Assembly (NCBI RefSeq): GCF_036321535.1
Contig: NC_087436.1
Location: forward strand, 3,968,001 to 4,032,000
Direction of reading: 5' to 3'
Origin: Camelus dromedarius
Lineage: Eukaryota
Length of the DNA: 64,000 nucleotides
In this document: piece by piece, positions 1-64,000 of the stretch
How positions within the stretch are numbered: position 1 is the stretch's first letter
Layout: every line of letters begins with the position of its first letter
Notes under the pieces: model-generated
Told to the model about the DNA's origin: nothing
The model's input: the letters and a program-made list of their open reading frames with translations, nothing else
Databases searched by the model: none
Translations under genes and position numbers: made by a program

Positions 1-3000
1 CCTAGTGCCAGTTTAAATGTCCTGCAGTTTTCACTGTTAAACCGAGTTGGAGCTAGAACCTCCCCATATATATGTATGGAGTGGAGTTTGCAACTGAAAA
101 GAAACTTTGTGTTCCCAACAAGCTAGTTGAAGGACGGCTTTCACACACAATTATCTCTCAGAACTGAGCATGTGGAGAGACGTTCGTTCATCTAGCACAA
201 AGGGAACGGGTTGCAGGAGAAACTTTTACTGTGGTTTCTCAGTCTGTTACCTAGTGCCGGTTTGAAGTTCCTGCGGTTTTCATTGTAAAACCGAGTTGGA
301 GCTACTACCTCCACATATATATATATGGAGTGGAGTTTGCAACCTAAAAGAAACTTTGTTTTCCCAACAAGGTAGGTGAATGACAGCTTTCACACACACT
401 TATCTCTCAGAACTGAGCATGTGGAGAGACGTTCGTTCATCTAGCACAAACGGAACGGGTTGCAGGAGGAACTTTTACTCTGGTTCCTCAGTCTCTTTCC
501 TAGTGCCAGTTTAAATGTCCTGCAGTTTTCACTGTTAAACCGAGTTGGAGCTAGAACCTCCCCATATATATGTATGGAGTGGAGTTTGCAACTGAAAAGA
601 AACTTTGTGTTCCCAACAATTTAGTTGAAGTACGGCTTTCACACACACTTATCTCTCAGAAATGAGCAAGTGGAGAGACGTTCGTTCATCTAGCACAAAA
701 GGAATGGCTTGAAGGAGAAAGTTTTACTCTGGTTTCTCAGTCTGTTTCCTAGTGCCGGTTTGAAGTTCCTGCAGTTTTCACTGTAAAACCGAGTTGGAGC
801 TAGTACCTCCCCATATATATGTATGGAGTGGATTTTGCAACTAAAAAGAAACTTTGTGTTCCCAACAACCTAGGTGAAGAACGGCTTTCACACACACTTA
901 TCTCTCAGAACTGAGCATGTGGAGAGACGTTCGTTCATCTAGCACAAACGGAACGGGTTGCAGGAGGAACTTTTACTCTGGTTCCTCAGTCTCTTTCCTA
1001 GTGCCAGTTTAAATGTCCTGCAGTTTTCACTGTTAAACCGAGTTGGAGCTAGAACCTCCCCATATATATGTATGGAGTGGAGTTTGCAACTGAAAAGAAA
1101 CTTTGTGTTCCCAACAAGCTAGTTGAAGGACGGCTTTCACACACAATTATCTCTCAGAACTGAGCATGTGGAGAGACGTTCGTTCATCTAGCACAAAGGG
1201 AACGGGTTGCAGGAGAAACTTTTACTGTGGTTTCTCAGTCTGTTACCTAGTGCCGGTTTGAAGTTCCTGCGGTTTTCATTGTAAAACCGAGTTGGAGCTA
1301 CTACCTCCACATATATATATATGGAGTGGAGTTTGCAACCTAAAAGAAACTTTGTTTTCCCAACAAGGTAGGTGAATGACAGCTTTCACACACACTTATC
1401 TCTCAGAACTGAGCATGTGGAGAGACGTTCGTTCATCTAGAACAAACGGAACGGGTTGCAGGAGGAACTTTTACTCTGGTTCCTCAGTCTCTTTCCTAGT
1501 GCCAGTTTAAATGTCCTGCAGTTTTCACTGTTAAACCGAGTTGGAGCTAGAACCTCCCCATATATATGTATGGAGTGGAGTTTGCAACTGAAAAGAAACT
1601 TTGTGTTCCCAACAAGCTAGTTGAAGGACGGCTTTCACACACAATTATCTCTCAGAACTGAGCATGTGGAGAGACGTTCGTTCATCTAGCACAAAGGGAA
1701 CGGGTTGCAGGAGAAACTTTTACTGTGGTTTCTCAGTCTGTTACCTAGTGCCGGTTTGAAGTTCCTGCGGTTTTCATTGTAAAACCGAGTTGGAGCTACT
1801 ACCTCCACATATATATATATGGAGTGGAGTTTGCAACCTAAAAGAAACTTTGTTTTCCCAACAAGGTAGGTGAATGACAGCTTTCACACACACTTATCTC
1901 TCAGAACTGAGCATGTGGAGAGACGTTCGTTCATCTAGCACAAACGGAACGGGTTGCAGGAGGAACTTTTACTCTGGTTCCTCAGTCTCTTTCCTAGTGC
2001 CAGTTTAAATGTCCTGCAGTTTTCACTGTTAAACCGAGTTGGAGCTAGAACCTCCCCATATATATGTATGGAGTGGAGTTTGCAACTGAAAAGAAACTTT
2101 GTGTTCCCAACAAGTTAGTTGAAGTACGGCTTTCACACACACTTATCTCTCAGAAATGAGCAAGTGGAGAGACGTTCGTTCATCTAGCACAAAAGGAATG
2201 GCTTGAAGGAGAAAGTTTTACTCTGGTTTCTCAGTCTGTTTCCTAGTGCCGGTTTGAAGTTCCTGCAGTTTTCACTGTAAAACCGAGTTGGAGCTAGTAC
2301 CTCCCCATATATATGTATGGAGTGGATTTTGCAACTAAAAAGAAACTTTGTGTTCCCAACAACCTAGGTGAAGAACGGCTTTCACACACACTTATCTCTC
2401 AGAACTGAGCATGTGGAGAGACGTTCGTTCATCTAGCACAAACGGAACGGGTTGCAGGAGGAACTTTTACTCTGGTCCCTCAGTCTCTTTCCTAGTGCCA
2501 GTTTAAATGTCCTGCAGTTTTCACTGTTAAACCGAGTTGGAGCTAGAACCTCCCCATATATATGTATGGAGTGGAGTTTGCAACTGAAAAGAAACTTTGT
2601 GTTCCCAACAAGCTAGTTGAAGGACGGCTTTCACACACAATTATCTCTCAGAACTGAGCATGTGGAGAGACGTTCGTTCATCTAGCACAAAGGGAACGGG
2701 TTGCAGGAGAAACTTTTACTGTGGTTTCTCAGTCTGTTACCTAGTGCCGGTTTGAAGTTCCTGCGGTTTTCATTGTAAAACCGAGTTGGAGCTACTACCT
2801 CCACATATATATATATGGAGTGGAGTTTGCAACCTAAAAGAAACTTTGTTTTCCCAACAAGGTAGGTGAATGACAGCTTTCACACACACTTATCTCTCAG
2901 AACTGAGCATGTGGAGAGACGTTCGTTCATCTAGCACAAACGGAACGGGTTGCAGGAGGAACTTTTACTCTGGTTCCTCAGTCTCTTTCCTAGTGCCAGT

Positions 3001-3485
3001 TTAAATGTCCTGCAGTTTTCACTGTTAAACCGAGTTGGAGCTAGAACCTCCCCATATATATGTATGGAGTGGAGTTTGCAACTGAAAAGAAACTTTGTGT
3101 TCCCAACAATTTAGTTGAAGTACGGCTTTCACACACACTTATCTCTCAGAAATGAGCAAGTGGAGAGACGTTCGTTCATCTAGCACAAAAGGAATGGCTT
3201 GAAGGAGAAAGTTTTACTCTGGTTTCTCAGTCTGTTTCCTAGTGCCGGTTTGAAGTTCCTGCAGTTTTCACTGTAAAACCGATTTGGAGCTAGTACCTCC
3301 CCATATATATGTATGGAGTGGATTTTGCAACTAAAAAGAAACTTTGTGTTCCCAACAACCTAGGTGAAGAACGGCTTTCACACACACTTATCTCTCAGAA
3401 CTGAGCATGTGGAGAGACGTTAGTTCATCTAGTACAAAGGAACGGGTTGCAGGAGAAACTTTTTCTCTAGATTCTCAGTCTGTTT
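1..3485. repeat. 249-bp satellite, homogeneous higher-order-repeat zone (monomer order ABCD-AB-ABCD-ABCD')
   Basis: The motif cctagtgcc recurs at 1, 250, 499, 748, 997, 1246, 1495, 1744, 1993, 2242, 2491, 2740, 2989 and 3238, an exact 249-bp spacing. Diagnostic variants (agctagttgaaggac / aggtaggtgaatgac / atttagttgaagtac / acctaggtgaagaac) define monomers A-D, which recur near-identically. The array runs off the left edge of the window. Confidence 0.97.
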
Positions 3486-4175
3486 CCAAGTGCCGGTATG
3501 AAGTTCCTGCAGTTTTCACTGTAAAATCGTGTTTGAGCTAGTACCTCCCCATATATATTTATGGAGTGTATTTTGCAACTGAAAAGAAACTTTGTGTTCC
3601 CAACAAGCTAGGTACAGTACGGCTTTAACACACACTTACCTCTCAGAACTAAGCATGTGTAGAGACTTCCGTTCATCTAACATATAGGGAACAGGTTGCA
3701 GGAGAAACTTTTATTCTGGTTTCTCATTCTGTTTCCTAGTGCCGGTTTGAAGATCCTGCAGTTTTCACTGTGAAAGCGTGTTGGTGCTAGAAACTTCCCA
3801 TATGTATGTATGGAGGGTAGTTTGCTACTGAGAAGAAACTTGGTGTTCCCAACAGTCTAGTTGAATGACGGCATTCACACACACTTATCTCTCAGAAATG
3901 AGCATGTGGAGAGACGTTCGTTCATCTAGCACAAATGGAACGTGTTGCAGGAGAAACTTTTCTCTGGTTTCTCAGTCTGTTTCCTAGTGCCTGTTTGAAC
4001 TTCCTGCAGTATTCACTGTAAAACCGAGTTGGAGCTAGTACCTCCCCATATATATGTATGGAGTGTAGTTTGCACCTTAAAGGAAACTTTGTGTTCCCAA
4101 CAAGCTAGGTGAAGCACGGCTTTCACACACACTTATCTCTCAGATCTTAGCATGTGGAGAGACTTTCTTTCATAT
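3486..4175. repeat. Moderately diverged monomers of the same 249-bp satellite (about 2.8 units, no HOR)
   Basis: Monomers start at 3486, 3735 and 3983 and carry many private substitutions. The last unit breaks off after catgtggagagac (~4165-4175). Confidence 0.93.
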
Positions 4176-4179
4176 TTCA

Positions 4180-5400
4180 TTATGTGGTGGGACGTTATTT
4201 TATCCAGTTAATAGGTAGAGTGCATTTTAATAACACCTTCTCTCATTTCTCTGTAAGGATTCAACGGTCGGTTTTCATGTAAATCTTTTTTGCTCTTTAA
4301 AATGTTTTTGCAGTTGTGCTTGCCCTGGGATATGTAAGTAATGTGTTTTCTCTAGACCAGTAACTCTGGTTTTCCAAGAATTTATGTGAAGTACTCCTCC
4401 AACACACATACTGATGTGGGAATTCACCATGTGCTGAGCCGTTCTATCATCCAGTATTTAAGTTAAATAATACAGAAACACTTACTCTGTTTTCTCTGTT
4501 TGTTTCTCAAAGCCGGTTTCCAATAAAAGTTTTTTGCACTGGAAAACCGATTTCGTCCTAATACATAGCCATATATATGAAAGCAGTGTAGTTTCCCCTG
4601 CCCAAAAACTCTGGTTTCCCAACAAGCCTGTGGAAACGTGGCTTCCATACGCATACAGATCTAAAAATTTAGCATGTATAGAGGCATTATGTCATCCAGC
4701 ATAAAATACAAGGGGACTTCTAGAGACACATTCTCTGATTTCTCATAATGTTTCCTGATTTCGGTTTCAAAGTTAAAGCCGTTTCCTGTGGATAACCGTT
4801 TTGGAGATTGTGCCTCCCTTTACATATATAATTAGTGTAGATGCTCTAAGACAGAAGCTCTGTGTACCCAAAAATCTAGTTTTACAACAGCTTCCACACA
4901 GATTGAGATGTCAGAAGTGATCATGTGGAGAGGCTTTTTACATCCGTCATAAAAGGTAGAGTGACATGTAGAAACACTTACTCTCTTTTCTCAGCATGAT
5001 TCTTAAAGCCCGTCTCTAGTAAAATCGGTTTGCAATGGAAAAGCGCGCTGGAGTTTTTGCCTCCCCTTTGATATGTAACTAGCCTATTTCCCCGTGGCCA
5101 GAAACTCTGGGTTTCCAAAAACCTAAGTGAAGGAGGCTGCAACACATATTCCGTTCCCAAAATGGTACATGTGGGGACGCATTCCTTTATGTAACGTAAA
5201 CAGCAAGGCTACACCTCAAGCACTTATCATGATTTCTCAGCATGATTTCTAGAGTAGGTTTAAAGCTAAAAGCATTTTTCGCTCAAAAACCTTATTAGAG
5301 CTTGTTCCTTCTCTTATATTTATAGGTCGGGCAGTGCCCCTAACACCAAAATTCTGTGTTCCAACAGGGTTGGTGAATGATGATTTGCAAACACATTCGG
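4180..5400. repeat. Highly degenerate (ancient) monomers of the same satellite family, about 5 units
   Basis: An anchor related to actttgtgttcccaacaag reappears at ~4363, ~4608, ~4857, ~5104 and ~5351 (about 245-249-bp spacing). The catgtgg, tttctcag and ggttt motifs sit in register. Confidence 0.8.
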
Positions 5401-5995
5401 TTTTCTCTCCTCCTCACTCTTCTGCTAAGGGAACCATGCAGGTTGTCTATTCTGGAAGCCAAGGAAAGTTTTTTCATTTAAGATCAGCCTCAGAGAAAAC
5501 TGAGACCTGCTTCTGCTTCTGCTTCTTTTCCCTGCTAGATTTCCTCTTGATGCATTTCCAGATCCTCACGAGTGAGTTCCTGTAACCAAGAAATTATTTC
5601 AAAGAAAATGAGCAGGTTTCCGTAAGCCGCTACTTCTTTTATATTCTTGCTTTTTAATACCTCATTTCCATCTCTTTATCTCCAGGTATCTTATTTCTAT
5701 GTTCTTTGGTTGGGGCTGAAGTCTAATCAGCAATAGTGTAGAAATTATTGCTTGATATTACTGATCTACTTTCTTTCCATTGATATTTGAATTATCATTG
5801 GATTTTAGGGAAGATACATTCTTTAAAAAAATTCTGGTAAGTATCTTGTGGGTGATTCTGATTCTCTTTGTCTAGAATTACAATGCTTAATTTCTGAATA
5901 AGTGATGCTTTCATAGAGCTCAAAATTCCAAAGGTTTGAGCGCCACCACTGTCCCGAAGCCTTTCAAACTTTTCCTTGGGGGCACTCAGAACTTC

Positions 5996-5997
5996 GT

Positions 5998-6049
<52 letters not shown>
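5996..6049. repeat. (TG)n microsatellite
   Basis: Visible run of more than 20 TG units with one interruption at the 5' end. Confidence 0.97.
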
Positions 6050-6056
<7 letters not shown>

Positions 6057-8764
6057 GACTTAGTTTAGCCTGAAATGAGCAAAAGGAAGTACCCCTCTTT
6101 TTACACAAACAGCAGACGACTTTCACAAATTAATAACTTTTAAAAATATATGAACTGTATTGTTGTAGAATTTTACAAGAGGCAGTGACCTTCAGAGTTG
6201 TCAATAATGGAGGCAGAACAGTTGGAAGGACAGCAGGTGCTCGTGCTCAGTGGCTGAAGTCACAGAACATCCACGGCCACCTCTGGTTAATCTTATAGAG
6301 TTGGTGCTGTCTGCAGGCATTCAGGGCTGTGCCCCCCTCCCCACCAAATATATATATTAGGAAAACTGGTGAGCCTCAGTATGAGAAACAATAAAGTATT
6401 AGAAGGGGAAATTGAGTATATTGTTTTTAAAAAAAATTAGCATCCAGGTAGTTTAATTTCAGCTCCTAATAGACTGATGTGATGACATTGACAAGGATGC
6501 GAAAACACCTGTAAGATCAAGGGACAGGACCGGAGACTCTGAAGCAGCAATCACCACACACAACCTTCACTGCTGTCCTTGACAACCTTATTGAATTACT
6601 TGATTTAAAATAGACTATAGATGTTAAACATCATCATTTTGAAAAAGCAGATCTTTTGAAATCTTATATATTAATGTAACTGAATTGGATAAAGAAATGC
6701 TAAATGTGTAATAAAGTATCCATAGAGGTAACGATTACTGTAAACACCACAAATTGAAGAGGACCACAGCATAATGTGCATATATAGTTTAATGATCTGG
6801 AAGAATCACTCACCATTGTATTCAAGACATCTAGAGATGATGTTAAATGTGGTTGTCCTTGGATAGATTTTTGTGAATGTTAGAATGAAATCAGGGTCAA
6901 GCACACAAGTTTAGTTTAACAGCAAAAGGTGAAACAGACTTCTTTTCAAAAAGCTATTGTGTCTGGTTAGAAATCATCGAACCCATGGGTCAAGGGAAGG
7001 AAAAAAAACCTAGTGACCACGTGACTGTTTCAGGAGCTGGTAGTAAAATGAAAGTTGACAATAGTGTAAATTAGATATGATATTGATGTCCAGCTGACCC
7101 AATGATTTTTAGTCCATGTGTAAAAAATATATCAAGGAATAAATACTGATTTATGTGTTCTCAGCTCTGTTGCCCCCCTTCAAGCCTGCATTCTGGTTGG
7201 GAAAATAAGATCTTCTACTGCAGGGAGGAGGATTTTCAAAAAAGGAGTGTCCCCCAACCGAGAAAATAAAGAAAAAGTAGACGACCACTTTAGAGACACA
7301 GGGAGATCTGTTGAGCCAGATGACACTTGCTTTACTGTCAATTAGTAGGAGGCACAGCTTTTTGATGAGTTGGGTAACGTATTGCTGCCTTTCTCAAGGT
7401 ATTGCCCACGGCTCTTGAGAAACGATGAAGTGGGGCCAAGGAATTAGCCTCCGAATGACCTTTGCCATGGATGTTGTCTCTATTTTCCACTTTTAATCTT
7501 TAGCTTAGACAAGTTGCCGTGTCTTGCCAAGTGAGCTACAGACAGTAAGTACATCTTGAAGCACACGGCTCTTTCCTCCTCACTGCAGCAGAGAACCTCT
7601 GCATTGGAGCATCCTGAGATGTCATTGGTGGTCATTTTTCATGTTAGGAATCAGTAAGGATGCTATGTCCACATGGATGAGGAGGGTAAGGTTTCAGTCT
7701 CTAAAGTGTAATGATGGGTTTACCTTTTCACTTAAAAAGTCTCACATCAACAAATGCGGGTCTGTTCTGGACCAAGAAGAAATAAGTGTTTTAAAAATAA
7801 CAGCTTGAAAGGTCAGTGGGACATGCCAGGCATCTTCTTCATGTCTTCAAGTTCGGGTATCAAACATGGGTTTCCTATCCTGAGTGATACTGACAATTTG
7901 TCATGCTCTGTGCCTCATGTATACCAAAGGCTTTCCTAGATAAAATGTCTAGAAATGGTAACATTCTTGATATCTGTTAAACAGGGGAAGATGAAGGAAT
8001 TAAATTTAGTCCCTAATGTGCATTGATTTTTTTAAAGACATCAATTTTATAGAAACTTTTGAAGAATTAAAGTGACAGAAAATTGTAAAGCACCTTCTCC
8101 TTCTGGTAGAAAACTATTCTGTTTTCGTTTTTTGAAGAATGTGACATAGAATCAGTACTAATATTGTTTGTATTGTACTTAGTGTTTACAGAGTGATTCA
8201 CAGATATTCTCCTATTTCATCTGTGCAATGACCTCTGGAAGATAAGATTTCCTAGTTATGCTTTTTAATGTCTGTTTCCTAACTCTGTCTAAAAGCAGAT
8301 TGATTGAGCTCCATTTGCTCAATTTAGAAGGCTGGACTGATTAATTGTGTCAGAACATTCCAGGAGGCAGAGGAAAGGAAGAGACAGGGGTTCTACACGA
8401 TGGAAGCTGCTCCTGAAATGATTTGACCAGCAGCCTTATCCATTTTTCCCAAGGCTGGAAAGAAAAGACAACACAAGGCAAGGAAAACAGGGAGCCCATG
8501 AGACTCCAACCTTGGCACGTAGAGTCACGGCTGTCCTCCTGTGCCTTGGAGAATAGGAGGCTTTGTGTCTCTGTTCTATAATCTCTGTTTTGCTTTTTCT
8601 CCACAGTGTCTTGTTTTACTAGCATATGCTGAAACTTGATTTACATTTCATAGTATTAAAACAAAAATCAGGAACTCTTTATCATTTATTAACTATTTGG
8701 TAAATAGTTTTTGGTGAATCTTTAACTTTATTACTAGGACTTACCGTGGCAATGTACAACACCT

Positions 8765-9085
8765 ACATCCCCAGATAACAGCGGTAGCTTACACATGCTA
8801 AACTTGTATTTCCCTCTTACATAAAGAAGTCAAGCAATCGGTACCACAGGGCTGGTTTGCATGAAGGTCCCAGGGTCAGAGAACCAGATGCCTCTTATTT
8901 TCAGCCCGTCAACTTGATGGCCCAAAGTGTCTGCCTGAGGGTCAAAAATCAGGCCCACATTCCAGGCAGCAGAAAGGAGGGAAGAAAGGTGCTTCAGTTT
9001 ACTTTTGGGTTGGTTCTGTAAAGTCCCAGGTAGCTTTCCTGCTTTTATCTTGCTTTAGACAGAGGGCTGAGAGACAGCTTGCTAT
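8765..9085. mobile_element. Probable old MaLR (MLT1-like) LTR fragment
   Basis: The motifs cttacataaagaagtc...ggctggtt and cacattccaggcagcagaaaggaggg resemble MLT1-type LTRs as I recall them. Boundaries are approximate. Confidence 0.4.
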
Positions 9086-10446
9086 GAGGTAAGCTCAGCT
9101 CAGGACCAGCCATCTCCATCGAGGGGAGGGGAGGGAGGGGGCGGGGAGGCACTGCTCATCCTGCACATGGTGTAAGACACCACGATGAGACGCCGGGGGC
9201 CTCCGCAGTCCGTCCATTGCTTCGGGCTGCACTGATCGGTTGGTAACGGTTGAGATTTTCCAGTAGAAGTGCGTGTATGCTCGAACAATTGCTCGGTTCA
9301 TTTAAACTAGTGGCTACCAGAGCACGTTGGAGAACACATTTGTTCTCACCTTCTAGCCAGTGACTCTCCCGCCATGTTTCTGTCCTACTGTTCATTTCCA
9401 CCTTATTTTCCAAGACCCCCTGGAGGAAATGTAAGCAGCCTGATGCTCAAATGCTTTTCTGTGTGATTCCCCCCTTGTTCTTTGAAGGAAAAACAAATTG
9501 CCTAGAGAACAGTGGACGAAATGCCAACCCCCCATTTCTTTAAGGGTCTGAGATTTGGTGTTAGGAAATAGAAGAAATTTCCAGAAACACCCTTAAGAAA
9601 CATTATTTCTTTCAAATGTGATTTGGAACAACAAAGGACAATATATTTTATAGCACAGCTTTTAAGACAAATGAATTGGCAGTAAGTTCGCATAATGAAA
9701 CTTCCAACGTCTTTATATTTCTCCTGGAATTTCCATGGTTCTTGGTGTAAATTTTTAATAATTAATACCAGCTTTCTATTCTTTCTCTTCCTGTAGTTGT
9801 AGAGTTAACTTGAATATAGCTTGTTGTGTCACTGAGAAAGCCTCCTGGTCAGCCTTCTAGTTAAACAGCTTGTGTGCGTTTCGGTGGCAGGTGTGCTAAA
9901 TAGTAGTTTTCAGGCACTTGAGGGATGCCCATCACACCAGCACTGCGGGAGCCTATTTCTCACCCACGACAAGGTGAGACCCTCCTTTCCTCCGCTGCCT
10001 CGCCCAGGCCCCCGCATTCTGGTCCTTTCTCACGACCCATTTTCATAAAGTTCAGCCCTGCACCAGCAGAGCAAGTCTTGGTTTCTCAAAGACCAGGAAC
10101 TTAGTTCAAGGTTTTCTGTTAAAGGACAGTGTGTAAAATCAGGCAAATTGATATGTCTTTTGAGGCCTCAGGATCTCTGCATTTAAAACAAGAACTTGAG
10201 TTACAATACTATTCTCTTCCACTTTTGAAATTCTAAAGCTCCACACAATAGCTTTTTTAATTGCTAAAATTTTTTTCTAAACTATATTTTTCGAAGATTC
10301 ACAAATATCTGTTAATTTATATTTAAAGATGTTATATTTAAGAAATGGAATAATTATTTACATTTAAATAGGAATTTAAGTCAAGAAATATTTGATACTG
10401 AATGTTTACTCTGAGTTCAAGTATGTAAGCTTAATTTTTGTGGTAC

Positions 10447-10899
10447 TGTCGATAAACCACAAAACGTGAGAGTTGTTGGTTAAAGTTTATCTGGGGCAAA
10501 ATAAGGACCAGAGCCCAGGTGACAGCATCTCAGAGAGCTCGGAGGAACTGCTCTGAAGAGGAGGGGGAGCTCAGAATTATATAAGATTTCAGTGAAGGGG
10601 GACGTGCGGTCCAATACAAGTTTAGGCAGAGGCTGCTGCTAGTCAAGAAGCAGGTGTCTCTGTTAATGATTTTAGCGCTTTTCTAGATAGGAGGGGATGT
10701 AAGAATTTGGGCGCATAAAATTTCCTGAAAATGTCTAACTATCTGAAGACTCTTCTGCCCATTTTCCCAGAGCACAGTGCGCCCCATTCCTGATCTCCAC
10801 ACTTAACTACTTTCAGAGGGTGTTGAAAGTCAGCAGCTGCAGTGGCTCATGACTTAACCAAATCAGAGGCAGATGACAAGTGCCAATTTTTAGTTGACA
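10447..10899 (-). mobile_element. Solo ERV1-type LTR, distantly related to the LTRs of the provirus at 34873-42090
   Basis: tg...ca termini (tgtcga...ttgaca). The reverse complement shares motifs with the proviral LTRs (aaagcgctaaaatcattaac vs aaagcactaaattcttgaac; ctgagatgctgtc vs ctgagaggctgtc). Flanks gtac/atat may be a decayed 4-bp TSD. Confidence 0.8.
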
Positions 10900-11929
10900 A
10901 TATGTATATATTGTAGGAAAAAATGTTACTTTCCAACCCTACCCGTGTTCTAGTTTTAGTTAGAGATCAACGGATAACTGTGTTCGATGACTTAGGTCAG
11001 ACGAGGGGGCGACGGGGTCGTCTCGTGAGCCGGCCAGTGCTCTATGTCAGCCTCCTTGATCACATTCAATTTTCTTTCTCTTCAAACAGTATGCTTCTGA
11101 TTTTGTGAAGTTTGGAGCCTGTCCTGAGCACATGGGGTCTGGAGGTGGCCCTGTTCCTGTGGTCTTTGTTTATTCTGTGAATTATGGTGTGAATCTTTAT
11201 GTGCCCAAGCTTCATCATAATTTCAAACTTAAAGGATTTAAATATGGGAGATGGATGCCACGTTGTGGGAATAGATTTTCAGGATAACAGCCAGGATTGG
11301 TAAAAAGTAGGGAGAATGGATACGGCCTTCAAAAAAGAAATGTTATTTTACAATTTCTTGTAGACAAATTAAAGTGCTTGTTGGGATTCTATCAGGAATG
11401 TTTAATTGGGAGACTTGCCTCCCATTTTCATGAAACAAAATAATTTTATTATTTGTTTAGTGCCTACTGTCTGGCAATGAAGTAGCCCCTTTGCATACAC
11501 TTTTATCATTTAATCTCTACAAAGAGTCCCAGGAGAACACATGTGTCACCGGTGAGGGAACCAAGGTCATCCAGGGTATGTGGCTGGAAGGCAGATGGGC
11601 TGGAGGGCTTACCCTCCTTCAGGATGAGACAGAGACACCAAGGTTTATTGACAAGCATGTTGCAGAATGGCTTACTTAATACTTTGCTTCCTTGATGAAG
11701 TGGATCTCTTGAAATTGTTTATGTCTGGCTTATATTCCCCTCTCTCCTCTGCCTCAGGACTTCTCGTAAGTAGAATGAATTCAGCCTGAACTGATTCAGG
11801 AAAATCAGAAAATATAAAATTAGCTCACAAATGTCTGATTAGTCCTTGTAATTCAGTAATTCCTAAAACTCCTAGAAATGCAAGGAAGGTGTGTTACCTC
11901 GGGGACTGAGTGCATTTGAAGAGTGAGAA

Positions 11930-12135
11930 ATTTAGTGTGATCTGGTAAAGGCACAGGCTCTATAGACAAAGATCCGGGTTTGGATCCTGGCTCCACCAAG
12001 TACTGGAAACATGACCACACATAGCCTCAGTTTCTTCATGTGTTAAATGGGCTGATGGAGCTCACCTCTAAGCAGTCAGGTCAAAATAAGATGGTACGAG
12101 TGACTCTCAGGCAGAATGCTTGGCAAAGTGCTAGT
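11930..12135 (+). mobile_element. MIR SINE remnant
   Basis: gggtttggatcctggctccacc...gcctcagtttcttcatgtgttaaatggg matches the MIR core. Confidence 0.75.
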
Positions 12136-14230
12136 TGCTCTTGCTGCTTTTTAATGTCTTCTTAGGTAATTCCGTTGTCCATTGGCTTGCAAATATCTCC
12201 TCATTTGATTTAAGAAATATAGCATGCCTTAAGAATTTTAAAATAAGGAATGAAGACTTACTGGTTAATGCTGGGTGTATTTTTATAGGCCATTTATTAA
12301 AAACAAGTAGTTCTCTAAACAGAATTTATTCAGTGTGCCTAGAATATGATTCAGTTAAAAATGATTTTCCTTTAAATTCTTTTCAGAAATTTTCTGTGAT
12401 ATTTTTATCGAATAGTAGTTGAAGTTTTCTGAGGAGGGGTTACATTTTGAAAAGATTATTCTAGTAACAATTGATATATTAAATAAATGATTCATATCCT
12501 TGGACAGCGTAAAGCCCTGTTCTTTTTTTAAATATATATAATTTTGGGGCTTAGTTCTATGTCATTTTATTGGGCAGAAGTATTTCCCATTTCCATTTTA
12601 CAGGCAGAGAAGATGAGTCATACGATACTCATTACACAAGAGCAGCAGAGGCTGATTAATTTGGGCAGAGGAGGAAAAGTGTGTGGAGAAAAACTCCTTA
12701 TTCTCAAACTGGACACATTCTGCAGTGCTGTGCAGCTGGAACGGTTTTGAATTTGCTTCTAGGCTGTCCTAGGTTTCGGCCCATGTGCCTGGAAAGGTCA
12801 CTCGGGCAAACATGCTAATTTAAGAAGCTTGTCATTCTAAATGCTCTTAAGAGGATTAAACAAAGTCCACAGCAAATAAATGAACATGTTTGGAAGGTTT
12901 TCCACCCTCATGTAATTTCCAGAAAACAGACATGATTCACTTGCTAAACCAAACACACAGGTATATTAATGAGCCTGGTTCACATGACTGGACAGCACGG
13001 AGGGAGCCTCATCTATTGGCGTGGGTTCTGCTGCAGGAACCGCACCTGAAGGTTTAATTAGAATTTATTTCCAGCGAGTGCTGCTCCAGCCTTTTTCTCC
13101 CCAATGTAAGAAAGCGCCCTCCTTGCCTGGCCATTAGTCTGCAGAGCCCCGCGGCTCACACACTCCCCTGCTCATCAGGATGCTGATGGAGCCAGCTTGC
13201 TTAGACACACTTAGTTACACTCGCAGCGGGGATCATCAGTCTCTTCTGTGTGTTCACCTCCACGTGCAGGGGAGAAAATCGAGTTTTGCTGGAGACAAAC
13301 GCTAATTGACCACCAGTTGTTTCAGAGGGACTGTGATGTTGAAAACTGGAGTCCATTTCATTTTTATATGTTGGATGCAGACAAACTGCACGGCGACACC
13401 CCCACTGTAAGTACACCTACCAGGGAGGGGGTCGGAATTTTGATCTGCACGTATTCAGATCCTGGCACTGGTCAGCTTACAGTGTTCTCGCTGGGTTTGG
13501 GAGACTGTTTCCGTAGTGATTTATTTGGTTTCCAATAAATTTGCACAGCCGTCTCCTTCAGTCGAGTTCTGCTGAGTTCAGTTGGGAGGGGCATGTGAAA
13601 TTGGGGCAGGCAGAGAGGTGCAATGAAGACTAGACACCATCTGGTTACCTCTCATTTTTTATGGGCCCAAAAATGCTTGTCTTGTTTTCTTTTCTCCTCC
13701 ATCTACCCCTTCAGGTCAGGGAGTCGTCTTCAAGAATTTCATCCTAAAATATAAAGTAATGAAGAAGGCAGTGTGTCTCTTTGGTTGATTTCATTTGACT
13801 TGGGTTCATTGTTAAAGATTTTCCAGTGAGGAGTTTGTGAGCTTTTAAAAGCTGGAAGTGCAGCACAACCAAGGAGAGAAAGTCAGAGAAACGAGTCAGC
13901 GGCCCCTGTGAGGTCTGCAGGACGAAGGCAGGAAGTGGGGCGGAGGCAGCACCGTGGCCTCCCCTGTAGCCCTGAGGCCAACGTGGGCATGAAAAGCCAG
14001 CTTCTCTTGTCACCATGTGTTCTACCAGGTCTCCAACTAAAGGAATGCGAGGAGATTTGGAGAGGCCTTACCTTTTACCCTCTTGTCAAACATCTTTAAT
14101 GCTGACTGTATTTATTCAAGATGACACAGAGATCACCTGCAGAGCTTGAGGGAGCGGTGCTTGCTTCCTGACTTGCCCGCCCCAGGCTCACTCATCAGAC
14201 TCCTGATTCTTGCAGGCACTGCAGTGCCCG

Positions 14231-14290
14231 TGGGGGGCGCTCTGCTCCTGGGGGGGGTCTCTGCTCCTGTGGGGGGAGCTCTGCTCCTGG
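14231..14290. repeat. Short G-rich tandem repeat (about 20 bp x3)
   Basis: gggggg..ctctgctcctg occurs three times in tandem. Confidence 0.85.
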
Positions 14291-17200
14291 AGGAGCTGGG
14301 CACTGGAGTGCTCACATTGGAGCCGGTCGCACAAGCGCTGATCCCTCACCACGTGATGAGCCCTTTGTGTAAGTAGTAGAGGTGGGAAACAGAGTCTTCC
14401 TGTGTCTACGGAGTTCTCCAGTAAAGCCAACTTGGAGGAAAGAAAGAAAATGCCTACTATTCCATGACTATGTCCTAAGGGTTTAAAGCTCACTGCGGAG
14501 CACACGTGAGATCTCATCCAGTAAATACTCTGGGGTCTTGACTCTGACTTGTCATGAATTTGGCATTCTCATAATGTTGTTTCTCTTAAAACATGTCTAA
14601 GCAACCATTTTTGTGTGATGGTTATGTGTGCGTAAGGGTCCTGAAGAAACTGTTGTGGATGGAAGTGTGGGCATCAGTGGTACCAGAAGGCCTGGTGGCC
14701 CTGGGGGCTGCCCGAGCTGCACACCATCTGTTACCAGCAGTCTTTCAGGTCGCATCTTATTCCAGAGCTCACCGGGGCTCCCATCTCTCACTATGTGTCT
14801 TGAGAGAATATTTGTTCAGAGGGTAGGGGACAGGGTGCTTCCAAGTCTGGGTTCTGGGGTTCCCTGTCTAAAGGTGGCACTGGCACAAATCCTTTATTAA
14901 TGGAGTAATGAAGCCCCACAGTCTAGTGGCTAATTGGGCCTCCCTGTCCTTCTTCATGTTAGGAGCTGGAGGGCTTGGGTAAGGCCCCCAAAGCTGTTTT
15001 TGGTGAGCTTTCAGCCCTATCACACCACCTGGGTTGTCCCGTTTCAGTCACATGACTTTGATTTTTGCAGGTAGGTGTGACTCCTGGACAGTGACTGGGA
15101 CTTCCAGGTTTCCCCTACAGTAGGAACACTGAAGAAATTTCAACCCGTAAGTTGTGTTCGGGGGCCTCGAGGACAAGTAGGGACCCACATAAAGATATCT
15201 GGATGGGTGGCGATCAGGCCCGAGTCTTGGAAGGACAGAGATTCCATTACTGTTGTAACAGTGAACTTAAGGGAGGAATTCGGGAAGGTCTGATGCAATT
15301 GAGATTAAAAATATTATCTGGCTTTTATTGTTAGCAGTAGTGGTTTTTAACCCTTAGACTCATTCCCGCTTTTTATAAGAAATATTTTGTAACCTTTCCT
15401 TTTTGGTGCCCGGAATTGAACATCATGGAAAGTGTAACCTAAGTATAAATATGATAAACAAATAGACAGGTAGATGGAAAGATGGGGTACCTAAATTCTT
15501 ATATTATGGGGTATTTAATATTTATGCTAATTAGTGACCTCTCAGGACAAAAGGCACATACAAAGGAAGTCACTTCTAATAAACTATTTTTCCAACCATT
15601 ACCTAACTGGGAAACAAGTGGCTTCACAATGTTAGAGCACTTCCCAGGCCCCGGGGAAAACTCCTTGTCAGAGTTACACTTGCTGATGGTGTCCTGTGCC
15701 AAGTGCAAGCAAATGCTGTTCAGAAGCTGCCCGGAGGCTGACTCCGGGGATTCCTTCTCCGTCGCAGCTGTGAGGGAGCCTTGCCTTTCCTGACCACAAC
15801 CACAGAGGCGATTTTAAATCTCTGAAAACTGCCATACCAGTGTATATCACAACCCCCATAAGATACGTTGAATAAAGTAGAAAACTTTAAGTGCCTCCTT
15901 TAGGATAGAAATAGGATATAAAATAAATCATGATTTAAAAAATTCTAGTGCCTGAATAAGTGCTACATTACACTGGCTGCATTATTAGGTTAGACAACTT
16001 CATTACTGCTTTCCATACCACATCTTCTAATTAGATATTACTTATCTTTTTTTTCCCTAAAGAAAAAAAAATCATATGATGCATTCTTGTGTCAGAGGTG
16101 ACAAGCAGAGAGCAAGTGTAAAACCGGAAATCGTGATGATGGTCAGTCTAATATCAGCTCCGTCACTGCGCAGATCATCTTAACTCATTTTACTGCACTT
16201 TTTGGAATTACCTTCTCACTTGGAAAATCCCCTGTGTCAGTTAGATTTGTTAGTAAAAGAATTTGTTTTCTTACTTAGTGCATCAGTGATGTTTTCAAAA
16301 TGATAAAAAATTTTGCCCATTGGATTTAAACAGTTGCTTGTTCTCGTAATTCATGGCTCACGGTCTCGTATTTGTCACAATTGGAGAACTGTGTTTTCTG
16401 TGTGCAAATTCTCATTGCTTTGGTGACGCAGGGACACGTGTCCTTACTGGATGGAGTATGATAGTAGTTGTTTGCATTCTCTCCCTAAATCTGGAGTCCT
16501 GTGTTATGATTCCTGTTAACTTAAAAAATATGAATATTGTTATTTACCTAAGTAGATAACATCGCACCAGTGATGCATATCAAATTGGTCCAACTAGGAA
16601 TTCCAATATTAAATGAGACAGTAATTTCACAACTCACTATTCCAAAAATTTGGATTGATGGTTCAATTATACCAGGGACATTACCTGTTGTAATTGAATC
16701 AATCATTGCTTTCTTCAATAAAAGTTTCCATTCCATCTGCTCTTTTGTTTTATTGTTCTTCAGTGTTTTGTTTGCTTTCTTTCCCAAATATATATGATTT
16801 TGGTTTTGTCATTGAAAATCCTTGCTGGTTTTGCTACCTCATGCTGGAGAGGAAGGCTTGTGACTGTTTTATAGTCACTGATTTCATGGTTGTATGAGTG
16901 CTTAATGCCACCTTGCAGGGATGTGGAGACCTAATGAAGTATGTGCATAAAAGGCTTAGTCTACATTGAGTGCAGGGTTAGTGTGAGCAGCTCATGTCAT
17001 CAGTATCATAGTTAATCCATTACAATCATCCTTTGTTAATCAGTGTTATCATTCTAGCGTCTCCAGGAGAGGAAATGTAGTATTCTAAATGCAAATCTTT
17101 GCCACTCTTTTAGTCAATTCAACACCTTTAAAGCTTTGCTGTAATAGGACTGTGTGCCTGCTATCCCTACTTTTGCTTCTCCTGACCCAGGACACGGTCT

Positions 17201-18077
17201 CCACGGCTGGTGATCCACAAGACACTGGATTCTTGGTCCCATGGCTCTGTGTGTTCTGGGACATCTGGGGACTTCAGCACTGTTTTAGGGGCTTTGGTCC
17301 CCACCTCTTCATAGCATTGCTGAGATGAGATCTGTGGGTTCACCCTCATTCTTGAGTGTATTGTGCATTTTTTCTAGAACCAACACACGCCACCGTGGCA
17401 GCACTGCTTTGACCACGTGCTGGGGCAGCGTGTGCTTGTCAGTTCTTGGGTTTAAATTTTCTGTTCTAATTTCTATAATGGGGTATATTGACAGATACAC
17501 TCCATGTAAACAGAAGCTCTGTGGGGTTTTCAGCAACTTCTAAGAGCATAAATATTCCTGAAGCAGCTAACCTTCCTCCCAACAAGTGAGAAGCAAGCTG
17601 GTAAGTCCTGGGTGCCTGTGGCGGCCAAGCTGTGCAGCCCAGGCTGCTCACTGAGGTGCAAGGAGAAAAACTTAAAAACCTACTTCCATGTTGTGTTTCA
17701 CAGAATCTCAGAACTGAACGTTTTAATATTTAAAGAGGGGTGATTTTTTTATATATTATTTTATTTTTTCCTTTTTCAGTATTATTAGGTAGAATTATTA
17801 CAGTTCAACTCCACATACACATTGCATGTAAATACCTGTATAGAATATACTGCATTTTTTAGTTTACATATATGTACTAATTATTGTTTCTAAGAACACA
17901 TTAGAGTTTTAGATTTTTAAACTTACATAGTTACCAGAGGAATAAAGCCAACAACAAAAGAATAATAAACAGAATATGGTAATCCAATCACAAAGGACAG
18001 TCTTATGTGCTTACACATATTCAAGAAATCAAAATAATAATTATTTCATTTGTGGTCTTATTATTATTGCTATTAAT

Positions 18078-18285
18078 TTTAGGTTCCTCATAAATGAAGT
18101 CATATGGCATTTTTCTTTCTCTTTCCACCCCACTTCACTTAGAATGACAGTCTTCAGGTCCATCCATGTTGCTGCAAATGGCATCTTTTATGGCTGAGTA
18201 GTATTCCATTGTAGATATGTATCACCTTGTCTTTATCCAGTCATGAGTTGATGGACATTTGTGTTGTTTCCATGTTTCTTGTTCT
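18078..18285 (-). mobile_element. L1 ORF2-end/3'UTR fragment
   Basis: cttcacttagaatgacag...tccatccatgttgctgcaaatggca...tttatggctgagtagtattccattgt is typical antisense L1. Confidence 0.9.
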
Positions 18286-20499
18286 ATGTCCCTTCTGGCA
18301 ACAATTACTGATTTTAAACATTTTCCACCTTAAAATCCTTCCTGAAGGAGATGTGGTAACAAGAATCAAAAACAGTTACAGCACAGGGTGGTGTGTGATG
18401 GGCCCTAGGGGCTTGATAGGAAGGTTGGCAGAAAGGATTTCAGATTCTGATGAAATGATTCCTCCTCTTGTAGCCCTGCCTACCGCCTCTCTCACAGCCT
18501 GACCTACAAGTCTGACCAGTCCCTTTTGTGAATCCCACTGTATTGTGCACAAATTTTTTCCAATTGATGTCATCCCGCAGGGAACTTAGGTAAGGCACCC
18601 AAGCTCCTGTGTTGGTTTCTTCCATCAGCCCTTAACTTCCTTGGGAGCCAGGACTGTCTCATTGCCCCAAGGATCCCTAATGCCTAGTGAGATGCCTGAT
18701 ACAGCTGGTACTTAACAAGCACATGAGTCAAATGGAAAAACCTGAACAAAGGAATGCCCCTTATTTTTCAGACATGCCTACTTGAGTACATAGTGTAAAA
18801 TGACATGTTTTCTTGGATTTGCTGTCAAATACTTCAACAAAGGACAAATAAAAGAACAAAGGTCTGAATAAAGGAAATATGGAAATGTTTGTGAATTCCT
18901 TAATCTGGGTGATGGGCTTATTGTACTATATTTATTGATGTATACTTAAGTTATTTTATGATTTTACTATCTTTAGCTGAATAGCAAGTATTAATACGTA
19001 TTAATTGAAATCCTTTGAGCAGACCAAATTTACCCCACACAAAATCCTTAATATCCTAGTAGTCTGTCTTACAGAAATCTTTTCCCATAAAGACAGGAAA
19101 AAAGGGAAAGACAGATCCGTGCAGTATTTCCATATTGTCAAAAGGCCAAAGACCGACACAAAAGAAGAGATTCTAAAAAAGATAGAGGCTGAAATCAATG
19201 TCCTGAAAACCTAGCCAAGAATTCTAAATGTCCCAACTTAACTAACCTCAGCACTGCCGCATCAAGAATGGGGCAAGTAGAACCTTGAGGATTTTTTTTT
19301 TAAATAAATAAATAATGATCCAGTTCCTACCACAGGCAATTATGCTAAGAGTGAGTATAAGTTCTAACACCAACTAGTGTACAAATTATAATTTCTACTT
19401 GATTCAAACTGCTTCTTCTATAAAATCTGAATCTTTTTATTCTTAAGACAGATTTGTGGCATATGACCTAGTGATAAAATTTTCAACTCGCTTGTATTCA
19501 AAAAGTTCACCAATGTGAGAGTTTATTACATCAACTATTGCTTTTTGGGAAACCCATGTGCCTTGTCACTCTCTTCCATAAGATTTCCTGTGGAAAATTC
19601 AATCCCTCATTCAGGAAAGGGCTGAGTAAACGGTCTGATGGAAAACCTTCATAAACTGCAACACAAGAAAGTGAAAATGACAGTGAGCAGCCCGTGAAGC
19701 TGGAAGACACACACAGCGCACGGCTGTGTTCCCGCCGTGACTTTCTGTAAACAGCAGGGGAAATGTGCATCTCAAGAAATAGACATAAACACTTCTCAGG
19801 ACCTGAGCACACAATTTCCCTTTCAGGGTTTAGTGGGCTTCCATTTAATTCTATGAGAAGTGTTTAAAACAACAGAAAAACAGCTGAGATATGGTTTAAA
19901 GTAAGTTATGTCTTAGTGAAAATAAAGCCAGCTGATAGTTATCATTTTTACTTTATTTGATCTCACTCTCCTAATTTACCTCCTCAACCTCCGCCAGAAA
20001 ATGATGGTGAAGGTCCCCTCCTGGGTCAGAAGGCTAAGTAGAAAGTACCAATCACATGGAGGTGTGCTTTGTTGTTATATTTTTCAAAAGAAACTTGTTT
20101 CATTCATGTGATTTACTAATTAAGATCAAGAAACAAACTCTATTCAATAAATGGTAGCCAACACATGTCATCATATCTGCTCATCAGGTTTGGCCCCATG
20201 TTACACACATTTACATGGACATGTGACATGTGCTGTCATGGGACATGGTGAGTGGGGACAGGGTCTCTGCTCTCACAGGGCACACAGCCTGGTGGGGGAG
20301 GCGGTGTTCAATCATTGCCCTTTTTTTTTAATGTACTTACAAATTATGGGAAATGCTATTTAAAAAGAACAAAGTGAGTCAATGAAAGTGAAAAATTCAA
20401 GGACAGTATTTAGGCTGAGGGAAGACAGGGAACCTCTTTGAAGAGCTGACACTCCACTGAGACCCAAAGGGCAACTCCGGTGCTGCAGGTGAAGGGCAG

Positions 20500-21497
20500 G
20501 GACACATTGATAAAGGGCTGAAATCCAGAATACACCAAAATCTCTTTAAACTCAACAAGAAGAATGAATAACCTGCTTAAAAAATGAGCAAAATGCCTCA
20601 ACACACACCTCAACATAGAAGGAAACTAGTTGCCAAAGAAGTTCATGGAAAGATGCTCCACAGCATCTGTCATCAAGGGGCTGCAGACTGAAACAGCGAG
20701 GTACCACTGCACACCTGTCAGAACTGCAAAAACGCAGAACACTGACAGCACCAAATGCTGCTGAGGATGTGGAGCGTCAGGAATTCTCATGCATTGCTGG
20801 TGGGAATGTAAAATGGCCCAGATACTTTGGAAGACGGTCTGGCAATTTTTTACAAAACTAGACGTACTCCTAACATATGATCCGGCAACTGTGCTCCTTG
20901 GTGTTTACTCGACGAAATGGAAACTTGTGTCCATACACAAATCTGCATACAGATGTTAATAGCAGCTTTATTCATAATCACCAGACCTCAGAAGCAACTA
21001 AGCTGTTCTTCAGTAGGTGAATGGATAAATAAACTATGGTCCAGGCAGAAAATGGACTATTATTTGGTGTTAAAATGAAATGAGTTATCAAGGCATGGAA
21101 AGACATGGAGGAACCTTAAATGCATATTACTAAGTGAAAGAAGCCAATCTGGGAAGGTTCTGCAACTGTGTGATTCCAACTGTATGGTGTTCTGGGAAAG
21201 GCAAAACCACAGAGACTAAAAGATCAGAGGCTGTCAGAGGCTAGAGGGGAAGGAGAAATGAATGAGGTGCAGCACGGAGCATTTTTAGGGTCACTTATAC
21301 AGACTACTCTGTATGATGCTGTGACGGTGGATACATGTCATTGTACATCTGTCCAAACCCACAGAGTGCACACCACCAAGTGTAAATCCTAGTGTCAAGC
21401 ATGGGCTCTGGGTGATGATGACGTGTCAGTGTAGGTTCACCCATTGTCGCAAATGAACGCTCTGGTGCAGGCGTCAATAGTGAGGAGGCTGTGGGGA
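20500..21497 (+). mobile_element. Old L1 (L1M-type) 3' fragment
   Basis: Contains cattgctggtgggaatgtaaaatgg, gcagctttattcataat and aaccttaaatgcatattactaagtgaaagaagccaatctg. Confidence 0.9.
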
Positions 21498-21685
21498 CAA
21501 ACTGCAGTTCATACACCCAATCCAGCCCCAGCCACCGCTGTTAATAAAGCTCTGTTGGTATGTGGACTGTCCGGCTGCTCTGGCGTCTGAACAGCAGAGC
21601 TGTGCAGCTGCACCAGAGATCAGGAGGTTTGCAGACCCTGAAATATTTACTCCCAAGCCCTTGACAGAAAAAAGCCTGCTGTGTC
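21498..21685. mobile_element. MER58-like hAT DNA transposon remnant
   Basis: Contains acagcagagctgtgcagctgc...ccctgaaatatttact...cccttgacagaaaaaag. Confidence 0.6.
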
Positions 21686-21784
21686 CTGTTCTACACGAAT
21701 CACAATTCACCCGGATGAGACAGAACAGCAGGGCCCAAACCAGGCATGGTTAATGGGACAGAAGCAATGTTTTAGTTCCAACAC

Positions 21785-21998
21785 CTTTGCTGAAGTCCTG
21801 CAGATCCAGCGACAGACTGTAGCCAGGAAGCGTCTGCAGAAGGAGTCGGTAGCAGGCCTTCCCGCCAGGCTCCGGGATGCCAGGGGCCGCGCGCTGCACG
21901 GGGGCCACCCGCTTGAAGAAAGAGGACTTGCAGTGGAAGCTGATCAACTCATAGAGCTCGGAGAGGATGCTGCACTGCTGAATTCTCTCCTAGGAATG
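21785..21998 (-). pseudogene. TRAPPC9: TRAPPC9 pseudo-exon (human exon 8 equivalent), 214 nt
   Basis: cag|CAT TCC TAG GAG AGA ATT...TTC AGC AAA G|gt translates to [70 protein letters not shown]. Recalled human is [72 protein letters not shown]. Stop at 21990-21992; one codon deleted. Confidence 0.95.
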
Positions 21999-24900
21999 CT
22001 GAAGCACAGGGAGAAAAGCAACAAGCATCTGAACGAAACATGTAAGTGAAAAAAGACACTTAAAAAAGGTTTTCCCATAAAACAGAGACCTGATGACACA
22101 GGAAGGAAGAGGAATGCTGACTTCGTGCACTGACCGGACCGGATGCAGAAACGCAGGGAAACAGCGCTGTGCATATGCTCCAGGCCCCCTCTGGGCCCCA
22201 CCTCTCCATGTTCAGCCTGTCCTTTTCCTAGAAAGGCCCGTAGTCCCTGAAACAGAGGAATCTGCTCCCTACACATGAGACGCAGAGAAGGGAAGGAGCA
22301 AAAGAAAGGGAAAGTAAAGGAACAACGTTTCATCTAGACCCTAGGATTTGGACGGGACTTTCACCAAACACAGAACCTCTCAAAGCACAGAGCACACAGT
22401 GAGAGGCTGACAGTGTGACTGCGACTTCTGCTCCTTAAACACCAGCTACCTGCCAGCACACGCTGTGCCCGTTACTGAATCATTACAATCATTTCAGAAA
22501 CTATTACTACCCCGGCTCACAGGCAAGGAAATCTGAAACTCGGGGAGGAATTAGTATCATCCTGGACAAAGTCCCACGACCCAGAAGTGTCAGAGCCTCC
22601 GGCAGACCCTGGACTAAAATGCTCCTCATCACCACGGGCCCTGAGCCTCAGGCTGAGGCCACGTCAGGTCTGCATGGGCCCAGAGCACGAGTCTGTGGGA
22701 CAGGGAATGCTCCCACTCGAAGTGCCAGGCCAAGGCCCTCAGGAGCCTATGAAATGAAACCAAATCCCCAAACTCATTTCCAACCCACTGCCCTGTCCGG
22801 GAGGACTGCTCGGCACATCTGTGCTGTCACCTGTGCACAGGCTGTGAAAGGGGAACAGACAGTGACTTGACGTCCCAGTGGAAGTGGCTTGGAGACCGCT
22901 TCATCACAGGACAGACTCTCCCAGCTTCCAACGTTAACTCTCCATTCCATTTCCAACTGGAAAGTAAGTTTAGACTTGTTTTCCTCTCCTAGAAACAAAG
23001 AGACTGGTAACATCAGCGGGAAACTCAAGACATAGGAAGAGTCTCCTGGTCATTTGGAAGGATAGGCCAGAGAGGGAACAGAGACAGGGATCAGAAAGAC
23101 CCGTGTTCCAGTCCAAAGTCTGCACATCACTCGCTTTGACAGTTTCCTTATTAATACAGGTGAAAAAATCTAATTATGATTGTTGGGAAAATTAATTGAA
23201 ATAACGTATGCCACTAGCATACGTCTAAATTCCTTCATGAGTGTCCCAGAAATGGACGTGATCATGGTTAGTTACTGTCTGCCAAGTCTTGGGTGCTAAG
23301 CTCACATCAGCCAGCCAGAGATGTGCCAGAGAATGCCTCACCAGCCAGCAGCCTTCTCCAACTTGGAAACTCACAGTGTCTGAAGAACAGGCAGTGGTGG
23401 ATGCTTTGGGACACTCTGGAGGTAGCACTCCAGTGATGACTTTAAAAAGCTGGGGAGAATTTAGGGGACCATACAGTTCAAATACAGAAAACACATTCCA
23501 TGTCTACCCACATTCATCTCTAGCCATGATGATTCAGAGAGGAAATACATATTCAAACGTACACCATTTTCCCACATAAGTGTATCAAAACAATTTGGAA
23601 AGAATGTAACTTTCTTCTCTAGATCACACAGCGGGGATTACAAGGTTTGTACTGACAGCCCTACTTGTAAAACATCTGCTAACATAACTGGGTCCACTAT
23701 GAGTCATCATCATTCGAAGAGAAGGATGGAAAAGAACAAAGCCTAGCTAATACGCTCCAGTCTTTTGTTGGGTTATGATGTCACAGAGGAGACGGACAGC
23801 TCAATAAGGAACCACTGTGCCATGATCACGGAGCCGGGGAGCGGGATGGGCGGCAAGATGTGTGACGCAGCCGCAGCTGTGCCCGCGCTTCTAGGCAGGA
23901 ACCCAGTCTCCTCGACAAGGTGTCAAACGCTTGTGCCCACTTCCTCATCACCTGACATGTATTAAAGAGAAATGAAAACCTATAAATGGCCAATATCCTC
24001 GGTGGGCACACCGTCCAAAGAGCAAAGTCACAGTTTGACAACTGGCCATCCCGGTTCCCTGGGATTCATTCTTGGAGAACCTTAAAAACCACTCCTCTGT
24101 CCTCAAGAACTGCTGCCTACTTGTCCTATCTTTGGCTCAGGGATACAGCACGTTCACGTGGACTTTAATGTCGGCACAGATTTGACTGTCTTTCTCCAGG
24201 TTCACTTGTCCATTCTGAAGAGGCCTGAGCTAAGTCCATCCTCCGTAAGATCTATTCCCTCCTGTGACAACTCATCGAGCCTGCAATTAAAAGCCAACTG
24301 AACAGGAGTGTCCTCAGCTAAAAATGTCACCCACCCTTTGCTGTTTTCTTAATCTCCTCTCCTGGCTAATTGCAACAGACTAACACTTCCCTCCACCCAA
24401 CTCCCCAACTATGTCAAACAGAAAGTAAGGTCCATAAAAGAGGAGACAACTCTATAGTCACCTCTGAATTCCTAGCATATACTAATGTCAATAAATTGAA
24501 CTATGATTATGGCTTCTTTCCTTTAAAACCTTTCTGGTTATTTAAATGAGACCTTGGAACAGAGCTGTTTGGGTCTAGTATCTTGATCCAGAAAACTCAG
24601 GAGGCCTTTTTGGGAATGGCTGTTCACTGATTCATTCAAAACCCAACTTCTCATTCCGGGAGGAGCTGTGATTTTCTGCCAGGAGATTGTGGTAACTCTC
24701 ATGACAGAACAGCTTTAAACTAAATCCTTACTTTCGATTTGTTATTTTTCCCTGATTCCAAAAAAATTGACTTTCCTTCATTTCTTGCTTGAGGAATGAT
24801 GTTTTTCTTTCTTTCTAATTCACCCTTTATTAAACAGGCTTCTCAGAATGTGCTTGGCCTTACATAGGATGAGCCATCCAACTCCCAGTGTGAGAGGCCT

Positions 24901-27900
24901 GGGTCTCACCTCCTGCCCTCCTGTCAGGGCAACTAACACGCAGTTCAGGAGCCAACTGGCACCCCAGGGCTTCTAAGGCTCGCATATCTCCCAGAATCCC
25001 TGCTTTCTGGGTTGACTTGGCTTCTGAGGATTCCCCTCACTTTCTTGAAAATTAGCTGTGCAGCTTGAAAGATGAGGAAGGAAGGTTTTATTTCTTAATC
25101 AGCATTTTAAGGAACTTGTGTAATGAAGGTTTTCACGAGTTTCTAGAACCCTCCATTGCCGAGACAGAAAACACAATAGATATTTTCTAAATTTAGGTAT
25201 CATGTGCATTGTTTCTTTGCTTTTGTTTTCTTAACTACTAACAGACATTTTTTAATTAAAAAAAAAATAAGGCCCCAAATAGGATAGAAACTTGAAGGGG
25301 CAAACAAAATTTAAGGACAAAGACAGAAAAATGATAAGTACTCTACAAAGTTAATAGAATACAAACACTATGGATCAGGTCAGCAATTCTCAGTAACAGC
25401 TAGTTGAAACATGACCATGAGGTAAAATGTCTCTCCTGTCAGGAGATGGCCAACAGAAAATAGAATTAAAACAACAAACTAAAATTCTAAGTCTGGCGAG
25501 GTACAGAAGGCTACCAGCTAAATGTGTCTTCTTCTGGAAAAGAGGAAGACTCACCAGCTCTTTTCTGTGGAGCCTGAGCCCAGGGGAGGGCGGTGAAGTG
25601 AGCTCTGTAAGTACCCAATTAGCAAAGTGGGTGATGAATAAAGAGACGTGTGCTTTGATGACAGAGATGATACTACTATTCACTTGTCCGGTAAAGTATG
25701 TCTTCACGTTCAGTGATCAATACCTCGGCGTCCTCAGGGATTGAGATTATAGGAAAATGCACAGCCCGGGCCAAGATCTCCTCTGTGAGCTCATGACATT
25801 GCACTTAGATGTCTCAAGGGCACCTCCAACTCCACCTGCACAGAGCTGACTTCACGGTTCTCCTCCCATGGCCGTCCTGCTCAGTACTCCTGGTTAGGGG
25901 ATAAGGTCGCTCTGCCTCTCCCAGCTCAGGCCCATCACTCACAGATTTGACTGGACCCCTCTTTCAGGGCTCAGATTTCCTCAGTCACCGAGCCCCACCA
26001 CCCACACCTGTCCTACCAGGTATTCACAGGAACTCCCTCAGCACTGACTCTGTGCTGGGGACCACGCTGCACACTGTGTGCATGTTATCTCACTGGATCA
26101 CCACAACAGTCCTGGGAGGTCGGTACATCACTGCTTCAATTGTTTAGATAAATTGTTTCACTTCCTTGAGTGCGTCATCCAAAGTGACACGGCTACTGAG
26201 CCACAAAACTGGGACTGAAAACCACTTGAAAATTGAACACTGCTACACCTCGCAGCCACCCTACTGTGATTCATCACATCACCTCTTGCCGAGCCTACTG
26301 AATGTTTGCAAGCATTCTACAAACACAAAAGTGATCTACGAGAGCACCCCACTCCCCTACTTAAAATCTGTCAATGACGGTCCACTGTCCTTCAGAGAAA
26401 GACCCACCGGGCCTGAGCACAGCCCAACGGCCCGGCATCCTCGTTCCCTGCGCGGCCGCGCCGCCTCACCCACCAGGCAGCTCTACACGTGCCGTGTCCA
26501 GGACAGGGATGCTGACTCCGTACAACCAAGGGCACGTCTCACTCGAACAATGATCACCCTCTTCAGTGGTCACCCTCTTCAATGCTGACTCTCAGAAAAA
26601 TGTTTTCTCAGGATGAATCAATATCTTTTTCCTTACAACTTCCAGTCATTGATAATGAGCTCCCCCCAAAAGAGAGAACACTTAATAGTCAGTCTCCTTA
26701 TCTGTAAAGTGGGAATAACAAGGAATTATGTGAGGTTTTCAGAGAAATAAAATTCATGTGAGTCTGAGGGACAATTCCCAACATACAGTAAGCACTCAAT
26801 ATGGGCTTACTTAGTATTAATAAGAATATGTTGCATTCCAGCAACCTTAACTCAATGTTTTATGGCTTTATCCAACAGACTACTGACAAACTGTTGGACG
26901 AACCCCTTTGAGCAGATCAGCACAAGCGTACTGGGAGAGGTAAGTGCTGACTCCAGTTACAGCTGCAGCCACCCAGCACTACGGGGCGGGGGCAGTTTGC
27001 TCAAACTCTTACATGTTGTTTGAGCATTTAGTTGTCGTTATTGAATAAAGACAGGTGTTCTTTAGTCAAAGCTCCTGAAACATAAATCTTCAAAAATAGA
27101 TACAAATTAGGTTTCAAGTACAACATTCTCACTAGAAATTATTTGAAAATGATAGTCTTAGCTCCTCTGCACATCAAAAGGTCATGTTCTTAATGTATCT
27201 GACTATATACACTGAAAGGATTGTTTAAAAGAAATTAAGATGAAGCCATCCTAAATAAGCTCTCAGTATCATCTGCACAAAGCCCCACCCAAGGGTCTCA
27301 TTTCTCACTTCCACATAGGTGTTGAGGTAGCTTAACCTGGGTCTTGGTTTCTTATGACACAGGGGAGGGAAGAGTTGTGGATAGATTTATGTAGCAAATA
27401 TAAACCTAGTGTATTTGATGTGTAGGAATCCTAGAAATAAACAAATTGATATATAGTCCCACCCTTAAGAAGCTCAGCCTTTCCATTTACAACAGCATTA
27501 AAAATAAAATGGGAGATACATTTAACAAAAATTTACAAGATTTGTACATTGAACATTTTGAAGTATCACGGAAAAAAAAATTTTAAAAGATCTACATATA
27601 TGGAAGACATCCCATGTTCATGGAATGGTAGACAATATTGTTAAAAATGTTAAGACTCCCCAAAATGATCTACAAATTCAGTGGAATCCCTATCAAAATT
27701 CCAGCTAACTTCTTTGCAAAAATTGAAAAACTGATCCCAAAATTCATATGGAAGTGCAAGGGATCCAGGTCAGCCAAAACAATCTTGAAAAAGAAGAACA
27801 AAGTTGGAGGACTCACTTTAAAGGTTACTACAAATCTATAGTACTCAAGTCAGTGTGGTACTGGCATAAGTTTGGATACATAAATCTATGAGGCACAATA

Positions 27901-28285
27901 AAAATCCAGTGGGGGAAACTTACATTTACAGTCAGTTTTCCACAAGGGTGCCAACAACACTCCACTGAAAGAATAGTCTATTCAACGAATGGTGCAGGGA
28001 CACCTGGGTATCTGCAGGCAAAAGAATGAATCTGGAACCCCCTATTGTATATAACAAATAAAAATTAATTAAAAATGGATCACAGACAGAAACGTAAAAA
28101 CTAAACCTATAAACTTTCTAAAAGAAGACTTAGTATAAATCTTTGTGGTCCTAGGATAGGCTATGGTTTCCTAGATATAATACCAACAGCAAAAGTGATA
28201 AAAAAAAAAAAAAACAGATAAACTGGACTTCGTGAAAATTAAAACCATTTGTTACAAAGGACATCATCAAGGAAGTGAAATGAAA

Positions 28286-28392
28286 GGGGAAGAGGATAGC
28301 TCAAGTGATAGAGTGCATGCTTGGCAAAAAAAAAAAATGAATAAATCTAATTACCTCCCCTATAAATAAATTGTTTTAATGTTTAAAAAAAG
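28286..28392 (+). mobile_element. tRNA-derived SINE, camelid Vic-1-like, internally deleted
   Basis: ggggaagaggatagctcaagtgatagagtgcatgctt is followed directly by an A-run and aataaatctaattacctcccc. Flanking gtgaaa(t/c)ga looks like a TSD. Confidence 0.8.
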
Positions 28393-28810
28393 TAATGTGA
28401 AACGACAATCTGCAGAATAGGAGAAAAATTTTGCAAAGAATATATCTAATAAGAGACTAGTATCCATGATATAAAACAGATGCTTACAACTGAACAATAC
28501 AAAGAAAATCGACCCAATTTTTAAATTTGCCAAGGATTTAATTAGATACACAATTGGCCAATAAGCATATGAAAAGATGCTCAGCATCACTAGCCAAATC
28601 AAAATAAAAGTGAGATCTCATTTTACACCCAATAGGATGGTTATATTCAAAACATGGACAAAAACAAGTGTCGGTCAGGAGGCAGAGAAATGGGAACCCT
28701 CATATGCAGCCGGTGGAAAGGGGCAATGGTGCAGGTTCTTTGGAAAAGTCTGGTGTTTCCTCAAAAGGCTAGAGTTATCATATGGCTAAGCAATTCTACT
28801 CCTACATATA

Positions 28811-28950
28811 CTTTCATCCCTCAGTGTCCTCGGGGAGTTGGTTTCAGGAAGCCACCACCCTGGATTCCATAATCCAAGGATGTTCGAGTCCCTTAACAAT
28901 CAGCCATCTGGATCCATGAAGTGGAAACTACAGATATGGCAGGCCAACTG
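28811..28950 (+). mobile_element. MER2-like Tigger MITE, internally deleted
   Basis: TA on both sides. ctttcatccctcagtgtcctcggggagttggtttcagga...gatatggcaggccaactg resembles the MER2 termini. Confidence 0.75.
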
Positions 28951-29075
28951 TACAGCCAACAGAATGAAAACATATTCTCACAAAAACTTGCACATCAATA
29001 TTCATGGCAGTATCATTCAGAGTAGCCAAAGGTTACAAACAATATCCATCCATCAATGAACGGGTAAACAAAATT

Positions 29076-30578
29076 ACCAAGAATAGTCCCACAAACTTTT
29101 GGTCATTGAATCTTTGACAAAGGAGGTGAGAACATAAAATGGAGTAAAGACAGCCTCTTCAGAAAATGGTGTAGGGAAAACTGGACAGCTGCATGTAAAT
29201 CAATGAAGTTAGACTACTCCCTCACAGCATACACAAAAATAAATTCAAAATGGCTTAAAGACTTAAACATGTAGACAAGACACTACAAACCTCTTAGAAG
29301 AAAACATAGGCAAAACATCTGACATATATCTCAGCAATGTTCTCCTAGAGCAGTCTACTCAAGCAATAGAAATACAAGCAAAAATATACAAGTGGGGACT
29401 AATTAAACTTACAAGCTTTTGCACAGCAAAGGAAACAATAAGAAAAACGAAAAGACAACCTATGGAATGGGAGAAAATATTTGCAATAAATGAGACTGAC
29501 AAGGGCTTAATTCCCAGAATATATAAACAGCTTTTACACTTGATAAGAAAGAAAAATAAACAATTCAATCCAAAAATGGGAAGAAGTGCTAAAGAAACAT
29601 TTCTCCAATGAAAACATACAAATGGCCAATAGGCATATGAAAAAATGCTCAATATCATCATCAGAGAAATGCAAATCAAAACTACAATCAAGTATCACCT
29701 CTCACCAGTCAGAATAGCCATCATTCAGAAGTTCACAAACAATAAATGCTGGAGATGCTGTGGAGAAAATGGAAACCTCCTACACTGTGCTGGGAATGCA
29801 GTTTGGTGGAGCCATTGTGGAAAACAGTATGGAGATTCACCAAAAGACAAAAAATTGACTTCCCCTATGACCCAGCAATCCCACTCCTGGGCATATATCC
29901 AGAGGGAGCCCTAATTCAAAAAGACACCTTTCCCCAAATGTTCACAGCAACACTATTTACAATAGCCAAGACATGGAAACAACCTAAATGTCCACTGACA
30001 GGTGACTGGATAAAGAGGTTGCAGTATATTTATACCATAGACTACTACTCAGCCATAAAAAATAATAAAATAATGCCATTTGCAGTAACATGAATGGACC
30101 TGGAGAATGTCATTCTAAGAGGAGTAAGCCAGAAAGAGAAAGAAAAATACCATATGAGATCGCTCACATATGGAATCTAAAAAAAAACAAAACAAACAAA
30201 AAAAAACAAAAAACAAAACAATACAAAGAAAGAGATACTTATCTACAGAACAGAAACAGGCACAGAGACATAGAAAGCAAACTATGGTTACCAGAGGGGA
30301 GACGGTGTGGGAAGGGATAAATTGCAAGTTCAAGGTTTGCAGATACTGATTATGTATAGAATAAACAGCAAGTTTATACTGTATAGTACAGGGAAATATG
30401 TCTAATATCTTATAGTAACTTATGTTGAAAAAGAATATGAAAATGAATACAGGTATATTCCTATATAACTGAAGTATTGTGCTGTAAACAACAAACTGAT
30501 GCAACATTATAAACTGACTAGACTTCAATGAAACCATTTTTAAATAGACCAAAAACAAAAAAGAAAAAAAGAAAAAAG
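29076..30578 (+). mobile_element. Younger 5'-truncated L1 with poly(A) tail, nested in the older L1
   Basis: ORF2 C-terminal motifs (PYDPAIPLLGIYP, MFTATLFTIAKTWKQPKCP) are followed by a 3'UTR and an A-rich tail at ~30551-30578. Confidence 0.92.
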
Positions 30579-31546
30579 ATATTATTAAACCAAAAGAATA
30601 AATTACTGTTTCAGGCTACAACATAGATGAACCTTAAAAAAGTATGCTGAAATAAGCCAGACACAAAAGGACAAATACTGCCCTTTTAGGTGAAGTGTAT
30701 CTAAGTGTTCATTGTACTACTCCTGTAAATTTTCCGGAAGTTTGAAGTCTATCAAATTAAAAATAAAGTGTATTATTCATTAAAAACATAAAACGATTCC
30801 TCACAGGAGGGCTTTAAATAATAAATGAAGAAATGCATGTAAAGCTCCTGGAACAACACTTTGCATTTCCACAGTCACTGCTGTCACTGAAACTCAGAGG
30901 GTGGTGACAGCGCTGATGAGAGCTGCCTCCACTCACTCCCCTGCAGAAAGGAGTGAGGGCCTGGGCTCTGACAGGCAGGGTGACAGTGAACCTGAGTCAG
31001 ACACAGCCACGCCCCAGACTCTGTGTTACCCAACTTTCTTATACAAACTGCTGCATGTAACGTAAACACGCTAGAGGGATGCATCTTACAACATAGGCAA
31101 TACAGTCAATGTTTTACAATAACTATAAATGGAGCATCTATTGTACACCTGAAATATATCATATTGTAAATCAGCTATACCTTTAGAAAAAATTAAAAAA
31201 TAATTTAAAAATGTTATAACTTTAATATCAGTCCGGTTTTTAAATAACTACGAAACAGCTTAGAATGTATAAAAGCATTTAAGTGTGATGTTTATTTACA
31301 TATTTATTCACTTTCAGCCTCCTGCTAAAAAAGAAATTGAACAATTTTTTAAACACAGCTTAACAACCATAACAACAAAAAGACAAAAGTGAGAGTGAAG
31401 AGAAAATGGAGATTCAATACTTAAATGAAACCAGGGGGAGGTAAAGTCATAAAATCGGATGCTATGAAGTCAGGGTAAGTGTTAAAGGCCGACTAGAAAT
31501 TCAGCTGTAAGATTCTTGGCAGCTAAAGCAAAAAGAAAAAGATGAT

Positions 31547-31750
31547 GGGGCGGGTGGTAGAGCTCAGTGATAGAGCGTGTGCATAGCATACACGGGGTCT
31601 CGGTTCAAGCCCCAGGGCCTCCACTAACAGATAAATACACCTAATTACCTACCCACCCAAAAAAGCCCCAAAGAAAAGAAAAAGAAATTTTTTTCCTCAA
31701 AAAACCTGATATTAAATTTAGATTAAATTCTTAAAAAAAAGAAAAGAAAA
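31547..31750 (+). mobile_element. tRNA-derived SINE, camelid Vic-1-like
   Basis: A-box (agctcagtgatagagc), B-box (ggttcaagcccc), acctaattacct and an A-rich tail. TSD-like agaaaa(g/a)atga on both sides. Confidence 0.88.
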
Positions 31751-31953
31751 ATAGAAAAAAATGAGTGACACAAGCGATAATGCCCGTGAGATAAATCTGA
31801 AGTGGCTGCTGGCAGGTCCCCATGTCCCAAGTGGGAAAATCTAAAACATCCTTCACACCACCCAGAGTCATCCTCAGCCTACCCCACCCCTCCCCCTGTC
31901 AAATGCAGGAGCACAGGCAGGGCCTGGCCTTTGCTCTCTCTGTGTCATCACAG

Positions 31954-32579
31954 TGAGACAGGATGGAAGGGGACAGAGCACAGCCATTCAAGGAAGGCCA
32001 CAGCAATTAACATCAAAATGGTGAAGCATTCAACCCCCAATAGGCCTTGAGGCTCAGGATGAAGAGATTTAACTTCTAGCAGAGCTTGAGCTTCATTATA
32101 AACCCATTGTAAAAGTAACATGGTGAATAACATGCCCCAAGGCACAATGGCAGTCCCAAGGCTAGCCACAAAAGGTCAAAGGGTGGGAAATGGCCAACTC
32201 CCTGGGAATTCCATCCCCTTGCCCTTAGGCTGGTCCTTCTAATTATTACCATATGAAACCACCAAGCCCATGAAAACAAGCAACACAGAGCCGCCTAGCG
32301 GTCACCCCTCTCTCTCCCTCTTCGGAGAAGGCCCACACTCTGTCTGTGGAGTGTGTACCTACTTTTAATCTAAGCATCAAACCCCTAAACTTCATGGCGT
32401 TTCTCTTGCCTTTCAATGAATCTCTCTGAATAAATCTACCTTTGCTCAACAGTGGCTTGCTTTTGAATACTTTCCTGCATGAAGCCAAGGACCCACATTT
32501 GGTGGGGCACATCCCAGGGGCTCAACCAAAGCCTGAGACACAGCCCTTCTCATGCCCCACTTATTTTTTTCTTGTATCA
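31954..32579 (+). mobile_element. Solo ERV1-type LTR (626 bp) with perfect 4-bp TSD
   Basis: acag|TGAGACAGG...TTGTATCA|acag, with AATAAA at ~32429. Confidence 0.88.
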
Positions 32580-34872
32580 ACAGGACTGGGTTGTGAAGGG
32601 AGCTCTGAGGCCCTGGCTAAGGGACAGAAGCAGCCCCAAGGGCTCGAATTGGCGGGCAGCCTCTCTCCCAGGAGGGGCCTGGGTCTGCCCGGTTCTCTGA
32701 GTTTCTTTGTTGTGCTGACTCCCCAGCCACAGAGCGTTCTCCCTAGGCCTGTCCCCACAAAACCCTTCTCTCCAAAATACAAGCACATCATGTCACAATC
32801 CTCTTGTTCAATCAGGAAATGTTCAGCCCACTTTTTCCTTCCCCAGTAAAGAACCTAACTGTCCTCCTTCCCATCCCACCACTTCTTTCTTTGTGAGAAC
32901 TCTGCACTCTCCACACACCATGATGAACGCAGGTGCCTTGCTGGCTGGGACATAGATGTTTCAGTCTTACACAGCCTGCGTCATTTCACATTCCCCTTTC
33001 TACCTTAAAAAGCCTTTCCTGAGTCTCCCACCCCTCTGATTCTGAACTTCACAAAGTGCTGAGTTTACGGTCACTGTGTGCATACATCCCAGGTTTTGAG
33101 TATGTTTCCTTTGCAAGATCTTCATTAAGGAGCTGCATCAAGAAGTTTAAAGAGGCTATTCTTACATCTGAGAAGATGAGCCTGCATAAAATTTAAATGG
33201 CTTTGAATAGACTGTTAACCGGGGACAGAGATGTCGCAGGTCCTAGTCAACAGTGTCATGAGGCAAAACGTTCTTCAAAGGCTCAGAGTGGCTTCTGAAC
33301 GTGGAGTCGGCAGGGAGGAGGTGACAGGCAGTGAGTGGGGTGTGTGAAACAGCTTACGCTCCCCCAGCTGGGGAAGAATTGGATTTTTTTCTAGTTTTCC
33401 AATTTCTTACTACCTTTTTCTTTTATTGTCACATACCATTTCATATGAATTAAGAAAATCAATGTCAGTCATTTGGGCCACTTGGGAGAAGCTACACAAT
33501 GCCATTCACAAGTCTGGGAAATGACAGCCACACCAGTTTGGTTGAAAGACCAGTGGGGGTATTTCCAAGGTGATCACGGGAATGCAGCAAACTTCCCAGC
33601 TTCAATCACCTCATCTCAAAGGTGGGGCCAATAAAACTACCGAGCAAAATGCGTGATGATTATGGCCGACATCTGTTTACTAGGTAAGTGACCGTGACAG
33701 CTGCCACTTAATGGGGAATGAGAATGATGAATGAGGCCCCGTCTACCTGGTCACACGTGCCCTGCCTTCCTGCCTTGGTGCAGCAGCAGAGTTTGTTTAG
33801 CTGAGATGAACGACCCCAGAGCAGCCCCGACGGGAAAGCTCCCAGCTCTGCATGGCGAGGCGTGTTCCTTTCCTTCTCAGAGCTGATCACAGTTTGCAGT
33901 CATCTGTTTTTATGTTTATCACTTTTGTAACTGCCTCCCCCCCGGAGTTTTGCTCAAGCAGCACAGGGCCAGGTGTGTCTTGCTGCCTGCTGGATATTCT
34001 GGGCTGGGAGACAGCCGACCTCACATCTGGCTCAGGTGCTGGCTGAGGCCAGAAGGCCCAGGGGCCCATGCTGAACCGAGGCCCCTGCACCCAAAATTAT
34101 GGTCTGAATTTGGGAAAACTACACAGTCTTCTTTACCCTGAGATTCCTCATCTGTCCATGAAAATAACTGCCCATGGCACACAGATTTACCAAGATTAAA
34201 GGAAATCACCAAATTCACAACCTATTCAAGGGGCTACCAGTGCATCCTCAACAGACACATGCTGCCTTTACGGCTCTGACACACGCCAAGCGGGGCGGCC
34301 GCACACAGTGAACACTGCTAAGAGCCAGTGTGTTAAGTGCTTCATGTGTGCTATAATACTCTTTACAACTTACAACTATCCCAGGTAGAAATGAATATTA
34401 TCATGCCCATTTCATAGATTCACCAACAGGTTAGGAGTGGTTACATTCTAGTCCAAGGCCCTATGGTGAGGAAATGGCGATTTAAACCTGAATCTGGGCC
34501 CAGGCCTGGGCTCCATCTCTCTCTCATCCACCTGACAACTTGCCTATGAAATCCACCTGTCCAATACACGTTTGCAGCCGGCCAGCTCTTAAATACAATG
34601 TGTTCCACCGTTTGTCAATGTTCATTAATCACCATAAACTGTTATCAGAAACCACTAAAGAAAAGAAAGGTGGGCTTATGTCCCTGCCCACAAAGAAAAG
34701 GAATTCTGCCTTGCCTTCTCCTGTAACGTGCAGAAACCCTTCCCTACACCACCAAATCCTTTTGTATGCTTCCTCCATGTTTATGTTTGCACACGGCTTA
34801 TTAAATTAGAAGGTACCTGAAGTAATTGCATCTCGGTTGCTTTCCAAGTTTGCATATTATCCATAATCAGTC

Positions 34873-35363
34873 TGTGAACGAAAATACTACAGTGTGAATG
34901 AAAATACTACAACAATGTCAGTAAACAAAGAATGCTGAAACCAAGTCATCAGTGGCTGCCACCACCCCCCAGAGAGGACAGCCATGAAGCCCAGCCTCTG
35001 CAGCCACTCACAATGGTGCCCTCTGAGCAGACTCAGAATAAGAAAGGACAGGATACTTGCCCTAGATAGCTAGGTGCTTGTCTAAAGAATGAATTCAGTG
35101 AGTCCAAATGTTTGCTTCCTTCCATACATGGAAAAGCACTAAATTCTTGAACTTGAGATACCTGGCTTTCTTTAGATAACAAGCAATCTTTTATTGTTCC
35201 AACTTCCTGGTCTTTGTTGTAAAGCTCCTATATATCCTAGTTCCTCCTCAAACTCTTGGGAACAGTCCCTCAGAGTGATCTGAGAGGCTGTCATCCCGAC
35301 TCGAGTCCTCCCGTCAAATAAAACATAACACTTAACTTTTAGGCTGCACATGTATTTCAGTCA
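34873..35363 (+). mobile_element. 5' LTR
   Basis: TG...CA termini, TATA-like ctatatat at ~35228 and AATAAA at ~35317. About 90% identical to 41604-42090 by eye. The 3' end may extend about 3 nt further. Confidence 0.93.
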
Positions 35364-35370
35364 AAAGTTT

Positions 35371-35388
35371 TGGGCACCAAAAAGGGAC
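35371..35388 (+). promoter_or_regulatory. Degenerate primer-binding site, tentatively tRNA-Arg
   Basis: tgggcaccaaaaagggac matches 14/18 to recalled Arg PBS TGGCGACCACGAAGGGAC and 13/18 to Lys3, so the tRNA is uncertain. Confidence 0.6.
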
Positions 35389-37307
35389 CCAGAGCAGACT
35401 TCTCTCCAACTGAACTCTCCGAGGAACTGGAGCCTTGGTACCAGCAGTTGCACTTTGTGCCCATCTGCCTCCTCGGGGAGTCCAGATGAATTTGGATGAG
35501 TCTCTCCTGGTTCTCGGATCTCACATATTGGTTGATGATCCTGAGTTTTATTTGGCGGTGTATCCAGGTACCTGGCCCTCCAGTTGAAAGAGACTGGGAG
35601 GAATTACCCACCCAGTGGAGGCATACTGGGTGGGGCCTGGTTGAAAGATAACAGGAAACACCCACCTTGAGGAGACGTCCAAAATGGGGCTGGTGGAAAC
35701 ATACCAGGAAAATACTCACCCAGTGGAGACGTCCTGAGTGGGTCCAAGTTGAAAGACGCTGGGTTCAGGACTGAGTGGTTAGATAAGAGGCTGGTCTAAT
35801 GTTGTCCTCAATTTGGTTACCTCCATTGAATTTTTCGGAATAAAAGTATAACTCTTATGAGGAACATTTCAACTCCAAAAATGGGACCCTCCTCCTGGCT
35901 GATAACAGCTTTCTCGGGTGACGGAGAAACTTTCAGGAATGGTAGAGGCAAAGACTTCATGCCACAGTGTTGTCCCTGTGGGAAATCTTACTAGCAATTT
36001 TATTCTGAGAACCCGACCTTACAATGGGGAATAGAACTTTCAAAAAAAAAAAAAAAAAACAAACAAACACACAACAGAAAAGAAAAAGAAATGACAGATT
36101 GCCAGCCTCCAACTAATACACTAGCCAGGTTTATATATGTTCAAAACTTACAACATTAATTAGGAATTAGAAAAAAAAACTCACTCTGAAAGTAACTAAC
36201 CAGGCCTGATAAAATATTTTTTGGAATTCTGAACTTATAAGAACAAAATCCCCTTTAGGGGGAACTTGGATTTCTCTTCCTATGTCCTTGAAATGTAAAC
36301 GTTTTATCTTTCTCTGGGTGTTTTATCTTTGTGTATGTATGTATATATGTGTTTTTTTTTTTTTTTAAACGAAACCTTGGTCTCTGCCATACAAAAGGTA
36401 CAAGTATTGTGTACATATGGTGGCCACGCAAATAAATTGGGATTCTCAACAATCCTTTGTACCAATTTTCAGATATTTTGCCATCTTAACCGTTGTTGCA
36501 TCAGCCTGGACCACAAAGGCCTTTAGCTTTTGGAAAGTAAACTTTTGAATTTTATTTAAGCAACACCCCCACTCTCATGTGGAAAAGCCTCTTCATCTTA
36601 TTCATTTAAAATCACTATATATATATATATAAATTGATGGCCATATGATGGATCCTTAGTTTGGGAAAACTTTTAAATTGGTGAAAGTTGAAAGAGCTCT
36701 CATTATAAACAGCTCTTTTATTGGTACCTATTAAAATCAAGTTTAAAGGTAGAAAATTATATCTAATGGTTAACCTAAGAACTTAGTTAAAAAAAAAAAA
36801 AACTGGCTTGAAAAGCTACATTTGTGTTTTTCCTTTCCGATCAATGGTTTTAGAGATGCTAATAAATACTTAGAATAATTAATGTTAATTAGGTTGAATA
36901 ACTGGAAAAAGGATTGTAAAATTGTTGAGAAAAACAAAAGATAAGGGGCTTATCCCAAATGGATATATATTTTTATATGTTAATTTTGAATGAGATAAAT
37001 AAAATGGACATTTTTGGATTTAGATACAAGGTTTTGATACTACACTACATAAAGTAAAAAAAAAAAAAAGGGCCAAAGAGATCACCTACTGCCCCCCAAC
37101 ATTAAAGTTCAAACAAGTCCGCTTTAACACAGTTTAAAATATATGTATTTATAGAGCTTAAAAAAATACATATTTATAGACTGAAATACTTGATCAATAA
37201 TTGGGACAAGAGACCAATTAATCAAATTGAAAATTGAGAAGGGCCTAAGCTCTTTGGCTCAAACTTGGGGATCCCAGAGAATTTTCTATATAATTAGATA
37301 CAATGCA

Positions 37308-37344
<37 letters not shown>

Positions 37345-40300
37345 TTCTGGCACTCCTTCTAGAAATAGGAATTACTGATTAAACCTAATAAATATAAAAA
37401 TTAAAGGTACAAGATTTAATAAAATTGAGATAAAATTTTGTAAAATTGGTATATTTGAATGGGCTTTATATAAAACTTTTGCTTAATTATATTGTGGGAT
37501 AGATATATTTCAATGGAAAAACACTTCCCCTTCTTGGTATTATAAGGCTGAGCACATATCTGTCCCTTAGAAAGTATTAATTGAACAAAATAAAGGAAAC
37601 CAATAGAGTTACATGAGCCGTCCAGTATAACATAAAATTAAAAACTAATATTCAGTGGCTAATAAACAATAAAATAAGAGGTTTACCCTGGGTTTAACTT
37701 ATAACTCAAGGAAAAGAGACCTTACTAAATACATTATGCAAACTTTGGAAGACATGATAAAGTAAATCTTAAAGTTTTAAAACATGGAATTCTTTGTTTA
37801 CAGCTATTCTCACTGATACAAAAAAACCAATTAAGTAGATACAATTGCACCTGGGGGACAGAGCAGTTCTCTGGGGAACTGGAAGCGTGTGTCTTTGTCT
37901 TGCAGATCAGAAATATAAATACAGCAAACAGTGACCTAGGACTGAGCCTAATTAGCTCAATGAGATAATACTTAAGGCCAAGAAATTTTTGGCATTTTAG
38001 AACTCAGAACTCTGACGCGTCCTTCAGCATTTGTCAAGAATTCTTAAGTGTCTGTTTCATAAATAGTAAGCCTTAGTGATTTGAGCAAGCAAATTCAGCA
38101 TACTCCAACTATTATTATACCTAACTTATAAGTAAGTTTTAAAGTGAACCTATGAGATCTCTAGCTTTTGTCTGTTTATAAGCCTGCGTACACATTATAG
38201 ATGTGAGATATTTCTACAGCTAAAAAAAAAAAAAAAATCAAAGTCAAAGAGCTCTGCTTAATTGACGTAAAAAAATAAGAGCTTACAAATTAAGTATTTT
38301 TAAAATAAAAACTGACCAAATTGACTTTCAGCGTCACACGAACAGGAAAATATTCAATATTAAGATTATATTTGATATTGTTTAGTTTAAGTATGTTCTA
38401 ATTAATATAGAAATCTTTAAAGTCATCAATATTAAGTATAATACCATTACTGTACCTAGGTTTAATGAAAGTCAAATAAGATCCTGTTATATCTGTTGCA
38501 GATTTGCCAAGAAAAAAGATAGTAATGTGGTGTAGTAAAATTTTAAGTAAATTAAATGCAAATGAGGTGAGAGCTTTGGGTAAATTTTTAAAATATATTA
38601 TTAAAATGTATGCTTAAGATAATCTCTAAATGTTTGGGATCTTTAAATTCTAGAGTTGTGCTACATTAAGTTAAATGATAGGATTTTATTAAATAGCTAT
38701 GACATTTTCAGATAAAATAAGATTGAAATATGAATTATTTAACATTTAACTTACCCTTACAGAGAAACTAAAGGTGTTTAGAAATATTAATAAATGGTTG
38801 GTGCTACACTGAAATAATCTCTATTATTAAGGGTATTATCTCAGTATCCTAGGAAAGTAAGATAAATGTGTAAAGGAAGATATAAGAATGTAATTATATT
38901 TTGTTAATAAAAAATAGTGACTTTCTTCTGAAGCTGGTTACTTCTGAATGGAAGCGAAAATAAAGGACACACTAATGTGAGTATAGAAAGCTGTGGAAGG
39001 TTTGTGGAAGAGGAACCCTGAGGAAAGAGTTTTGTACGTGGTCAGAATTGGCTAAATTCAGAATCAACTTGGGCAAAGTAAATGAATCTTAGAAGTAATC
39101 TGGTAGAAGACTAGATTTGATTTTCTCTCTGTTAAGAGGAGAAAATTTTCTAAAAATGTTAATCCACCTTCAGTAACAAATTGTAAAGCTTCTTATACCA
39201 CATAACTGATCTGTTCTGCTTTTACCTTTGACGTACTTTCTTGTTAATGAAAAAGAACTACTTTACAGTGATCTATATGTTTATCTGACCAAGTGTTCTG
39301 AAAACTTTTAACAAGCTCCCCAAATATCAATTTCTAATTGAAGTTCTTTTAATCTCCAGTTAAGTTTGGGGTGCTACAGAGGGCCCCTGAAACATCCCAA
39401 AGAGAGATTTTAAACTAATAAGTTTCATTTGGCATGTTAAATAACATGGTATTGTCAAATGAATAATAGATCTTCCTAGGTTATATTGTATAAGAAAATA
39501 TTATTAATATACATATTCTAGAAATTATATGGACTCCCTAAAATTCTGGCATATCTGAAAAGTTACCAGTCATAATTCTGGTTATAGTGACCAGCTTTCT
39601 TTATCGATTATAGTGTAACGGTGTTTAACCATGCTTTTAAATCACTTGTCATTTATAGACAGTTAATTGTTTCCTTCTGATGATTTTGCAAAATGCTTTC
39701 TCTTCAAGGAGATTTATTGATTTCAAATAAATTTCAAACTATAGCACTGAACTAAACTGGGTAAGAAATTTTAAAGGTCTAATGAAAACTCTGATTAAAA
39801 GAATTAGTTACATGGGACTGAGTAAACTGGTGAATATGGTTATACTTTTTGATTTTGTCTGAAATACTACTGGCTTTTAACCTGTTTCCCAGACATAAAG
39901 AAACTCTTCTCCTTAAGCTAGTTATGATTCACAGAAATTTGATAAATTATACCTATGTAAGCAGACTTGGAACAGTAATCTTTTCTCTCTGTCTGATCCC
40001 TCAAGAGACTAAAAACTCTAAGGTCCCCAGTGGCTCTATCAGACAAATTAGGAAGATCATCTCCTAACAGATATAGCAATCTCAAGGTATTTTAAGGATT
40101 TTAAAGAGAAAAGAATTTACCTATATCTGTAAGGCAGAAATCCATGACAAGCCCTTGACGAGGCTTTCCGGGCCTTAGAAAACCTTATTAGCATTCTACC
40201 CTGAGAGTCCTTATTAAAAGTTCCAACACAGCCAATTTAAAAAAGCCTATATAATCAAATAATCAGACTTAGCTTGTAAACAAATTAATCTTGATTTGAC

Positions 40301-40523
40301 TATATTTGAGAAAACTGAGGGTAACTTTAGAGAGAAAAAAAATTATATTTTACTGGATATTAATTTCTAGTTTTGTTAATTGAGGTCTATATTTACTAAG
40401 ACACTTCCTAGATCATTCCTTGCTGTTATGTCACATTGCTGTAAAGGTTAATTGAATTATGAAAAGAATAATCTAGGTTTGTTTCTGAGGCTCAATAATC
40501 TATCCTTGGGTAAAGTTCCAATG

Positions 40524-40672
40524 CCCCATGACCTGCAGCCAGGGGATTATAAATACTGGAGCAGGCATGACTTAAAGAACTGTCTCCAACCTGAACGGAA
40601 GGACCCTTTACCAGGTACTCTTAACTAGACCATACACACCAAAGCTGAAGGAAATGGACTTTCAGATTCATT
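40524..40672 (+). pseudogene. Retroviral integrase C-terminal (GPY/F) remnant
   Basis: PHDLQPGDYKYWSRHDLKNCLQPERKDP-(frameshift)-YQVLLTRPYTPKLKEMDFQIH resembles the class I ERV motif H.LQPGD.V..K...L.P.WKGPYQVLLT...K....WIH. Confidence 0.8.
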
Positions 40673-41603
40673 TCCTATCAGAAACAGCCCCTGCAGTGCA
40701 CTGGCCTATAGAGCACTGCTCACCTTAAAACAATGCCCAAATGGAGAAAAAGCTACCAGGCCAGGATGAGAAGAAGACAACATCTGAAGACAAGATCTGA
40801 AGACAACAACTGCAGACCCAAGACATCGGACCAGGCCTGTATGCCAATTACTTTGATAATTTCTCCTACCTTTGATTATGAACTACTCCAATTGTTAAGT
40901 TTATGGTAAATTACCTATGTCTAGTACTTCTGTGTTACCTTGGTGGGTTTCCCTACTCCAAGGCTCTAACTAGATAGCCCTCAGAAACGTTATTCTAAAA
41001 AGAAATTATAGTTCTGTTTAGGCCACTGTTGATCTTACAAGGTGGGAGTCCTCACCTGGCCAATTAATACCTGCTGTGACCCTGACCATAAATATGAAAT
41101 TTCTCATAAGATCACTCAAACTCAATCGGAAACACAAGCAAAATTTTAACCGAAAAATATAACTTCTCGACTATTAAATTCTTACTCATGACTTTATTAA
41201 CGTTACTAGCTTTATTACTTATATCCTGTCTATATAATAAAATTGTTGTCTGTTACATTTCCCAATGTGTAACTAGGCCTACAAGATTGATGATGGCTAA
41301 ACATCTTGAAGAAATAGATAAAATTTATAACTCTGTGTAAAATAATTGTAATAGTGTGATTCTAGTTATGGGAATGAGCAACGAAGGGTAAACAATTCCT
41401 GGATCATAATAGACTAGTAAGACAGGCGATCCAGAGAACTTTTAGTATCAACAGGGCCTGATAAAAAAAAACTAACACCTTGAATGGCAGCTCAGAAGAT
41501 TCTTCACCTGAACTAGGAATGAGCCGTCCTAGCACCGTGGGACAAAATTGGTCATGAAATGTCTCTCAAAATATTGGTCGAATTTAGGACCAAGGGGGAG
41601 CAC

Positions 41604-42090
41604 TGTGAATGAAAGTACTACAATGTGAATGAAAATACTGCAACCATGTCACTAACAAAGAATGCTGAAACCAAGTCATCAGTGGCTGCTGCAACACCCC
41701 AGCGAGGACAGACCTGCAGCCCAGCCTCTCAGCCACTCACATTGGTGCCCTCTGAGTGGACTCAGAATAAGAAAGGACAGGATAATTGCCCTAGATAGCT
41801 AGGTGCTTGTTGAAGTATGAATTCAGTGAGTCCAAATGTTTGCTTCCTCCCATACATAGAAAACCACTAAATAATTGAACTTGAGATACCTGGATTTCTT
41901 TAGATAACAAGCAATCTTTTATTGTTCCAACCACCTGGTCTTTGTTGTAAAGCTCCTATATATCCTAGCTCCTCCCATACCTCTTGGGAGCAGTCCCTCA
42001 GACTGATCTGAGAGGCTGTCATCTTGGCTCGAGTCCTCCTGCCAAATGAAACACAACTCTTAATTTTAGGCTGAACGTTTATTTCAATCA
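41604..42090 (+). mobile_element. 3' LTR
   Basis: Follows the PPT, is a direct repeat of 34873-35363, and ends tca|agtc. Confidence 0.93.
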
Positions 42091-45000
42091 AGTCCCAGAA
42101 TAGACACAACTCATCACTTCTGTAATGGAACACACTGGATCAGGAACCAAAAGCGTGTTCTAGTCCTGAAAACTACTGGTTCCTCTTTCTTCCTGTCATT
42201 ATACAATCCCACCAGAACTCATTACTTTGCTGTCTGCTCATCTGGTAACCAAACTCAGATAACAGTCAACTCAGCAGACTGCCCTACTGGGGAGAACAGC
42301 TGGCAACAGCACTGCGGGTTGCCTGACCTCCCGCAAGCTCTGCCAACCCCTAGTGTCCTCCATGGAGACCAGGTCAACAAAGTCCCACACGTTAAGTAAA
42401 TCATTTTATTTTATACGATATGTTACATATATACCCATCTCTGAAAACAGCTTTGCCAGAATCCCAAACCTTCAACATTAATCTGCAAAGGCAAATCCGG
42501 TCCCCAAGTGAAAACAAGTCTTAAGACGACGCTAAGGCCTCCAAAGTTCTCTCCACGACCATCAACCAAACTGCCTGCAGGTCTGCAGCTGCAGGCGGCT
42601 ACATGTCTGTTTTTAAAGCAACCCCTTCCTGCCCTCGGGTGCTACAATGTCCCTCTACGCCCTCCCATCTCAGGGTAAGAGCAGCCGCTGCAGAACCTTG
42701 CAGGGCAGCACTGACAGTACTGGACACAGAGGATCAGAGCTAAACTAAGCCTTCTGATGACACGAGCTTGTCACTCTGTCACTTTACAGATGAAGATATA
42801 TATAGAGAGATAGGTGGGGTGATCTTGCTCAAAGTCACACAGCTAGTAAGTGGCAAAGTCTATAACTCTGCTCCTCCCTCCGGCGTGACGCCCCATCTGG
42901 GACACCCACAGGGTTCTCTCGTGCCTGCCTGACCAGTCCTTTCCTGTCACTCATAACCCACCACAGTGTCTGACCCTAGCCTGCCTTTCAGCATCTTTTC
43001 CCTCCAGTCTCTCAGGAACAAGGCTGCTCTGGCCACTGTATGACTTCCAGCTTCCCAAACCCTCCGTGCTCATGCTGGTCTTGCCTGAGCATCCGGCTCC
43101 CTGCTCAAAGGCTTTTCCTCCATTGCAGGAGGACGTTTCCACTCTCCACAGGGACACCCCCCTCAGAGGAGCCCTCTTCTTGCCCTCAGAACGTCATGTG
43201 TCCCAGGCCACATCCCTAGCTGCCCCATTAGGACTGTGGGGGCCCAGGTCTGCTAGTCAGACCAGCAGCCTCAGAGCCAGGGATTATGCCCGGGTCACCC
43301 TGCAAACCTACTGCCCGCCTCACAGCCCCCAGCCAGCAGGTCACCTGGAAGTCACAGCAAGTGCCCCACCCAATCCAGAAGTCTCTTCATTTGCCAGCAC
43401 GGCTGACGGCTGGTTTCCAACCTTTGGTCAGTTTTGCAAAAAACAGCACCTTCCACTGTGAACCGGGGGGGTTTTGCTTCTGCTACCCACCCTTACTGGA
43501 AACGTCAAGGGAAACCAAAAGGCCTTCTCTCAACACTTTTTTGATGACACCCACCCACCCACAATACTCAAATGCTCAAGAGAATTGGGTCCACGTGATT
43601 TTGTTTCCCTTACACTAAGTGGCCAAAACACTGCGGGATTCTTTCTCTTTTGAGGGTATTTGTACTCAGTTTATCGGCTTTAATCTGTTTTTGTCTCTCT
43701 CTTCAGTATCTCTAGCAGTTGCCACTTCTTACTCCCTTCAGCAGCCTCCCTCCCAACATCAAGTCTAGGAAATCAGCTGTGATGAGGGGCCCGGGGGCAG
43801 TCACAGAAGATGCATCTAAGGCACAGAGAGGCGACATAATTTGCCCAAGGTGATCAGCTTCAACCCCCAACAGTGTGTGTCACGTCCCTCTGTTTAACTC
43901 TTATGCTAAGCAAGTTAAGTTTTTGTAGATTATACTTATAAACAGATGAGGTATCAAAATATATACAAGGGCACACATCTACTCTAAGATGTTCATTAAC
44001 TCCACTATTTTGTTTCTATTTATTTTATTTCTGTTAAAAAAAATTAAGAACCTCTGCAGTCAATATAGCAAAATGTTACTGGGTTTTAAATCCAGAATAT
44101 AGAGGTGTTAAGTGTGTCATTACTCATCTTTATTTGTATGTTCACAAGACAAAATGATTTGAAAGTCTCTCTCCCCTCCCCCTACTCACTACTGGCTCTC
44201 ACCTGAGCTCCCAGACCACACATCCAGCAGCCTTTCACTTTACCCACAGCTGAACTCATCAGATTTTCCCCAGAACTCCCTCTGCAGCTTTCCCTCATCA
44301 CAGCACAGCAGGGCTATCATTTACCTCATTAATCCACCCAGAAACCTGGGCCTTACTCCATTCTACCTTCACAGACAGCATTCATCCTTTCCTTTTTACC
44401 ATCGAAACATGTCTTCAATCTGTTCGCTTTTACCCACTGACCGTCCCACCGATCAAGTGGAAGCCACCAACACTGCCCACCTGGACTCACGAGTCTCCCA
44501 AGTGGCCCTACAGCCGCTCGCCCCTATTTGAGACAAATGGGATTGTGTCACTCCCGCGCTTTTAGGACTCTTTTCAAACCCACTTTTCTTAGAAGAAACT
44601 CCAAGTTCTTCACCTAGTGAAGGTCTTTGTCATCAAACTGTCAGCTCAGGGAGGGCAGGACACGCCCTCACTCCTTGGCCCAGCCCTCTGGCAGAGCATC
44701 AGCTTGGGAGGACCTGCTGAGATACACCAGCCTGTATTCTAAACCTGGTCTTGAGTTCTTAACAAATTGCTTCACTTATCCATACAAATCCAAGGTAGAT
44801 TAGAAAGATTTTAGATGTTGAGCTACACTATTGATTTGGGGATTTTGCACTAGCAACCTGCAAGTACATGTTCTAATGATTCTGTCTTCTAAAAACCACA
44901 CCCAGATTTAAGTAGTACTTGTGGAATGTCTTCGGAGTAAAAGGGACTGTACTTTTACAGACTTTATATTTTATAACATGAACAACCCGCACAGGGTCAC

Positions 45001-45320
45001 AAATGGAACCGCCTCACAAGTGACAGAAGACAGGTGAGAGGCATATAGCAACAGGTCACAAAGATGGTAAGAGCAAAGTTGATTCTCCAACCCCCAAAAA
45101 AATTCCTCAAGGAACTGAAAACTCTGAATTTTGAAAGTAAAATACTATAATATAAAGAAATAAAATAAATAATCCTCCTCATCAGGGTATTAAGATCTGA
45201 CTCCAGAATTTTTAGTATACCATACTGAATCCTAGCACAGAAAAATCAGATGGACTAGTGGTGAATAATTTCCAGGAAAACTGCAGTAATTCCTCCACTT
45301 GTAAAAGGACATACACTCAC

Positions 45321-45439
45321 CTGTCAAGGTGAATGTAAACCACATTCTGGAGAAATTCGGAAGCTTCCAGGCTCCGCTTCTGGATGTCAAGGACACGGAC
45401 AGCTTTGAAGCATGCTTCTGAGTCACCAGCATTCTTACA
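45321..45439 (-). pseudogene. TRAPPC9: TRAPPC9 pseudo-exon (human exon 7 equivalent), 119 nt
   Basis: ctgcag|TGT AAG AAT...CAC CTT GAC AG|gtgag translates to [38 protein letters not shown]. Recalled human is [43 protein letters not shown] 6-bp deletion and a 1-bp frameshift are present. Confidence 0.94.
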
Positions 45440-46628
45440 CTGCAGGGGGAAAGGAGGCCCCCAGTCAAGAGCAGAGATGTTAGTGTCACATCTCGCAGGC
45501 CGTGCCTCGGGGACTCAGTGCCCTGCAGCAGCCCGGCCCCAGGCGAGGACCAGCAGCGTGGCCCACCCAAGCAGGAGGGGCACTGTGCTTGAGAAAGCCC
45601 ATCCCCGATGGGGGCAAGAGGGGCTGGTGGGGTTGTGTGAACCTATAAATGCTCACAGAAATACACCTACATACAATCAAGTGCTACAATTAAAAGTAGA
45701 AGGCTATTTAACAAAATTTCAATTGTCAGTGTTAATTTTGCCATTCCTTTCCGCTTGTCCCCTGCACTCTGAGACAGGCTTAGGCTCTCTCACACCGGCA
45801 GCTCTGATGCAATAGTTGTGAAGTTATTTTACTTTGCTGCAAGTGTCTTCACTCCCCGTGTCGCTGTGACTGTCGTCTCTTAACACAGTCAGATGTCTTC
45901 CTGGATCTCTCCCTGCGTTCCTTGCTCCTGCTTCTCAGATCCTAAGATAAAGGGCAAGTGAAGACACATGACTATAAAGGCACTGTGGACTTGACTAAAG
46001 CCTTCAGTGACCCCCTAGGTGAGTGCTTCCCACCACTTACCTTCGATTCTCAAGGTTCTGCCCAGGGTGACATCCAGACAGGATAGCGTCCTGGGCCAAT
46101 TAAATGCTGTGTGGCTTGGGCGCACTGACAGGTGCAGGAGCTGGTTCCGGAGCCGGGCACCTCCCCACCTCTGCTCGTCTCTCTCCCAAAGCCACGCTTC
46201 CAAGCCCCCAGGCTCCCTAATCTTCTGTCCTTCTCTTCTACTTTACTCCAAGCCCTTTTCCTCTTCCTTTATTCCCTACTTATCCCCAGCTGGAGTGATT
46301 TTTCAATCACAGTATCTGAAAAAATTTCCTGCAGCTGAAAAAGAGGACTCCAGAGGTCAATGCCCATATGCTGGTTCTTGAAGAGAGCCCCAGGTTAGGG
46401 AGACCCTCACCAACACTCACAGGGAATCAGACATGTTGCAGGGTCGACCACCCCCAACAAGAGTTTGCTGTGACCCCAAGGCATGCACAGCATCCCTGCT
46501 CACAAAAATGTAGTTGGCTCATTTATCCATTATTAAGAAGAAAAATTAAAAATTGTTCATGTTTCTTACTAAAATTATTTATGAGGTGGAAAAAGAAATT
46601 GTAATAGAAAAGAACAAATTTGACTTCA

Positions 46629-47142
46629 TGTTAGATATGTTCCTTTGGCTTTAAACCTGTGCCCTGTTTTCTAGGCTCAGACTTGCTAGCTCTGTACCTT
46701 TTGTAAAAGAAAGTTGCCTTTAGCCTGAAATATCCAGGAGGGCCTATTCTGCGGGCTCTGATCTTTAAGGATGTTAGCTCTTCTACACTTATGTAGAGAT
46801 GGCAAGTTGCAAAATAGAGAATAACCTTTTTTTTTTTTTTTTTGGAGGTTTTAAAGGGTAACCATGATTTGACCCACATGGACAGCTGCAAGAACAAATG
46901 ATTCCAAGGAAAACAATTCGTACAGCAAGAAGTTTGCAACAACCAACCACACCCCCGCCCCTTTTTAGTATAAAAGGAGACTGAATTCTGACTTGGGGAA
47001 GAGGGTTCTCCAGGATATCAGTATGCCATCTTCTGGGTCTGCCAGCTTTTCAAATAAAGTCACTATTCCTTGCTCTAACACCTCATCTCCCGATTTACTG
47101 GCCTGTCATTCAGCAAGCAGAACTAGTTTGGACGTGGTAACA
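46629..47142 (+). mobile_element. Solo ERV1-type LTR (MER34/MER39-like 3' end)
   Basis: TGTTAG...GGTAACA termini, tataaaa at ~46969 and aataaa at ~47053. Confidence 0.85.
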
Positions 47143-49559
47143 AAATGACTTCATTGGAGGTAGTATGTCTCCACTGTTTCCTCATTTCCAATATGTCACA
47201 ACCTATCAACTTTATATGCTGTTTAACAACACAACCAAAAAACCTAACATAGGGAATTGATTCCACGGAAATAAAATTATTTCTACTCCTTCAAAACTTT
47301 TTTTTCTTTTCTATTTTATTTGTTTTGCTTATTTAAAAGAAAAAAAGTCAAATCTATTTATTTCACGTATTTTTGTTATAGCTGCATATTTTAAATACTA
47401 AAAAGATATTTAAATTGCAATAAAAAATTGTTCATATATTAGTGTAAAGATATATAAACAATCAATGTGGATTAGGAAAGGTATGGATATTTACTAAAAA
47501 TCCACAGCACATCCAGTCTTTTACAAGCATATCCTGGAATATAAGCTCTATGATCCAGGGGTCCACCACCCACATTCTCACTGCCGAGTTCCTTAGTAAT
47601 CAACTACCAAGGCACCAACATAGAAAGACGCGATCAGTATTTTAGGTATAAATGAGGGAATTAGCTCATTCAATTCTATTAAAAAAAAAAAAAACCCTTA
47701 AAATAATTACTGAACTTACAAAGAAAATTGGACACAAAAAATTACAGTTTCTTCCCAAGTCACAAAGCTAATAACTGGTAAAGGCAAGATTTGAACTCAT
47801 CTGCCTGATTCTAAAAACTAGGTGGAAATCCCATTTGACTGTGGAGGGTCCAGCAGCACAGCCTATCACCATATCTTTGTTCAGATCTAGCCTTAGACAG
47901 CCTGAGACAGCACCCCATTCCTATGGAACTCAAGGGCAAATGATATCAATAAGGATTTTATATTAAGTAGTTTCTTAGGTCTCATTTATATAAAGTGTCA
48001 GCAGGTCAGCAGAAAATCTCTGGGAAATATGAGTGGATCCAGAGCTTTTTGCTGATTAGAAACTCAGTCTACCAGGAGAGAGTGACCTTCCCATGAGAGG
48101 CCACATGGACATAAACTAAAGGCAGGTGAGCAATGAAAACTAACAAGACCCTGGAACTCAAGCAAGAAGGACCCCTGCCATCCCCTGCCCAGTTGCCTCT
48201 TTGCCCGCATGGACATGATGGCAGAAGACCCAGGTTCTTGTCAAGTTACACCATCATGGGTTCTCACCCATAAAAAGTTACGGCTCTATGCTCTTAAGTA
48301 CTTTCCAACTTAAATATAATGAAACCAATATCTCAGCAGAATGTCTATATCTCCACTTCCTCCCTTCTATTAGGAGAATATTTCTATGGCAACAAAACAG
48401 AAATCCAATTAAAAACACCATGCAAGAAGCAGGGAGAAAGTCTGCATAAGAGACTTTGTTCTCACTCTCAGTGAATGAAAACACAGAAAAAGTGTTCCTT
48501 CTCCCTCAGCAAGTGGGAGGTAGCCTGATTGTGTGTGTGTGTGCGTGTGTGTGTGTAAATCAAATACAATGAATTCTGGGATATTTACAGATTTTTTTAT
48601 CTTACTGTCATTTCATGAGGATGAGACAACCTTTAAAGTAATTTGAATCTAGTGTTCTGAGAGAGTCTCAGGCTCTTTTGGTGGAGGAGGGGAAAGGGGA
48701 AAGGAAAGAAGGAAAGAAGGAAATGAAGCAAAGGAGTACGAATACTGCTAGGGAAAGGCAAGACATTAATTTTGTTCCTAATTACATCACACACAAATTA
48801 TGGACTGGCTTTCCCCCATGTCTTGTCAAGCACTGAGTTGCAGAAGAAGAGGTGACAGCCCATTTCTTACTGAGCTTGTGATTGTACGTGGCATCTTATA
48901 GACACAAATCATTTACCCTGATCAAACACTCTAGCAGCAGGCCGTAATTCTCCTCTTTTGAGAGACAAGAAAACAGGTGTTCAAAGAGGGTATATAAGTT
49001 CACAAAAGTCAGAGGGCCAGTAAACAAGAGAGGATGAATTCAAACTCAGATCTGAATGCAGAGTCTCATCTTCCCACTCCCAGGACTGGAAAATCCTTAA
49101 CACACAGGCTCCCCAGCTCCCCTGCAGTGTTCCTGGCACCAAGCATTTCCCATAGCGATGGTCTCCAGTTCTCACAGTCACAGCGCTCTGTGCAGCCAAT
49201 GGCCTCCATCGGACCTTGATCATCTACCTGCCACGCCCACCAGGCTTCACCATAAAGGCAGGAAAGCTGGCTTTCAAGTGCATACAAAGCCACCCCCGGT
49301 CTAACCTGGGCTCTTCTGCGGCTTCTCCAGCCTAAAGGCAGCCATGAAACTGCTCAGAGTTTGTACATGAGCCACACTACCTCTCTCCATCTGTATCCCC
49401 ACCTATACTACTTAGCTATGACCATTTTGATAATCTTGGAAACAAATTTTTAAAAACAGAAAAGAAAGCATTCTGGAACAAATACTTAATACTTCCAATT
49501 TTAAATGACAAGTTACAAAGTGAGTATTTACAAACCAAATCTGCCTTCCTAGGTGTCAG

Positions 49560-50950
49560 TTTTAACAGTTAAAAAATATAATAGCAAAAAAATTCTCATG
49601 TACAAAATTAACAAAGACATCAACAATAATCTGGAATAAACTCAAAATTAAAGCCCAAGTTCTACATGGAGAAAACTACTGGACTCTACTGAGGTGTAAA
49701 GTAAGAGGTGTGAATGTAGAGACATCAACATATTGCATGGAGGAAAGCAGTTTTGTAAAGATGTAAGTTCTCCTAAAGATAATTCAAAACTTACTAAAAA
49801 ATCCCATGAAAATCCTATCTGTTTTTTTTTAACTTGAACAAAGTATTTTAGAATTCTTCAGGAATAATAAAGTCATAATACTAGCCAAGAAAATTTGGGA
49901 TGGAAGAAAAGAATAAAAAAAAAATAACACTTTCAGATATTAAATAAATTTTTACAATATGTAAGATATAGCGCTAGAGTAAGAAAGTAAAATTGACAGA
50001 AATAAACCATGAGCTCAAAAAGAGACTCTAGTGTGCATAAGTATATTGTACAGGTGGGATTTCAAATCAAAGAGCAAAGTATGAATTCAATAATTGTCCT
50101 GGGACAATCAGACAATCACCTGGAAAGAACAAATTATATTCCTGTGCTAATGACCACAAGAAAAATTACAGAAAGTGATGTAAATATTAAAATACTAATA
50201 ACAACAATTGCAACTCTTTGCACATATTAATTCAACTTCTCCTCACTATAACAAGTACTATTATCATCTCCATCTTAGAGATTAAAAAAACTTACACAAT
50301 AGATTTATATCATTATAAGAAAGTGTTTCTAAGAATAATACCAAAGATAAAACCCAAAAGGAAGACATTTACAATCTTAAAAATATTTTGGGCCACAACG
50401 AAAATAAAAAACCTACTGAACAAAATGAAAGGCAAGAAATGACAAGAAAAAGCTCTGTGATACATGTTGATGAAGGCAAGGGGTTAATGTTCATAACATA
50501 CAAAGAGCTGTTCACAAAGCAACAAGAAGCTCCCTCACTTAAATGTGTGCAAAGGACAAAAGGGATCATTCACTTTTAAAAAGTCAGATGGCTAATGAGT
50601 GAAAAATGCTCAATACCTCACTGGTCATCAAATGCAAACTAAAACAATGAAAAAGCACTTTTGCTCATCATATTGTCAAATATTTATAAAAGATATTCTA
50701 GCTAGTGTCCATCTGTGAGAGAACAAACTGTGAGCGACTTTTTGGAGGATGACATGTCAATGGATATGTAAACTCTGAAAAACGTGTGTACACACAGACT
50801 CAACTCAACTTCTAGGAATCTTTTCATTTAGAAAAATAATCAATTCAAAAATATGTACTCATCAGAGCATTTACACAGCACTGTTTACAATGTTGGGAAG
50901 AAAAGCTGAAGTGAAATCATATCCAGTGATAGAAAATTGGTTACATAAGT
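49560..50950 (+). mobile_element. Very old L1 (L1ME-like) fragment
   Basis: Degenerate A-rich ORF2/3' motifs (tgtaaagatgtaagttctcc, atgaaaggcaa, aatgcaaactaaaacaatga, cagcactgtttacaat). Confidence 0.7.
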
Positions 50951-52140
50951 TATTCTACAGCTTTTCATTCCCTACTGGAGAAGCAATTTCTAGAGTCACT
51001 TGAAAGGAACCTGTGATGAATGTAAATGTCACATCCAGGGACTAAATTTCCAGAAGCCTTAACTAAAGAAATACTCATACAAGATCACAGGAATGTTTGT
51101 ACAAGAAGGATGCCAGTCAAACATCCTTTCTGAAAGTGGAAAATGGAGAAAACTTAAGGGTCCACCATCAAGAAAAGGATGCAGTAAATCACGGCGAGAT
51201 GTGGGCTTTGAAGGGGCCGGCGATTCGGCAAGGTCCAGGGCCGTGTCCACATCGCTCTCCCACCAAAGCTGTCCTTGCACAAGAGACCACACCTGCACAT
51301 CAGGAGACCCCTCCACTCTATCCGAAAGGACTGGGTGAGTCTGGAGTGGGAGGATGTCTGTGATATACCCGTGAGTGAATAAAGCGAGCTGCAGAACACA
51401 TATAGTATGGTCTTATTTTTCAATAAAGCATATATACACACACATATAAATAGATTTCCCATATACGTGTACATATGTAGGTATGTATGTATTTATGGAT
51501 ATATATATATATATGTCATAGGCATAAATGTCATGAAATATATACACCACATTGTCAACAGCTTTTACACTCAGGAAATAAGGGGAAGGGAGGTAGGGGC
51601 CTTTTGGTACCACCACAGTTCTCTTTTCAGTATTTCAGTTAAGTATACTTGAATTTAAAAGTTTTTTTCAAGTCCGAAGTAAAATGGACGATGCCTCCAC
51701 AAGACAGAATGCTATACTGGTAATTAAAAATCATGCCAGGGGAATTAGAATATTGTGGAAAAACATGTAATAAGCCGAATGGAAAATGGAGGTCTCCACA
51801 CAGTCAACAGGCACAGAGTGATCGCTGGTTTTTATGACAGAGGTGATACAAACTGACAAAAAGAACAGAAAATAGATGTTAAAGTGTTAATTACTATCTC
51901 TGAGTAGTGGGACAAGGATACCCTCTTTTGCCCCTTTTTTCAGACTTATTATATTAAATACACATTATTTTTCATCTGAAAAAAGCATTTTTAGGTGTCT
52001 AGTACCACGCATTGGAGAAAATACATGAGTACTTACAGAAACAAATAACTAGGAGGCACCGCAGCAGCATCACAAAATGAAGAACAGGCGATCCTGAATA
52101 ACAACGCGCAGTTACAGAAAGACCCACAAAGTGAGAGCAC

Positions 52141-52261
52141 CTGCTGTAACAGGGCATGGCCCCCTTCTATTTGTCAGTTGTGTCTTCAGGGCTGAGGCAG
52201 TTCTGAGCACGGCCAGTGTCAGTGCTGGTGTCTGGATGGATGCCACTGGAGGTGAGGGCAC
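52141..52261 (-). pseudogene. TRAPPC9: TRAPPC9 pseudo-exon (human exon 6 equivalent), 121 nt
   Basis: ttgcag|GT GCC CTC ACC...TAC AGC AG|gt translates to [38 protein letters not shown]. Recalled human is [40 protein letters not shown]. Stop at 52167-52169; 1 nt short at the 3' end. Confidence 0.94.
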
Positions 52262-54711
52262 CTGCAAGCTGAGAGGAAAAACAGAAATCATCCTCTGCTT
52301 TTTCTGTCTTGTTTCTTTGTTACTGTAAAAGAGAGGCATAAATAAGATAAACTGTGAATCTTCCCTACTGAAATTTCAGTAATGAAACCGTTCTTAAAAC
52401 CTTCACAGCTTATATTCTGCTTATAACTGTCTTTTCAACAAAGCATCATATTTATTAAATGTTAATTAACTCAACTCCCTGTTGAAACCTTCTATTAAAG
52501 AACATGAAATGCACTACGTGAAAGCACCACGCCTGCAGTGACTACCTTATCTGCCTTGATGGCAGTGCAGTCAGCACTCACCATCCCGTGGCCCTGAGCT
52601 CCTAATGCTGCTAAGAGAGCATGCTGCCGCCTCTGATGGAGAGAAACTGTGAAAACATTCTCTGAAATCTACAGCACTGACAAAACATAACTGACAAATC
52701 CCAGGCTCCTTGGAGGCTGTCAATTTCTGTTTCTGTCCAAACACCGTCAATGAGCAGAACCACCCCATTCCGAGCCATGGGACTCACGTGGGAAGCAGTT
52801 TTGGATAAATTTCCATGTATAGAATGTAACCAACTATACATAGAACTCTGACAAAATAAAAGATGAAATACTCTGATTTTGGAAGACACTCAAAATATTC
52901 TCCTAAGCCTTAGTAGCTGGAAAGGCTGGGCTTCTCCTCATCCACTTATTCATTTCACATCCAGTGAGAATCTCCCACAAACCCTGTTTCCCTGTGTCTG
53001 CTGGGAGCCTCAGGCACACTCTTGCTGTCGATCTTATAAGTCACAGCAATCTTATAAGTCTTAAATGTCTCACGCCTGCAACCCTCACACAAGCTCACCA
53101 ACTAGCCATAATGTCTGTACTTGGCCCCATTTTCTCACCTGTTTATTTGGTATCTGTTCTTCTGTAAGCTGCCTAATATGCTTCTTGGAACAAGTCAGAA
53201 GAATGAGTGGGTAGATAAATGGATAGATGGACAGGTGAGAGATGGGCAGACAAACAGAGAGACTCCAAGAAAAGGGGAAAGAAAAGGGGAAAGAAAATTT
53301 CCTATGCAGAACCCTCTTCTAGTCAGGGAAGAAAACCACCACGGAGAAGAGTGAAGAGGCAGATGGCTTAGGGCTGTTTCCTGGATTCCATGAAAAGTCA
53401 CACCAAGAGATGAGAGGGTAGAACTATAAATAATAAAAGAAAAAAAGCATGCATGCTTGAAAAATATATCTACAGTATGTACTTTATAAAGGATAGATTC
53501 AAATCATCAGGGCCCAATAACACAATCCTTGGGTATTTACAGAAGTGAGAATCCCATCTCCAAACCACAAGGCATCCCTTCGGAGCACTAAGAGTCTACA
53601 CGGGACGGTCATAAAGCCGTCACCGCAAAAGTTATGCTATCCTGCGCTTACGAGGAACGAGCAGCTGTGCTCGGGCTGCCCAGGTGCGCCATTTATACCC
53701 CACAGCACCTCTACGGGGGGGGGACGCCTAGCGAGCCCGTCTCTACAGGACAGGAAACAAGTCCGGGAGAGGCTAAGCTGACCTAACATTTCTCCATCTC
53801 ACAGGACTGGTCACTCCAGAGCAGGACTCGAACTCGGACCCACGTTTGTAACCATGGTACTAACGTGCTCTGTGTGCTTTTTGTGTGTATAATACATTTG
53901 TTTCTGGCATGAAAGAATATTTAATAAATGATCGGTTGTCTTGTCTATCTCATTAGCTCACAATCTTTATATTTTTGAATTGTACTCTTTTCCCCTGGAG
54001 AAAGGAATGGAAAGAACAGGGGTCAGAATGAGGTGGGGCTCCATTCTTTATATGGTACCTCATCTCATCCAAGTCCCCAACCAGGGAGAAGGAGCAAATG
54101 TTGTCTTCAATTTTAAAGAGAGTGCTCCACTGATGGTGACTTATTCAACTGCAAAACCAAGGCTGGGGGCAGGGACATGCAGCAACCAGAGCTGTATCAC
54201 CTGTAGGAAGGCGGGAAAAGCTCATGGGAGGGCTCAGGGGGTCAGCCTGATTTAACTTCAATCGATAAAAGAATAACACACTCTAAAAATACTAGCATTC
54301 AATGGATTTGTTCTTTCTTGTCATTTAGCAAGTTTCCACAGCGCACATGTAAGATTATCGTGAACCAGTGAAAAGAAGAGTCTACAGATAGGGAAAATCA
54401 ATGCCACAGGCAGGCTGAAAGCCAGGCTGGAGGAAAGGAAGGGAAAGGGCATCGTTATGAATAGGGGAAAGACTGGGAAAAAGACATCATCACAAAGACC
54501 CTCAAGCATCATTCAACAATCATATTATCATTCATTCAAGAGAGAGTTACTGTGGTCTTATTTTGTGCAAGATTGTACAGAGGGCAAAGCAAGAGTGCAG
54601 CATCCATGGTGGCAGCAAGTGGCGGGGCTCAAGTAAACTTCTGATCCCGGTACCTGGCACACTTGTCCTCAGTATAAAGGCAAAGAAAAAAAAGTAAAAT
54701 AATGCTCTGTA

Positions 54712-54995
54712 AACTCAAAGCATTGTTGAAAAAAATTAAAGAAGACCTAAATACCTGGACAGACACACCACGCACATTCCTGGATCAGAAGACAGCGCTC
54801 TTGGAATGGCAGTGCTCCCCAGAGCGATCCATACATACAACGTGGTTTCGATCACAATCCCAGCTGGCTCCACTGCAGAAACTGACTAGCTGCTGCTACA
54901 ATTCATATGGGAATTCGAGGGTCTCAGTAACCAAATTGTGCTTGAAAAAGAACAACGTGAGAGGACTTGTAATACTCAATTTCAAACCTTACAAC
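54712..54995 (+). mobile_element. L1 ORF2 fragment
   Basis: Frameshifted remnants of KALLKKIKEDLNTW... and LKKNNVRGLVILNFKPY. Confidence 0.8.
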
Positions 54996-56404
54996 TGTAT
55001 CTCCAGGTGTGGTTAGAGGCCATTTTTAAGTTATTATTGTGTTTATCCTTATTTTCTAAATTCTCTACAATGAAAATAACTGTTACAATAAGAAAAATAA
55101 AAAGTAAGGTATCTTTTAAAACATGCACACCAATTCATTCATTGGGAAAATAATATTTTAACTATAAAGAGGTAAACAAATATCTAGTGAAAAAGGACTA
55201 CTTAAAACAACAGTGCATTTACATTTTTCATAAATTGAAAACTGAAAAGTACAAACACATCAAGTTTCTAGGGAGACCGATGCAACATATTAATAGTTAT
55301 TTTCAAAAATTCTAATTCAACAATGAAAACTCAAGAAAGGGAAAATCGTGATTGACAGCCAACTGCAAACACATGGAGAGCAAAGGCCTAGAAATCACAG
55401 TGCCTTTAACTCTGCTACTAACTCAATAGGAGAGGAAATTCCTCCCTGAGGGGAGAGTGGAATCCCATGCATAAGACAGGATACACAGTACAAACTGCAC
55501 TAGAATCAGGGGTGATTTTCTTAGAATTCTAAGGTTACAACATTGCTGAAAAACTATAAAAACACTGACAGACAGATTAAAACACACAGTCATATATATT
55601 ATATAGAAACATATGAAGTCTGCTCCCATGTTGCATAGAAATACAAACATATTTGTTCATTTATGGGCACTGATTACTTTATCCCAGGTAGAATATTTCA
55701 ACTACAACAAATAATCAATATTACACACCTTTTGTCAAATCTAGTTGATAAGTTACTCTGCTATGTAAACATAATGTGTCTAAGATAGATCTAAAATTAG
55801 TGAAAAAGATCTTTGTATGCTTCCTTGAACTCTTCTCAAAATTCCAAGCTTAATTTTAAAATACCTCTGAGCAGTATTTCTATATGATCTTTTCCCTCGT
55901 GAAATGAACAACACAGTCTGTTGTCAAAATTATGTCCTTACAATTATTCACGAGCACCGTATCCTAACAAAACTGCTGGACAAAAAGGCACTATCCAGAC
56001 ACTGTGACAAAACAAATGAAACACAAGGATGACAGTGACCCTATTCTGGAGGGCTTATAATGTGTTCCAACACCGGGGTTTTTATTTGATTGGTTTGATT
56101 GGTTAGAAAAATAAAATCACTCAAGTACTTTCTTTTTGAGCATTCTGTAAGTCATGACTGTTTTCAGTGTCATGAGCAGGAAAGACTTAAGCAAGACTTG
56201 ATTAGGTCAAATAGCAACAATCATCACTGGAGAGTGAGTAATAAAGAAGTAAACTGATAGCAATGCTTCTGCCTACATGAGACCTAAAATAAACCTACAC
56301 TGATCTCTGCAAGGAAAATGAGGAGTTGAGGTCCCCAATGAGAAAACAAACTAACAAGAAATCAAAAAAGGAAAGACTTTTTCCATAACGATTCCAGGAA
56401 GGAG

Positions 56405-56590
56405 TGGAGCATGGTGGTGAAGAGCACAGATGCTGGGGACAAACATGAGGGTCTGAACTCCCACAGCACTGGGTAGCTGTGACACTGATATGTCAGTGAA
56501 ATTTTCTGCATCCCAGTCTCCTATCCATAGACTGGGGACAACAACAGCACCCGTCTCCTAGAACAGTCCTAAGAATTAAGTTATTTTATA
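56405..56590 (+). mobile_element. MIR SINE remnant
   Basis: gcatggtggtgaagagcacag...tagctgtgacact...cagtctcctatccatagactgggg. Confidence 0.7.
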
Positions 56591-56624
56591 TATAAAAATT
56601 TAAATAAAATACCTCAGATTATAA

Positions 56625-57665
56625 ATATTACCCCAAAACACAAGGAACAAAGAAAACAGTGATAAATTGGAATTCATCAAAATGTAAAACATTTCTTCAA
56701 AGGACACCATCCAGAAAGTGAAAAAACAACAAACAGGAGAAAATTTTTTCAAATCATTTATCTGATTAGGAATTTTTATCTTCAAATAAAAAAAAAACCT
56801 CCTATAACTCAACAATAAAAAGGGAACTCAATTAAAAAGTGAATAAAGGATCTGAAAATGTATTTTTCAAAGAAAATATACAAATGGCCAATAAGCACAA
56901 TCAAACGATGTTTAATATCATTAGCTGTAAAGGAAATCAAGTCAAAACCACTAGGAGAAACCGCTTCACACTCACTACAATAGGTTATAATAAAAAAAAA
57001 AAAGAGTAACAAGCACTAATGAGGACACAGAGGAAGCGGAGCTCGCAGCCCTTGCTGGTGAGAACGTAACGCTGTGTGACCACTTTGGAAAACAGCCTGG
57101 CAGGTCCTCAGAGAGTTGAACATTTGGTTTATGAATGACCCAGCCTTTCTGCTCTCTGGGCACACACGTAAGAGAACTGAAAACCAATGTCCACATAAAA
57201 ACTCCTACAGGAATATTCACGGCGCCATTACTCATCACAGCCAAAAAGCAGAAACAACACAAATGACTATCACCTGATGAATGGGGTAAACAGTGGGGCC
57301 CAGCCATACAGTGGAATATTATTCAGGAATAGCAAAGCATAGAGTACTGACCCAGGCAACACCGTGGACAAACATTTAAAACGTTACTCAGTGTGAAAGA
57401 AGTCAGTCACAATAGACGGTTTCATTTACATGAAATGACTCATTTTACATGAAATGTCCAACAGAGGCAAATCCACAGAGAGAGAACAGTGGCTTCCTGG
57501 GGCTGGGGGAGGATGGGGAAGATGGGAATGACTGCTTGTGAATACGGGGCTTCCTGTTGGGGGATGAAAATGTTTTAAGATTGACTGCAATGCACAATTA
57601 TGGGCATAGAGTAAAAACCGCTGTACATTTTAATGGGTGAATTGTATTAAAACTGTTAAGAAAAA
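56625..57665 (+). mobile_element. L1 (L1MB-like) 3' fragment
   Basis: Contains gataaattggaattcatcaaaat, caaatggccaataagcaca and catacagtggaatattattcag, and ends in an A-rich tail. Confidence 0.9.
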
Positions 57666-60305
57666 AAGCACCTAGGGCCAGTACTTTCAAATAGTAGATG
57701 CAAATTGCTAACTTTTATTACAGGAAGAAGAAACTGCCCTCAGCATGAAAGCAGGAGATCATCATGTGGGTAAACTGAAATTGGACAAGAGCATTTCACT
57801 TGAAACAGTTGCTGAGTGTACACGAAATACTCAGAAATAGGAAAATCAGCTTGACATCACGAAGAAGAATTCTGCTTCAAATGAAGATCAAGGATTTAGC
57901 AAGCCCAGCTGCTAGAAATGACCAGAGAAGATACTTTGTTCTTAGAACAAGCACCAGAGCCAACAAGGAAATGGTGGTGAGGAACGCAGGCAGCCGAAAA
58001 TCTGGAACAGTTTGCTACAAATAATTTCTCCACTGAAAATTCAAAAATAAAATGAAAGTGACACAATGCTGTGCTGGTCTCACCCGAATGGGCTTCCTCC
58101 GGTGCTCAACAGTTCTGTAACCCCGAATGAGAGACTCAGGAGAATCAGCATGTTTCCTGGCAGTCCCCAAGTGACTGCCCACCAGCACACTGACCACCAT
58201 CACATCTGCCAGGGTTGTATTGCAGAGAAGAGACCAACTTCTAAAAGGCATAGGAAATGTTGACAAGGGAAGAAAAGGCTGCAGTAAGTTCTGGGACAGA
58301 GGCCCTGTGAGCAGAGGCCAGAAGGCTGCAGGTGAACTGGAGTTGCCCTGGGGCAGGAAGGGACCATGAAGTAGCAGATCTCAATTCTCTACTCTCTCTC
58401 CCTTGGGTAGGAGAGATAAACCTGCATCCTTCTCACCTGGAACTGTGGGTTCTGGCTTGCAGAAGTCTTACCTACAGTAAATGATTACTCAAGACTCTGT
58501 GGAAATAGCCCAGAAATCGATAGGGAGTAGGGAGCCAACTCCACGATCCTATCAAATGCTACCATATTTATTGTGTATAATCAAAGGAAAAAGTCATTAA
58601 CAGTTGTGTGATAGTAAGCAGGAACTTGGGGAAAGAAGGGATGAGAAAGAGATTGTAGAATCCACCATGAGTACAAAGTCTTCGTGTATCTTTAGGGAAG
58701 TCATGGGGTGTGGGGAATAAGATATATTCTTTAGATATGTGAATTACAAAGCAGACCACCAGACCAGCTAGGTCCTTGTTTTGGGGATAATAGACTATCT
58801 AACTGCACACAAGCCCAGCGTTTATACCTGAGGGCCTGGGTCATTGCTTTGCAATTAGCAGAGTGCTATCTAAAACCTCAACTATGCAAGCAAAGCATTG
58901 CCTCTGCTTTTTAAGGCAAGGAGACAGGAGTGAGGATGCACAGACGCTTGCTTGCAAAGCAGTTACTAAGCTTTTTTTTTCTCCTTAAAGTTGACAGACG
59001 GCTGGGGTCTGTTAAAATTTGTTAACCCAATCATGGGCTCCCACATGGAACCATTATGGAGGACACCCTTGGGTGACAAATCCTGGCTCTGGGCCTTTTC
59101 CTGCCAGCTTCAGCCACTCTAGCAGGGTCTAGGCAGATCCCTGAATAACGATCCTACAGAACCACCCACACTCTTAACTCCTGGTGCCTGAAACTTAATT
59201 TTAGCTCTACACAACTTAACGTAGAAAACTTTCAGAAATAAAAGATATTATATTCATTTTATATCTCATCATATTACTGATTTTTCTGATAGCTCTAAGC
59301 TGCTGCTTCTTGGTAAACAACTAATTCTGCAGGTGAATTCCATACTTTCTTTGGGCATAACTAGCCAGTTTGGTCTCGCTGAATTCTATTGGTCAAATAT
59401 CGATACACTTAATTGATTTCATTGTTCATCAGTTTCAGCTGGGAGTAGAGGGAGTGTCACTTTGTTCCTCAGCCCACCCTCAACTCTTTATCGTCAGCAA
59501 ATCAGGCTTCTGGAAAACAAAAAGAAAGAATTTGTTTCCCTTCTACAGTTTCAACAAACACAACAGGATATATCAGCCTGGAGAGAGAATTCAACACAAA
59601 TGTTAAAACAAAACTCTATAAACCTGAAGCAACTCCATCTCTGAATCATGATACACAATGACATGAGAGTTAAGTGTGTCAGGCACAAAGCACGGGTGAG
59701 CCTTACCACCTGACTTCTGTTCTTCAAAGGAGGGAAGGTTTTCCTATTTTTTATTATCACTCTGTCATTGTTTCTGATTAAGCCAAAAACTAGTGTATGA
59801 AATAATTAAGCACTGCAATAACAGATTTTTGTTGTATCAATTACAGAAGGCATTCAGAGGGGATAGGAAAACCCACCTCTGTAAAAAATGCAAAATATCT
59901 TCCCCTGTTAAGAACACGTATACAAAATGCAACAGAGAATTCAAACTCTTGTGGAGAGGAGCAAAAGCCACAGAAACAAAGCAAAGTCATTACTATGAGT
60001 CAATTCAAAATTCACTGGACAATCATGCTCAATGCATTCAATGAAATTTTAAGGCTCACTGCAAACCATTCACTTAATGATCTGCAGGCTAGAGGAACAA
60101 TTTCTCTCTTTAACAGACAACAGTAATCAATAGGGTGCCCCACCAAACAAGGACCAAAGAACAATCAGGTTTTTAACAGTTCTGATAAATCAGCATGTTC
60201 TAAAGATCAAAATCCAAAAATTTTAAACATTCATTCACACCACAATGAAACAAGCACTTAAAAAAAACAAAAAACTCAAAGAAACTAAGCACATAGATCA
60301 TGTAC

Positions 60306-60332
60306 TTGGATCAATGAGAACTTCATGTACCA
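60306..60332 (-). pseudogene. TRAPPC9: TRAPPC9 27-nt micro-exon (human exon 5 equivalent)
   Basis: ttctttcttccag|TG GTA CAT GAA GTT CTC ATT GAT CCA A|gtacat gives VHEVLIDP vs recalled human AQEVLIDP. Length, phase 1-1 and position relative to the other exons all fit. Confidence 0.88.
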
Positions 60333-61195
60333 CTGGAAGAAAGAATAAGCTATAGCCTTTTCCTTGAAAAATAAAACTACTTTTAAAGATAAATGCTAAA
60401 ACACATTTCATCGTTCATGTTACCTTGAAAATTCTGAGGCACTTGTATCTGATTAGAAAAGCAATTCTGAGTAATAATATGTTACGATTCAGTGCCAGTT
60501 TGCTTTAGAAGAAAAGAGAAAAGAAAAGCTCCTGTTCCTCAAATCCTGCACAAAGTGTGAAGTGCCTCCCGGCCTCTTTCTCCTCCCGTTTTCTAAGCTC
60601 ATGCTCCCCAACCCTTCTGAAGCAAGTATGACAACCTCTTATTCCCACCAATATGCAAAATGACAAAAGAAAATCAATTTATTTGTGTAAATATATGCCT
60701 ACACCTTGAACTGGAGGAGAAAGGTATCAGAAGTCCATAAGGAACTTATTTCTACATTCCTGAAATCACACACACAAACGTTCACACAGACACAGACACA
60801 TACCCCCTGGATTACTGGGCACTTCACAAGCTTAGGACTTCCAACTTCTAGAAGATAACTTTGTAGTTAGTTTAAAATACAAAACTGTCAGCTTTTGAAA
60901 GCCTTGATCATCTGCTAAACCATCCAATTATCAAAGAGACCCAATTAGCCTTCTCTGTAGAATGTAATTTCCCATGATGGCAAAACAGACCCTAAGAAGT
61001 ACTGGGTCCAAGTCTCATGTTTATCACTAGCTATGACCGTTTTTAAGCACATTAACAGATTCAGAAAGCTTTGTCCCAACATTTATTCTTATTGATATCG
61101 TATACATGTTCAAATGCCTATACAGAGACTAGGTCCCATGATGGTGTTTAAGAGCTCTTTTGTGTATTGCAATATTTATTTTTAAGTGCAGACAA

Positions 61196-61325
61196 GGAGG
61201 GTGGGTGTTACTCAGTTGTAGACCACCTGCTTAGCATGCACAATGTCCTGGCTTCAGTCCCCAGTACCTCCAAAAAAATAAATAAAAATAAGTGCATAAC
61301 TAAAAATGAGTAAAGTTATAAAAAA
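61196..61325 (+). mobile_element. tRNA-derived SINE, camelid Vic-1-like
   Basis: actcagttgtagaccacctgcttagcatgcacaatgtcctggcttcagtccccagtacctcc plus an A tail. TSD-like tgcagac on both sides. Confidence 0.88.
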
Positions 61326-62714
61326 ATGCAGACTAAAAACCACTGCAACCTAGGAGCCACAATTGCAATAAAAAAACAAGTGTTTCTATCAAATATTGAC
61401 TATATGCCAATCACAGAGACAACCACAACTCACACCTGACAACCATCACTTGTGATTCTCAGCAACCCTACTAAGTAGACACGGATGAGCAACCCAGCAC
61501 TGCGGATGAGGAGATGGAGCTCGGAGGAGCCGGGGACGCTGACCGTCCTGCTCCCTGTGACACCGCGTCAGCCCAGGGCAAGAGCTGACAGAGCTGCATT
61601 GAGGGGACACCCAGCTGCATGGAACCTTGTGGCACTGGGGAGTCCCAGAAAACACTAAAAATTTTTCAGTGAAAAACCAGCTCAAATACATTACACTGTG
61701 CCTCATTCTTTAAAAAGGGAACGTGACTGAGACCTTTTTGATGCCTCCGTGTCCTTTCTGCCATCATCAGTTACTTGCCCTCTCAGCATGACCAGTGATG
61801 ATATGGACCCCTTATGAAGTGCACTCCGATGGCAGAGCATTTAAAGCTGTTTTATTAAGTTTGTAAGACTCTGTCTATGCCTCACACAGGCGGTCATCCA
61901 TCACTTCTCCCTGGTGTGGATGTACCACCTGAAATCATTCCTTTCTGCTTTTTAAAATCCCTTCATCTAATCCAGACTTTTCAACAGCAAAGAAGCAGCT
62001 CAACCACAGACAGTGGACAGCTTTTCACTAAATTACTCGAACAGCCCATCGGACTACCTGGAAACCCTTTACTTCTATTAAACCCTCTTCTGGGTACTTC
62101 TGATTGGTGGACTTGGCCTCTGACTGGCCTACTCAGAGAGCTCCCAGCCTCACATCCGGGGGTGGGAGAGGAAACTGCAGTTGGGGGAAATCAGTGCGGA
62201 ATACGGACATCCTCCCGCCAGGTCTGCACGGGTAGAAGTGCCACAACGTGCTAAGAAATTATACCGTCATTACCCCTGGGCTCCCATGGACTGGTTTCAC
62301 ATTAACCAAACTCATGACACACTGATGCAAGAAAACCAGAAATTTAACTTATTAATGTAACAGAAGACGTGAAACTATGAACCAGACTGCAATATCAGAG
62401 TTCAACCATGAGTACATGTTCTCCTCAATGGCCCAATCACGGGCAGGCAGTCACATGGCAAGCGTGGACAGAAGCAGAGCAGCAGAAAGGGTTTCTAGAT
62501 TAATTCAATGGACTGAATTTCTGTTATACCAACAGATCTACTGTCTGGAAAACAACGCTAATCACGGTGCACTCTTCATGGACAGTGGCCAAGACACGAC
62601 TGTGAGCACCTGTGTGACTCTCCTTTCTCTGTCCTTTCTGGGCTAACTGATGCACAGACGTACAGAGATCCAGGGATGCAGATACATCTAAACACCCAAA
62701 GCCCATTTTCGGAG

Positions 62715-62940
62715 CCTCAAAACCAGACAGCCAGGGTTTAAATACCAGCTCTGCCGCTTACTATTTCTGTGACCTTGGCCAACTTACCCTCTGTGTGCCT
62801 CAATTTCCACACTGTAAAACTGGTATAAAAATCAAACTTTTCTTACTCGCTTGTTGAGAAGATTGAAGGATACATTTCTGTAAAATGCTCAGAAAAAATG
62901 TAGCACATTTTTGGTGCTCAACAAATATCAACTTAATATT
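62715..62940 (+). mobile_element. MIR SINE remnant
   Basis: gggtttaaataccagctctgccgcttactatttctgtgaccttggcc...gcctcaatttcc. Confidence 0.8.
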
Positions 62941-64000
62941 ACAGTGGTTTACAAGTCTCCTTTCTAATCATCTCCTGTGTTTCCTGGCTAGACTAAGTCC
63001 CAAAGGAAATCTTCATTTCTCCTTTTATAAACTCTTGGGGTGCACCCTTCTGTTCCATCCCACCACCTGTTTAAACTGAGGGAGGGGATGCCTCCTCCCC
63101 ACTCCTCTGGGCCACGGAGAGTGCTTCTCCCTTCATACCCCTGGCCCCTGGCTCACAGTTAGCCCTCCTCACACTAACAGAGTGAGGTGTGATTCCAGGG
63201 AGACAAGCAGGGCATGTGAAGCCCTTCCTTTCCCTCCAGGGTTGGCCACCCTTGGGAAGCACCTGGGGTGCTCAGCTCCATAGCAGGACAGCCCTTTGCA
63301 TGATGGGGCAGATCTTCTCAAGGGAAGGCTCGCTGTGGCACAGAGATACCTGGGACAGGGTAAGTCTCTATTTCTGGGACACTGTATCACAACACTCATT
63401 TACCCACAACCCTGAAGTTCATGGAGAGCGTGGCTTCATCAGTAAAAAAGAAAACATTTATCGCCTGCCTAGTCTTTCGTATTATCTCTCAGTTGGCTGC
63501 TGGAGACAACATGTGTATAAGTATTGGATCCCCTTAGGCCCCAACATATATGAAGTAACAAAAACTCTGTAGCTTAACGTTGGTTCAGGGCGACTGTGTA
63601 ACGGTCCTGACTCTGCTGATGCTAAATTATGGGTATAGGAACTATGGAACCTCCTCAAATATCTTTCATCATAAAACCAGCTTTTCTTATTTTCCTGTTT
63701 CTTAGTAATTGCCAAAGACCATCAAATGATGGCTTCACACAAAACAGCAGCTAAAGTTTATAAGCCCTCTTGACATAACCACTGTGGTAAACACTTTACA
63801 TAACTTCTAATTCTCACAATTCTACAAAGCAGATACGAGAGTCCCCATCTCACAGACGAGGGAAAAACTCAGAACGAACTGACTCAGGCTCACGTGGTTC
63901 AGTGGCAGCACGTACACGCAAACCCAAGTCAAAAAACTACACCCCTTTGTATATGTACCAAATCATCTCCCACCAATTAACATACATCGGCGGTGTCAAT

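Follow-up and report, generated by a model that had tools for sequence, protein, structure and literature searches.

A dead, intron-bearing copy of part of TRAPPC9 at a dromedary satellite edge, and the widespread camelid family to which it belongs

In primates, interchromosomal segmental duplications of pericentromeric regions carry unprocessed gene fragments that were seeded by a founder, spread from chromosome to chromosome, and lie at the boundary of satellite DNA. The usual identity cut-off for recent segmental duplications is 90%. In camelids, whose karyotype is known as stable, pseudogene-rich repetitive blocks of NEK10-like, FMN2-like, ATF5 and ABHD17A-like sequences have been described in the alpaca (PMC13751797); the main text of that article contains no match for "trapp", and we found no paper describing a TRAPPC9-like camelid family. 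Full-length TRAPPC9/NIBP (Trs120) proteins carry the Pfam PF08626 and PF26251-series domains. We analysed a stretch of 64,000 nucleotides of the dromedary genome (hereafter the window), in which an initial annotation had proposed a dead TRAPPC9 duplicate. Four exons of the gene were located:

60306 to 60332, minus strand: copy of the TRAPPC9 micro-exon (exon A), 27 nt, AG/GT ends, 6 of 7 codons as in the parent micro-exon
52141 to 52261, minus strand: copy of TRAPPC9 exon B, 121 nt, 61-66% identity by tblastn, E about 1e-10
45321 to 45439, minus strand: copy of TRAPPC9 exon C, 119 nt, 74-77% identity by tblastn, E about 1e-10
21785 to 21998, minus strand: copy of TRAPPC9 exon D, 214 nt, 72-75% identity over 69 aa by tblastn, the last parent exon present

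The shortness of exon A precludes tblastn, and its call is based on the match at 6 of 7 residues, its position and its splice ends; the lengths of exons B, C and D were judged against reference mammalian TRAPPC9 proteins, from which 122, 126 and 217 nt are expected. The order A-B-C-D is that of the parent, and the introns measure 8.0, 6.7 and 23.3 kb; the presence of three long introns rules out a processed pseudogene (retrocopy). The splice dinucleotides, first described as mostly intact, are kept, with AG at all four acceptors and GT at all four donors, that of exon D being weak. The identity of about 70% claimed for the largest exon also holds: over its 69 aa, exon D is 72.5% identical to the human protein (P0117) and 75.4% to that of pig (P0066), with E about 1e-24 within the window. 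For the four exons combined, the whale TRAPPC9 protein shows 38 differences over 148 codons (74% amino acid identity). Downstream of D the next parent exon has no match in the window at E up to 10; exon D alone matches neither Pfam nor PDB, and no tRNA gene was found in the window.

Six lesions interrupt or shorten these exons. Exon B contains a TAG stop at 52167-52169 and has lost 1 base at its end; in exon C, 6 bases are missing at about 45416-45424, close to its start, and 1 from its end; exon D has lost 3 bases (one codon) at its start and contains a TAG stop at 21990-21992. The two nonsense codons and two frameshifts initially reported are present in this sequence. The two in-frame deletions stand in D, with its codon, and need refinement in C: of 72 camelid models, 27 show a loss of 2 bases there and 4, exclusively Bactrian, lack a further 4 bases, so that the 6 missing bases are best read as two events. 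Normal splicing of the window copy would meet the stop of exon B, a net frameshift and the stop at the start of exon D, and no TRAPPC9 protein would be expected from it. A kept exon-intron structure, combined with two stops, two 1-base losses and nothing past exon D, fits an unprocessed pseudogene. Besides, the window copy is altered at 10 of 48 vertebrate-invariant sites, which, together with the altered sites among the copies (below) and as a proxy taken at the protein level only, indicates a loss of purifying selection.

The DNA beyond exon D contains stretches shared with other copies and, farther on, the satellite array:

1 to 4173, no strand: homogeneous 249-bp satellite with a higher-order repeat (TRF score 6694, 16.8 copies), running past the window edge
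4174 to 5395, no strand: degenerate monomers of the 249-bp satellite, old array edge (blastn with the monomer, 62-68% identity)
9158 to 9277, minus strand: non-parent stretch common to an alpaca copy (P0019, 75% over 40 aa, E 2e-15)
19534 to 19657, minus strand: non-parent stretch that other copies' models take as their final exon (12 models match)

The satellite adjoining the window copy has a homogeneous core, identical to itself at 1.00 for a shift of 2490 and at 0.90 for a shift of 249, and a degenerate edge; exon D lies within 17 kb of it. No CENP-B core (the motif being taken from general knowledge) occurs in the 249-bp satellite. Coding stretches of the models of other copies match the window from 9158 to 53425, so the co-duplicated block exceeds the four exons; it is longer than 1 kb, includes introns and recurs at other loci. 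This bears out the proposal of a partial, dead, satellite-adjacent segmental duplicate with introns. The stretch at 9158-9277 marks the nearest approach of the shared block to the satellite. Between 5400 and 20500, none of 117 stop-to-stop frames of at least 48 aa matched a Pfam family, and no second gene fragment such as POFUT2 was found, a weak test considering that exon D itself is Pfam-negative.

The intron between exons C and D contains an element useful for dating:

34873 to 42090, plus strand: provirus-like element, LTRs at 34873-35363 and 41604-42090, 4-base target duplication
34793 to 34886, minus strand: cryptic exon at the edge of the provirus, which 6 of the 72 models of other copies include

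The two LTRs differ by 44 substitutions over 488 sites (K2P 0.096), which places the insertion roughly 19-24 My ago at an assumed rate, on which, as for all dates given here, the figure depends; the insertion would predate the camel/alpaca split. One alpaca model and five Bactrian ones splice to the acceptor that the edge of the provirus creates, and the provirus appears common to alpaca and Bactrian copies.

The initial annotation guessed that several copies might exist at other satellite edges; the family goes far beyond this guess. The alpaca has TRAPPC9-like models on at least 25 scaffolds, which were distinguished by length; 15 measure 20 Mb or more, and some may be unplaced. By this tally the copies occupy several chromosomes; they are found also in three Camelus species, C. 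dromedarius, C. bactrianus and C. ferus. Of the 53 listed matches of exon D, 31 are short camelid models with identities of 71-93%; none of these matches is a short copy named for a different mammal. The model nearest to exon D of the window is P0002 (92% protein identity), while the median among copies is 83%. That assembly or consensus artefacts lie behind the many copies or the window lesions is highly improbable. Satellite edges are hard to assemble, and of the words sampled from 21400-23400 the DNA runs contain no more than 0.36-0.39 (0.69 in the best run); on the other hand the copies differ from one another to the extent just given and appear in the annotations of four species, three of the six lesions recur in models from other assemblies (the other three, namely the two TAG stops and the 1-base loss of exon C at 45321, recur in no other model and are private to the window copy), and the perfect identity of the satellite over the 2490-base shift suggests accurate bases. 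Part of 21400-23400 is contained in 20 of 24 rows of sequencing runs, 7 of them recorded as RNA, three of which, from one study, reach 0.55-0.60 of the sampled words; as RNA runs may contain the sequence as DNA, these matches are no evidence of expression.

The possibility that the window holds the decayed native TRAPPC9 locus, lost as a gene in camelids and its remains later spread, is extremely improbable. It would agree with the lack of an intact camelid protein among those listed: full-length camelid TRAPPC9 accounts for 0/120 and 0/120 of the proteins and for 0/35 and 0/122 of the cluster members listed, but these lists cover only a small fraction of clusters that have 100-515 members. 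Against it, the gene ends after exon D with the satellite within the distance given above, and none of the 72 models reaches the next parent exon or any later one. Part of an earlier exon is present in 23 of the 72.

Did the window copy decay where it lies, as first supposed, or did decay come first? At conserved sites the window copy carries 21 amino acid changes common to other camelid copies versus 7 private ones, which argues against a copy taken from the parent and decayed in place, and for decay followed by spread. Six changes at vertebrate-invariant sites are kept in 36-40 of 40 distinct copy sequences, and in the tree the 41 camelid rows are separated from 10 parents by a branch supported at 100/99, of about 0.21 changes per site. 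These shared changes and this branch suggest that most of the decay occurred once, in the founder, before the spread. The tree has 66 columns, and since its starred branches require no more than a single change of the alpaca label, it cannot place several copies before the camel/alpaca split. Among copies, 37 of the 48 invariant sites are altered (a count that includes the frameshifted tail of one model), and substitutions per site amount to 1.44 at invariant versus 2.0 at variable sites (p=0.12); the constraint pattern of the parent is lost in the copies. Indels are mosaic: an 18-base loss is common to P0029 and to P0031, P0054 and P0245, which differ at the exon start. These mosaic indels, the limit of the tree, the missing CENP-B core and the zero counts of full-length camelid TRAPPC9 (a weak blank, given the coverage of the lists) speak against the preferred explanation.

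The changes of the founder lean from AT to GC (15:4), and the later ones, tallied in exon D only, number 15:26. Tested under symmetric mutation rates, the lean lacks significance (61 of 400 simulations), and it is a post hoc hint of biased gene conversion in the founder; if confirmed on DNA, the lean would offer a clean case of conversion-driven pseudogene decay.

Altogether, it is very probable that the window copy is dead and belongs to a camelid block that comprises introns and some of the exons from the front half of TRAPPC9; this block likely was duplicated a single time and decayed before exchange among regions next to satellites carried it to many chromosomes. A single founder duplication would have occurred in the camelid stem lineage, an early phase may have been GC-biased, and the spread might be due to ectopic recombination or conversion close to centromeres or short arms. 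The window copy is likely junk propagated by duplication near centromeres, an element of an ordinary kind whose breadth of spread is unusual.

A more elaborate history would make the family a camelid core duplicon, whose founder evolved fast under GC-biased conversion and, about 20 My ago, seeded the edges of satellites on most chromosomes, an alpaca subfamily having then lost the stop and gained a putative new protein of 157 residues built from two old exons and intron sequence; we consider it very unlikely. Very unlikely too is a gene family of recent origin, comparable to the core duplicons of primates, in which the window copy is dead and an alpaca subfamily encodes a putative protein of about 157 aa through a cryptic donor after exon B joined to exon D. 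Some data point in this direction: a 13-member cluster of models of about 157 aa spans many alpaca scaffolds, the cryptic B to D junction occurs in 22 of 72 models, many models are listed as isoforms, and in 25 a Trp stands at the position of the window TAG and the parental Tyr, a stop later lost being perhaps the simplest reading. However, protein databases list open-frame copies only, so that openness is built in; the branches of the subfamily (0-0.04) leave little time for a frame to close, substitutions disregard the invariant sites of the parent, and the start of the frame varies between models. Nor is the window copy itself of the type of the protein-coding duplicon families (NPIP-like), since its frame is closed.

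On the reading of a dead copy spread by duplication, camelids with their stable karyotype carry an old duplication family on many scaffolds in both tribes, and it could provide a dated marker of satellite-edge exchange. The annotations present dozens of these decayed copies as TRAPPC9-like proteins, and such copies may mislead gene annotation and trait mapping. TRAPPC9 and POFUT2 are unlinked in human. TRAPPC9 is a candidate at dromedary chromosome 14, 31.1-31.4 Mb, in two association studies, one of which names POFUT2 alongside it (PMC10357240, PMC8027435); these candidates may be dead copies. The initial warning that reads of such a copy could be mis-mapped stands in part: mis-mapping onto the parent is doubtful because about 11% of replacement sites diverge, and confusion among copies, as well as mis-naming, seems likelier.

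With the parent gene the window copy shares four ordered exons with introns and the 74% amino acid identity to whale, but the parent encodes about 1140 residues, whereas the copy retains only about 150, with stops and frameshifts and no exon beyond D. Its closest relatives are the NCBI models named "trafficking protein particle complex subunit 9-like" (Vicugna pacos, Camelus dromedarius, C. bactrianus, C. ferus), which have the same exons, derived residues and cryptic exons; they are labelled protein-coding, whereas the window copy has a stop within their frame. These models are automatic annotations, not a described family. The alpaca blocks likewise consist of fragmented gene pieces that occur in many copies within repeat-rich camelid regions and are attributed to segmental duplication followed by decay; however, they cluster locally on chromosomes 11, 17 and 36, and camels are reported to lack them or to carry them in reduced form (PMC13751797), unlike the TRAPPC9-like family with its many scaffolds in both tribes. 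With the primate pericentromeric duplications, the camelid copies share an intron-bearing fragment, a probable founder seeding followed by spread between chromosomes, and, in the window copy, a satellite boundary; they are much older and more diverged from their parent than the usual 90% identity cut-off for recent duplications implies, and their pericentromeric position is putative.

The TRAPPC9 copy of the window is a real, ordinary unprocessed pseudogene, one of a camelid family of duplications whose spread is unusually wide and which is automatically annotated but without description in the literature searched. The initial annotation had read here a dead, intron-containing duplicate, and its description of exons and lesions was correct in every count: exon order, splice dinucleotides, nonsense codons, frameshifts, in-frame deletions and identity of the largest exon. 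The four exon copies, named A to D, stand in parent order when compared with stored mammalian TRAPPC9 proteins:

1-4173: tandem array of a 249-bp satellite
14232-14290: short GC-rich 19-bp tandem repeat, 3.1 copies, in the part of the shared block that separates the satellite from exon D
21785-21998, minus strand: exon copy D, flanked by AG and GT, one codon missing
34873-42090, plus strand: provirus-like element between exons C and D, with both LTRs (K2P distance 0.096) and a 4-base target duplication
45321-45439, minus strand: exon copy C, flanked by AG and GT, lacking its last base and six bases close to its start
52141-52261, minus strand: exon copy B, flanked by AG and GT, final base missing relative to mammalian proteins
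60306-60332, minus strand: exon copy A, flanked by AG and GT

Over 69 residues exon D shows 72.5% identity with the human TRAPPC9 protein and 75.4% with that of pig; across all four exons 38 of 148 codons differ from a whale protein, about 0.11 per replacement site. Searched with five full-length mammalian proteins (E up to 10), the window gave no credible match to other TRAPPC9 exons. TAG stops occur at 52167-52169 (exon B) and 21990-21992 (exon D), so that A-B-C-D splicing meets a stop in B and a net shift of eight bases ahead of D, whose third codon is a stop with no in-frame ATG afterwards in the exon. The TAG at 21990-21992, read on the minus strand, also makes a new AG behind a pyrimidine run, nine bases beyond the normal acceptor; splicing there would bypass this stop in frame. 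Part of the region occurs in RNA sequencing runs, which does not amount to evidence of expression.

Across the copies 37 of 48 invariant sites are substituted, with 1.44 changes per invariant site against 2.0 per variable site (p=0.12; count and p value include the frameshifted tail of one model). The window copy itself is changed at 10 of 48 invariant versus 7 of 18 variable sites (p=0.20). On these sequence counts the parent's pattern of constraint is lost. According to predicted models, an alpaca subfamily retains a 157-residue frame through a cryptic donor past B spliced to D; this frame is weak evidence of function, given the youth of the subfamily and a database restricted to open copies. 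A codon that is TAG in the window and Tyr in the parent reads Trp in this subfamily, most simply explained as a stop later lost.

The guess that several copies exist was supported, insofar as many related models were found on many scaffolds. Exon D matched 53 proteins. Short camelid models (71-93% identity) account for 31 of these and come from Vicugna pacos, Camelus dromedarius, C. bactrianus and C. ferus, the other 22 being fish, frog or unnamed proteins; cluster look-ups gave additional camelid models. At least 25 alpaca scaffolds of distinct length bear models, a lower bound which counts open-frame models only, takes the longest contig per protein only and excludes one model without exon D. 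Fifteen of them are 20 Mb or more, although some of these may be unplaced, and for all 15 the accessions seen come from a single XP_0727/0728 series. Ten further places of the window, from 9158 to 53425, match non-TRAPPC9 coding stretches of the models, so that whole blocks were copied, introns and flanks included; the copied block extends to less than 4 kb from where the satellite ends. None of the 72 models scored reaches the next parent exon, and 23 contain part of an earlier one. This kinship marks the DNA as camelid. In the Bactrian models P0024, P0025 and P0244, a single model has two different exon C copies consecutively, which points to tandem units fused in one predicted transcript. 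No full-length camelid TRAPPC9 was present among 120 of 713 matches listed, among 120 of 714, or among 35 and 122 cluster members, a small part of large clusters.

Each of six changes at sites invariant in 166 vertebrate proteins is present in 36-40 of the 40 distinct sequences compared among the copies. Of the window changes at conserved sites that could be scored against other copies, 21 recur in those copies and 7 are private. In the exon D tree a branch of about 0.21 (support 100/99) sets 41 camelid rows on one side; its inner forks are mostly without resolution, and by itself it gives no proof that several copies predate the alpaca/camel split. Taken together, these data indicate that most decay occurred once, before the spread; the proposal of a copy decaying in place was thus not borne out. 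Among lesions, 68 of 72 models also lack the codon missing from exon D. The six bases lost from exon C resolve into two steps, one of 2 bases that 27 models share and another of 4 bases present in 4 models; the complete form is common only to Bactrian models (4/72), which hints weakly at Camelus. That B lost its final base is implied by two models which join it to C in frame. No model has either stop or the end-of-C loss, as expected since models require open frames. The B-end loss and the 2-base loss in C cancel, the parent frame being regained after about six codons (P0014, P0016), and the window's extra 4-base loss disrupts it again (52141, 45416-45439).

The LTRs would date the provirus-like element to 19-24 My, given assumed mutation rates of 2.0-2.5e-9. 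Its left edge makes a splice acceptor on which one alpaca model and five Bactrian models rely; as this acceptor is common to both, the insertion is likely older than the split of the two tribes, placed at 11-25 My in PMC13751797.

Family-shared changes in exons B, C and D, with parent codons inferred by shortest path and not from a camelid parent, comprise 15 AT-to-GC and 4 GC-to-AT. The changes that other copies gained later lean the opposite way, with 15 and 26 (Fisher p=0.005), and those private to the window number 1 and 4. In a post hoc simulation of neutral decay at assumed rates, the window's overall AT-to-GC share (20/30) was reached in 0 of 400 runs when rates were AT-biased and a CpG effect was included, in 8 of 400 when this effect was dropped and in 61 of 400 under symmetric rates. 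This lean offers a lead towards GC-biased gene conversion acting on the founder duplicate which, if true, would also make it look older.

Very probably, then, the front part of TRAPPC9 was duplicated a single time in the camelid stem lineage, this founder decayed before multiplying, and ectopic exchange would then have carried the block between satellite-adjacent regions. The setting is presumably centromeric. Anatomy, multiplicity, common origin and lost constraint are demonstrated, whereas dates, exchange mechanism and centromeric setting are proposals. Four monomer types make up the 249-bp satellite in a varying higher-order pattern (window 1-5395), monomers of 62-68% likeness extending it to about 5395. 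The types diverge by 5-12%, yet the array repeats exactly at a 2490-base shift. The satellite contains no CENP-B core; its unit length is absent from the main text of PMC13751797, an analysis which left centromeric satellites out.

Judged by title and abstract start, the TRAPPC9 papers found on camel, or on pseudogene and duplication together, do not describe this family, and none was found on alpaca; a term search of the main text of the camelid CNV preprint 10.1101/2025.08.28.672513 gave 0 matches. TRAPPC9 is reported as a candidate on dromedary chromosome 14, at 31.08 and 31.37 Mb (PMC10357240, PMC8027435), accompanied by POFUT2 in Table 2 of PMC10357240; we infer that these candidates may be dead copies. 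Several dromedary association signals lie inside the first 100 kb of chromosomes. Both kinds of signal may stem from duplicated or collapsed sequence. Camel-human chromosome homology is not given in the text available of PMC6371769 and PMC4061535. The main text of PMC13751797 has 0 matches to 'trapp', and its supplements could list further blocks; it describes, in alpaca, pseudogene-rich blocks of NEK10, FMN2, ATF5 and others, which it reports as absent or reduced in camels.
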